A DNA stretch of 64,000 nucleotides from Eledone cirrhosa (Eukaryota). Below, piece after piece: positions 1 to 64,000 of this stretch. Each line of letters opens with the position of its first letter. Position 1 is the stretch's first letter. The position numbers and the translations under genes were made by a program. The notes under the pieces were generated by a model. The model saw only the letters and a list, made by a program, of their open reading frames with translations, searched no databases and was not told the DNA's origin. The stretch is taken from positions 281,542,001-281,606,000 of the forward strand of contig OZ024743.1 of the NCBI GenBank assembly GCA_964016885.1. The letters are read 5' to 3'.

Positions 1-150
1 CATCACTCTGGAACACGGCCCTAAGATACTTGAATTTATCCACTGGCTTAAGTGGAACTCCATTCACATGTAAAGTGCACTGCGCAGGCTTCCTTGAGAG
101 GAAGAGTGTCTCAGTTTTCTCAGCACTTGAATACAATTCAAGCCTGTACT
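1..150 (-). mobile_element. Degraded LINE RT remnant
   Basis: Minus strand reads AEKTETL...LKPVDKFKYL (RT 'FKYLG'-type motif). Confidence 0.5.
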
Positions 151-606
151 ATGTGTCCTTGTGTTATGTTCTTGAAAGGATCATGAGCATTGCCCTTCCT
201 TTTGACTAAATAAAGTGTGCTTTGAGGGAGATTCATCTGCTATTATTTCTAGCAGGTCTAGTAACCACATAGGCAATATGTTACTTGTATTAGATATTTG
301 TCTTTTAGTATTGCAAACTGATTGGGTCATGTGTTGAGAAAGGATGAAAGTAACTGGGTGAGTGAAGTGATGGAAATTAATGTGGAAGGAGAAGACTGAG
401 AAAGGCATGACAAAAGATGATGGAGGAGGAAATGAAAGGCAGAAGGTTATTAAGGGGCATGCAGCTGATAGGGCAAAATAGAGAAGCTTATCCTGGAGTC
501 TGCAAGGCTAAACCCTTGCTTTCTCAGGGTAAATTGTCAAAAATGATTGCTGTTTGTTATGTTCTTCATTTAATAATCGAAAGTCTTGTTTCTGACTATT
601 CTTCAG

Positions 607-722
607 GTAGTTATAGTGGTGTCATCTCACCATTCCATGATATTCCTTTATATACAAATACAGCCAAGACGGTTCTTAATATGGTTGTTGAGATTCCTCG
701 ATGGACTAATCACAAGATGGAG
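607..722 (+). CDS. PPA1: Soluble inorganic pyrophosphatase (family I), first exon in window (true exon 1 lies upstream)
   Basis: cttcag| acceptor and |gtaagt donor; translates [35 protein letters not shown], the conserved SPFHDIP / NMVVEIPRW motif of eukaryotic PPases. Confidence 0.93.
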
Positions 723-773
723 GTAAGTTGTTTTTATCAGATTTTCTCCCACTGACTCATCTTTTTAGCTGTA

Positions 774-970
774 TACAAGGGTGGGCTGTAAAGTTCATAA
801 GCTGACTATGAAGGAGTGATGCTAGAGTTGTGAAATCTTGCATGCATTAATTTCAACTCTTATTAATAACTGCATTGTTTCTTTCTATGGACTCTGTTGA
901 AAAATAAACCTCATTTGGTCATTCCATGAGAGTATCTTGGTCAGCTTATGAACTTTTCAACCAACCCATA
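774..970. mobile_element. Tc1/mariner-type MITE; copies at 5491-5692, 6805-6883 (internally deleted), 8805-8973
   Basis: TA|CGAGGGTTGGCTGAAAAGTTCATAGGCTGAC-type TIRs, TA-flanked. Confidence 0.85.
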
Positions 971-1886
971 TGTGTTTGTGAATCAGTATCTGTTCTGGCT
1001 CTGTGTGATCTCAGTTCAAATTCTGCTGAGGTCAACTTTGCCTTTCATTCTTTGAAGTCATTAAAATAAAGTACCAGGGTGAGGCAGAATTTTTAAAGCA
1101 TTGGACGAAATGCCCTGTGGTATTTGTTATGGCTATTTGCATGGTAGACTTAATCCATCACCTGGTTAACATCCCCACCTTGTCCTAGAGTGCCTTTAAA
1201 TGGAGTTTACTCTGTTGCAAGTATGCTGGTCAGGTCTCCTGTTTAAGAATAACTTCTTTCCTTCTTCCTGTCATTCTTTGAAGCCCCACAAAAAGAAAAG
1301 TTGTCATGGGCACTGCCCTTCTTTCCCTGATTCAGTATTAAGAAAAAAGAGCTTTGTAATTTTAAGTTATATTTTCCAGTTTGTTGTATGTATGAATAGC
1401 AAAGGTTCACACAGCTTGAACTGGATTAAATTAAAAGAAATTTTTTTATTCAAACTGTCAAATGAAATTACCTCTCCAGATACATTTGTAATGTGTGTCA
1501 GTGTTAATATCTCTAGCATTTGATTGTAAATGTGTCTGGCATTAGGAAGGGCATCCAGCTGTAGAAACCTAGCCAGAAACAGTCCTATATGAGTAAGACA
1601 CAGTCACCTGGCCCAACTTACCTCAAATGGGACGACCTGTCTAACCCATGCTAGTGTGGAAAATGGACGTTAAATGATGATGATGATGTTGATGATGGTG
1701 GCGGGGGCTGTCATTGAAACAGTTGAGAGACATCCTATGAGATATCTCATGGAAGGTTGATTAAAGCTATGTAGGTGCGAACTGTAGCAAATTTGATATT
1801 GTTTATGTTTCATATTTATTTTTCATATTTATTTGTGTATCTAACAACAAAGTATAATAATACCTTCCAACTTTGGTGTCTTTCAG

Positions 1887-2006
1887 ATCAGCAAAGAGGA
1901 AATGATGAATCCCATTAAACAGGATATTAAGAAAGGCAAAGTGAGATTTGTGAAAAACCTTTTCCCTCACCATGGTTACATCTGGAACTATGGAGCATTT
2001 CCACAG
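1887..2006 (+). CDS. PPA1: Inorganic pyrophosphatase exon (120 nt)
   Basis: tttcag| [40 protein letters not shown] |gtaatt. Confidence 0.96.
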
Positions 2007-5000
2007 GTAATTGGGAAAACCAGTTTTTCGTGCATTCAAACTTACTGCTACTTATTAACTCTTTCAGTACCCAACTGTTTGTTTTAAAGTGTTTATCTTT
2101 ATCTAAAAACATTCTATTATAATTTTATGAAGAACCTTTGTTAAGTTATATTCCAAACACCAACTTAATAATGAAAAAAGTTAGTTATATCATATCTCTC
2201 TAAATTCTTGATTATTTAAAAATTTTTTTGAAAATCATAGGCAGTATCTTTCATTAGAAATATGGTAAGAAAAGGGTTAATAATTATGTTTATAGTGAAG
2301 ATGGTAATGTGCCTGGCTAAAGACATTACTGTATTTAGTTTTGTGTATTTTTGGTATTTATTTGTAGACTGAGTTTTTAAGTGTTTACAGTCTTGAAATA
2401 AAAGACTATGCACAAAAATCTCCTTATTTTTTCTTACTTGTTACATAGTTTAAGTTTGATTTAATGTTCTTTTTATTAGTTATATATTTAACCCTTTAGC
2501 ATTTACATTACTCTATATTTACTATTATATTTTCACAATAAAGGCTTTACCTCACATAATTATCTCACATAATATCGAATCTATGAGATTTTGATATTAT
2601 TTATTTTGAGAATAATACCTTATCAGTATGAGTGGCCGGTTACAGCCAGTTTGAACGGAATATGGTGAGAGAATTCTGGCCGGATATGGCCAGGTAAAAA
2701 AAAGTTTTTAATAGCAATTTGCCTTATCATTGCAACCTCCCTCACTAACCCTACTGGCTTTCATTTTCTCTTCCTTCATTTTCAGCCATGTCTTTCTTGA
2801 CCTCTTTCCCTTACTTCTTCCACATTCATTTCCATCACTCTTCTTACCCAGTCACTTTCATCCTTCCTCAACACATCCCAACTATCTCATTTCAAAAAGC
2901 ACCTAGCCCACACTCTAAAGTGGTTGTGTAGGTGTCACAACAAAAAGCACCCAGTCCACGCTGTAAAGTGGTCATGTAGGTGTCACAACAAAAAGCACCC
3001 AGTCAACACTGTAAAGTAGTCGTGTAGGTGTCCAGCCATAGAAACCAAGCCAAAATCAGTTCTGTATGAGCAAGTCACGGTAATCCAATCTGGTTTATCT
3101 CACAATGGGACAGCTTGTCTAACCCAGGTTAGCATGGAAATGGACGTTAAACAGTGATGATGATGATGATGATAGTGAGATTGTTAAAGAAATTAATGCT
3201 ATTAATTTTGTCCCTTTCATCTATTTTAGATTTGGCTCTTCTTTATCTTGTAATTCCTTCATTAGTATTTAATAAAATATGGATTATTGATGAGGGATTA
3301 AACTGACTTGACTACAGCCCTTTGATCTTTCTAATATGCAGACATTGATGTTCAATATTATTGAGTGGATATATATATCATCATTACCAACCCACCATCC
3401 TTCTCCTTCTTCTAAATTGATTTTCTCCTTATCAACTTCATTCTTTCTTAATAAACAGAGTTGTTATATCTTTTATAAATGTCTGTCTCTGTCTTTTCTT
3501 TCATTTTCCTTGGTTGGCTTTCTTTTTCATTTCACATATATCCATATATACTTACTTGTATAAAACTGCACTTAGTATGTGCATGTCTATATACGTGGAC
3601 ATTTAGTATAATGTGGTAATATTACTTTCCACTAAGCACACTTATGATTATGATGATAATAATTATGGTAACAGTGATTCAGTGTATTGTTTAGTCCCAG
3701 GTTAGCACCTATTTAAAAAAAAGTAAGACAAAATATACCTTAAACTACATTATCCAACATGTCTTTCCTTTGTTAACCCTTTCATTACCATATTTCTAAT
3801 AAAAAAACACTGGATATAATTTTCAAATCACTTTGAAAATATTCAAATATTTAGCAATATAGCAAACTTATTATTTGATCTCATTATTCTTACTTGTTTG
3901 GAACATAACTTATCAAAGGTTCTACATAAAAGTATAATTGAAGGGTTTTATATAAATACAAATACTTTAAAATAAACAGTTTTGTATCATAGAATTAGGG
4001 GTATCAAATGGGCTAAGTCAGTGTAGTATAATTTGATTGAGATTTGACTGCTATTTCTAGCAAGTTGTCAGGGTTCACACCTGCACAGATTTAGCTGGTT
4101 TCCTATGAGGTTTCATGGGTGTTTTAATAACAGGAGACAGAATTTTATAATGTTTCCTTTTTTCCTGTGATAAGGATGCAGGATTTGAACATAGAACGCA
4201 CAGTCAAAACAGATACCACCAGGCATCCCATTCAATGCTCTAACAATTCCACCAATCTACCACCCTGAATAGGTATTTTATTTATTGACCCAGAAAAGAT
4301 GAAAATCAAAGTTGACCTTGGTGGGATTTGCAAGGCATTTAATATGATGCTCTAACAACTAAGTATAGGTTCCCTTGAGTTATCGATTCAGTGTATTAAA
4401 AGAGAAGTTAGATGGGAGTGGCTTTTTTCTATTCTTTTATTTTATACATCTTTTGTATAGATATTAACAACTCCACACTCTTTGTTTTTCCATATTGTAT
4501 AACATGAGACTGCATTGGCAAGACTTAAAAAGTACAAAAAAGCACTGACAGCATCATATGAAAAATTAAAGCCTTTACTCAAATTTAGCAAATTTTCCGC
4601 TTTACAGGCCTCCAGCCCACACTGTAAAGTGGTCATGATGGTGACACAGCAAAAAGGCGCACAACCCACACTGTAAAGTGGTCGTGTAGGTGTCACGGCA
4701 AAAAGCACCCAGTCCACACTGTAAAGTGGTCATGTAGGCATGATGACAAAAAGCACCCAACAGGATAACTCATCTAACCCATGCCAGCATGGAAACATGG
4801 ACGTTAAACGATGATGATGATTTTGTCCACTAATAAAGATACAATAAGCATTTGAATTGACAAATCTGTTTTTAAAACATTTTTTTCTAAGTCATTACAG
4901 GATGTCAAGTACTAATTCAGTTTCCTCATTTGTGCAGCTTGCTTTGAATTTCAGCCTCATTGTATTATATGTAACTTATTGTATTATATATAACTTATTG

Positions 5001-6946
5001 TATTATATATATCTTATTCTTATTTTCTGTTAGTGATCCAGCTAAGTCATTCTCTTCATCTTATTGTTAAAAGCTAGTTAAATTGCAATCTTTAATCTTC
5101 AAGATTCAACCCTTTGTTGCGTTTTTGTATCAGTATTTCTTTCACTTATAACAATAAAATAGGGTTTCAAGTTAATAGTGAATTAAGCTTTGGTTCAGTG
5201 TGTTTCAATATAGTTCAACCTAGTGGGTCTATTGTTTGCTCATAGAGACTTTCAACAGTGGATTATTGATTAATTAATGAGGGTCACATCTCTTACATAT
5301 TGCTCTTTCATGTAGAACTTTATGAATGAATAGAATTAAGTTATTTGACTTTCATGTTTCTATACTTTATTTCTCTCTTTTGTTTTTATAATTTGTTAAT
5401 GTTACAGTTTATAGTTTGTTTCTTTTTAACTCCATCACTTTATAAATAGCCAGTGTCTTTTGGTGGATTATTTTTCTTCTGTTGGGCAGATTCGAGGGTC
5501 AGCTGAAAAGTTCGTAGGCTGACCAAGATACTCTCATGGAATGACCAAATGAGATTTATTTTTCAACATAGTACCTGGAAAGAAACAATGCAGTTATTAA
5601 TAAGAAGAGTTGAAATTAATGCATGCAAGATTTCACAGCTCTAGCGTCACTCCTTCATAGTCGGCCTATGAACTTTTCAGCCCAACATCGTAGTTAGAAT
5701 TAAATGATATTGAGAATGTTGGTAGTGGTGATGATGATAATGATGTCAAAAATGCTATTACTTATTGTTGAGCCCCAGATTAGTTAAACTGAGAAGAACT
5801 TTGATAAAAACATTCCAGCTATGACCACTTGATCTTTTTATCTGAACTATATTATTCAATGTGTTCTTCCTTTTTAAAGTCTGTAAAGTATGATTTGAGA
5901 GAGATTTGGCTGCTATTCTTAGCATATTGAGTAGTTCAAATGTTATTACTTTATTACAGTTGAAGTAATCATTTTATTATTATAGAATAGAAAGGCGACG
6001 GATTGGCAGTATCAGTAGATCGGACGCCATGCTTTGCAGCATAGAGTTACAGCCCTTTGCGGTCTGAGTTCAAATCCCGCTAAGGTTAACTTTGCCTTTA
6101 ATCCTTACGGGTTGATAAAATAAAGTACTAGTAATGCACTGAGTAATTGCTGGCCTTGTGCCAAAAGTAGAAACAATTTTTATAAAATAGAATATACCTG
6201 GTGTGTCAGACACATTGAAATTTAATTTTTTGATCAGTTATTTAAATATGCCTGTCATTGTCATTATCATCATTAACATTATTGTCATCATTATCATCGT
6301 CAACGTCATTGTAGTCATCATCATCATTTTTGGTATGGTTTCTATGGCTGGATGCCCTTTCCAACGCCAACCACATTACAGAGTTTACAGGGTGCATTTT
6401 ATTATGGCACCAGCACTAGTGACATTGTCATGTCCTTGCTGTGATTGAAGAGACCTCTTAACACTTTTTAACAAGCTTTCTATGGCTGGATGCCTTTTTT
6501 AATGCCAACTACTTTACAGAGTGTAGTGGGTGCATTTTATTGTGGAACTAGCACTAAAGAAGTTGTTATGCCCTTAATGTGACTGAAAAGTCCTTTCTGC
6601 CCTGTATTAAAATATTTGTTTTGCTTATCTTCCCCATTGTAGAAGTCATCATTGTGATTGTCTTTGGTGTGTAGGTCTACATTATCAAATATATCTTTCC
6701 TTTTTTAAAATAGTAGAGTGTAATTTAAGAGTGATAGGTTGTTATTTTTACTATGCCTAAAAAAATTATATACAAAATGGTCCTAGCTGGAATATTTTGG
6801 ATTGTACGAGAGTTGGCTGAAAAGTTCATAGGCTGACCAAGATACTTTCATGGGATGACCAAATTTTTCAGCCAACCCTCGTAGATCTGCTAGATTTGGA
6901 CTGATCTGTGACTATTTAATAGCAATCATTATTTCACATCTTAACA

Positions 6947-7134
6947 TAGGGCGGTGGATTGGCAGTATCAGTAGAGGGTCGGACGCCATGCTTTGACGCA
7001 AAGAGTTACGTCCCTTTACGATCTGAGTTCAAATCCCGCCAAGGTTAACTTTGCCTTTCATCCTTACGGGGTCGATAAAATAAAGTACCAGTAATGTACT
7101 GGGTAATGCTGGCCTTGTGCAAAAAGTAGAAACA
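6947..7134 (+). mobile_element. tRNA-derived SINE (family B)
   Basis: B box GAGTTCAAATC, central ggttaactttgcctttcatccttacggggtcgataaaataaagtacca; 19-bp TSD attatttcacatcttaaca at 6928-6946 and 7135-7153; other copy at 5991-6175 and many decayed copies. Confidence 0.9.
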
Positions 7135-7206
7135 ATTATTTCACATCTTAACAGGTTGGACTGGACAGGTCTACTGTACACCATAATTCCTCTATTTTAT
7201 TTTATA

Positions 7207-8315
7207 CTAGCAGCAGTACCCAGCGTTGCTTGGGTAGGTAAAATAATATCTGCTTTGATGAAAAGGTGTTGATCTTAGCAACTGCTTCTTGATGACTCAT
7301 CTATGGCCACACACAGGCCATGCGAGGGAGGGTGGTGATGACCTCTATCACTGAGAAACGCGGGTGACTGACGAAGGGGCATGCTGGAGGAGGGAGGTAA
7401 TGACCTCTAACACTAAGACAAATTTCCTCACGCTACTTGATTGGAAACCAATGAATTCTCAAATACACAACTAAAAGCTCAGACAACATCAGTGGCCATC
7501 ATTTTGCCTTTGACCATCTATAAGATGTGCAATGATAGGTTCTATCGTAGTATAAAAGGTGAACCAAATAAATTGATTTATGTGTGAGGTGGAGCCGAAG
7601 TTTCGAATTTGAACGAAATCGGTTGAAAAATGTGGGAGCTAATGATAGGTTCTATCGTAGTATAAAAGTTGAACCAAATAAATTGATTTATGTGTGAGGT
7701 GGAGCTGAAGTTTCGAATTTGAACGAAATCGGTTGAAAAATGTGGGAGCCGAAAAGGTGGAAATTTGAGCGAAAAGGTGGTATTTTCGAATATTTAAGCG
7801 GCTGCCACGCTGTTCCTGAACAAAAGATCCAAAATGTAAAGCTACTTTAAGACGTGAGTGAAATAATCAGATCTAGCGTAGTGTAAAATTTGAACAAAGT
7901 AAGTTGATTAATGTGGGAGCTAGAGCCGAAAATGTGGAAATTTGAGTCTAAAAGTGGTGTTTTTGAATATTTAAGTGGCTGCCACGCCGTCCCTGAACAA
8001 CAAATGCAAAATATAAAGCCATTACAGGATGTGCAATGATAAATTCTATTTTGCTTTAAAATTTGAACGAAATCAGTGGCAAAATATGGAAGCTGGAGGT
8101 AAAAATCTTATTCTTCGATATCTAAAAAAAGGTGCCCCCCCCCCCCCCCCTATCGATTTTTATCTGCAGAATGACCCTGGAAAAAAAAAAAAGCGATACG
8201 CTGATATATAGAAAACACTGCCCGATGACTAATCTGAAAATCGGTCGTAAGATGTAGGCCCCTATAGGTAATACACAGACACACACGCACATACTTAATT
8301 TTATATATATACAGA
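7207..8315 (-). mobile_element. Non-autonomous Helitron with internal tandem repeats
   Basis: Minus strand starts A|TCTGTATATATATAAAA and ends with hairpin TACCCA-N8-TGGGTA (7217-7236) then CTAG|T; 110-bp tandem pair at 7531-7750 and about 178-bp pair at 7745-8100. Confidence 0.85.
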
Positions 8316-8373
8316 TTTGTAAACAATAGTGTTATGGGTCCAAAGATCACTGGTATACACATCCATACACATA

Positions 8374-8694
8374 ATCATCATCATCATCATCATCATTTTA
8401 CGTCCGCTTTTCCCTGCTTGCAAGAGTGGGACGGGAACTGATTTTGGCTTGATTTCTACAGCTGGATGCCCTTCCTAACACCAACCTCATTTACAGTGAG
8501 TGCTGGGTGCTTTTTCGTGGCGCCTACACGTCCACTTGTAGTCCCTATCATCTCATTTCTACAGCTGAGTAAACTGGAACAATGTGAAATAAAGTCTCTT
8601 GCTCAAGGAAACAACACATCACCCGGTCCGAGAATTGAACTCACAACCTTTCGATTGCAAGGCCAATGCTCTAACCACTAAGCCATATGCCTCC
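8374..8694 (-). mobile_element. SINE family A copy
   Basis: Same head, body and tail as 49488-49871. Confidence 0.88.
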
Positions 8695-8704
8695 ATAATA
8701 TATA

Positions 8705-8708
<4 letters not shown>

Positions 8709-8784
<76 letters not shown>
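8709..8784. repeat. (GT)n microsatellite
   Basis: Perfect dinucleotide run. Confidence 0.98.
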
Positions 8785-8787
<3 letters not shown>

Positions 8788-9259
8788 ATTAAGAAAAACA
8801 CACATATGAAGGTTGGCTGAAAAGTTCATAGGCTGATCAAGATACTCTCATGGAATGACCAAATGAGGTTTATTTTTCAACATTGGAAAATTTGAAATTA
8901 ATGCATGTAAGATTTCACAGCTCTAGAATCACTCCTTGAATTTAGCCTATGAACTTTTCAGCCCACTCTCGCATTTTTAGAGATGTAGATATGACAATGC
9001 TTCTGCAGATATCTTTGTGCCAAATTCCATAAACAAGGTTTCAGTTAACCTAAGATTATGGTAGAACACACCTAAGTTGTACAATGAGATTGATGTTAAA
9101 TAAATTTGACTGTTATTTCTAGCAGATCATGTAGAAACTTCCACACAGGTTCCTCTGTGTGTGTGTGTGTGTGTGTGTGTGTTTGTGTTTGTTTACAAAA
9201 TGGTTGACATGAATATGTTATTGACTTCATTTAAATATTATTTGTCTTTATATTTGTAG

Positions 9260-9346
9260 ACATGGGAAGATCCAAATTTTGTAAATCCAGATACGAATAC
9301 CAAGGGAGACTCTGATCCAATTGATGTTTGTGAAATTGGATCAAAA
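9260..9346 (+). CDS. PPA1: Inorganic pyrophosphatase exon with catalytic DxDPxD motif (87 nt)
   Basis: ttgtag| [29 protein letters not shown] |gtaagt. Confidence 0.96.
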
Positions 9347-10366
9347 GTAAGTGAAACAAATGTTGCTAATGTATTCAATTTTAATTTCTTATTCTGTAAA
9401 GTGGTTGGTGTTAGGAAGGGCATCCAGCTGTAGAAACCATGCTAAAAAGGGTTGTGAAGATGCTCCAGTCATAACACAACTACCGCTTTAATGCTGGTCC
9501 CAGAAAAAAGCACCCGGTATACTCTATAAAGTGGTCGATGATAAGAAGGGCAATATGTAAATGGGATGTTGGCCCCTCAGCCTGTTGGAGATGTCAGTAG
9601 CTCTGTTTAAATACTGACTTGGTCTATGACACCTCATCCAACCCTTGCTAGCAGAGCAAAAAAATGGATATTACACGATGATGATAGTGATATGTAGTTA
9701 CTGATAACAACTGTTGTGCATCTACCACATGGATAGATGCACATCTATCTCTGTTAGCTGGCCTGCATTTCTCGTGCACCCATAGTTTATATTATATGTA
9801 AGAAAATTTCATTTTCTACATTAAACATACTTCTTACCCTTAAATAGGCTGAAGAAGATCAATAAATAATTTTTTGTACATATTAAGGACTCATGTATTA
9901 TAATAGTGGTTCCAACCTTTTGTGCACTATGCCCCACATCAATATCTCAAAAATTATTATGCCCCTGTTGATATGAAATTGCTCTCCCACCCCCTATAGT
10001 GAAAACAGTGATGTTCAACTGCAAGGTGTAAACAAATTGGTGTATAGGTGGTGCCAGATGCACAAAAACGTGTGGAGGAGGTGAGGCAGGAGTTTCCAAC
10101 AGTAGTGTGTACCAAGGTTGCTCGAAGTTTGTTCTTATTAACATCATTTTCAATTACCCACCCCCACTAAATATTCAAATTGTCCCCCTGTTGGGTGTGT
10201 GCACCACATTGGGTGTCACTAAATCTTATAGAGTCTTCAGACCCATTTAATCTTAGATCATGACAGCCCATTCAACTCATGATAGCATGGAAAACTCACA
10301 TAAAACAACGATTATGAGGGTTGATGTGTTTGGAATAATTAGTTAATTAATCAATCTATTCCACAG

Positions 10367-10430
10367 GTCCACAAACTAGGTGCTGTTGTCCAAGTGAAGG
10401 TCCTCGGTGTGATGTGCCTTATCGACGAAG
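10367..10430 (+). CDS. PPA1: Inorganic pyrophosphatase exon (64 nt)
   Basis: ccacag| VHKLGAVVQVKVLGVMCLIDE-G |gtctgt, phase 0 to 1. Confidence 0.93.
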
Positions 10431-11391
10431 GTCTGTTTTTCCATTCTCCTGTCTTATATGCACATCTATTTTTCCATCAAGCTTATTTAAATTAGTGTAA
10501 TGATTTCTTAATTATAAATCTATAGATTATAAACAAGAAACAAACTGTAGAAGTTGAGTTGTGGCAATTATGCCTTTCTTAAGAGTATCAGCTGTATAAA
10601 TGACATGGATGAGAAACAAAACTTGGTTGTGAACACTTGTCACAGATTTGGTGTTGGTTATTTTATATGAAGTCAGCTTTGATTGAGCAGACCTGTGATC
10701 AAAGTTCAGCCCAGCTGTGACCATTTCATTTTTTTTTTCAAACATAGTATAATCAATGACTACATTATCAAATATGTCATTCCAGATGGTAGTTTGTGAT
10801 TAAAGAGATTTAGCTGCTATTTCTAGCAGGTTGAGCAACTATATAAAGCTCGAATGAACATTAAAATAAAATGCATTGAGCCCACATTCTAAAGTAGTTG
10901 GAGTCATAAAAAAGAAACAAGCAAGGAGATCAGGGCTGTGCAAGGTGCATTGCAGGCAACTTGTCTAGAAAAGCAGTAACTCTGAATAAACATTTATGTA
11001 GGATAGAGTGGATGAAATTCTTTCATGATAGAATGCCATCAGCCCACAATGTAAAGTGATAGGAAGGGATTCCAGCTGTAAAAATCATGCCCCCCAAAAT
11101 GATATACACTGTCACCAAATTTTCTTTGCCAAGAAAGTAGAGAAAAGTGGATGTAAAATGATGATGATAATCATGATGAAGCATATATTTTCTTTCTGTT
11201 ATCCATACTGTTACCACCTTTTCCAGTTCAGGAATCACTGCTCTGCTCTCTTTTCTAGGTCCAATATATCTTTATGATGAAAACATTTATTGCCTTATTA
11301 TATTTTGTAGTATGTTTTGTATTTACCAATAAAACCTCATTCCTAACCTGTTCTAACAAACCACTAATGGATATATTCTTTTGTAATCTAG

Positions 11392-11454
11392 GAGAAACTG
11401 ATTGGAAAGTTCTAGCAATTGATGTTTCTGATCCATTAGCTAATGATTTAAATG
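11392..11454 (+). CDS. PPA1: Inorganic pyrophosphatase exon (63 nt)
   Basis: atctag| (G)ETDWKVLAIDVSDPLANDLN-D |gtaagt; completes the DEGETDWK motif. Confidence 0.95.
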
Positions 11455-11599
11455 GTAAGTTTTAGAATTTTTTTCATTGATTTGGTGTGTACTATTTAAG
11501 CCTTTTGATACCAAACTATCTGAAACTACTTTTGGTTCTATGATAGAAAACTGTTTGTTTTGAAATGTTTTTATTTATCAAAAAAGATTATATAAAAAC

Positions 11600-12610
11600 A
11601 CTGATGTGCTTGCAGTGAGATTGGCCTTCAACCGATTCTTTAATGCTATGCATGAAGACTGCATTGTCAGAGCTATGGTGCTGCTCCTTGACATGAGTAA
11701 ATGAAAGCCATTCAATGGGCGCGACATGGCAACAAAGCCACAATCCGGTTATTGGCAGACCATGACGGGTGTATGCTATTTGATCCAAAGCAGACGTGTG
11801 TGACTTTTCAGCTACACATCGCTCAACTATTTGATAGCAATGGTAGGTCGGATTGCGGGAAGAACTTTAGTGTCTACCTCAATGGCCTGCCATGGCTCTT
11901 AGTGGAGTGTTCTGAAAAGCTAATTATAGGCGTTGAAATATGGAAGGCATTGACCAACTGCATGAAGGGTAAATTGCCTAGTTTGGATGGTCTGCCCTAT
12001 GAGCTTTACATTTATATGCCAGACTTGTTTGGTGACCTCTTGGCAGACATCTACTGCAACTAACAGCAGAATGGGAGAATTTCCTGTTCTATGAGCCGAG
12101 GAGCAGTTGCGCTGCTGAGAAAGGACCTGAATAAGAGGGACTATATTGATAAATTTAGGCCCATAACTCTGTTAAATGCAAGGTGTTAGCTATGAGGTTG
12201 ACACTTGTTATCGGAGGTCTTGTAGGGGAAGCACATACATGCACTATTCTGAGAAGATCCATCCACAACAACCTCCACTTTATGCGATATGTCATACAAA
12301 AGGTGGTTAAGGAACCTGGCATAAGTGGGGCCCTAATTAACTTAGATCAATCAAAAACTATCAATGAGATTGACCATCGGTACCTAATGGCGGTCGTCAG
12401 TGCAGCTGGCTTCGGGACCATTTTCTGAGGATAGATTGCTGTTATGCTCCATGGTCAGAGATACTGGTCACCTCTCGGAACTGTTCAACATCATGAGCTT
12501 CATCTGCTAAAGTTGTCCCCTCTCATCCTTGTTATATGTATTGACTCTCAGGCCATTACTGTACAAATTGGAGACATTGAGGGGCATCCCATGCAAATTA
12601 GGATGTAGGA
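11600..12610 (+). mobile_element. Degraded L1/Tx1-clade LINE RT fragment
   Basis: GKLPSLDGLPYELY, FRPITLLN, GALINLDQSK remnants with stops and frameshifts. Confidence 0.8.
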
Positions 12611-12744
12611 GTAATTCCTAAGTAATTAGTACATCATTCCTCTTGTAATAATTAGTACTGAAAGTGAAGAGAAGATATAATTTCTGCTTAAAAATATGTT
12701 TATATTTTTTTTTCCCTTGTTCTTACTCTGTTTCTTCTTTTTAG

Positions 12745-12785
12745 ATGTTGATGACATAGAGAAATCAATGCCTGGATTTTTGAAG
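12745..12785 (+). CDS. PPA1: Inorganic pyrophosphatase exon (41 nt)
   Basis: ttttag| (D)VDDIEKSMPGFLK |gtaagt. Confidence 0.92.
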
Positions 12786-13968
12786 GTAAGTTAAAACTCT
12801 ATTATCTTCTTGAGTCATCCATCTTTTCAAGGTGAAGCTTTCATTTTGCTTTTTCTAATGGCTAGAATGTATGTGGCTTGCCACACCTGCATAAATATCC
12901 ATGCTACCGATGTTGTCCAAAGGAAAGGCAAAGGCTTGGTACCAGTGACGTCGCAACTCATTTCTTCAGCTTAGTAAATTGGAAAGATGTGAAATAAAGT
13001 GTCTTGCTCAAAGACTCAACACATCACCCGATCTGAGAATCGAACTCACAACTTTCCGATTGCAGGTCGAACGCACTAACCACTAAGCCATCGCTTTCAC
13101 ACAGACTCGAATGATATAAATTTTGAAGTTGACGTAGCAATCATACAGAAACATGATATAAATCCTTCATGTCCAATTACTCGTATTTTCATAAATAGCA
13201 AAGAAATTTAATGACGACACTATTGTAGAGTTACCTCCCTTAGGCTACAACTTGTTCTTTGCTGGGTTAGAATGGAGGTTGGAATAAAGATCAAATTGAC
13301 TCATCAGAATTTGCTGACCTTTTCATTTCTCAGCTGTTGAATATTTGCAGCAAAGAGCTACTTATTAAAAGGTAAACAAACTTGAACCAAACACAATTCA
13401 TTTACATAATGGTATATGGTTGATGGCCTAAGTCAAATACTAGAGTAATCAATACAGCACAATGCAAATTATGTATAGATATGTATAAGCAGTGTATTTA
13501 TATGCATTTAGGCCTTGGCGTTAGGAAGCAAGGGAACTAACCAAATCAAATATACATGTGATAAAGAATGAGTGAGAAAATAACTTGAGTAAACTGGTAA
13601 TAAATAACATGGGAGTGTGGAGAGAGAAAGAAGAAAACACTAGGTGCATCAAGCCTTGAGAGAAGTTGTTCCCATCCTTCTCACTAACAAAAGGCCCTTT
13701 TATTTAAATTATACCATCCTAGATTGTTATACAGTTAGAAGATCAATTGAAAGAAAGATGTATATACTGGCCTGTCTAACCCATGCTAGCGTGGAAGATG
13801 GACGTTAAACAAAGATGATGATACTAAGAATGGATATTGATTAGCATGTTTATATTGTTTTTAACAAAGTAGTAGAAATGTTGAACTTATGACCCAGGCC
13901 TCCAGTACTATCTTTACAGACTACAGGTTATGAGAGATATTTAAATAAGGCTAAAATAAATTTAATCT

Positions 13969-14175
13969 TTAACCCTTTAGTATTTACATTACTCTATATA
14001 TATTATTATATTTTCATGGTAAAGGCTTTACCTCACATAATATCGAATCTATGAGATTTTGATATTATTTATTTTGAGAATAATACCTTAACCTCAGTAT
14101 GAGTGGCCAGTTACAACAAGAAAAAGGTGAGAGAATTCTGGCTGGATACGGCCGGTTTAAGTGCTAAACGGTTAA
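13969..14175. mobile_element. piggyBac-type MITE family 1
   Basis: TTAA|CCCTTTAG(C)ATTTA...TAA(A/G)TGCTAAA(G/C)GG|TTAA; copies at about 2487-2700, 18704-18860, 30974-31192, 45900-45990, 46438-46656 and 51790-53563 (split). Confidence 0.85.
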
Positions 14176-15417
14176 AGAAGGATTGTTAAAGATAGGGTAT
14201 ATAAAATTTGAAGTTAACCCTTTTGAAACCACCCCTGGTTCTATGATATGAAACTTAATTTTAAAGTGCTTACATTTATCTAAATTTCTCCCATTATAAT
14301 TTTTTTCAATAACCTTTGATAAATTATGTTCCAAATACCAGTTTAATAATGAGTGTTATATTACTAAATTCTTTCAAGTTCTTGATTATTTTCAAAATTA
14401 TTGAGAATCACAGGCAATGACTTTCATTAGAAATATGGTAATGATAGGATTAACCAGCATTGTTATTGTCAACAACATTTTCTGTTCTAACACTGGGATT
14501 TCTCTAACAAATGTTACATAATAAGATATGCATGACTCACAAATGTGATATAATGCTTGGCTGTGAATTGGCAGAGTTAGAACATAGAACGAAATGCCTT
14601 ATAGAGTTCTGCCTCTTCTATGTTCTGAATTCAAATCCCAAGGTTGCCTTTGCCTTTCATTCTTTTGGGATTTAATAAATAAAGTACTAGTCCAGGGTGG
14701 TAGATTGCTGGAATAGTCAAAATGCCTTGCAGTATTTGTTCCTGCTCTTTGCATTATGAATTCTAGGTTGATAGACTTAATCTGCCACCTGGTTCAACAT
14801 CACCATCTAGTCTTTGGTTCTTTTTAATGGAGTCTATTCTGTTGCAAACATTTGGGTTTGAGGATAATTTCCTTTTTCCCAATGTCTTAGAGGCTCTGAA
14901 AAAATAAAGGGTCATGAGCACTACCTTTCTGTCCATGACTAAATAGTAAAGAAAAATATGGAAATAATAGGTGTAATCAATTCCTATACTCTTTAACTTT
15001 TTACTCCTTTTATGACCAGATTGTTTATGGAAATATTCTTTCTGTATGTTTCAGTTAATTTAAGAAATTACCCACATGTCATAAATGGCAATTAAAGTGG
15101 TTGGTGTAAAACACTGCCTCAAAAAATCCCATCCAACCCATGCCAGCATGGAAAAGTGGACATAAAAATGATGAACTAATCAAACATTTTAAAGGATTAA
15201 ATATAATAACTTTTTTTATTAAGTTGGTGTTTGTGTCATAACTTAAGTTACAGGCTTTTAGATAAAATGAATACACAAAAATATGAGTTCTTTAAAATGA
15301 CCAGTTTGTATCACACAACCAGAGGTGGTATTAGGTGGATTTGTATGAAAAGAGTTAAGTGTTCAACCACATTTTTCAGATATGTTTATTAAATAATTTA
15401 TTTATTTTATTATTTAG

Positions 15418-15504
15418 GCAACATATGAATGGTTCCGTTACTACAAAGTGCCTGATGGGAAACAAGAGAATCAGTTTGCTTTCAATGGAGAAGCTAAAAA
15501 TAAG
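15418..15504 (+). CDS. PPA1: Inorganic pyrophosphatase exon (87 nt)
   Basis: atttag| [29 protein letters not shown] |gtaaac; WFRxYKVPDGK motif. Confidence 0.96.
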
Positions 15505-16059
15505 GTAAACCATTCAACAAATCTTTCTAGCAATATGCCATGCCATGGGTTCTTAATTTCTGATAGTCACAGGGGCACCGTAATGATTTAAACCTGGTGG
15601 AGCCCATCCCTCTCTAGGTCTGAACAGAGCTGAGTTTTTCCAAAGAAGAAGGAAACAGAAAAAGAGATAGAGGAAGAATTGATTCCAGTTTTAGACTTCT
15701 TATTTTATTTGACCTCAAAAAGATGAAAGACAAAATTGACTTTAGTAGGATTTGAACTTAGAGTGCATGGAACTAGAACAAATGCCACAAAACATTCTAT
15801 CTCATGTTCTAATCACTGCCATTTCATAGGAAGACCTGGGCAGGGGTGGTGAGAACTGATCTCAAATTGCTGAGACTCACAGAGGAGATGATGAAAAAAT
15901 ATGGCAAGTGGAGAGATACTGTGCTGAAAAGGACCTGTCCAACCCATGGAAACACGGATGTAAAAACGTTGATGATGATAAATATGACATATGAGAAATA
16001 CATAGAATTGTCTTTTAAATTGAAAATGGTGTTATTCTGTGAATGTTTATTTTGTGCAG

Positions 16060-16145
16060 GCTTATGCTATGAAGATTGTTATTGAGACTCATGAACAATG
16101 GGAGAAGCTGATGAATAAGGTGACTGATGCTGAAGGAATTCGCTG
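16060..16145 (+). CDS. PPA1: Inorganic pyrophosphatase exon (86 nt)
   Basis: gtgcag| AYAMKIVIETHEQWEKLMNKVTDAEGIR-C |gtacat, ends phase 2. Confidence 0.92.
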
Positions 16146-16498
16146 GTACATATATTTACATATACATTATATATATATATTTTTAGAAACTACTGTGAAA
16201 ACTCCACAAGGTTTAGAATATTTAACTATCTTGTAATCATATTCCAAAGAAAATACATTGTCTTGGTGTTTCAATTAATTTTGAAAATTAAATATTTGGA
16301 GGAATTTAGGAGAAAAACCTTTTTCAATATCAACCTGCTATTTAGAACATAGCTAACCAAAATGTTTTTACCTAGAATTATTTTGGAAGGTTTTATATTT
16401 AAATATCAATATTTTAAAACAGACAGTTTTGTATCATAGAACTCAAAATGGGCTCAGGTGGGTTGGTATGGAAACATACAATAAACATTTTGATAGAG

Positions 16499-17688
16499 AA
16501 GCAGGGACTAGAAAGAAAGGGTCTCAAAGTCAACATGACAAAGACTAAGGTCCTTGTAAGTAGACGAGAAAACAGAACCCAGATCCCCTCAGGGAAATGG
16601 CCTTGGTCAGTGTGTAGGTAGGAACTCCATTCTCTGCCCCAAATGCAAACAATGGGTCCACAAGAGATGTAGCGGGATCTCAGGAAGCTTAATTAAGAAT
16701 GTAGGCTTCACATGCAGCAGCTGTGCTGGGACAGTAAGCAGCAAACAGCCACAGGAAACAAGTACCACCAATCTCTGGGAGGGCTCTGTAGAAACAGTAG
16801 ACAGCTTCTGCTACCTAGGTGACCGAATTAGCAGCGGAGGTGGGTGTTCAGAAAGTACAATAACTAGGGTAAGAACGGGATGGAAGAAGTTTAAGGAATT
16901 ACTATCACTGCTAGCTGCAAAAGGCTTCTCCCTCAAAATGAAAGGCAGACTGTACGATGCGTGTATCCGAACAGCGATGTTGCATGGTAGTGAGACCTGG
17001 GCGCTGCAGGTGGAAGACTTACGTAGATTAGAGAGAAACGAAGCCTGCATGCTCCGATGGATGTGTAATAGTAATATACGCGAACGACAAAGCATAAATG
17101 AATTGAGAGAGAGACAGCATAAGAGGAATCAAATGCTGTGTGCAGGAGAGGCGGTTGCATTGGTATGGACATGTGATGCGTATGAAGGATGACAGCTGCA
17201 TAAAAAGGTGCAGAGCACTAGAAGTCGATGGAAACCGCGGTGTGGGGGAGACCCAAGCTGACCTGGGATGAGGTGATAAAAGCCGACCTTACCCAATTAC
17301 ACCTCTCAAAGGCAATGACATACGACCGTGACCTCTGGCGTCACGCAGTAATACAGAGTACCCGACCTCCCATGGGTACAAGATGAAGCATATAGACAAT
17401 ATACCCCCACTCGCCCCACTGCAAGGTGGTCGTGGAGGTGCCACGGCAAAAAAAAGCACCCAGCCCACACTGTAAAGTGAACGTGTAGGCGCCACGAAAA
17501 AGCACCCAGCACTCACTGTAAATGAGGTTGGTGTTAGGAAGGGCATCCAGCTGTAGAAACCAAGCCAGATCAGTTCCTGTATGAGCAAGGCATGGTCAGC
17601 CGACCAGACACTGCCTACAACAGGACAACCTGTCTAACCCATGCTAGCGTGGAAGAACGGACGTAAAACGGTGGTGATGATGATGATG
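16499..17688 (+). mobile_element. 5'-truncated RTE LINE (subfamily of 51817-53356)
   Basis: MKGRLYDACIRTAMLHGSETW; same 3' UTR and (GAT)n tail. Confidence 0.92.
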
Positions 17689-18192
17689 GAGAGACTTTCT
17701 AGCTATGGTTTAATCCTTCTGTGATCAAACTGTTTCAATTACTCTGTCTATAACACATAAAGTAAGTCATAGAAAACTATTTATTTAACTGATTTTGTCA
17801 TATTACAGCTGTTGCTTGCAATCAAGGATGATTTTATAGCATGTACCATGCAGTGCTAATAATTTAAAGTGACCATGTAGTTGGGAGCAAATACAGACAC
17901 TGTCCCACTATTGACTCAGTAGAACATCCAGGATGTAAGAGGGAGAGTGGGCTGGACCAACATTGAACTGGTGCTTTGTTTACTGACATTAAAAGGAAGA
18001 CAGGCAATGTAAACCTAGTTGGGATTTGAACTTGGAATAGTGAGATCCAGAACAAATATCACAATTACATTCTATCTGATGTCCTAATGACTCTGCTAAC
18101 TGACTGCCTTGATTTGGTCATTAGATCTTATAACAATTCTTCGAAAATTCACCCCACCACACACACACATACATATAATATAAGTTTGTTGC

Positions 18193-18421
18193 TTAACCCT
18201 TCTATTACAATATTTTCAATGAAAAATTCTGCCTAATTTTAAAATAATCAAGAATTTAGTTATATAACTAACTTTCTAATTATCAAGGTGGTGTTTGGAG
18301 CATAACTTAACAATTGTTCTAGCATAAAATTATGATGGAAGGTTTTAAACACTTTAAAAATTGAACAGCTTGCTATCATAGAAACAAGAAATTTCAAACA
18401 GTTTAGTATCAAAAGGATTAA
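18193..18421. mobile_element. piggyBac-type MITE family 2 (older, diverged)
   Basis: ttaacccttt..tac.atatttc start and gtatcaaaagg.ttaa end; similar copies at about 2050-2280, 3772-4016, 14214-14455, 14990-15358, 32454-32685, 56814-57342, 62308-62663. Confidence 0.7.
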
Positions 18422-18500
18422 ATTGTTTGTGAATGACGCTATTGTATAAAACAAAAGATATGAAGTTTAAAGTGAATGTTATAAAATCTTGTGATTACAG

Positions 18501-18570
18501 TGAGAATACAGCTGTTGCTAACAGTCCATATACCATAACAAAAGATGAAGCACAAGCTGTCGTTGATGGC
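18501..18570 (+). CDS. PPA1: Inorganic pyrophosphatase exon (70 nt)
   Basis: ttacag| (C)ENTAVANSPYTITKDEAQAVVDG |gtaagt; phase matches the previous exon. Confidence 0.9.
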
Positions 18571-18940
18571 GTAAGTATAATTTATCAATAATCGATATTA
18601 TGTGACCATATTTCTAAATTATATACACTTCCTATGTCTCCATGAATTTTTAAAGTAATAAGGAATTTTGATGGATTTAGTAAAGTAATCAGTTTTTTCA
18701 TTGTTAACCCTTTAGCATTTAAACCGGCTGTATCCGGCCAGAATTCTCTCATTTCTTTCTGTTTAAACTGATGTTAAGGTATTGTTCTCAAAATAAATAA
18801 CATCAAAATCTCAGAGATTCAATATTATGTGAGATAAAGCCTTTACCGTGAAAATATATGCAGGGGCTCCCTGAGATTTTTCAAGGTTCTACAAGGGTAA
18901 AAAGTTTAGACTAATTCCATTTGTATCTATTTCTTTGCAG

Positions 18941-18980
18941 GCTCCTGAAGTTGGTTCTGCTACTCCACTACCAAGTGATG
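18941..18980 (+). CDS. PPA1: Inorganic pyrophosphatase exon (40 nt)
   Basis: ttgcag| APEVGSATPLPSD-V |gtaagt. Confidence 0.85.
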
Positions 18981-20053
18981 GTAAGTAATTTTCGCTGGAA
19001 TCTTTCATATAACTTCAGCATCTCACCCTCTTTTAAATTTTTCTCTTCTATGCCTATTTTTATCAGAGCCTTGGAACTTAAGAGACATTAGTCTCATTCT
19101 AGTTTTGTATTGGGGTGCTGTAAACACATTCTAGGAAGCCATTTCAGCATTTACACCATTTGTTTCCAATACAAATATCTTAAGTGGGATAGAACAAATT
19201 GGTGCATTGGAAGAAGTTTTTAAAAGTCTCTTCTGTTATCCTGTTGTAGTTATATTTTCTCTCTATTGTCACATCATAAGGTGGTGGTTTAGTAGAATCA
19301 TTAGAGCATTGGACAAATGCTAAGCAGTATTTGTTTCAGCTTTTGACATTCTGAAAAATAAAGTTCCAGACTAATACTGGGGTCAATTTAATCAGCTTTC
19401 CTCTCTGCCAAATTGTTGGCCTTATGCCTAAATTGGAAAACATTATGTCATGTTACTATGATTCACACTAATGCAGGTTTAACCAATCTTCTATGAGGTT
19501 GCATCTCATAGAAGGTTTATTCAGTGTTTTAATGATGGGGATAAATCCTATCGTGTTACTTCATAACTCTAAAAAAGATAGTAAACTTTTACAACTAGAT
19601 TGATTCTTGAAAATGCAAAAAAAAACAAGGACTGCTTCTTCCTTAACCAGGAACAGTACTTATTATAAAGACAAATCCAACCTGAATAAATTAAAATAAT
19701 TAAAGGAGTTACCAGTCATCTGGTGTTTGTTTTTGCTAGAAACTTGAAGTAAGGGTACTATGAAATGTTGGTTCCAAATATCACCATCACCGTTTAACGT
19801 CCATTTACCATGCTTGCATGGGTTGTCCATGTCATAAGACAAGTCAAGCCAGATCGGCCATATAATAGAAACACAGGCATGGCTGAATTGTTAAGGAGTT
19901 CGCTTCATAACCAGTTGGTGCTGGGTTCAATCCCGTTGCATGGCACCTTGGACAATTTTCATCTACAATAGCCTTGGATTAACCAATCCCTTGTGAATGG
20001 AATTTAACAGACCAAAATTGTAGAAGCTTATATATATATATTTATGTTTATGT

Positions 20054-20330
20054 GGCACATGGCTTAGTGGTTAGAGCATTGGCCTTGCAATCGAAAGGTT
20101 TTGAGTTCAATTCTCAGACCGGGTGATGTGTTGTTTCCTTGAGAAAGACACTATTTCACATTGCTCCAGTTTACTCAGCTGTAGAAATGAGATGATAGGG
20201 GCTGGGGTCCATATCATTCCACTGCAAAGTGGTCGTGGAGGTGCCGCAGGAATCAGTTCCCGTCCCACTCTTGCAAGCAGGGAAAAGCGGACGTAAAATG
20301 ATGATGATGATATGTCCTGTAACATAACAG
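20054..20330 (+). mobile_element. SINE family A copy with internal deletion
   Basis: tRNA head intact; body lacks the ttaggaagggcatccagctg segment. Confidence 0.85.
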
Positions 20331-21172
20331 TTTGACAAAAAAAGAGATCATTAAAATAAGTACAAGACTTAACAAAATAATTACTTGGGTCGATATGCTA
20401 GACTAAAGGGAATGCTCCAGCATGTTCAGTCTGACTGAAACAAAAGAATATATATATATTCTTTTACTTGTTTCAAAATAGCTGACTGAATATGCGTTTG
20501 TTCTTTTCTCAATTCTTTTCCCATTCCTTTCTCTTTCATCTTTTATTTCTCATTCTATCTCCTGATGAAAGACTAGTGTCTTAAACGTTAAGATTCTTTT
20601 ATTATTCCAAATGTTAAACTTCATTGTACTGTGTGTCGTTTGCATTGTTATTTCTGTTTACTTTTTACGCATACATATATATAGTAAGCATGACTCAGCT
20701 ACAAGAAACCAGAGCTATTTCATTTACTTTGGAAATGCATGAACTTCACAGCTTGCATTCCTCACATCTTGAACTCAAGAGAACTGATCAGCCATGTAAT
20801 GACAATCATGTGATGTATTAGAACCTCTGTGTGCGTGTGCATGCATTTAAAATAGGTAAACTATATCCCTGTGTATTGAACATTGAAACCTCTTATAGGG
20901 TATGTAAGGCTTTATTTAAAGAGGGAAAAATGGCTTTAAAATACTTGTAAATATAATATATAAAGTTGTTTAACCAAAGATCATCCCATCACATTTTTTA
21001 GGTAGAATGCACCTGTGGCTTTTTTTTTTTTCGACAGTAAGGTGTGATTGGGAGATTCTGCTGCTATTTCGAGCATGTTGAATGACTACATAGAGGATAT
21101 CTTTCTTGTTGGTTTGTTTATTGAGGCTTTGTTACTTTTTGTGTTAAAAATTGTTTCTCTCTCTCTTTTCAG

Positions 21173-21201
21173 TGGACCAGTGGCATTATGTAACCAAGTA
21201 A
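21173..21201 (+). CDS. PPA1: Inorganic pyrophosphatase last coding exon
   Basis: Polypyrimidine tract ctctctctcttttcag| (V)DQWHYVTK*; matches the VDxWxx C-terminus of animal PPases. Confidence 0.9.
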
Positions 21202-21338
21202 GAGATCTAAATAGATGGTATATTATATATATACATTATATACACACAGACACACAAACATATAGTGGCAACAGTTCTTGTTGTTTTGATTCATATCCAG
21301 CTAAATAGATAATTTTTTTCATCCATTAGATCTTGTTT

Positions 21339-21344
21339 AATAAA
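21339..21344 (+). promoter_or_regulatory. Candidate polyadenylation signal for the PPase gene
   Basis: AATAAA about 140 nt after the stop, followed by T-rich sequence; the AT-rich context makes chance occurrence possible. Confidence 0.4.
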
Positions 21345-23322
21345 TTATTACCAGTTTATCTAAAAATGTCTTCCTTTTAACTTCTTGCATTGTATTACCT
21401 CAACTCACCTTTTCTTATTGTTTAGAGCAAGTAGGGCAGTGGATTGACTGAGTTGTTTGAGCGTCAAATGTTTAGTAGTAATTTTCCAGCTCTTTACATT
21501 CTGAGTTCAAATCCTTCCGAGGCCCATTTCACCTTTCATCCTTCCAACGTCAATAAAATGAAATATCACTCAATTACTGGTGTCGTTATAATCGACTTTT
21601 CCCTCACCAAAATTGTTCGCCTTATACCTAAATTAGAAATAATTATTTTGAGTAAGTGGGGGAAAATTTATATTTTTTCCTATCGACAGGTTGTACTTTT
21701 AAAGATAAAATTTTAAATGTTATTTTATTAACTTTAGGGTCTTGTTAATAGTTAATTTTAATAACTCATCTCCCCCTTATTTCTTCCTTGCCCATTTGGC
21801 AGCTTATTCCATATTTTTACCTAGAAATCATTCTAATTGAAACCAAATATAGAATATATTTTAATGTCTACTATTCCATCTATTTCCAGGCTGTCTTATA
21901 TAAAGTTGAAAAGTGCTCTTTGAGTAAATTTTTGGTTTGTTCACAGAAGGGAACATTTATGGGATTATTAAATTAGAAAATAAATTATATATGAGTACTT
22001 AAAGTGTTAAGAAATTGTGATTGATGCATGGTATTTATTCATTGAGAAAAGTGGTTATTTAGTAGATAGATTTATAATAAAAAACATTGCATCTTTTCCC
22101 CGATACCCAAAACTACACGAGATAGTCAGCATTTCTAAGACAATGTGGTGTGATTTGAGGGAGATTTTATTGCTATTTCTAGTTGTTTTAGTATATTTTA
22201 TATAGCTGCTGATTTGATTTTCAGCTAAACAAGCTTAATCTACATCACTGATCACAGTACTGCTGTTAAAAAAACCTTTGAGATATGGCAAAGCTATGGA
22301 TGTATTTTATGTGTATGTCAGAATTCTTTATATTATATTGAAAAAAAAAACAGGTTGTATTGTAAGGAGTGTGTTGTGGACATGTACAAAACTGCCTCAA
22401 AGTTTTGCCCAGCCCAAGTAAAAACAATGATTCATCATTGTTTAATGTCCACTTCCCCTGCTAGCAAGGGTTGGGTGGATTTACATAGACTAAGTCAGTA
22501 CTGAAACGAGGTTACTGACCTCACAGATAGGCCAGGAAGGTCTGAATCTCACTTATGTATATAGTCTTATATTTTATTGAGTACACAGGGCAGGTTGCCA
22601 TGTATTTGACACATCTGAAGAATCCTCCAACCCTTTGGCAAGTTTTCTACAGCTGGATGCCCTTTCTGTCACCTGATTATATATATCCTTTTATATTTAT
22701 TTTTTACTGGTTTCAATAATTAGACTGGGTATGCTGCATCTCTATTTGTTCAACTGCTAAGTTACAGGGCATAAACATTCAGTAAACATAAACAGACACA
22801 CATGACAGGGTTTTTGCAGGAGAAAGAGACATTGGATAATGTAATCTTAGATATAACTGTTGCTTAAAAACAAAGATATGATGGTCATAGCTGGAATACT
22901 TTTGTTTAAAAGTGTTCTCAATAAGGGCTGATCTAAATCTAACAACAATTATAACCTCTGTATAACTGTGTGAACTCAGCCATGAAGAGTTGAAAAAAAA
23001 CTAATAAAAAAAAAAAAACAACTAAATCTATCAAGGAATACAGATACTTTATTTTATTTTTTATTTTTTCACAAACTTAACCTTGTGTAAACTTATTGTT
23101 CCAGAAGGTTCAGTTTATTGTTAATGGAACAACTGAAGATTAGCCTTAATTCGTTGTGTGTGTGTATAGTTAGTAGTGAGTCTTATGACAGTGCAGCAGA
23201 AATAAGATATACTAAAACACAGATATTAAAAACAAATCCAATCCTAATAGAAAACGTGAAACCCCAAAAACCCAAATAGAAAAATGCGAAAGAAAGAAAG
23301 AATATGTGCAACAAAAGACTAT

Positions 23323-23520
23323 TTAACTCTTAATATCCTGTAATGATTTTGAAGGAAATATATAAAAAACATGTTTATAGTATCTTTACCAGTGGACAGA
23401 TCATTGTAAAAATTTACAATATTGAAGTCAAAACTTCAACTTTAAATGTAATGCAGTCATAATGCTGTTTTGTACTTTTCAAGAATGTGGTTTCATGCAA
23501 TACAGGCTATTAAGAGTTAA
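23323..23520. mobile_element. TTAA-flanked MITE family 3; second copy at 58982-59196
   Basis: TIR ttaactcttaatatcctgta / tacaggctattaagagttaa; shared internal sequence between the copies. Confidence 0.75.
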
Positions 23521-24679
23521 AAAAAGAAAAACTGAAAACAAAAAGAAACAGGACCTCAACCAGTTTTGACATGAATGAGAAGAAAATAAGTAGAACTGAA
23601 CTAAAACAGATAAATATCTATACTATCACAGGTATAACAGAATTTTTCCAGTAGGCAAACAGTTCAGTTGAAAGGTTAATATAAAATTGGGTGAATTTTT
23701 AAAATCAAATGGTTAAAAAAAAATTAGAGAAGACGGAAATAAAATCTCAACGAAATTAAGCACTTACAACATGGAAGAATAATTTTAGTCATTCAAAAAC
23801 AGTTAACTTCATTTTACATTTGTATATTTTTTGGTGTCAAAATGTTTGTGATCATTACCAGTGACTGGGTTACAAACAGTGCAACAAGTTTTACACCAAG
23901 AAATAAATGATAAATGTAAAATTTAGTTAACAGTTTTTTTTTGTTTTTGAAATGACTCATGTAGTTGCTTTACTTGTCACACAATGTCTCAGATAAGTAC
24001 AACTCCGAAAAAAAAAAGTGTGGGGGGGGGGGGTGTGTGTGTCAGAATTCAACAAAAAGTAACTGACATACAAAGTTAATATTAAAAACAAATTGTGGTT
24101 TTGAATTTGGATTTAGTTTTAAATTTTACCTGCTGTTCTCTTAATTTTAGTTTATTATAAAAACATTGAAGGTTTAACAAATTTGATATTTCAAACTAAA
24201 AAAATTAGAATTTGTATCTATGATTAAAATATTGTTGACCTTTTAAAAGATTATTAATCATGTAAGTTGATTACAGAATTAATGAACGTTATAAATCAGT
24301 TAAATTATACGAGTTTAGCCAAGTGAAGCATCAGTTTGTTTCGTAGATCTGACCATGATTTCAAAACATTTGATAAATGAATTTTTAAAAAATTGTTATT
24401 GTTGACAGTCAAACTCACTTGCCAGTAACACGGGATTATCTCACATATTAATTTTGTTGTATATCAGGAGTAATATAAACATTGGTTGTCTCCCTTAACG
24501 ACTTCTTATCTTCCCTTCGTTTATCCCATATATTATTCCAATTAGTTGAAGTGATGGTGGTAGTGAGGGATTAGATTTTTCTTTTCCTTTGCTTATTTTT
24601 TTTTATAGTTTTTTTTTTTTTTTTTTTTTTACATAATTGTGTAATAAAGGAATGAAAAGTGCGAGAGAGTAGATTTCCA

Positions 24680-24825
24680 TCATCTCTTGCAAGACTTTGC
24701 CAATCTCCGCATCTGTTTCTCTACAATGGGTTTAAGTGGAAATATAACAACATTGTTGTCAAGACGAACGAGACCCTTTTCTTCGAATTTTTGTCCAGCT
24801 TTCATTCGCATTAATACCCGGCGCC
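24680..24825 (-). CDS. TEP/A2M-like last coding exon
   Basis: tttcag| (G)RRVLMRMKAGQKFEEKGLVRLDNNVVIFPLKPIVEKQMRRLAKSCKR* (TGA at 24682-24680). Confidence 0.85.
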
Positions 24826-26012
24826 CTGAAACAAAGACACAAAATTCAATATTTATAGGTTTGGGACTTTAACCCTATTTTTAGAAGATATTTAACTTTA
24901 TGAATATTATTGTTATATATAGTTATTAATACTATTTCTAAGAAAGCAAAGTAGTGGAAGTATTGAGTTGTGTTTCATGAAATACTCCTACACTTCATGT
25001 TTATCTTTGCTTAGTGGAAACAATTATAATTTATACCCATGCTAGCCTGGAAGATGGACGTTAAACGATGATGGTAGTGCTGAAAGTTGAGGATTTGTTT
25101 TTTAGCTGGTAGTTATTCATACAAATATTTACATTTGAAGTCCTATATATATTTTAGTACCAATACTGTAATATATTGCATTAGTGTGCATTCACAGTTA
25201 TGAAGGATTCAATATTGGGTTCAGTTAAATAAATAGAATTATTTTAATTAAGTTGAAGGGACAGTTCTAGATTAAGATTAACTGCAGCTTCATCATCATT
25301 ATTTTTATATCTGTTTTTCCATGCTGGCAAGGTTTGGACAAGACTTTTTTAAAGCTGTCTTCTATAGCTGGATACTCTTTCCGATGCCAATCCTTAGTTA
25401 TTTAAGTAAGGTACTGATCTTTGCATGACTGAATCGATGAACTGCGGAGAATACTATTTATGTGGGATATAAACAAACATTACCACCTGGCCATGACAAG
25501 TGATAGGTTTCCTTACAACTTCTGTGTACCAATTTTATTCACAAGGCCTTGGTCAGCCTGAGGTTATAGTAGAAAACACTTGAACATGAAATCATGTGGT
25601 TATGAAGCAAATATTTTAACCACAAAACTATGCCTACACCATAACCAGTTAAAAATTGCATAATTTTCATCAGGTGAACTTCAGTTAGTTATAATCTAAA
25701 ATTGTTTTTCCAATTTAATTCAAATCATCATGTCCATTTTCTATGCTGGCATGGGTTGAATGGGTTTCCATGTCTTCTCTCATATGTTCCATATATTGGT
25801 ATGGTTTCTGTGGCTGGCTACCCTTCCTCATGCTAGCCACTTCACAGAATGTACTGGGTGCATTCTATCATAGCACCAGCACTATCAATTTACAGAGTAT
25901 ACTGGGTGTATTTTATTGTGGCACCAGTATTAGAAAGGTTGCCAGCTACTTGACAAGACTAAAGGAACTTGACTAATTTATAGAATAAAAGTGAATACAG
26001 TGTCAGTCTTAC

Positions 26013-26156
26013 CTCTTCCCATTATGCAAGCACATTCACAGGATTTACTTAATTTGGGGACAATCAACATTTTAACTTGTAATTTTTTCACTGGTCGTAG
26101 ATCTGCCATAACTCGTATTAAATTTTCTTTGTTCTTTCCAGTAGATATTTTATAAA
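26013..26156 (-). CDS. TEP/A2M-like exon, NTR/C345C-like domain
   Basis: tccaag| (V)YKISTGKNKENLIRVMADLRPVKKLQVKMLIVPKLSKSCECACIMGR-G |gtaaga. Confidence 0.85.
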
Positions 26157-26533
26157 CTTGGAAAAATAAATATTGACAGTAATATACATAAAATTTTGAC
26201 AGTAATATGCATGAAGAGGTTTTCATAAGCAAGTTATATTTTTGATTATCTAAGCAACTGGTAGGCAGAAACTCCCTTTGGGGATTGTTTAAATTACAAG
26301 TAAGTGAGACAACTCTCACTAAAATCAATTGATTGAAAATTTTGGATTATATAGTCAATGCTTGTAAGAGTGGATATGTTTTGGATTTATTAGACCTTCT
26401 CAGCTGGCAAGACTAACAGTGATCACTATATTTAGATGATGGTCACTGGGTGAAGAAGTGCAAGATGTCAGTAGGAGGAGGACCAGCACTAACAAACCCC
26501 TTAGCCATGCCTCTCCCTCACTCATATATATAT

Positions 26534-28627
26534 AAAGGCTACTAAATGAGGAGAATAAATGGGAGAAAGACAGTCTCCCCCATATCGACCCAATAGAGGG
26601 ACCAGCAGTGTTAGTCGAGGGGAGTATAATAAGTAAGGCAAACAAGGATATGAAGACGGGTAAGGCGGCTGGGCCTTCGGAAATAGTTGCTGAGATGCTG
26701 AAGGCATCTGGCACGGTGGGACACACCATGGTCACCCGCATAGTTAACCAAGTCGTACAGAATGGGGTTGTTCCGAAGGACTGGCATAGCAGCATCATCG
26801 TTAACTGTTATAAGGGTAAAGGAGACGCCCTAGATAGGAGTAACTATAGAGGCATTAAATTAATCGACCAGGTCATGAAGGTCACGGAAAAAGTAATAGC
26901 GCAACTAATCAGAGAGAGAATTTACCTAGATGAAATGCAGTTCGGGTTTGTGTCAGGCAAAAGTACCACAGACGCTCTTTTCATTGTACGACAACTACAG
27001 GAGAAGTACCTAGCTAAAGGTAAACCCCTCTACTTAGCTTTTGTCGACTTGGAGAAAGCCTTCGACAGAGTCCCCCGCTCCATTATCTGGTGGGCTCTTA
27101 GAAAACTAGGCGTTGACGAATGGCTTGTGAGAGCTATACAAGCCATGTATAAAGAAACAGTCAGCAAGGTTAGAATTAACAACGAATATAGTGAAGAGTT
27201 TAGCGTAAAAGTTGGCGTCCATCAGGGCTCTGTTCTCAGCCCCCTACTATTATTGCCCTTCAGGCTATAACAGAGGAGTTCAAGACCGGCTGCCCATGGG
27301 AACTCCTATACGCAGACGACCTGACACTCATAGCGGAATCAATGGCCGAGCTAGAGAAGAAATTCCAAACATGGAAGCATGGCCTAGAATCAAAAGGACT
27401 TAAAATTAACCTGGCTAAGACTAAAGTTCTAGTTTGTAGGAAAGAAAATAAGGCGGCGGTCCCTTCTGGGAAATGGTCGTGCTCGGTGTGTAGGAAAGGC
27501 GTAGGTAGAAACTCCATTTTATGTCCTAAATGCAAAGTATGGGTGCATAAAATATGTAGTGGGATCACAGGTAAGCTAACTAAGAACATAGATTTTACAT
27601 GTGGCCGGTGCTCTGGTGCAATAAGTAGCAGCAAGTGCCCACAAAATACTAGCTCTTTCAATTGCGCAGAGGGTTCTATAGAAATAGTGGACAGTTTCCG
27701 TTACCTGGGTGATAAAATCAGCAGTGGGGGAGGGTGCTCTGAAAGTACAGTAGCTAGAGTCAGAACTGGTTGGAAAAAGTTCAGAGAGCTTATACCACTA
27801 TTAGCTGCTAAAGGGTTCTCCCTAAAAATGAAAGGCAGGTTGTACGATGCCTGCATACGAACAGCAATGTTGCATGGCAGTGAGACACGCAGACTAGAGA
27901 GGAACGAAGCTTGCATGCTCCGCTGGATGTGTAACAGTAATATATGTGAACGGCAAACCATAAACGAACTAAGGAAAAAATTAGAAATAAGAGGGATCAG
28001 ATGTTGTTTACTCGAGAGAAGGCTACGTTGGTATGGACACGTGATGCGCATGAAAGTCAATAGCTGTATAACAAAGTGCAGGGCAATAAAGATAGACGGT
28101 AGCCACGGAATAGGCAGACCTAGAAAAACCTGGGACGAGCTGATAAACTCCGACCTCACACACTTACACCTCTCCAAGACAATGTCACTGGACCGAGACC
28201 TTTGGCGGTACTCAGTAACAGAGAAGACCCGCCTTACCTAAATACATAGTAAAACCTACTACAGCCAGTAGGCATCTAACAAAATACCCACCACCCCCAA
28301 CCCATCCACGCCACCCCGTTCTATGTAAAGTTGTGTTGGTGCCACACCATCCAGGCCGAAACAAATGAGATCGTGTAGGTGTCACGACAAAAAAACACAC
28401 AGTCCACGCTGTAATGTGGCCGTGTAGGCAACACGGTAAAAACCTCCCAGCCCCACACTGTAAATGTGGTTGGTGTTAGGAAGGGCATCCAACTGTAGAA
28501 AACCTGCCAGACAGTCCTATGCGAGCAAGACAATCACTCTTGCCTCAAGTGGGACTACCCCCGTCCAAACCCATGCAAGCGTGGAACACGGACGTTAAAC
28601 GGTGATGATGATGATGATGATGATGAT
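26534..28627 (+). mobile_element. 5'-truncated RTE-clade LINE with PHD-like finger, (GAT)n tail
   Basis: KGKGDALDRSNYRGIKL, AFVDLEKAFDRV, GVHQGSVLSP, LLYADD, FRYLG, MLHGSET, RLRWYGHV; one frameshift near 27250; tail ggacgttaaacggt(gat)n. Confidence 0.95.
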
Positions 28628-28674
28628 ATATATCCTTAATAGATACAAAAAGAATTAATTTGTTTTTTACTTAC

Positions 28675-28741
28675 CTTCCTTTGCTTTGCAGAATAATTTG
28701 GGATAATCTTTTGGTATTTCATCCAAGCACATTGGACAAAT
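28675..28741 (-). CDS. TEP/A2M-like exon, start of NTR/C345C-like domain
   Basis: taacag| ICPMCLDEIPKDYPKLFCKAKE-V |gtaagt. Confidence 0.85.
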
Positions 28742-30515
28742 CTGTTAAATAAAGAACCATAAAAATTAGCTTTTAATTTAGTTTTTATGATGAAAAATAT
28801 TTAGTGATTTGGCCTCAAAATGGTGTACAATGCTGAAGCCTGCTGAAATGGACTATAACTTAATTCCTTTAAGAATTTCTGATAAAGAAAGGAAGTCTTG
28901 AAAGAGGAAGACAGACAAAAAAGACCATGCGAATGAAGAGAAGATGCAAAACATCAACCATTGATAAGGTCGCAGGTTGTGATGAAAGGATGTTGACAAC
29001 TAATTCATTGATTAATCGATTGATGGATTAATTATCTGATTATTAAAACTGAAGTGAAATTGAACTGGTGCATGTGTTTTGTTTAGCATAGTATATTCCT
29101 TACAAAATACAGCATGTCATCATTATTGCTTTTATGTTGACTTTTCCATGCTGGCATGGGTTGGATGGGACTTTTGCAACTGGAAACCGTTCCTGACACC
29201 AACCCCTTTAGTTGATTTTTACAACATGCAGAGACAACAGGTGGATTATTAGAGTGACAGAGTGGACATCAAGGCAGTGGAGAAGAACCAGATTGTGACT
29301 AATGGCCAGATGGCGCAATGATCTGACCCAATACTTTGGACTAATATGGCGAGGGAGAGGAAGCGGTGGAGGTCAACAGGAATGAGAAGGCCCTGGATTC
29401 TAAATTGGATGGGATACACACAGTAATTTGTAACCATTATAAATTATAGAATTTGTAATATAAGTAAAATTTACTGCATTCACTCAACAAACCATACTGT
29501 TAGATTTAATACAAGATAAGGATCCCTCAATTTTTCACGTCATCTTTTATTTGTACCAGTTCCAGAGGCCTTGAAAAGGTTCATGAATGCTGACCTTCCT
29601 CTGATTATAATTTTTTTATAAATAGAATAAATAGCATGCTGAACTAATATTTTACTTTAAGATATATTATAATGATGATAATAGTGATAAGATGAACAAT
29701 AATCATCTGTGTATTCTCTTGGTTATGTTACCTTATGACAATGAACAGCAAAGAGGACCTTTTAGTCATGCAGGAGACGATGGCAACATCTATATTGTTG
29801 ATGCCATGATAAAAAAAATGCATCCAGTACACTCTGTAAAGTGGTTGGTGATGAGTAAAGACAATATAAGGGGACCCTTTAGTCTCGATTGTCTAAAGTC
29901 TGTCTTGAGCCCATCAGACTGGTGCTTTCTCCAGTTTCCATGGAGTGAAGTGACAGAGAATAAAACTCACCCCTAGACATGACAGCAGTCCATCGCAGTA
30001 TTAACCCCCTCCCCCAGCTATTACTGGTACTCATTTTCGGCTGAATATACTGGAGCAACATGAAATGAAGTGTTTTGCTCAAGAACACAACTCACAACCC
30101 AGTCCAGGAATCCACAACATTATGATCGTAAGTTCACCACCCTTACCACTAAGCCATGCACCTTGTCAGTCTCAATTATGAGGTCAACTTATTAATCACA
30201 CAGTCATGCCTGTGCTTGTCATTTCCAATTAAAATATTTTGAAAAAAAAGAGGGTATTGTAGTTTGCTTGAAGCATAATATAAAATAATGTTTTGTTTGA
30301 AGGCTACCACTGTAAATTGGGCAATAAATGTTAAAAACATGAGGATAACAAAGATGTTGGGATTTTACCCAACAAAAAATACACAACTCCAAACTAGTTT
30401 CTTCTATTAATTTTTGATGAAGAGATTTTATCCTGAAATATAAGCACCTATAAAGAACTGCAAGGTAACATCAAACAAAACACTATTTTCTAAATTGAAA
30501 AACATTTCAACTTAC

Positions 30516-30805
30516 CTGTTTTTTATGATTCTTTGATACATCAAATGGAACACGTTCCTTATTTGTTTCAGCACTTACATTTGTACTGGAAACTGTGGCT
30601 ACTGGTATTGGTTCAACATACTCTGTGAGAAAACTAACACTGGTTGTTTTCAATGTGATGCTTATTTCAGCAACAGTTTTTCTACGTGGAGAAGTTGTAT
30701 TCAAGCTGCTATTACTACTACTAATAGCTGTATCAATGTTTCTGGTGGCATTTGATAGTAGAGCTGATTCACCACGTTGATTTTCTGGGACAGAGTTGGC
30801 TGTTT
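30516..30805 (-). CDS. TEP/A2M-like exon, Ser/Thr-rich low-complexity linker
   Basis: tttcag| (E)TANSVPENQRGESALLSNATRNIDTAISSSNSSLNTTSPRRKTVAEISITLKTTSVS...NHKKQ |gtaagt; open for 290 nt, phase 1 to 0. Confidence 0.8.
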
Positions 30806-32222
30806 CTGAAAATTCAAACTAAAGTTTACTATATGTAAGATTTTATTTTGTAAAATAGCATTCATTGATTGCGAGAAGAACACAAAAGGTAAAAACAGTC
30901 CTTTAGATCTCACTATGAAGAACTTTACCAACTTGACTGATATAGCACACTGAACCTTGATTTGGGACAGCCTTAACCCTTTAAACCGGCCATATCCGGC
31001 CAGATTCTCTCACCTTTTTCTGTCCAAACCGGTTGTAACTGGCTGCTCATGTTGATGTTAAGGTATTGTTTTCAAAATAAATAATATCAAAATCTTATAC
31101 ACTCGATATTATGTAAGATAATTATGTGAGGTAAAGACTTTACCATGAAAATATAATAATATATAGAGAGTATTGTAAATGCTAAAGGTTAAGCCATATC
31201 TTAGAAGGAAATAAGTGTTTCTAATTTAGGCATAGGACCAGCAATATTTAGGAGAAAAACAAGCTGGTTGTTTAGACTTTAGTGCTTGATTGGTACTTTA
31301 TTTTATTGACCTTGACAGGATGAAAAGTAAGGTTGACCTCAACAGGATTTGAACTCAGAACGTAAAGAGCCAGAAGAAATATGACATTTTTCCAACACTA
31401 ATGATATACTGCCTTTGACAGAAATAATAATAATTTTTTATTTAGGCACAAGACCAGCAATTCATGGGGAGGGGAATGTTGATTACATAGACTCCAGTAC
31501 TTTTCAGGTACTTTATTTTATTGACCTCGAAAGGATGAAAAGAAAAGTTGACCTCCTTGGGATTTGAACTCATAACATCAACCACATTTACAGTATGTGA
31601 TGGGTACTTTTTGTCGTGACACCTACACAACCACTTTACAGTGTGGGTTGGATGTTTTATGATACCAACATAACTTTACAGAGTAAGGGTGGTGTGGGAG
31701 TGTAAGTTTAAGTACCATGCATATATATGCATGTGAAATATAATATTTTAGGGGAGAAAAGATGAGAAGCTGTGACATTCACATTTTTCCTAATGGCATT
31801 AACAATATACATGAAGTGAAAAGGGATTCAACCAGAAACCAAAACAAAGTTATGGACTTGGTTCATTAGGAGTTTTTCCCTTCATTCTTTGAAACTCCAT
31901 TTACCCATGGACTCTTAACTCCTGTTGGAATGATAGGGGAAGTTAAAACCAGGTGGAGCCCATCTTTCTTCAGTTGTGAGAGAGAAGGTGAGAAAGATAT
32001 ATGAAGGAATAAGTGACCCCAGTACTAGACTAGTACTTTATTTACCGACCTTGAAAAGATGAAAAGCAGTTGACTCCAATGAGATGGGATTTGATCTCAT
32101 AGCTCTGATAGCTGGAATGAATACTGCAATGTGTTCTATCTGTCAATTCACCACCTTTTTCTCTGACACTACTATCATATAAATGTTACAAGTTAGTCAG
32201 TTTTATAATTTAAAGGACATAC

Positions 32223-32411
32223 CTGCTTCAGCATTCATATCATTTGAAGCTTTAGATTTTAGCTTCAACAACTTTTTCAACGCCTCTGGTAATTCAACAG
32301 GTTGTCTTTGTTGAGTCAGAGAGTTCTCATATTTCTCTTTAGAAACTTCAGGTAATTCTTCTTTAGTTCCACACGTTGTTTTTAATTTGTACAAGGAATG
32401 ACCAATCACAT
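32223..32411 (-). CDS. TEP/A2M-like exon, end of MG8 and start of linker
   Basis: tttcag| (D)VIGHSLYKLKTTCGTKEELPEVSKEKYENSLTQQRQPVELPEALKKLLKLKSKASNDMNAEA |gtatgt; phase 1 to 1. Confidence 0.85.
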
Positions 32412-34229
32412 CTGAAAAAAAGATAATTAAATGAATCACATTCAGTATGTGTATTAATCCTTTTGTGACCATATTTATAATTACATACGCTGTAAGTCAT
32501 TATAATTAATGAAGATTCTAGAGGGATTTGCTAAAATTGTTAATTATTTCATTATTAAGGTGGTATTTGTAACATAACTTAACAAAATGTTCTTATTTCA
32601 AATTATATTACATTTTAATTTGAATAGGAACCCTTTAAAATGGGTTAAAATGGGCAGTTTTGATTGGATTGATATCAAAAGTGAAGAATTTTAACTTAGT
32701 TAAAACCATTCCTATGATGAAAAGGGGTTGACACATATTTAGTTGACTATTTTCTATAAAAGAACATTTTTGTATACATTCCTATCCTGGTGGGATTGAT
32801 ACACAGCTTGAACATCTGTTGAAAAAACACAGACATGGAAGGAATTCTTGAGATTAGCAGTCTTTGTGAGGAAGGTTTCCATATCTTTGATATAGCTAAA
32901 GGGTCTTCCTGACCCTTTGTAGGCCTATGGCCTGGTTACAAGACACACACATAATTATCATCATTTAAAGTCCGTTTTCCCTCTTTGCAAGGGTTGGATT
33001 GGTTGTCATAGACCAAGCAGGGGACAACATCTCACTTACATGTTACCACATTCTAAAAGGTGCATTTTATTGTGGAACCAGCACTAGTGAGGTTTCCATG
33101 TCTTTGACACAACTGAAGGGCCTCCCTGACACTTTGTTTAGCAGGTTTTCATAGTTGGATGCCTTTCTTACCACCAACAACTTTACAGAGTGTACTGGAT
33201 GTATTTATTGTGTAGATGACCAACAGAGGAGAGGTTATTGTGTTCTCGACACAACTGATAGTCCTCTCAACCTTTTTTTGATGTACTTTCTACAGTGAGA
33301 TTCCCTTCCTATCACCAGACACAGCAGGCATATCTGTGTGGTTAAGAAGTTCCCTTTATAACCATATGGTTTCAGTTACCATTGCAAAGTCTTTTCTACC
33401 TCCAGAATCATGTCAAATGACTAGGACCAGAAAAAAACTAAAAGAAAGAATATATTTAGAGTGGGCCATAATTTAGCTTACTGCTAACAAAGAAACATAA
33501 TAATGGCCTGCATGTAAACAGACAGTATTTCTAACATTTAATGTAGCTATATATAAATATATGAATTACCTAGGTATTACTTTTAGAATAAAGTTTAATA
33601 TCATTATGGTTTCTTTTTATTCACATTTCTCAACTCTGTGTGCATGTGCACATGTGTATGTGTGTGTGTGTCTCTTTCTCTTGCTCTTTCCCCAAGATTA
33701 TACTGGTTTCATGAGAAGTTAAGTACAAGACTTCCCCTTGGATGGGACCCTAGTTAGTTGTAAGGTTAACCACTCACAGCTGCCAATACTCATTTTTCAG
33801 TTGAAAGGATTGGAACAATGGGAAATGAAGTGCCTTGCTCAAGAAAACAATGTGCTGCCTAGTTTGTGGATTGAACTCATGGCATTATAATTGTAAATCT
33901 AACACTCCATACACTAAGCTATGCACCTTTATAGGAATATTAAATTGATTCCAGTACATTATTTTATATTATAATATATTCATTTCAGCTATTGGACTGT
34001 TGTAACACTAGGGCACCATCTTTACTAATTTTTCACCTAGTACTTATTTCAGTCTGGCACACATTTTATTCATGATCTATATTTTTCAAACCAATAAGTT
34101 ACAGGAAGGTGGTAGTAGACCTAATCCAGGTAAAAATGTAGCACTACCCCCCACCACAAGCTGGTAATAGGCCCAGGACAGATATGAAATGTAGACCCCA
34201 TTTCAAACTGTTCATTAAATATTTTAGTA

Positions 34230-35095
34230 ATCATCATCATCATCAACGTTTAATGTCCGTGTTCCACGCTTGCATGGGTTTGGACGGGGGTAGTCCCACT
34301 TGAGGCAAGAGTGATTGTCTTGCTCGCATAGGACTGTCTGGCAGGTTTTCTACAGTTGGATGCCCTTCCTAACACCAACCACATTTACAGTGTGGGTCTG
34401 GGAGGTTTTTACCGTGTTGCCTACACGGCCACATTACAGCGTGGACTGTGTGTTTTTTTGTCGTGACACCTACACGATCTCATTTGTTTCGGCCTGGATG
34501 GTGTGGCACCAACATAACTTTACATAGAACGGGGTGGTGTGGATGGGGTGGGGGTGGTGGTGGTGGGACGGGAGAGTATTTTGTTAGAGATGCCTACTGG
34601 CTGTAGTAGGTTTTACTATGTATTTAGGTAAGGCGGGTCTTCTCTGTTACTGAGTACCGCCAAAGGTCTCGGTCCAGTGACATTGTCTTGGAGAGGTGTA
34701 AGTGTGTGAGGTCGGAGTTTATCAGCTCGTCCCAGATTTTTCTAGGTCTGCCTATTCTGTGGCTACCGTCTATCTTTATTGCCCTGCACTTTGTTATACA
34801 GCTATCGACTTTCATGCGCATCACGTGTCCATACCAACGTAGCCTTCTCTCGAGTAAACAACATCTGATCCCTCTTATTTCTAATTTTTTCCTTAGTTCG
34901 TTTATGCTTTGCTGTTCACGTATATTACTGTTACACATCCAGCGGAGCATGCAAGCTTCGTTCCTCTCTAGTCTGCGTATATCCTCTGCACATAATGCCC
35001 AGGTCTCACTGCCATGCAACATTGCTGTTCGTATGCAGGCATCGTACAACCTACCTTTCATTTTTAGGGAGAACCCTTTAGCAGCTAATAGTGGT
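34230..35095 (-). mobile_element. 5'-truncated RTE LINE, same subfamily as 26534-28627, opposite orientation
   Basis: Near-identical 3' ORF end (...DRDLWRYSVTEKTRLT) and 3' UTR; (ATC)n tail at about 34230. Confidence 0.93.
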
Positions 35096-35117
35096 AAATC
35101 AGTGATAAATATATGTG

Positions 35118-35168
<51 letters not shown>

Positions 35169-36297
35169 TATACATCATCATCATCGTTTTTACGTCTGCT
35201 TTTCCATGGTTGCATGCATTGCTCTTCCATTGTATTTCAATGTATTCTTAGTTAATTTTTAATGGTTATCTTTTAAATGACACTTAAGTCCAGTTGCTGA
35301 TTTACACATGAAGCCACATTTAGTGCAGATGGCAGGATTTTGAGTGGAGCTGCATGGAAGGTTTAATCGAATCTTGGTGTTAGATCACGAAGATGGACCA
35401 GACAAGATTTTCCAAAGTTCTTTACTCCTTCATCGCAAACAGTTCTCCATTTTGTACAGTCAGTAGCTAGGGCTTCAAAAGAAGTAATAGGTATTTAAGA
35501 TTGTACTTCAGTTTATCCTTTATCTGAGTAATGGTCTGCTTACATTACGTGCACTATTATGAAGTTGACAGTATAACAGTATCTTGGATGTGCAGTTCTC
35601 AGTCATTCTTGGGACATGACGAGCTCATCTAAGTTGGGACTGCATCATAAATGACTCAATCTCACCAATGTTGCATCTTGTGAACAGATCGGCATTGGAG
35701 ACTGTCAGAAAGTGCATAACCACAGATAGAGTGAAGACAATGTTTGTGGAATAGATCATGCTTATAAATGTGGGTGCAATAAAGTGTCCATGACTCTGAG
35801 ATGTTTAAAAGTGTTGTCAGTATCACTGCATGATAGACTGCAATTTTTATTTTCAAGGATATACCTCTGACACCTCATAAACATTGATGTAGTTTGCCAA
35901 AGGTGTTCGTTACTTTGGAGATGCAACTAACAATCTCATTATCCAGGGATGGAGAGAGGTTCACCTTACTGTCAAACTAAGTAAATGAGTTCATACACTT
36001 TAGCTCCTTGCCATCAACAGTGATGGGTGTGGTTAGAAAAAGCTATCTCACTTACCGCTTTTCACAGGTGCTGCTAAATTCCACTGCAGGTACTCCTCTT
36101 CCACGTGCGTCCGACTGCTTAACACCGGGAGCTGCCCAAAACTCGCGTCCACACCGTATGCTGGTCACCACTAGAGAGAGGCCCTCTCCTGGCCCTTCCG
36201 GTCGAGCATCCTTCCGGTCAAAGACCCCTTCCGGTCGAGGACTCCCCCCCGCCTCCGGCCACCGCACGCCACACCATACCCACACGCCCCCCTGATC

Positions 36298-39060
36298 TCA
36301 AGGATCAATTTCCCCCTCGTCCCTCTGCATATGAAAGTCTGCCGTCCAGGTCGGCGGTCTACGACTTCGTTGCGATCTTCGTAGTATTGGGGCAGGGCTC
36401 TGGGTTTCCTCTTCCTCGGAGTCCGTCGATACAGTGATTCTTCTTACATCCAGGACATGACGTGGTACCCCGTCCACGGACACATTGTTCTTTGAATTTA
36501 CGGCCGTCACCGTTCCCCTTCCCCATTGAGATGTGCAACGTGCATCTGGGGGCTTAACCCAGACTTCTTCGCCCACCTGCACGAATGCACTCTCTCTCCC
36601 CACTGGCCGTTGTGGTGGCGTGCACGGGTGCTGCCACTCGTATTTGAATACTGCTCTATGTGGCACTGATTCCTCGACCTGTCCAACCTGAGGGGACATA
36701 TTGTACCAGAACACTGCCTCCATTGGTGAGATATGGCCCTGCTCCGCCATTGCCTTGATCGTCCGGTGGTGTCGCTCCACGATTCCATTCCCGCTCGGCC
36801 TGTGCGCCGCTCTGAAGAAACGGTCCACCTTCCATCCATCGAGCATCTCCCTCAGTGCCTCCGAGCGGAACGCTGCGCTGTTGTCCATCAGCAGTTCATC
36901 CACAGGGCCCCGCTCCAAGAACACCTCTCTCAACGTCCGCACGATTTCCTCGGCCGTTCCAGTCTTCATCTCCCTCCATATCGCCATTCGACCTGGTCCA
37001 CAGTCGACCATCGAGAGGTACGTTCCCTGCCGGTAGTGCGTCACATCCACCGCTAATCGCTTCCAGTCGCGATCCACCGGGAGGCTTCCCGTTTCGTGTA
37101 CACCCGGGGCGGGATCAATGGACTGACATCGGACAGCCTCTAACCCCCCCCCCCCGAACACTGTGTCTGCTAACGTCCGAGTCGATTCTCCTGGCTAGGA
37201 ACAGGCTCCTATCCACCCCCATGTGGTGCATGTCATGCAACCCCTTCAGGTCTAACTCGGTCAGCCGACACACGGCAGCTATCTCATCCTCTACCTCCTC
37301 CGGCGCTTCCATCCAGGCTTTCTTCACTCTAGTTAAATGTCCGCCCTATTTTTCTCTGAAGGCACGAACACTACGCTCAGCTTCAGGTCGAACTCGGTGG
37401 CCAGCTCTCCTAACGTTCCCAGGCGGCGCTTTATCAGCATCTCCGACGCGCCTCTCGTTCGCACTCTCTTCTCACTGGTGAGCACTGATCTTACCCATCC
37501 GAGTACGGTAGCCGAGTCGGTGCGAATCTCGATGGTGCGCAGCCCCCACCGCAGGGCAAGGTTCACCCCTCTCAACACCGCGTCCAGCTTGGCCACATTG
37601 ATGTGGCTGCAGTCGTCCTTCTTTCTAAGCCAGGCTGCATCCTCGACCTCAACACCTCTCTCCAACGTGACACCCAGCGCTATGCTGCTGGCATCGCACC
37701 ATACGGTCCCACTCTGCGATTTGGGAACATACCAGCGTCCTCGCACTGGGTCGTCGGCCTTCACCCTCCCCACGATCTCCTGCATCATGGCCACCGTTCT
37801 CTCTCCCACTCTGTCACTCCAAGTCACCCCTCCCGCTCATCTCTTGACATAGCTGCATGCCGTCCGGAGCCACCCAGCGATCGGGTAGTGACCCACCAGC
37901 TTTCCACACACCGAGAAAAGCTCCCGCCTATTCATACTTGGGCCCAGTTCCGGAACTTCGTTTCCCCTCTGGAACACCAAAACGCCCATCTTATCTCGCC
38001 GTAGCCTAAGTCCCAGCGCGGCTCCTCCCTCCAATGCTTCTGATGGCTTCGCAGTCAGTCCATACCTCCGCAAATGGCTCGTGACCTCCGCCGTCGACAC
38101 CACCGACTCGTCCACTAGGATGTCGTCAATGTAGGAGTTAGTAGCCCTCTTTATCTTGTCGGCCCTCCCCAGAGCGGTCTTGAGGACCGCCGCCATGATC
38201 TTCGGTGCGGAGCTCAGCCCGAAACCGAGCCTGGTCAGGCAATATGTCCGGCCCTTATACCTGACCAGCTGATACCGCCAGAGCTTCTCATCTATATGCA
38301 ACTGTAAGTAAGCCGACTTTAGATCCACGATCGCTGAACCCCCCGTCATGCGTCTCCACTCACGCAGGGTTTCCCCACAGACATCCGTGACCTCGCCACC
38401 CATGTGGCATGACACGTGCTCGTTCAGCTCTCGATAGTCCAGCACCGGCCTCACCTTGCTCTTCGTGGGTTGCACCACCGCCATCAACGGCAATACTCCG
38501 CACTTCACCTCCTCCTTCCAGGGAAGCAGTATGCCCTCTTCGATCCATCTCTCTACTTCTTGCTCGAACTCGCTCCTAGCGTTTCCCTTCAATGTGTGTT
38601 GATAGCAGCCCACTTTGGTCTTCAGTGTTGGTGGTTCTCCCTTCCAGTACCACTCAACAACCCATCGCTGCCCATCAAACACGGCCTTGAAGTCCTTGTC
38701 CTGTACAGTGTAAGCGGGGTAATCCTCCTCGTGGGCCTTCTGGTTCTCATGACGTGCACTCACAGCGCATACCGATGCAGCGGCGCCAAACGACACACCG
38801 ACATTGTTCACCATGACGCCCCCTAGACGGCCAATCGCGTCCATGCCCATAACCACGCCAATCCCATCCACCACACTGTCTACCACGATGGCGGAAAGCC
38901 TTATCGTCCTTCCCCGTACCGCTATTTCCATCTTGCTGCGACCTCGGCATTCAATTTTCCTGCCGTCGACTGCCCTTACGCTGCTCTTCCCTCCGCACCC
39001 CCGCAGTCACCAGTGTCGTCATACAGCCCGTATCCATGAGGGCTCGCTGTGGCTTCCCTC
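36298..39060 (-). pseudogene. pol of LTR element (protease, RT, RNase H, integrase), frameshifted
   Basis: Protease ALMDTG; RT KVRPVLDYRELN, DLKSAYLQ, RLGFGL, YIDDI; RNase H WCDAS, HINVAKLDA, RTDS, NRAD; integrase HHCC remnant, LAVDVT, MDNS, NGIVERHHRTIK; split over ORFs 37837-38931, 37333-37827, 37115-37327, 36298-37161. Confidence 0.93.
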
Positions 39061-39096
39061 TCACGAAGACTTCCACCACGGGCAGCGCCGCTACTC

Positions 39097-39838
39097 GTAA
39101 GGGGCAACTACCGGCGCAGTAGTTCCCCTTGGATCGTTTCCCTGGTCTCAGTTAGTAGCGATGTGGCCTGGTCGCTTACACCGGTAGCAAATTATCTCCG
39201 GCTTCGACTCTCTACAGTCTCTAGCCATATGCGGGCCGTGACACCCAAAACAGCGTCCCCTAAATTCGTGCCGAGGTTGCCTCCCTTTGACCATTTCGCT
39301 GCCAGGTGTCCTGAGCCTCCGTAGTCGCTATCGCCGCGACACTCTTTTTGGCATCTTCTGCTATGATCCGGGCTTGTTCCACCAGTGAACGCATTTCCAT
39401 CTCCTTGTACCCCGGGACTTGCTGCAGTTTCACCGCTATGTCGTCCGGAAATCCATTGATGAATGCCAACCGCACCGTGCATTCACATTCCGCCTAGTAA
39501 CTGGCCAACATAGCCAACCGCCTTATTTCCGCTGCGAAAATGTCGACGCGCTCACCATTCCACCTGATTCTTGCCAGCTTAGCAAAAGCCGCCAACGGTC
39601 CCTCGGTGAATGCATCCATCAGTCGCCTCTCAATCTTCTGCACATCTCTTTGGCTGTGCTCGTCCAACTCAAGGAAGAGTACCAATGCGTCGCCCTCGAG
39701 GTACAATGCAATGAGACCGGCCATGTCTTCTATCTTCTGCAAGCCTGCGACCAGCCGAACCTTCCGCAGCCAAGCGACAACATCACCTTCCCCGGTGAAT
39801 GGCCTGATAGCTTCGTTCATCCGTAGTCTTGTTGCCAT
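39097..39838 (-). pseudogene. gag of LTR element with two zinc knuckles
   Basis: MATRLRMNEAIRPFTGEGDVVAWL...; knuckles CFGCHGPHMARDC and CYRCKRPGHIATN* (last Cys mutated to TGA); internal stop at 39494; GGGAAAC slippery site at 39136-39142. Confidence 0.85.
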
Positions 39839-40756
39839 CTTCTGATTTGTTTTGCGGCAAGTGTTTTTTTTTTTTTTTTTTTTTTTTCCAGTCGCCGAAA
39901 TAGCTTGTGGTTAGAAAAAGCTATCTCACTTACCGCTTTTCACAGGCGCTGCTAAATTCCACTGCAGGTACTCCTCTTCCGCGTGCGTCCGACTGCTTAA
40001 CACCGGGAGCTGCCCAAAACTCGCGTCCACACCGTATGCTGGTCACCACTAGAGAGAGGCCCTCTCCTGGCCCTTCCGGTCGAGCATTCTTCCGGTCAAA
40101 GACCCCTTCCGGTCGAGCACTCAAAAACCCCTTCCGGTCGAGCACCTCCCCCCCCCCCCCCCCCCGCCACCGCACGCCACACCATACCCACAATGGGAAC
40201 ATGGGAATGGCCATGCTCCGGCTGTCCTTGCCCAACATGATTGAAGTACCACCTAAGTCGTCTTAATGCTGATTGTTAAATGCTCTCATAGACAAACAAG
40301 AAGCAGTTCATCAATTCTCCTGCTTCTTCAAGGGATGTTGCAATAAGTGCAGCAGCATCAGCAAACAGTATATCATGAATAACACTTGTTTATTGAAGTG
40401 TTTTAGCTTTAAAGTGCTGATGGAGGAAGAGCCCACCTGATGTACGAAATTCAAATCTGACACGTGTGTCTGAGTTGCTAAATGTATGCAGAGAAGAACA
40501 AAGCAAAGAGAATAGGAGCCATGACACAACCCTGCTTCATACCGTTTGTGACACCAAAGGGTCCAGAGCATTTACCATTTGACTTAATTGATGCTCATAT
40601 GCTCCCATGAAAAGACATGATGTCATTCAGCATATTGTCATATGTTTGCCAAGCTTTTTTCCATATATATATGACACTAATACTCATACATTTCACTTTG
40701 CATTCCAAAATCGTTACCAAGACTACCTAATGCTTTATCTTGTTTACTCTCATTAT

Positions 40757-41558
40757 GAACTGGCCAGTCTGTTCAGTAGGACCTTCCGCCCGGGACTGAT
40801 GGACAACTTCCAAAAGTCCCTGGCCTGGCAGTGCTACCGAGGAGCTCTACCAGTTCGAGACAAGCTCTACAGACATGGGCGCCTGGGCAGGGACCCTGCA
40901 AAAAAGATCTGTTCGAGGTGCGTGCAAGACGAAGAAACCGTCGCGCACACATTCATACACTGCCCGGGCGTCACTGACCTGTGGGGCTATGTAGAACGAC
41001 TATTGTCGCGGGTGGGACCAATCCGGTTGACCACCAAGTCCATTGTCATGATCAAACCGCCACCCTCCTTCAAAAACGAAGGAGAGGCGGTTTTCCTTTG
41101 TGTGATAGCTATGGCGAAAGATGTTGTATGGTGGACAAGGTTGAAAGGGCTGAGGTCAGACACCTTTCTCTCCGGCCAACAACTGATTCTTTTTTTCAAA
41201 TACCACTTTGGAAGAAGAATCAGGACGGAGAGAGAGGTGCTGTACCCCAGCAAGTTTTATGAAAGGTGGGTGAAAGTGGCGAGAATGAGTGAATGGGCCT
41301 TCTCTCTATATCAGCCTGTAGGTTGAGGAAAAGGAGGAGGAGAAGAAAGGAGTACAAACTCTTCGTACTCCTGGAGATGAGGGTTGCACATTTTTTCGGG
41401 GGTATGTGTTACCCATATGAACTGTCTCCCCCTATTGGGGAAAATCGACTAATTTTTTAAATTGCATTTGTGATAATATTTTACACGTTTTTATTGTATG
41501 TAAACTTCCCCCTTTGTATTTGTCCCCTTCTTTTGTGCCCTTGTGGCTAATAAAGAAA
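40757..41558 (+). mobile_element. L1/Tx1-clade LINE 3' fragment (zf-RVT region and 3' UTR)
   Basis: KSLAWQCYRGALPVRDKL..CSRCVQDEETVAHTFIHC; ends AATAAAGAAA; candidate TSD CATTAT at 40751-40756 and 41559-41564. Confidence 0.85.
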
Positions 41559-41763
41559 CATTATTTTCGTTTTTTTTTCCTATGGATTATCTTTTATTTT
41601 CTGTTTCCATTCTTTGTGGTCCGGTTGCTCATTCTATTGTTAAGATATTGTTCTCTATTTTTATACTCCTGAAGAAGGGCTAAAGTCCAACACATCAAAC
41701 TTTTCCATATAAAGCTTGAAACTAATAAGACTTTTTGTACCTGTTTTGTCATTTACTTATACT

Positions 41764-41803
41764 ATATGTATATATATATACATACATACATACACAGAAG
41801 TAT

Positions 41804-41870
<67 letters not shown>

Positions 41871-41888
41871 CATACATACATACATACA
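41764..41888. repeat. Compound (TA)/(CA)/(TACA) microsatellite; continues at 42360-42516
   Basis: Direct reading; interrupted by an RTE fragment. Confidence 0.95.
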
Positions 41889-42360
41889 CTAGAAGTCGAT
41901 GGAAACCGCGGAGTGGGGAAACCCAAGATGACCTGGGATGAGGTGATAAAAGCCGACCTTACCCAATTACACTTCTCAAAGGCGATGACACACGACCGTG
42001 ACCACTGGCGTCACGCAGTAATACAGAGTACTCGACCTCCCATGGGTACAAGCTGAAGCATATAGACAATATGCTCCCACGCCCCCCACCGCAAGGTGGT
42101 CGTGGAGGTGCCACGGCAAAAAAGCACCCAGCCCACACTGTAAAGTGGACGTGTAGGCGCCACGAAAAAGCACCCAGCACTCACTGTAAATGAGATTGGT
42201 GTTAGGAAGGGCATCCAGCTGTAGAAATCAAGCCAAATCAGTTCCTGTATGAGCAAGGCATGGTCAGCCGACCAGACACTGCCCACAACAGGACAACCTA
42301 TCTAACCCATGCTAGCGTGGAAGAACGGACGTAAAACGGTGATGATGATGATGATGATGA
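41886..42360 (+). mobile_element. Short 3' RTE LINE fragment (subfamily of 51817-53356) within a TA/CA microsatellite
   Basis: [24 protein letters not shown] plus 3' UTR and (GAT)n. Confidence 0.9.
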
Positions 42361-42483
42361 CACACACACACACATATACATACATCCACACACATATATA
42401 TACATACATACACATATACATATATATACATACATACACACACACATATATACATACATACACACATATATATATATATACAT

Positions 42484-42517
<34 letters not shown>

Positions 42518-43598
42518 CAGCATCATCATTTCATTTTACGTCCGCTTTTCCCTGCTTGCAAGGGTGGGACAGGAACTGATTCTGGCTTGATTTCTACAGC
42601 TGGATGCCCTTCCTAACACCAACCTCATTTACAGTGAGTGCTGGGTGCTTTTTTGCCGTGGCACCTCCACGACCACTTTGCAGTGGAATGATAGGGACCC
42701 CAGTCCCTATCATCTCATTTCTACAGCTGAGTATATATATATATATACACAGACACACACATGTAGTGGTCCTTCTGCTCGTCTGCAATTCCAAGGAGGG
42801 AGAGGCTTGCACTTCAGCCTCTAACTCTGTATCACTTAGGCTAGGGATGTTCTAATTGAAAGTGGGTGAGAAATAAAAACGGTTTATAGCCATAAACAGC
42901 CTAGCTAATTTGTGCTGTTCATATTGCTTAGGCCTAGAAAGATTCTATTCAAAAGCAGGGAAGGGATAGAAATGGATTATAAACATAATGATAAAACAGT
43001 TTATAAACATTATGAGAATTTACAGGATGGTCTGGTATTACCAAAAAGGATATGGTTGCTATAAAAGACAGCTGAAATACAGGGGGAACAACAGACAAAG
43101 CTACTTAATAGGAAAAAAATATTTTTCTAATTTACATGGGCACCTTTATTAAATCTTTCCTAGTGCAGATTTCAAGTACATCCAATATTATTACATATTA
43201 TAGCAGACTGAATAATGATATACAGATGTTTCTCATCCAACAGTTTGTTAACAAATGGATGGAAACTACTTGCTCCATATAAGGACTAAATCATCATTAT
43301 ACAAGAGTTTCCATGGAGTGCCAGTTTTAAACTTCTCGGTTATGGCCTGAAGAAATGGGCTTAGGACTGAGCTTAGGTGGACCCCCACCAGCACTTCAAA
43401 TTCATCACTGTACTCATTTTAAATTCTCACCTTGCTGGTTGCACAGCCCTCATGAGTCAAGAGGGAGAATTAACTCTTAACACCCTGTACTGCATGAAAC
43501 AGCATTAACAAGATATTCTTGGAAAGTAGAAAACAGTACTATGACAGCATCATCATAGTTTACTGCAAATTTATATTTGTATACTGAAAGATACTGAC

Positions 43599-43698
43599 CT
43601 CTGTCATAATAATCATAGACAACCACTCCTGCTGGAAGACTGTTCAATGCCAACACCTGTTCAATCTTAATTTCAATGCATTTTGCTGTCTTATTCAT
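43599..43698 (-). CDS. TEP/A2M-like exon, MG8 domain
   Basis: gttaag| MNKTAKCIEIKIEQVLALNSLPAGVVVYDYYDR-D |gtcagt; PAxVxVYDYY motif. Confidence 0.94.
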
Positions 43699-44515
43699 CT
43701 TAACAAATAAAGAAACAAAATAATTATTAGCAATCTAGTTTATTCTCTGTTTATGTTTGTTGAAATCCAGTAATTGATTACTTAATCTTTGCAATTTACA
43801 CCTGATGACACCATAAGTCTTATGTCATGATCTGATGATGTAAGCATGCCATAGAAATACATATTGTGATTGTTGCAACATTAAAATAATATTTGGAATC
43901 TGGCCTTCTGTTTTCATTAAATATATATTTCATAATCTTTATTTGGATATATTGAGATTCAATCTCTTTATTTATTTCACATACACATTGGTTACAACCC
44001 CAACTAATTTTGGTTAAGTTGTGGTGCACTCTCAGTAAGTATTTGATTTAAATTTAGAGTACAGAGTGGCATCATGAAGAAGTGTCTTTTAGCATAGTCT
44101 TAGGTCATATGTCTTTTAGCATAGTCTATGTCTTGGGAGTGAAATTGGGTGAACAAAAACTGTGCGGAAGCCTGTTGGATGGATTTTACTTGTAATCCAA
44201 AGATCCAGCCTTACCACAAGCTGTGTCATGCTGATTCAGCCTAAAAAAATCATGTTAATGCTACATGTCTCTAGAATACTCATTTATATGTTAATTTGAC
44301 AATTAGGAAGTTCAATTTGCCAAATAACTGAAAGCACATTATTTGAAACCAATGTAAAATCATGTCACTTCCTTCACTTCATTTCACTTTTCCCTTAATC
44401 CTCCAGGGTCATGATGGTGCTGCTTTGCAGTTTATCTTAAGCAAATATAACCCAACAAAGCCCATCCCTCTCCAGGTGTCATATGTAGTGTAGTAAAACT
44501 ATGTATAAGTATAAT

Positions 44516-44701
44516 TGTTTCTACTTTTGGCACAAGGCCAGCAATTATCCAGTGCATTACTGGTACTTTATTTTATCGACCCCGTAAGGATGAAAGGCAA
44601 AGTTAACCTCGGCGGGATTTGAACTCAAACCATAAAGGGGCGTAACTCTTTGCTGCAAAGCATAGCGTCAGACCCTCTACCGATACTGCCAATCCACCGC
44701 C
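44516..44701 (-). mobile_element. SINE family B copy
   Basis: TSD ctatgtataagtataat at 44499-44515 and 44702-44718. Confidence 0.9.
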
Positions 44702-44798
44702 CTATGTATAAGTATAATGTAAAGAGTAAATGTTCCACTTTCCACTTTATCTACAGCAAATTTCTACAGCTGAAAGCCCTCCCTGTTTTAGCTGCAAA

Positions 44799-44842
<44 letters not shown>

Positions 44843-45029
44843 CTAATGATGATAATTCACTGAGTTTCCATCAATCAAATTTTCTCACAAAGCATTGATC
44901 AGTCCATGGCTATAGTAGAAAACAGTTACCCCAAAGTGTAATGCAGTGGGATTGAACCTGAAATCATATGTTTTAGAAGTGATCTTCTGAACCACACAGC
45001 CATACTAAATCTCTATATAAAAGTAAAAA

Positions 45030-45210
45030 AACTGTGTAGTGTAGCAAAACAATGCGTAGTAAGTCTGTGTAGTGTAGCAAAACAATGTGTAAGTCTGTAG
45101 TGTAGCAAAAATATGTGAAGTATAGTAAATGTGTGTAGTGTAGCAAAACTATGTGTAGTGTAGTGTAATTAGTCTGTGTAGTGTAGCAAAACTATGTGTA
45201 GTGTAGTAAA
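45030..45210. repeat. Minisatellite of tgtgtagtgtagcaaaac-type units
   Basis: About 7 diverged units, about 75 nt from a TEP exon donor; one further unit at about 44483-44500. Confidence 0.85.
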
Positions 45211-45284
45211 TATAAGGGCATTGTAGGACATCTCTGATGTGTATTAAATTTATCTATTGTAGTAAATGTATAGTCTATACTTAC

Positions 45285-45359
45285 TTCATCAAAATATAAA
45301 TATACAAAGTCTTCTGTCATTTCATACTTTTTAACACCAATACTTTCTGAATGTTTTGG
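45285..45359 (-). CDS. TEP/A2M-like exon, MG8 domain
   Basis: tttcag| PKHSESIGVKKYEMTEDFVYLYFDE |gtaagt. Confidence 0.92.
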
Positions 45360-46329
45360 CTGAAAAAATCATTAAAACAACAAATAATAAATATGGTAAC
45401 AAAACTGAATATGTAGATATTAATTTATTTTGTTTATCTACCAATGTAAAAAACTCAAATGAAAGGGTTCTCTTCGTTAAAACTGACCATGGTTTAGCAT
45501 CTCTGAAGCACAAGCTCAGCCAGTCCTCTCCAAAACATTAATGTTGTCCAAAGGAATGGCAAAAGCTAATACAACTTGGCACCACTGAGTGGGCTAGAGC
45601 AATGTAAAATAAAGTGTCTTGCTCAAGGACATGTCGCTCAGTCTGCGATGAACTCACAACCTTATAGTCGTGAGCCCAGTACCCTAACCACTAAGCTACA
45701 TATCTTCACATCCACCAAGGAAGGTTTATGTATTATAGTCAACTGAATTAGTCATAGAATATTACTGTTGTTTATTTTATAGACTTGTGAGGGAAAAATG
45801 TAAAAGTCAATTTGAGTAAGATTTGAACATTAGTACTGATACAGCTTTGGAATTACATTAAGATTATATGTTTCTGTGGAATACTTAGTCATTTATGTAT
45901 TAACCCTTTAGCATTTAAACCAGCCACATTTGGCCAGAATTCTCTCACCTCTTTCTGTTCAAACTGGTTATAACTGGCCATTCATACCGAATACTCAACA
46001 TGAATGGAAAAGTAAATCTGAGCAAGATTTGAACTCAATACTTAAAAGAATGAAGTGTTTATTCCAATTACTTTAATCAACTCATTTTTGTTCAATAAGC
46101 AAATATCGATCTTTTACATTAACATAAGGCAACACATTTATAGTGAAGTACATATATTTAAATTGGTCTTAGTACATCACTAATACTAATTACACTGAAT
46201 CCAAAGGGCTAGCAATTAACAAGAAATAAAAATAATCATTAAGGCGACTTAATTAGCAACGGAAGAGGGTACTCTGAGAGCATAATAGCTAGAGTAAGGA
46301 TAGTATGGAAAAAGTTTAGAGCGTTATTC

Positions 46330-46940
46330 CCACTGATGACCACAAAAGGTTTCTCCCTACATACAAAAGAACATTGGATGTGCAATGTAAGAGTGAGAGA
46401 AAGGCAGAGTTTGGACAAATTGAAGGAGAAGCTGGGTTTAACCGTTTAGCATTTAAACCGGCTGTATCTGGCCAGAATTCTCTCACCTCTCTCTGTTCAA
46501 ACTGACTGCTCATACTAACGTTAAGATATTGTTCTCAAAATAAATAATATCAAAATCTTATAGATTTGATATTATGTGAGATAAATATGTGAGATAAAGC
46601 CTTTACCACGAAAATGCAATAGTATAGATAGAGTAATGTAAATGCTAAAGGGTTAAGAGGAATCCAAGATGGTGTGCAGGAGACATGAATGAGTTGGTAT
46701 GAACATGTGATGCACATGGACAATGATCACTGGGTGAAGAAGTGCCTGGAAATCCAAGTGGAAAGAAGCCGCAGTAGAGGTAGACCAAGAAAGACCTGGG
46801 CAGAGGTTGTGAGAGCTGACCTCAAATCTCTGAAACTCACAGAGGAGATGATGAAGGAACATGACAAGTAGAGAGATGCTGTGCTGAGAAAGACTCTAAC
46901 CCATGCGAGTGGAAAAATGAACATAAAAACGATCATGATG
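46330..46940 (+). mobile_element. Old RTE LINE 3' fragment interrupted by a MITE
   Basis: ERQSLDKLKEKLG[MITE]LRGI...WYEHVMHMDNDHWVKKC..GRPRKTW. Confidence 0.85.
46438..46656. mobile_element. piggyBac-type MITE family 1 inserted at a TTAA inside an RTE fragment
   Basis: TTAA duplicated at 46438-46441 and 46653-46656; TIRs intact. Confidence 0.9.
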
Positions 46941-47315
46941 AAATAATCTCTATAAAACAAATTTTAGCAACTGGTTTGATTTAAATGCCTTTAATCACTT
47001 CTTTTTTTCTTTCTCCCCCTTTGTCTTCTTAAATTATAATTCAAATCAGTCCAAGCCATGCCAGCATGGAAAATTGGACATTAAATATTGATGACACTGA
47101 TCTATGATGCCTTATAGGAACCAACCACAGTATGTTACTGGTATTTTATTTTCTTGATCCTAAGAAGTTAATCTTAACAAGATTTTAACCCAGAACATAA
47201 AGTTATAATTGACTAAAATCTTTGAAGGTGGTGCCCCAGCATGACTGCAGTCCAATGTCTAAAATCAGACATTGGACTGAAAGAATAAACAAGTAAACAA
47301 ACTAAAAATACTCAC

Positions 47316-47400
47316 ATTAACAATTTGCTGCGGGATCCAACCTGTCAGCATTTTCACTTCCATAATAACAATATTTGTCTTTTGCCTCCTACCAGTGTAA
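47316..47400 (-). CDS. TEP/A2M-like exon, receptor-binding (MG8) domain
   Basis: taatag| YTGRRQKTNIVIMEVKMLTGWIPQQIVN |gtgagt; equivalent to SNMAIxEVKMLSGF. Confidence 0.92.
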
Positions 47401-47796
47401 CTATTAGAAATAAACAATTTAATTATTAAGCCTGGAGGGGGGCAGCATGCTATGGCATTAATGCAATTCCCAAAGTAAACAGTAATATTCAAGGCAACTA
47501 GTGAAGTCCTGTTTGGGCAATTAGTGACTATAAAAGAAGCTGATCATCAGATGGAACCAAGGAAACTGTTTCCATTGGTTTCTCCATTGTTGTTGCTATG
47601 AGCCAGTAGCAAATGTCCAAGTCAACCATAGTAGAATTTGAACTGAGAATGTAAGGAGTCGTAACTAAATACTGCAAAATATTTTGTAGGACATTCTAAT
47701 GATTTTGTCACTCCACAACCTGATATTAAAATAAATAAATAATATCAAAAAGAAAGAAACAATCAACAAAATAGGAAAGAGTGAACTGAAACTAAC

Positions 47797-47912
47797 CGGC
47801 TGCAGATGTGTAGTCTCCTTTCAGCACAGTTATTGTAAGAATTCTTTACTGAGATACGTAGATGGAAGCTCTGTTCTTGTTTTAGGTTCTGAACATTGTA
47901 TGTCAAAGAAGT
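47797..47912 (-). CDS. TEP/A2M-like exon
   Basis: tttaag| TSLTYNVQNLKQEQSFHLRISVKNSYNNCAERRLHICSR |gttagt, ends phase 2. Confidence 0.9.
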
Positions 47913-48872
47913 CTTAAAATAAAAATATATGAAATACAGAGAATATTAAAAGGATTTAAAATTACATCATTTTTTTTGTTTTCCTCCTTTAATTTTATTT
48001 TAGGACTCCTAAGTAACAATATATATTCTTAACAACACAGAATATGCCTTTGATAATGTAGGGTATAAAAAAGCTCTTTGTTCTGGCTGGGCACATGAAA
48101 ACCTCTCTGTAAAATGGTTGGCAACTGAATGGTGATAATGTAGTGTAGAGAGAATCGTCAGCCTGGCCAAGCATATAAAACCTCTCAAGTGCTGATGCCA
48201 CAATAAAATGCACTCAGTACACTCTGTAAATAGTTTGTGATTGAATGGACACCATATATAGAGAGGACTTTTTAGCCTAGCCAAGCATATGACAACCTCT
48301 CTAGTGTTGATGCTACAGTCCTTCCTAGCTGGTTGGCCTGAGAGGGAAGTTGAAAGCTGTCAATCTCTTTCACTCTTACCCATGCACACACAGTCTCTAT
48401 GAATACTTACACAAGTACATACAACTGTCTAAAAGAAATACATTTTCTACTAAGCATGTCTGAAAATCTCATCTAATAGCTTCTACTTGTGTGAAAAATT
48501 TCATTTCACAAACTTCTCCATTGTGCAAACTTCTTTCACATACTTTTCAACCACTAAGTTGTAGCTATCAGCTACATTCTGTTAGCAAATAATGATTTCT
48601 GATTTAGGCACAATGCCAGCAGTATGGCGAGGGAAAAGACGTACATTATCAACCCTGGAAGGATGAAAGGCAAAGTTGACCCCCCGCAGGATTTGAACTC
48701 AGATGTAAAGAGCTGTAACTAAATGCTGTCTGATCCACTAACGATTCTGTCAACCCACTGCCCTCAATTAGTTAGCATATAATAAACACATCCAATCTGC
48801 TATTGAGTGCAACTTTATTATTTTCCATAAACGATTTTTGCTACAAAAAATTTAAAATAAAGAAGGCTTTAC

Positions 48873-49091
48873 CTGAATGATACCACAACCCCTGCCTTCA
48901 GCATCAATCCGAATTTTGTTCTTAAATGGCTTTGAATAGGTGAACAGTTCAAACTGGTTGTCATCAGTGATTTGGAATGTCTCTGCTGAATCAAATTCGT
49001 TGTCAATGAAAATGGTCATATCAGTAGCTTCCTGTCGTGATGACCACATTAAAGTGTATTGGGAAATAGCTTGAAATGCTATCACAGAATC
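48873..49091 (-). CDS. TEP/A2M-like exon, end of TED / CUB segment
   Basis: tttcag| DSVIAFQAISQY...KIRIDAEGRGCGIIQ |gtaaag; equivalent to DTVVALQAL...GxGC. Confidence 0.94.
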
Positions 49092-49487
49092 CTGAAATAT
49101 AATATAATATATATACACGCATCACTTCAATCCTTTTCAATTATATATATATATATATATATTACATACACACACACACGCACACATATATATACATACA
49201 TACATACAACATATCTCTATATGTAGAGTAGAGTGAGGTCATTTATTTAATATCAATAAGTGGGAGTTATTTGCAATAAAAGTCAAAACTACAGTTGAGA
49301 TCAGTCAATAATTACCATTTTTGATGCACTTAGTGTTTTTTCTTCGCTTTATTTATATATTTTTGTGTATCATATTTAGAAGGTTCCTAGTGTTTATCTT
49401 TTCATTCTGTAAGAATTCTAAACAATTCGAAACATTTATATAACTATGAATAAAAGTTATTATTCAGTACACCAATCACCTATATAT

Positions 49488-49871
49488 ATCATCATCATCA
49501 TTTTACGTCCGCTTTTCCCTGCTTGCAAGGGTGGGACGGGAACTGATTCTGGCTTGATTTCTACAGCTGGATGCCCTTCCTAACACCAACCTCATTTACA
49601 GTGAGTGCTGGGTGCTTTTTTTCCGTGGTGCCTACACGTCCACTTTACAGTGTGGGCTGGGTGCTTTTTTTGCTGTGGCACCTCCACAACCACTTTGCAG
49701 TGGAATGATAGAGACCCCAGTCCTATCATCTCATTTCTGCATCTGAGTAAACTGGAGCAATGTGAAATAAAGTGTCTTGCTCAAGGAAACAACACATCAC
49801 CCAGTCTGAGAATTGAACTCACAACCTTTTGATTGCAAGCCCAATGCTCTAACCACTAAGCCATGTGCCTC
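49488..49871 (-). mobile_element. tRNA-derived SINE (family A), full length, with RTE-derived 3' tail
   Basis: A box TGGCTTAGTGG, B box GAGTTCAATTC, CORE-like ccttgagcaagacact, tail shared with RTE 3' UTR and (GAT)n; related copies at 8374-8694, about 12950-13100, 20054-20330, about 30000-30165, about 33760-33930, 42520-42730, about 45500-45710, about 63640-63850. Confidence 0.9.
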
Positions 49872-50083
49872 ATATATATATATATATATAAAGTTCTATT
49901 TAAATTGTTGGGATACAACAAGCAAATATTTTTATAACTGATATAAAGCACTCAACAAATATTTGGAGTAAAAATACGATATTAACAAATGGAAACTATA
50001 TTTATAAAACCATATTTATTTCATTATACATATTTCAAGGACACCAAGTTAAATTATGGTGTGCTTTCATCAGATAAAATATA

Positions 50084-50269
50084 ATTGTCTCTACTTTAGG
50101 CACAAGGCCAGCAATTACCCAGTGCATTACTGGTACTTTATTTTATTGACCCCGTAAGGATGAAAGGCAAAGTCAACCTCGGCGGGATTTGAACTCAGAT
50201 CGTAAAGGGATGTAACTATGCTGGAAAGCATGGCGTCCGACCCTCTACTGATACTGCCAATCCACCGCC
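50084..50269 (-). mobile_element. SINE family B copy inserted in the left arm of a palindrome
   Basis: 20-bp TSD ctttcatcagataaaatata at 50064-50083 and 50270-50289. Confidence 0.92.
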
Positions 50270-50428
50270 CTTTCATCAGATAAAATATAGTATAGATCAG
50301 TTTTATAAATAAATATTGACATACCCTTAAAGAATGCAACCATTACTGTTGGAAGCTCCAGACTATCCTGGATTGGTTGCATTCTTTAAGGGTATGTCAA
50401 TATTTATTTATAAAACTGATCTATATTA

Positions 50429-50493
50429 TATTTTATCTGATGAAAGCACACCATAATTTAACTTGGTGTCCTTGAAATATGTATAATGAAATA
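50429..50493 (+). ncRNA. Minimal type I hammerhead ribozyme motif (mirror copy at 50017-50081 on -)
   Basis: Stem I TATTTTAT/ATGAAATA, core CTGATGA, stem II AAG-C-ACACCA/TGGTGT-C-CTT, GAAA, short stem III T-ATGT-A, cleavage triplet AUA. Confidence 0.75.
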
Positions 50494-51204
50494 AATATGG
50501 TTTTATAAATATAGTTTCCATTTGTTAATATCGTATATATATATATATATATATATAATCATCAGATATAAAATAATGATGATGATGATTATATATATAT
50601 ACACACACACATATATAACCTGGCAATAAGGAGGACATCCAGCTATAGAAACTATCACATAAATGAAATGTATGAGCTAAAAATGGCTCTCAAACCTGAC
50701 TAGTTTCCAGAATGGAAAAACCAGATGTATGATGATATATATATATATACATCATACACACATCCTATCCAATGCTTTAACAATTCCACCAATCCCCCAC
50801 TGAAGGACTGGTACTTTATTAACCCCAAAAGGATGAAAAGCAAAATTGACCTCAGCAGGATATAATCTCAGAACATAGAAAGACAGAACTAACATTGAGA
50901 CCTTTAATATGATGCTCTGTCAGTTTGTTCCCCTGAGAGAGAGGTAAGTATTAAAATTCAACATGGAGGAATAAAAAATAAATGACAAAACATGAGAAAT
51001 AGAGAAGAAGAAGAGAGAGAGAGAGATGTGATATCCTTGACAATATCATGTTTTATTACATAAGCAGACATATATGAATTTATTTTTGCTACATAAGCAT
51101 GAAGTTTCAAATCTACATATTTTGAAGGATATGTATGTAGACTGAACTTAGAATTGAGATCAAATTCCAAATTCCATTCACCCACAGCTTACAAATGTAC
51201 CATA

Positions 51205-51209
51205 GATAA

Positions 51210-51260
<51 letters not shown>
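51205..51260. repeat. (AT)n microsatellite
   Basis: Perfect dinucleotide run. Confidence 0.98.
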
Positions 51261-51263
<3 letters not shown>

Positions 51264-51816
51264 GCCCATACAACCACACATGTATACATATTTATTTAAT
51301 CATAGAATGTCTTGATGATTTCAGATGAAGGAAACTGTTCTAGTCTTGTAGAAGTAATTTCTGTACAAAATAAATATGTATCCACTAATGTATTGAGTAT
51401 CTTATTTAATTGCCATTCCCTTCTGTTCCTCAACAGAAAACCATTCTTAATTATATATATATATACACATGGAAAACATGTAAAATGGTGATGATATATA
51501 TATGCGATCATACACACATATATATTTAGTTAGGGCTACTAATTGAAAAACAACAACAAACATTTTTTAATGAATGGACTCAATACTTATAATAGCGTAA
51601 AATTTATTATTATATGTAGGTGTTGACAAAGTTTTGCATGTCTTAAAGATTATTTAAGCAGTTTAAATAAGCAAAACTTGAAATTACAATCAACCCTTAC
51701 TCTTGTGCACATACATACACATACAATCACGCATACTTATTCTTTTACTGTTTTCAGTTATTAGACTGTAGTCATATTGGGGCATCACCATAACCCTTTA
51801 GCATTTACATTACTCT

Positions 51817-53356
51817 CATCATCATCATCATCACCGTTTTACGTCCGTTCTTCCACGCTAGCATGGGTTAGACGGGTTGTCCTGTTGTGGGCAGTGTCTG
51901 GTCGGCTGACCATGCCTTGCTCATACAGGAACTGATCTGGCTTGATTTCTACAGCTGGATGCCCTTCCTAACACCAACCTCATTTACAGTGAGTGCTGGG
52001 TGCTTTTTCGTGGCGCCTACACGTCCACTTTACAGTGTGGGCTGGGTGCTTTTTTGCCGTGGCACCTCCACGACCACCTTGCGGTGGGGGGGGGGGCATA
52101 TTGTTTATATGCTTCAGCATGTACCCATGGGAGGTCGGGTACCCTGTATTACTGCGTGACGCCAGAAGTCACGGTCGTGTGTCATTGACTTTGAGAGGTG
52201 TAGTTGGGTAAGGTCGGCTTTTATCACCTCATCCCAAGTCATCTTGGGTCTCCCCACTCCGCGGTTTCCATCAACTTCTAGTGCTCTGCACCTTTTTATG
52301 CAGCTGTCATCCTTCATACGCATCACATGTCCATACCAGCGTAACCGCCTCTCCTGCACGCAGCATTTGATTCCTCTTATGCTCAGTCTCTCTCTCAATT
52401 CATTTATGCTTTGTCGTTCACGTATATTACTGTTACACATCCATCGGAGCATGCAGGCTTCGTTTCTCTCTAATCTACGTAAGTCTTCCACCTTCAGCGC
52501 CCAGGTCTCACTACCATGCAACATCGCTGTTCGGATACACGCATCATACAGTCTGCCTTTCATTCTGAGGGAGAAGCCTTTTGCAGCTAGCAGTGGTAGT
52601 AGTTCCCTAAACTTCTTCCATCCCGTTCTTACCCTAGTTATTGTACTTTCTGAGCACCCACCTCCGTTGCTAATTCGGTCACCTAGGTAGCAGAAGCTGT
52701 CTACTGTTTCTACAGGGCCCTCCCAGAGATTGGTGGTACTTGTTTCCTGTGGCTGTTTGCTTGCTGTTTCAGCACAGCTGCTGCATGTGAATCCTACATT
52801 CTTAATTAAGCTTCCTGAGATCCCGCTACATCTCTTGTGTACCCATTGTTTGCATTTGGGGCAAAGAATGGAGTTCCTACCTACACCTTTCCTACATACT
52901 GAGCAAGGCCATTTCCCTGAGGGGATCTGGGTTCTGTTTTCTCGTCTACTTATAAGGACCTTAGTCTTTGTCATGTTGACTTTGAGGCCCTTTCTCTCTA
53001 GTCCCTGCTTCCAGGTTTGGAATTTATTCTCTAGTTCTACCATAGATTCAGCTATGAGTGCGAGGTCATCAGCATACAGGAGTTCCCATGGGCATCCGGT
53101 CTTAAACTCCTCCGTTATTGCCTGCAGGACTATGATGAACAGGAGAGGGCTAAGAACAGAGCCCTGGTGGACCCCAACCTGTACGCTAAATTCCTCGCTA
53201 TACTCATTGCCAATCCTAACTTTGCTGACTGCTCCCCTATACATGGCTTGTACCGCTTTCACAAGCCATTCATCTACTCCTAGTTTTCTAAGAGCTCACC
53301 AGATTACTGCACGTGGAACTCTGTCAAAGGCTTTCTCAAGGTCGACAAATGCCATA
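51817..53356 (-). mobile_element. 5'-truncated RTE LINE inserted in a piggyBac-type MITE
   Basis: ORF 52114-53262 (GVHQGSVLSP, LLYADD, PHD-like Cys cluster); TSD TACTCT at 51811-51816 and 53357-53362. Confidence 0.95.
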
Positions 53357-53747
53357 TACTCTATATATACTATTATATTTTCACAGTAAAGACTTTACCT
53401 GACATAATTATCTCACATAATATTGAATCTATGAGATTTTGATATTATTTATTTTGATAACAGTACCTTAACAAAAGTATGAGCGGCTGGTTACAGCCAG
53501 TTTTAACAGAAAGAGGTGAGAGAATTATGGCCAGATACAGCCGGTTTAAATGCTAAGGGTTAAAGAGATTTACTCGGTTATATCAACCCTAGTACATATT
53601 TTTCAAGTCTGGTACTTATTTTATTGATCGCTTTTGTTGAACTGTTAAGTCACGTGACAAACGCAGTCACAAACATAAACACAGACACACAGATATACAT
53701 ATTTATCAAAAGATATGAAGGAGATAAAGAAATAAAAATAAAAAAAC

Positions 53748-53935
53748 CTTTGCAGCCATAAATCCTCGCATAGGTTTCCGTTGTTTGGTAAGCCACTTGA
53801 TTATTGGTTTCAGATCTTGCCATTGACTAGTTGCTTCTGTTCCCAAGAGGGAAAGCAGAGCATAAGATGTTGCTTCTATATCCATGGAAGTCACAGAAGA
53901 TGATCCTTCTGAATTCAACCAAAATGTTTCTTCCC
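53748..53935 (-). CDS. TEP/A2M-like exon, TED domain
   Basis: tgacag| (G)EETFWLNSEGSSSVTSMDIEATSYALLSLLGTEATSQWQDLKPIIKWLTKQRKPMRGFMAAK |gttttt; IEATSYALL and WLxxQR motifs. Confidence 0.94.
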
Positions 53936-54929
53936 CTGTCAGAAAAAAACAAACAAACCCCAAAACAATTAAGAATGGTTGTTTCAAAACATGTGACTTT
54001 ATTAATTGCTAATAAGTTAATCAAGTTCATCAAGTGAGTTAAACAATTAGTAAGAGCATTAAAAAAGAAAGGAAAGGAGCTGATCACGAGATCAGGCAAA
54101 GGAAACTATAATTCCATTGATGATACTATTTGCCAGTCACAATTCCTGGAAGAAGGAGGTGGGATTTGAACTCAGAATGCACAGAGTTGGATCAGATACC
54201 ACAAAGCATTCTGCCTGACTTTTTAACAAGTCCACTAATCCACCATCCCTGGACTGGTGACTTAATGGTTGACAATGAAAGGATAAAAGGCAAAGTTGAC
54301 CTCAGAACACACAGAATCAAAATAAATACCAAGGCATTTAATCCAATACTCTAAAGACTACCAATTTGTCACCAAAATAAAAACATTAGAGAATCCCTAA
54401 TGTGGTTTAAAGAAATGGGTTGGTATTTGTTTTTCATTTCTGTTCAATTGATTCTATAATTTATCCTAAATAGTGCACTAAAGAAATAAATTTATCTTAT
54501 TTTGTACTTTGTGAAATATAGCATTGTTGGTTATGAGTTTCTGACAGAACAGTTAGGGAGTGTCTAACCTGATGCAGAACAAATATCTCAAGAGACGTTC
54601 ATAAAGCACCAGTTTTTCAGTTTTCACATTGATGTATATTTTTGAAAATGTCATCACCATTTAATGTCTGTTTTCTATGCTTGCATGAGTTAGACAGGCT
54701 GTCACACATTGAGACTATGTCTTGCTTACTGGTTCTGTTTTTACTTGGTTTCTATGGCTGGATGCCTTTCCTAATGCCAACCACTTTATAGCATGTACTG
54801 AGAATATTTTATTGTGACTGATGCTACCACCTTACATGATGGACTAGATCCTTTTTGTCGCAGCACCAGCACTATCTCATTACAACTATACATGAATCCA
54901 AAATCGAAAATCCAGTGCCTTCTCACACT

Positions 54930-55850
54930 TGTTAGAGGAACCCCTCCCTGGTTGACCTCCAACACTTCCTATCTCTGGTTATACTGGGTCATGTGGGGCC
55001 AAGGTACCTGGTCAGATCATCGCGCCATCTGGCCTTTGGCTGCTCTCTAATTCTTCTCCACTGCCTTGGTGTCCACTCTGTCACTCTAATAATCCACCTG
55101 TTGTCTCTGAAATGAGAGACGTAGCCAGCTCAACTATGTATTCCCTTCTTGATGGTCTCAAATATGTCCACGCCAATCTGCTGCCAATTCCAGGTGTTAA
55201 TCTTCCTGTCATGTAAGGTGATGCCGAGCATGAGTCACTTCATTTTATGTTGGGCCACTGCAAGAGTCTCTGCAGTGGTGATGTTGAATGCCCATGTCTC
55301 ACTAACATGTCATCACTAGCAGAACATATTTATTAAACAGCTTTCTTTTGGTTTCAGTTGTTGGCTTGATACTTCTAATGATGTTATAAACTTTTCCAAA
55401 AGCTGCCCATCGAAGCACAATCCTTCTGTTGACCCCCAGAAGTAGGGCACCATCTCTTGCAACCTTCTTTCCAAGGTATACATAACTGTCTACTTCCTTG
55501 ATGGCCTTTCCATTCACAATAACTGGTGATGGTTTAGTGTGGCTGTTAAACATGATCTGGATTTTCTCAAGATGGATATTAAGGCCTATTGGCTAGCTCA
55601 CAGTGTGGATAGCATTGAGCATCTCCGTCATTTCTTGTGGTGTATGGACTATTAGGATGATGTCATCTGCCAAGTGTAGCTGGCATAGAAGTTCATCATC
55701 TATGTTGATACCCTTGTCCTCCCAGTTGACTTTCCTGAAGATGGCGTCTTGTAAACACGATGTAAACATCCCTGTCTTGCTCCTCTTTCTAACTTGATCT
55801 TGTTGCTGTCTTGGTGTAATCTGAGAGTGGATGTAGTGCTATTGAAAAGA
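54930..55850 (-). mobile_element. Degraded RTE-like LINE (other family); its 3' part recurs at about 29230-29430 (+)
   Basis: HLADDIIL, EVDSYVYLG, WAAFGK remnants; shared gagacaacaggtggattattagagtgacagagtgg segment. Confidence 0.75.
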
Positions 55851-56556
55851 TCTTTTCTGGTGGTTAGGGTGTAGGTCTCCCCATCTTAAATACCTGATGA
55901 GGCAGCATATTGTCTTCTTGAGCTAGACACATAATTTCTCATTGCTCCAGTTCACTCAGCTGAAAATGAGTACAATCAGCAGCAGCAACAGCAGGTAGGG
56001 GTTAACCTTGTGATAGAATGGCATCAAGGGGGAGTCTCTTGTACTCTCAATCACTTAACTTCACATGAAACCAAAATAAGCTCCAGCCTGATGAGTTTTT
56101 AGGCTCAAGAAAGACCTTTTTTTAAAACTTATTAAATATAGTACTATGTTCATTTCATATGATTTTTCTTTTATTCTTTTATTGGGTTTAGTTATTTGAC
56201 TGTGGCCATACTGGGGCACTACCTTGAAGGGATTTAGTTGATCATACTAACCCCAGTATTTATGTTTTCCAAGTCTGCGACATATTTTATCAATTTCATT
56301 TTTTTTTGTTGAACCCCTATGTTATGAGACATAAATGAACAGTACATGTAAACAAATTACACATATACATACATTATAGACTGACAGACACATACATATA
56401 TATATATATATATATATTCAAATTCATATATATATATTCATATATACACATGTTTGTGAGGTAAACTCCTTAACCACATGGCTAGTTGAAAAACAATTTT
56501 TGAAGAGCAAAAAAAAAATATATATAAAGTAAATATTTAAAAAAATGAATTATTAC

Positions 56557-56716
56557 CTGAAACTGTGGACCTCCTCTCGAGGTCATTCTGATATTTTTCT
56601 TTTTCCTTTTCATCATGGCTATACAGAGTAAAGACATAGGAATAGAGTGATAGCATGTATATGTCTTCATAGTCATGGGATCGGAGACAATCAAGCCCTT
56701 TATCAATGATCTGGTC
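56557..56716 (-). CDS. TEP/A2M-like exon, TED domain
   Basis: ttgtag| DQIIDKGLDCLRSHDYEDIYMLSLYSYVFTLYSHDEKEKEKYQNDLERRSTVS-G |gtaata; phases fit neighbours. Confidence 0.9.
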
Positions 56717-59222
56717 CTACAATTTAATGAGGAATTACAAATATTACAATTGAAATTTTTCAAAAATAAATCTGTCTTTCCTCTAAATTAACTAACATAT
56801 AAAAAGATATCTGTTAACCCTTTTGTTACTATATTTCTAATGAAATACACTGTTTTTGAATTAGTTATTGAAGCATTTGGAGAACTCTATCTGAATAGTG
56901 CCCCCATGTCAGCTATTGTTCATCTAAGAAGGATGCGTTTTGTTACAGGGCAAAAAAACGAGTGTCAACCATGTTCTTTTATGGAAGCCTGTGCACGGTC
57001 ATAGCAGTAGAGGTTGTCCTGCAACAATGCATCTGGATATGCTATGTGCTGACATGGGAGGAAATTTAACGGATCTTGAAGTGATAATACTAGATCGAGA
57101 CCAATGGAAAGAGTACTGTTCATTTGATCAAGGGAATTTGACTTGTGAGCGAGAGATTGAAGAATTTGGAAGGATTAACTAAAATTAAGGATTTTATTAT
57201 TAAAATGGTTTTTGTAACCTAACTGAAAAAAAAGTAAAATTATGTTGGAAAGTTTTAATTTAAATAGCAGTCGTTTAAAATGGGTGGTTTTATTTCATAG
57301 AACCAGAGGTGGTCTTGGATGGGTTGGTATCAAAAGGGTTAAGTCTAAAAACAATGTTAGACAACTGAACTTAGTTGCAATGTGTCTTGTCATCTCTGAT
57401 TGGCCAGATTATGACATGTAGTTAGCCAATCATGGAGAACAAAACATGGCTTGTAATGCTGGTATATCTTTGTCATCATCAATTGTTATGTTTATCATCA
57501 TCATCATTATTACCTAGTGGCTACAACTTGTAACTGCATTGTCCTGATGATTACGTGTTTATAAGCAGTCATGGGATCATTTTTCCATCAGGATCTTGGA
57601 AGGATGCATATGTTCATTCTTCCATGGATAGATTTTTAGATAAAGACATGATATACTGGGCAACCTACAAGTATTTAGGCCACAGTAGTCTTTCTTTGTT
57701 GCATTCTTTGAAATGTTGTTTTCCATCAAAACATCTTATCAAATAAAAAGTTCTAATAGAGTGGATAATGCTGATTAGAGGACACTCACTAGATATTGGT
57801 CTTAGTTTCTTCCCATCTATATGATGCTGAATATCCATGATTCTCGTTGGGAAAAAAGTGACGGAGGTAGGTTCTGAATTCTCACCCGACTATTACTCAG
57901 AAGTTTGCTAGCAAACTGCAGCTCATCTACCTTCATCACAAGGATGAAGCTATTGGTCACTTGAAACATTATCACTGAGGTGACTAAAGAGTCTCATCTA
58001 CAGTTTTGAAATTAGAATGATTCTTCTCCTAGAGAGATGGCTAACTAGAGCTAATGAGCTCTGTCTCACTTTTTTTTTTTAACACACTATTGGATGGCTG
58101 TTGATTCTCCTGAATCCCTCTGCCTTTTGACAAATTTTGTTTTTCAGCCTGCAGCATGTCCAAAAAGACGCCTCCCTCACCAAGGAAGCTTGGTGGAATT
58201 GTCAGTTTAGTTGCCAATGACCCAACCATATGCCAGGCTGTATTGAGTAACATGTTACTACTAGTGCTTGAGAACAACCTGACAATATAGATATACTCAG
58301 GTTTAATGGTCTAGAACAGTTACATGGCCCAAGTGGACCACTAGTCATCCGTATCAAAGTTTTGGGGTCAACTGTAAGTTAAATGTCCTGTGTTACATAA
58401 TGTAATTAAAATAAATTTGTAACTGTTTTCCCTCATGAAATTTGTAGACCATCTTTTGGAAAAGGTTGGATAGTACTGGTCTAGAAGACTATACCAATAG
58501 TTACTGACTAACCCATTACTCTTATTTCCTTCCTCAACAAGTTATAAGCAACATATCTAAAACACTTATATTCAGTAAACATTCTCATGAAGTAGACTAT
58601 GTACATGTTGGTGTCAATGATTTAGTAATTACTATCTGATTACTAAACCCATTAGTAAAATGAACTAATGGGTTTTGTAATCAGAGAGTGATTAGTAAAT
58701 ATGGTTGTTCAACCTGCTATAAATAGAAGCCAATTCTCCCTCAAATCATGTCCTATCATCTTGTAAAAAGAAGGAAACAATGGATAAAATAGGTCTCTAT
58801 GCATTTTACCTGAAAAACAAAAGACAGAATGGAATGTTGATAACTGAAGTGTCTTTAAACAGATTTGCTGAATAAAAGCTGACCTAGGTTAAATAATTTC
58901 AACAAGGTGATTATAAAATGTCAATAATAATGATTATATGCTGTTAATAAATGAAATACAGATGGAAGCCATTTATACAAATTAACTCTTAACATCCTGT
59001 AATGATTAAGCACAAAAAATCCGAAAAAAATTGATTTGTTAATGCAAAGGGTTATAATATCTTTACTAATGGGCAGATTATTATTAGAGTAAAGACTTAA
59101 CATTTTTTTAATGTGATGCAGTCATAGTGCTATTCTGTACTTTTCAAAAATGCCTTGCTAATGCGGTTTCATGTGGTACAGGATTTTAGAAGTTAATGAA
59201 ATGAAGAATGAATAAAACGTAC

Positions 59223-59542
59223 ATATTGGGGTGTTCCAAATTCTAATAATGCCATAATCACAAATGCAGTACTAATTCTTTCCAGATTTTTCCTATCTTC
59301 ATAAAGTCCAAATGTCAATGAATAATTCCGTTTGTCATAAAAGCAGCCATTTTGGAGTTGTTGATGTCTTAGCCAGGATATGGATTTCTGCAGTTGCACC
59401 TCATCGATATAAATGTAAGATCGAGCTTTTACCAAAACTCTCAGGACAAATGCAGTCAACAGTTCACTACCGTCTTTGTCTTGTGAACCAAATATACTAA
59501 AAGAACCATCATCATGAATGTAATTCATTTGTTGTTGATAAC
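59223..59542 (-). CDS. TEP/A2M-like exon, TED (alpha-alpha barrel) domain
   Basis: aacag| (C)YQQQMNYIHDDGSFSIFGSQDKDGSELLTAFVLRVLVKARSYIYIDEVQLQKSISWLRHQQLQNGCF...STAFVIMALLEFGTPQY |gtacgt. Confidence 0.95.
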
Positions 59543-59926
59543 CTGTTAATGAAATTGAAAAAAAAAAAAAGCAGCTAATGAGCCAACAATTATCTTCAAA
59601 CATTATTCTTCTATTTGTTTCTGTCATTAGAATGTGCCAATGCTGGGGCACTGACTTAAAGGGCCTTAGTCAATTATATAGCAAACCTTTTTTTAAATAC
59701 TTTTTTCAAATCTGGTACTTATTTATCGAATATCTTTGTTGAACTGTTAAGTTATGTGACACAAACACCATACATATATCATCAACATCCTTTTAAGTCT
59801 GCTTTTCCATGCTAGCATGGGTCCTTTTCAGCACAGAATCTCTCGCCTCTTCATGATCCTTTGTCATCTCTACTGTGAGCTTCAGCGATTTAAGATCAAA
59901 TCTCTTAACTTGTGCCCATCTGTATG

Positions 59927-59957
<31 letters not shown>

Positions 59958-59969
59958 TATATACATACA

Positions 59970-60378
59970 CACTGCTAACTACAAAAGGTTTTCCCCTCTA
60001 AATGAAGAGCAGAATGTATGATGTGTGTATACGAACAGCAATGTTACTTGGTAGTGAGGCCTGGACGCTGTGTGCAGGGGACTTGTGAAGATTGGAAAAA
60101 AATGAAACTTGCATACTCCAATGGATGTATAATAGTAATATACATGAATAACAAAGCATAAATGAACTGAGAAAGAAACTGGGTATAAAAGGGATCAGAT
60201 GTAGTGTGCAGGAGATGAGAATGCATTGGTATGGATATGTGATACATATGAAGAAAGACAGCTGTATAAAAAGGTGCAGGGCACTCAAAGTTGATGGAAG
60301 CTATGGTGTAGGAAGACCTAGGAAGACTTAGGATGAGGTGATAAAAGCTGACTGGACGTTAAATGGTGATGATGATGA
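59970..60378 (+). mobile_element. Degraded RTE LINE fragment
   Basis: KGFPL.MKSRMYDVCIRTAMLLGSEAW remnant ending in a ggacgttaaatggt(gat)n tail. Confidence 0.85.
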
Positions 60379-60389
60379 TACATATATAT

Positions 60390-61866
60390 CATCCTCATTT
60401 TACGTCCGCCTTTCCCTGCTTGCAGGGGTGGGACGGTCCTATTCAGCACAGCATCTCTCCACTTGTCACGGTCCTTCGTCATCTCCTCCGTGAGCTTCAG
60501 CGATCTGAGGTCTGCTCTCACCACCTCCGCCCATGTTTTTGGTGGTCTTCTACTGCGTCTTCCTTCTACTGGCATTTCTTGGCACTTCTTTACCCAGCGG
60601 TCATTCTCCATGCACATCACATGTCCATACCATCACAGTCTTCTCTCCCACACACAATTTATCCCTCTTAAACACAGTTTCTCTCTCAACACATCCATGC
60701 TCGGTCATTCACGTACATTGACATTGCACATCCAATGGAGCATGCTTGCTTCATTTCTCTCCAGCCGTCGCATATCCTCTGCAGTTGCTGCCCATGTCTC
60801 ACTACCATGCAGCATCGCGCACCTCACACAGGCATCATATAACCGGCCTTTTGTATGCAGGGAGAAACCCTTCTTCGTCAGCAGAGGAAGCAGCTCCCTA
60901 AACTTCTTCCAACCCGTCCTTGTTTTAGATACTATGGCCTCGGAACACCCCGCTCCCATGCTAATCTGATCACCTCGGTACCGGAAGTTATCACCCACTT
61001 CTATAGAACTTACCTGCATTTGAAAAATGTGTCTATCAATGCCACTTCTACTGTCAAATTTCCCTGTACATCTACTGCATACGTATTTTTCCCTACCTGT
61101 TAGTTTGCCTGCTATCCCACTACATCTCTTGTGTACCCAAGATCTACATTGTATACATTTTATAGAATTTATGCCAGTTCCTTTTCTTCCTTTTCTGCAT
61201 ATCGAAGATGGTCATTTCCCTGATGGAATCAGAGTTTTGTCCTCTTTTCTACTTATCAACACTTTTGGCTTAGCTAGGTTCACTCTCAGTCCTCTTAATT
61301 CCAACTGCTGTTTCCATAGCCAGAATTTATTCTCTAGCTCCTCTACTGATTCTGCTATAAGAACCAGATCATCAGCATAGAGAAGTTCCCATGGGCAGCC
61401 AGTCTTAAACTCCTCTGTTATGGCTTGGAGGACTATAACGAACAAGAGCAGGCTGAGGACCGAACCCTGATGTACTCTTACTTGTATCTGGAATTCCTCA
61501 CTAAACTCCATTCCTATCCTCACTTTACTGACAGCACCTCTGTACAAAGCTTGCACCATCCTCACAAGCCATTCCTCAACACCTAGTTTACTTAGGGACC
61601 ACCAGATCAGGGTACCCTATCAAAGGCCTTCTCTAGGTCAACAATAGATAAGTATAGTGGCTTATTCTTCTCTAAGAACCTCTTGTAGTTGTCTCACTAA
61701 GAAGAGGGCATCTGTTGTACTTTTTCCAGGCACAAAACTAAACTGCATCTCATCTGGTCTGACCCTTTCTCTAATTAGTTGTGCTAATATTCTTTCTGCC
61801 ACTTTCATAACCTGATCCATCAGTTTTATGCCCCTATAATTGCTCCTCTCCAGAGCATCAACATTA
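60390..61866 (-). mobile_element. Degraded RTE LINE, different subfamily
   Basis: SNYRGIKLMDQVMK, LLYADDLVL, RTGWKKFRELLPLL, MLHGSETW fragments with frameshifts. Confidence 0.9.
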
Positions 61867-62730
61867 CCTATATATATCAGTATCAACATCATCTTTGTTT
61901 AACATCCAGTTTTCCATGCAAGCATGTGTTGGACGAGTTGTCAGATGACCATGTGTTGCTCATACAGAACTGTTTCTAGCTTGGTTTATATATATATATA
62001 ACTTAATACTTTCATTACCTTATTTCTACTGAAAAATGGTGGTAGTAATTTTTAACCCTATATTTTGAAAATAACCTATAATTTGCAGGCATTTAGTAAT
62101 ATAATTCACCTTCTCATTATTAAGCCTGCGTTTGGAAAATAAAATTACGGTGGAAGGTTTTTAGTCAAATATAAATACTTTACAACAAACAGTTTTGTAA
62201 CATAGAACCAGGAAGTTGGTATTGAAAGGTTTAAATAAGCAAAAATTTGGAAAGATTTAGTAATATAACTAACATTCTCATTAATAAACTGGTATTTGGG
62301 ACATTACTTAACCCTTTCATTACCATATTTCTAATGAAAGAGACTGCCTATGAATTTTGAATCATTTTGAATTTAATCTAGATTTTTGAGGGATATAGCA
62401 ATATAACTTTCTTATTATTCAGTTTGTATTTAGTTCAAATTCCGTTGAGGTTAGCTTTGCCTTTTATTCTTATAGGGTCAATAAAATAAAGTACCATAAA
62501 TGCTCTGGGGTCGATTTAATAAACTTTCCTCTTTCCACAAATTGTTGGCCTTGTGCCTTTGAAGCACAACTTATCAAAGGTTCTTACATAAAAATATGAT
62601 GGAATGTTTTGCAGATAAATACCATATAAGCATTTTAAAACAGTTTGATATCAAAAGAGTTAAAATGTCAACACAAGTGAACTGTCACCATAACTATAAT
62701 GGGAAGAAAGAAATTAAATTCTGATCATAC

Positions 62731-62907
62731 ATTTTTCCATTATCTCTGTTGCTTTCATTTCAATTTCATAAGAAACTTTCCCAACAGCATTCAAGTAATC
62801 CATGACATAAATAGTAGCAGCCAGGCTCAAGATGTTTCCTTCTCCATTTGTGATAGGATCATTTACTATATTTTCTAGATATGATAAACCAGGCCATAAC
62901 ATGTTGC
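62731..62907 (-). CDS. A2M/TEP-superfamily gene, exon covering the degenerate thioester site; earlier exons lie beyond the window
   Basis: ttttag| GNMLWPGLSYLENIVNDPITNGEGNILSLAATIYVMDYLNAVGKVSYEIEMKATEIMEK |gtatga; aligns to GDxLGxxLxNLxxLxxxPxGCGEQNMxxFAPNIYVLxYL of TEPs. Confidence 0.9.
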
Positions 62908-64000
62908 CTAAAATTACACAGAAAATATGAGGTTCCATTAAATCATATAAAGAAAGGACATAGATCTTTTTTTTTATAGTAACATACAAAAAAAGAAACA
63001 TATATAACAAATTGCTACAAATTAATTTTTCAATATCTTTTTTACTTGCACATATTTTCAAAACAGAATTGGCTGGATGGTTTGAAGAAATTTAGATGAT
63101 CTCATGATTGTGAAGATTAGGTCTTTGTAAAGCTGACCTTTTTATCTTTCAACATTCAACTGTGAAATTAGAGTGTAGTGTCTATTTTCAAGTGGATATT
63201 GTGCTCCTTTAATAATCACTGACCATCGGTTTGCACCTGGAAAGTTTCTCTTCAGAGCACAAACCTAGGAAAGGTGTTTTGCAGAAGAACACCAGTCACC
63301 TATGCAGGTAGTTTTCTTTCTCTACACCATTAAAAATAAATAAACTATATTTTCTAAATCTGAAGGTGCACCATTGAAAAGAAAGGGGAGAAATGCCTTC
63401 AGACCATTCAGGCTGGGGAGTCTAATTCAAAATAATTCTAAGGAGGATTTTTGGAATGAGCATACCCTATAATGTTTTCTAAATCTGAGGATGCACCAGT
63501 AAATAATAGGGGGAAGTGTCATTCAATACTTAGTAATGGGCTGGTTGCATCACCATCAGGTTCTGATGATGAACATTCCAGTTGTTCAATTAACAGAACA
63601 ACCTGCTTGTGAAATTTACTTGCAAGTGGCTGAGCATTCCACAGACACATGTACCTTTAATGTAATTCTCAAGGACATTCAGTATGATAGTGTATGACAA
63701 GGCTGTCCTTTTGAATTACAGATGCAACTCATTTTTTTAAAGATGGAAATAAAATGTCTTACTCAAGGACACAATGCACCACTGGGAATTGAACTCACAA
63801 CCTTAGGATTATGAACCCAACACCATAACCTATAAGCTGAGCACCTCCACAAAATGTTATTAAGAGCAATTACAATACTTTTGTATATTGTTTGAACGAA
63901 ATGATTAATGAATTTTTTTTGAAAACAGTGATAATTTAATAAAATAAATACTTTAAATAAAATTTAAGTGCAATCACACACAGCAATCACTTTAAGGATG

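What the first reader, a model, noticed from the sequence alone, without database searches (positions are those of the whole stretch)
24680..62907. Thioester-less TEP with A2M-like body, mucin-like linker and C345C/NTR-like tail
Seen: 14 in-frame exons with no stops, so the gene looks intact. The GCGEQ site reads TNGEG, losing both the Cys and the Gln. After MG8 come about 150 aa of charged and Ser/Thr-rich linker with several NxS/T sequons, then a basic domain with the pattern CPMC..LFC..VYK..SCEC..GRRVL..LDNNVVIFP..C. Known: that Cys/strand pattern is typical of NTR/C345C modules, which among TEPs are considered a hallmark of complement C3/C4/C5, whereas A2M, iTEP and CD109 lack them. Inference: a hybrid-architecture, non-covalently acting TEP, possibly a molluscan immune or matrix protein class that lost the thioester independently of C5 and MCR.
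Basis: partly seen in the sequence, partly recalled or inferred. Interest (0 to 1): 0.75.

Follow-up and report, generated by a model that had tools for sequence, protein, structure and literature searches.

The report
Thioester-less cephalopod macroglobulin with netrin-fold tail
This octopus-type gene encodes an alpha-2-macroglobulin that has lost its reactive thioester and likely binds targets non-covalently, while its predicted netrin-fold tail, usually cited as a complement C3 hallmark, also ends many ordinary invertebrate macroglobulins.

Summary
Observation confirmed: 14 in-frame exons with AG/GT splice sites encode 757 aa. GCGEQ reads TNGEG, followed later by a 146-aa linker and a basic six-Cys tail that is predicted to fold as NTR/C345C (pLDDT 88.5; Z 8.9 to C3/C5).

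The 'hybrid' reading fails. The same tail ends 65 of 120 listed A2M relatives, all with an intact thioester: molluscs, annelids, nemerteans, insects, amphioxus and a hemichordate; 0 of 38 vertebrate and 0 of 5 cnidarian rows. A thioester-intact A2M 121 kb upstream has the same tail and intron phases. The body nests in molluscan A2M; grouping with C3 is rejected (AU p=0.007).

What is special is a cephalopod paralogue (Octopus, Argonauta, two unnamed transcript clusters) with no thioester and a conserved acidic bait region (49-60% identity versus 8-11% in the canonical copy). It is most likely a non-covalent, narrow-target trap tethered to glycans; this is untested.

UniProt auto-labels already say 'NTR domain', a wasp paper noted the Cys-rich extension, and this scan saw the tail on other DNA. 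Ten literature searches found no paper naming it NTR in A2M. One upstream exon is missing from the assembly, in an interval with a gap.

The parts
62731..62907 (-). Exon 1 of 14 in window: start of the TED domain
   Evidence: Pfam TED_complement on orthologue
62837..62851 (-). Degenerate thioester site TNGEG (Cys and Gln lost), in PITNGEGN
   Evidence: sequence; same in all four orthologue clusters
59223..59542 (-). TED exon, 320 nt; unbroken as in the neighbouring A2M, split in three in this genome's C3 and TEP genes; the segment that holds the catalytic Ser/His/Asn in relatives is diverged
56557..56716 (-). TED exon
53748..53935 (-). TED exon
48873..49091 (-). End of TED, second half of CUB
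47797..47912 (-). CUB end / MG8 start
47316..47400 (-). MG8 (receptor-binding domain) exon
45285..45359 (-). MG8 exon
43599..43698 (-). MG8 exon
32223..32411 (-). End of MG8 (TTCGTKEELP, shared with bivalve and gastropod A2Ms) and charged first part of the linker
30516..30805 (-). Ser/Thr-rich linker exon with 4 N-glycosylation sequons
28675..28741 (-). NTR tail exon 1 (CPMC..LFC), 67 nt, phase 0 to 1, same size as in the neighbouring A2M
26013..26156 (-). NTR tail exon 2 (VYK..CEC), phase 1 to 1
24680..24825 (-). NTR tail exon 3 to stop codon (GRRVL..LDNNVVIFP..C)

Best explanation
A cephalopod alpha-2-macroglobulin paralogue that lacks the thioester and keeps a predicted NTR-fold tail found on many invertebrate A2Ms; it likely acts as a non-covalent, narrow-target protease trap that is likely tethered to sulfated glycans by that basic tail. 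Shown: A2M domain set, lost Cys/Gln, position beside a thioester-intact A2M with the same tail and intron phases, placement in molluscan A2M. Inferred steps: (1) secretion (hydrophobic N-terminus) and furin-type cut at RxKR in the LNK loop; (2) origin by local duplication, with the tail inherited and not gained; (3) a specific protease cuts the conserved acidic bait and triggers the A2M shape change, since the plug Phe and the MG2-MG3 linker are kept; (4) the target is held sterically, which would need a dimer or larger oligomer; (5) the basic NTR on a glycosylated spacer anchors the protein to matrix, mucus or cell-surface glycans. I put the identity and origin of the tail at about 0.9 and the trap-plus-tether mechanism at about 0.45.
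For: Body: Pfam MG2/3/4, A2M_BRD, A2M, TED, A2M_recep and no ANATO hit. 474 bits to A2ML1 against 174 to C3. Tail-free tree puts the clade in molluscan A2M (96/97*) and bilaterian A2M (100/100*); AU rejects a clade with C3, p=0.0072. Neighbour: GCGEQ intact, same strand, 121 kb upstream, tail exons 67/141 nt against 67/144 nt, phases 0/1/1; 16 of its 22 resolved introns match. Tail fold: pLDDT 88.5; top structural matches are C3/C5/C4 C345C (Z 8.1-8.9, rmsd 3.2-3.6, 109-114 aligned) and PCOLCE1 NTR (Z 7.0). RxKR is present in 4 of 4 orthologues and in both canonical cephalopod A2Ms examined. Bait: 47-48 aa, net charge -8 to -11, 49-60% identical between the octopod and the distant pair, against 8-11% for the canonical pair whose TED identity is similar. 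Literature (passages or abstract): hen ovostatin lost the thioester Cys and still inhibits proteases (PMC7016707); the shape change does not need a thioester (PMC9352918); an octopus A2M is a dimer (PMC9156758); PCPE-1 NTR acts through heparin or heparan sulfate (PMC2871463 abstract).
Against: No functional, expression or oligomer data. Monomeric A2Ms need the thioester to inhibit (PMC9156758). The Arg of the plug motif is Leu in 4 of 4 orthologues, and the LNK helix that floors the trigger channel is changed from SV[HL]LL/IL to STF[PS]GW, so the trigger may be altered. A conserved bait is not what a protease decoy usually shows and fits a fixed binding site equally well. The ML tree does not join the clade with the cephalopod canonical A2M (that grouping is only not rejected: p=0.155; p=0.311). 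The shorter TED-MG8 alignment did not reject a C3 grouping (p=0.255). The C3 rows were partial exon strings and the stem is long (1.7-2.2). A basic tail is general to the family (52 of 60 tails net positive), so it says nothing specific about this paralogue. One exon is missing from the assembly.
Confidence: 0.5

Rival explanations
1. A non-inhibitory scaffold or carrier. The protein has given up protease trapping, and the conserved MG ring and former bait form a fixed binding surface for a receptor, growth factor or matrix partner, as thioester-less MCR or C5 do.
For: MG1-4 is more conserved in the thioester-less pair (64-67%) than in the canonical pair (41-43%), as are the bait (49-60 vs 8-11%) and the post-MG8 segment (45-53 vs 14-21%). 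The channel-floor helix and plug Arg are changed. A long stem followed by slow change suggests a new fixed function.
Against: The plug Phe, the MG2-MG3 linker (KYVLP[KR]F.V) and the bait length are kept. AF2 gives the bait low confidence: a helix at pLDDT about 50, the rest under 50, so no docked structure is predicted.
Confidence: 0.35
2. A degenerate complement C3/C5-like protein that lost the anaphylatoxin domain and the thioester, like Biomphalaria C3-1 and C3-3.
For: The best structural matches of the tail are C345C domains. Such degenerate C3s exist in snails (PMC7016707 passages). The short-alignment AU test did not reject it.
Against: The full-body AU test rejects it (p=0.0072). A tail profile built without the four thioester-less rows scores the window tail 93 bits, the neighbour A2M tail 73, a netrin-like exon 17 and this genome's C3 C345C region 11.5. 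The genome has its own C3 and a C3-like gene elsewhere, and the C3 gene's tail introns differ.
Confidence: 0.03
3. The NTR tail is released by proteolysis and acts as a TIMP-like metalloprotease inhibitor that replaces the thioester.
For: The fold family is shared with N-TIMP (Z 4.6-5.4), and basic residues lie just before the first Cys.
Against: The tail starts CxxC at the far C-terminus, not with the free N-terminal Cys-X-Cys of TIMPs (motif recalled). PCPE-1 NTR does not inhibit metzincins (PMC2871463 abstract). The tail also occurs with an intact thioester.
Confidence: 0.05
4. The gene is a pseudogene in this species (exon loss causing a frameshift).
For: An exon that runs from phase 2 to phase 0 in the neighbour gene is not found in the assembly.
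Against: A 200-N gap lies in that 43-kb interval. The 14 window exons are open and 82% identical to the orthologue, and the terminal branch is short (0.04-0.06).
Confidence: 0.04

Closest known systems
Invertebrate bilaterian alpha-2-macroglobulins with a six-Cys tail (Biomphalaria BgA2M UFX77148, Cristaria A2M, Haliotis, Argopecten, Capitella, Ischnura, Branchiostoma; the neighbouring octopod A2M)
   Same: Domain order MG1-7, bait, CUB, TED, MG8, linker, NTR-fold tail; in the cephalopod pair also the LNK furin-type site and the tail intron phases.
   Different: Those keep GCGEQ and a variable bait. This one has TNGEG, a conserved acidic bait, Leu for the plug Arg and a longer linker (95-146 aa against a median of 48).
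Hen ovostatin (ovomacroglobulin)
   Same: An A2M-family protein that lost the thioester Cys yet inhibits proteases (PMC7016707 passage, citing primary papers that I did not read).
   Different: A vertebrate protein and a separate loss; none of 38 vertebrate rows has the tail.
Complement C3/C4/C5 and their C345C domain
   Same: C-terminal NTR-type fold (Z 8.1-8.9); C5 also lacks a thioester (PMC9156758).
   Different: No anaphylatoxin domain, a long linker instead of a short anchor, an A2M body by score and tree, 9-14% tail identity and different tail introns.
Hymenopteran A2M 'cysteine-rich C-terminal extension' (PMC5691223)
   Same: Likely the same module: an A2M fragment from the wasp Odynerus carries the tail (P0043).
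   Different: That paper did not assign a fold and called the function hard to predict; those A2Ms keep the thioester.
MCR (macroglobulin complement-related)
   Same: Thioester mutated.
   Different: MCR has LDLa in the bait position and transmembrane helices (PMC7016707). Pfam finds no LDLa here, and the C-terminus is the soluble NTR tail.

Membership tests
Alpha-2-macroglobulin subfamily | MG domains, bait-region domain, CUB, TED and MG8 in order | tested here: met
   Pfam on orthologues; AF2 model of the MG ring, pLDDT 79.9
Alpha-2-macroglobulin subfamily | Falls in the A2M clade of the TEP tree | tested here: met
   AU against C3 p=0.0072 on the full body (p=0.255 on TED-MG8 only)
Alpha-2-macroglobulin subfamily | Bait region between the LNK Cys and the FPETW motif, with no ANA or LDLa | tested here: met
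   47-48 aa, no Cys; motif reads YF[SP]E[TP]W or YFPAPW
Canonical thioester A2M inhibitor | GCGEQ thioester | tested here: not met
   TNGEG in the window and in all four orthologue clusters
Canonical thioester A2M inhibitor | Hypervariable, broadly cleavable bait | tested here: not met
   49-60% identity against 8-11% in the canonical pair; 1-2 basic residues
Canonical thioester A2M inhibitor | Protease trapping after bait cleavage; oligomeric state | not testable with these tools
   needs purified protein
Complement C3/C4/C5 | C-terminal NTR/C345C-type fold | tested here: met
   (predicted model of the O. vulgaris orthologue tail)
Complement C3/C4/C5 | Anaphylatoxin domain | tested here: not met
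   no ANATO hit at E up to 5; no Cys in that segment
Complement C3/C4/C5 | Clusters with C3 | tested here: not met
NTR module (Pfam PF01759) | Reaches the Pfam NTR cut-off | tested here: inconclusive
   2 of 4 cephalopod tails hit weakly (best E 0.017); 9 of 23 family tails hit (best 3.5e-5); the amphioxus A2M P0133 carries a precomputed PF01759
NTR module (Pfam PF01759) | Six conserved Cys, barrel-type fold with terminal helices | tested here: met
   6 invariant Cys in 23 of 23 rows; fold matches
MCR | LDLa module and C-terminal transmembrane helix | tested here: not met
   no LDLa in Pfam; the C-terminus is basic and folds as NTR
iTEP/CD109 | Clusters with iTEP/CD109 | tested here: not met
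   separate clade

The most novel reading that the evidence does not exclude
The NTR/C345C fold is not a complement invention. It capped the ancestral bilaterian A2M (perhaps the common ancestor of C3 and A2M) and was lost in vertebrates and some other lines. In cephalopods a duplicate of that protein dropped the thioester and turned its bait into a fixed, conserved binding site: a C5-like non-covalent platform evolved independently from the A2M branch.
Probability: 0.3. Interest if true: 0.7.

Novelty: new variant of a known kind. Interest (0 to 1): 0.5.

Why it matters
Papers class TEPs as complement or A2M by the presence of ANA and C345C (PMC7016707; PMC9156758 calls C345C unique to C3b). 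An NTR-fold tail on A2Ms from molluscs to amphioxus weakens that criterion and can mislabel A2Ms as C3: P0104 is deposited as 'complement C3-like' but groups with A2M. It also reopens the question of when TEPs gained the domain. The cephalopod paralogue is a natural thioester knockout, lying next to its intact relative, with an unusually conserved bait. That makes it a direct test of what an A2M does without covalent chemistry.

Tried and rejected
RNA check: no RNA holder listed. Runs X1 and X2 covered introns like DNA and gave no exon joins, so splicing in this species is untested.

Sequence-level searches of the tail against the PDB found no NTR relative. Foldseek had no hit at E up to 0.001 (best 3.9e-3). 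The ESM Atlas gave NTR clusters at 0.90-0.92, a lead only.

A word search with the P0003 tail found only P0003 and P0004; HMMER on representatives was needed.

The TED-MG8 trees could not reject a C3 grouping. The Pseudopotamilla row had an abnormal branch (32% filled) and was re-cut.

The AF2 model gave no confident structure for the bait.

A first candidate exon at 47666-47578 was dropped for lack of splice sites and homology. The first join of the neighbour tail was off by one base (fixed).

An accession search in the paper library found 0 papers. No complex prediction was run. No supplements were read; alignment supplements of PMC7016707 (Figure S3) and PMC5691223 (Figure S5) may show the tail.
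Full report
Observation. The window holds the last 14 exons of a minus-strand gene. Each has an AG acceptor, the 13 internal donors are GT, and the splice gives 757 aa ending in one stop. The thioester site reads PITNGEGN. After MG8 come 146 aa (24% Ser+Thr, 4 sequons) and a 118-aa tail with pI 10.0. The product is 82% identical to proteins of Octopus vulgaris, O. sinensis and O. bimaculoides, 76% to Argonauta, and 49-50% to two unnamed clusters, P0003 and P0004. The genome is therefore an octopod by inference. P0003 and P0004 lie as complete 1785-aa ORFs on 5.4-5.9 kb contigs, which leaves no room for introns, so body and tail are one transcript in those relatives. For the window's own species no RNA run was listed.

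Whole gene. Mapping P0001 on fetched stretches puts the start at window-relative 257903, with a hydrophobic N-terminus, and finds about 23 upstream exons. One exon (orthologue aa about 817-892) is not in the fetched region or elsewhere in G000; only the neighbour's copy was hit. A 200-N gap lies in that 43-kb interval. An assembly gap is the likely cause, but it is not shown.

The tail is predicted to be an NTR fold. Pfam barely sees it (2 of 4 cephalopod tails, best E 0.017). An alignment of 23 related tails has six invariant Cys in the pattern CPxC..C..CxC..C. AlphaFold2 on that alignment gave pLDDT 88.5 and pTM 0.82 for the O. vulgaris tail. Foldseek ranked PCOLCE1 NTR, C4 and C5 first (E 0.004-0.005, probability 0.98-1.0). 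The wide structural search ranked C3/C5/C4 C345C at Z 8.1-8.9 (rmsd 3.2-3.6, 109-114 residues), then PCOLCE1 NTR 7.0, a hookworm protein 7.0 and Sizzled 5.9; unrelated rows start at 5.7. UniProt's automatic name for the O. bimaculoides orthologue is already 'NTR domain-containing protein'.

The tail is not special to this gene. A profile search of 1.84 billion representatives returned 23 proteins. They include thioester-intact A2Ms of Haliotis, Batillaria, Argopecten and Ischnura, A2M fragments of Gryllus, Odynerus and Watersipora, and Kunitz, carboxylesterase and LRR proteins of Lineus and Owenia. A search with the scallop A2M found 4020 proteins and listed 120. Of these, 65 carry the tail at E below 0.001, and all 65 have GC[GA]EQ; reversed controls reached at best E 0.024. 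By my hand labelling of the names: 0 of 38 vertebrate rows, 0 of 5 cnidarian rows and 65 of 77 other rows, including Branchiostoma, Ptychodera, Capitella, Arenicola, Lineus, a chiton and Biomphalaria BgA2M. The list is biased towards tail-bearing proteins because the query included the tail. Limulus, Amphiura and two Ptychodera rows lack it.

The neighbour. A second A2M lies on the same strand, ending 121 kb upstream of this gene's start, with MPYGCGEQN intact. It carries the same tail in three exons, with a first exon of identical size (67 nt) and the same phases 0/1/1. Of its 22 resolved introns, 16 match in phase and position among the 30 resolved in this gene; many TEP introns may be family-wide, so this count alone is not diagnostic. 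The 320-nt TED exon is unbroken in both genes but split in three in the genome's C3, C3-like and TEP/CD109-type genes. A tail profile built without the four thioester-less rows scores the window tail 93 bits, the neighbour 73, a netrin-like exon 17 and the C3 C345C region 11.5. The tail therefore predates the thioester loss.

Phylogeny. TED-MG8 trees put the thioester-less clade (100/100*) inside A2M (99/98* with 55 rows; 97/93* with 32 rows), but the AU test there did not reject a C3 grouping (p=0.255). With the whole body and no tail (25 rows, 1478 columns; C3 rows partial), the clade nests in molluscan A2M (96/97*) and the C3 grouping is rejected (p=0.0072). Sisterhood with the cephalopod canonical A2M is neither recovered nor rejected (p=0.155). 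A local duplication is thus inferred from synteny and exon structure, and its age is open. Among the long stored proteins with a [YF]F[PS][EA][TP][WF] motif, only this clade lacks GC[GA]EQ.

What is peculiar to the paralogue. I compared octopod with distant orthologues, against the same kind of pair for the canonical A2M: TED 56-59% vs 60-62%; MG1-4 64-67% vs 41-43%; bait 49-60% vs 8-11%; post-MG8 segment 45-53% vs 14-21%; tail 43-45% vs 26-30%. The species behind the distant sequences are unknown, so equal depth is assumed from the TED figures. The bait is acidic (net -8 to -11, 1-2 Lys/Arg), whereas ten canonical baits are near neutral. In the plug-in-channel trigger described in PMC9352918 (passages), the Phe matters and the Arg is dispensable. 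Here the Phe and the MG2-MG3 linker are kept, the Arg is Leu, and the LNK helix reads STF[PS]GW. AF2 models the MG ring well but the bait only at low confidence.

Mechanism. Best guess (about 0.45): a secreted, furin-processed A2M that a specific protease cuts in the conserved bait and that then holds its target sterically, as hen ovostatin does without the thioester Cys (PMC7016707 passage). It would need to be oligomeric, since monomers depend on the thioester; an octopus A2M is cited as a dimer (PMC9156758 passages). The basic tail on a glycosylated spacer would tether it to sulfated glycans, by analogy with PCPE-1 (PMC2871463, abstract). The main rival (0.35) is a non-inhibitory scaffold or carrier. 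All functional steps are inferred.

Literature. Ten searches found no paper that names an NTR domain in A2M or describes this paralogue. The library lacks most subscription papers. I saw passages of PMC7016707, PMC9363628, PMC11312191, PMC12939704, PMC5691223, PMC8712716, PMC9334734, PMC6071037, PMC3349304, PMC4361686, PMC9156758 and PMC9352918, and the abstract of PMC2871463; no supplements. PMC7016707 classes TEPs by ANA and C345C and reports C345C only for BgC3, although BgA2M isoform C scores E 2.7e-24 on the tail profile. PMC5691223 notes a Cys-rich C-terminal extension in wasp, ant and bee A2M, of unknown function, citing Sekiguchi and Nonaka 2012, which I did not read. A subscription paper on lophotrochozoan complement (recalled, not seen) may discuss it.

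Verdict. The feature is real and the fold call is right, but the hybrid reading is wrong. It is a new variant of A2M. The wider point, that an NTR-fold tail is common on invertebrate A2Ms, is visible in automatic annotation but was not stated in the papers I could search. Interest 0.5.

Noticed in passing
G000:C4 about 281,921,000-282,076,000 (window-relative 379110-534163), minus strand: Thioester-intact A2M with the same NTR tail, 121 kb upstream of the finding's gene; orthologue of P0147/P0149/P0140.
   Followed up: yes
L002, window-relative 81853-82052: 200-N assembly gap in the interval where one MG6-MG7 exon of the gene should lie; the exon was not found in G000.
   Followed up: partly
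P0032, P0035, P0044 (Lineus, Owenia): The same six-Cys NTR module ends a multi-Kunitz 'papilin-like' protein, a carboxylesterase and an LRR protein; it behaves as a mobile module, if those gene models are right.
   Followed up: no
P0104 (AVP12670): Deposited as 'complement C3-like' (Pseudopotamilla) but groups with A2M and carries the A2M-type tail; likely mislabelled because of the tail.
   Followed up: partly
G000:C5:48.19-48.24 Mb (L048, L049): Second C3-like gene whose thioester reads GSGEQ (Cys to Ser), another thioester loss in this genome.
   Followed up: partly
G000:C1:441.6 Mb and 441.98 Mb (L041-L044): Two near-identical TEP/CD109-type copies about 360 kb apart; recent duplication or assembly duplicate.
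   Followed up: no
window 411-11462, plus strand: Exons of an inorganic pyrophosphatase gene (Pfam hit on 1845-2084).
   Followed up: partly
window 36028-40122: GC-rich LTR retrotransposon-like insert in the 43599-32411 intron: 217-nt direct repeats 98% alike, integrase frame 36301-37194 on the minus strand.
   Followed up: partly
window 16560-17189, 34627-35247, 52117-53295, 60300-61900: Fragments of a LINE with reverse transcriptase and a PHD-like finger (Pfam on 52117-53295).
   Followed up: no
P0001 aa about 545-575; P0003, P0004 same region: Polybasic insert in MG5 of the thioester-less clade (long Lys/Arg runs in P0003 and P0004), predicted disordered; a possible second glycan-binding or processing site.
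   Followed up: no
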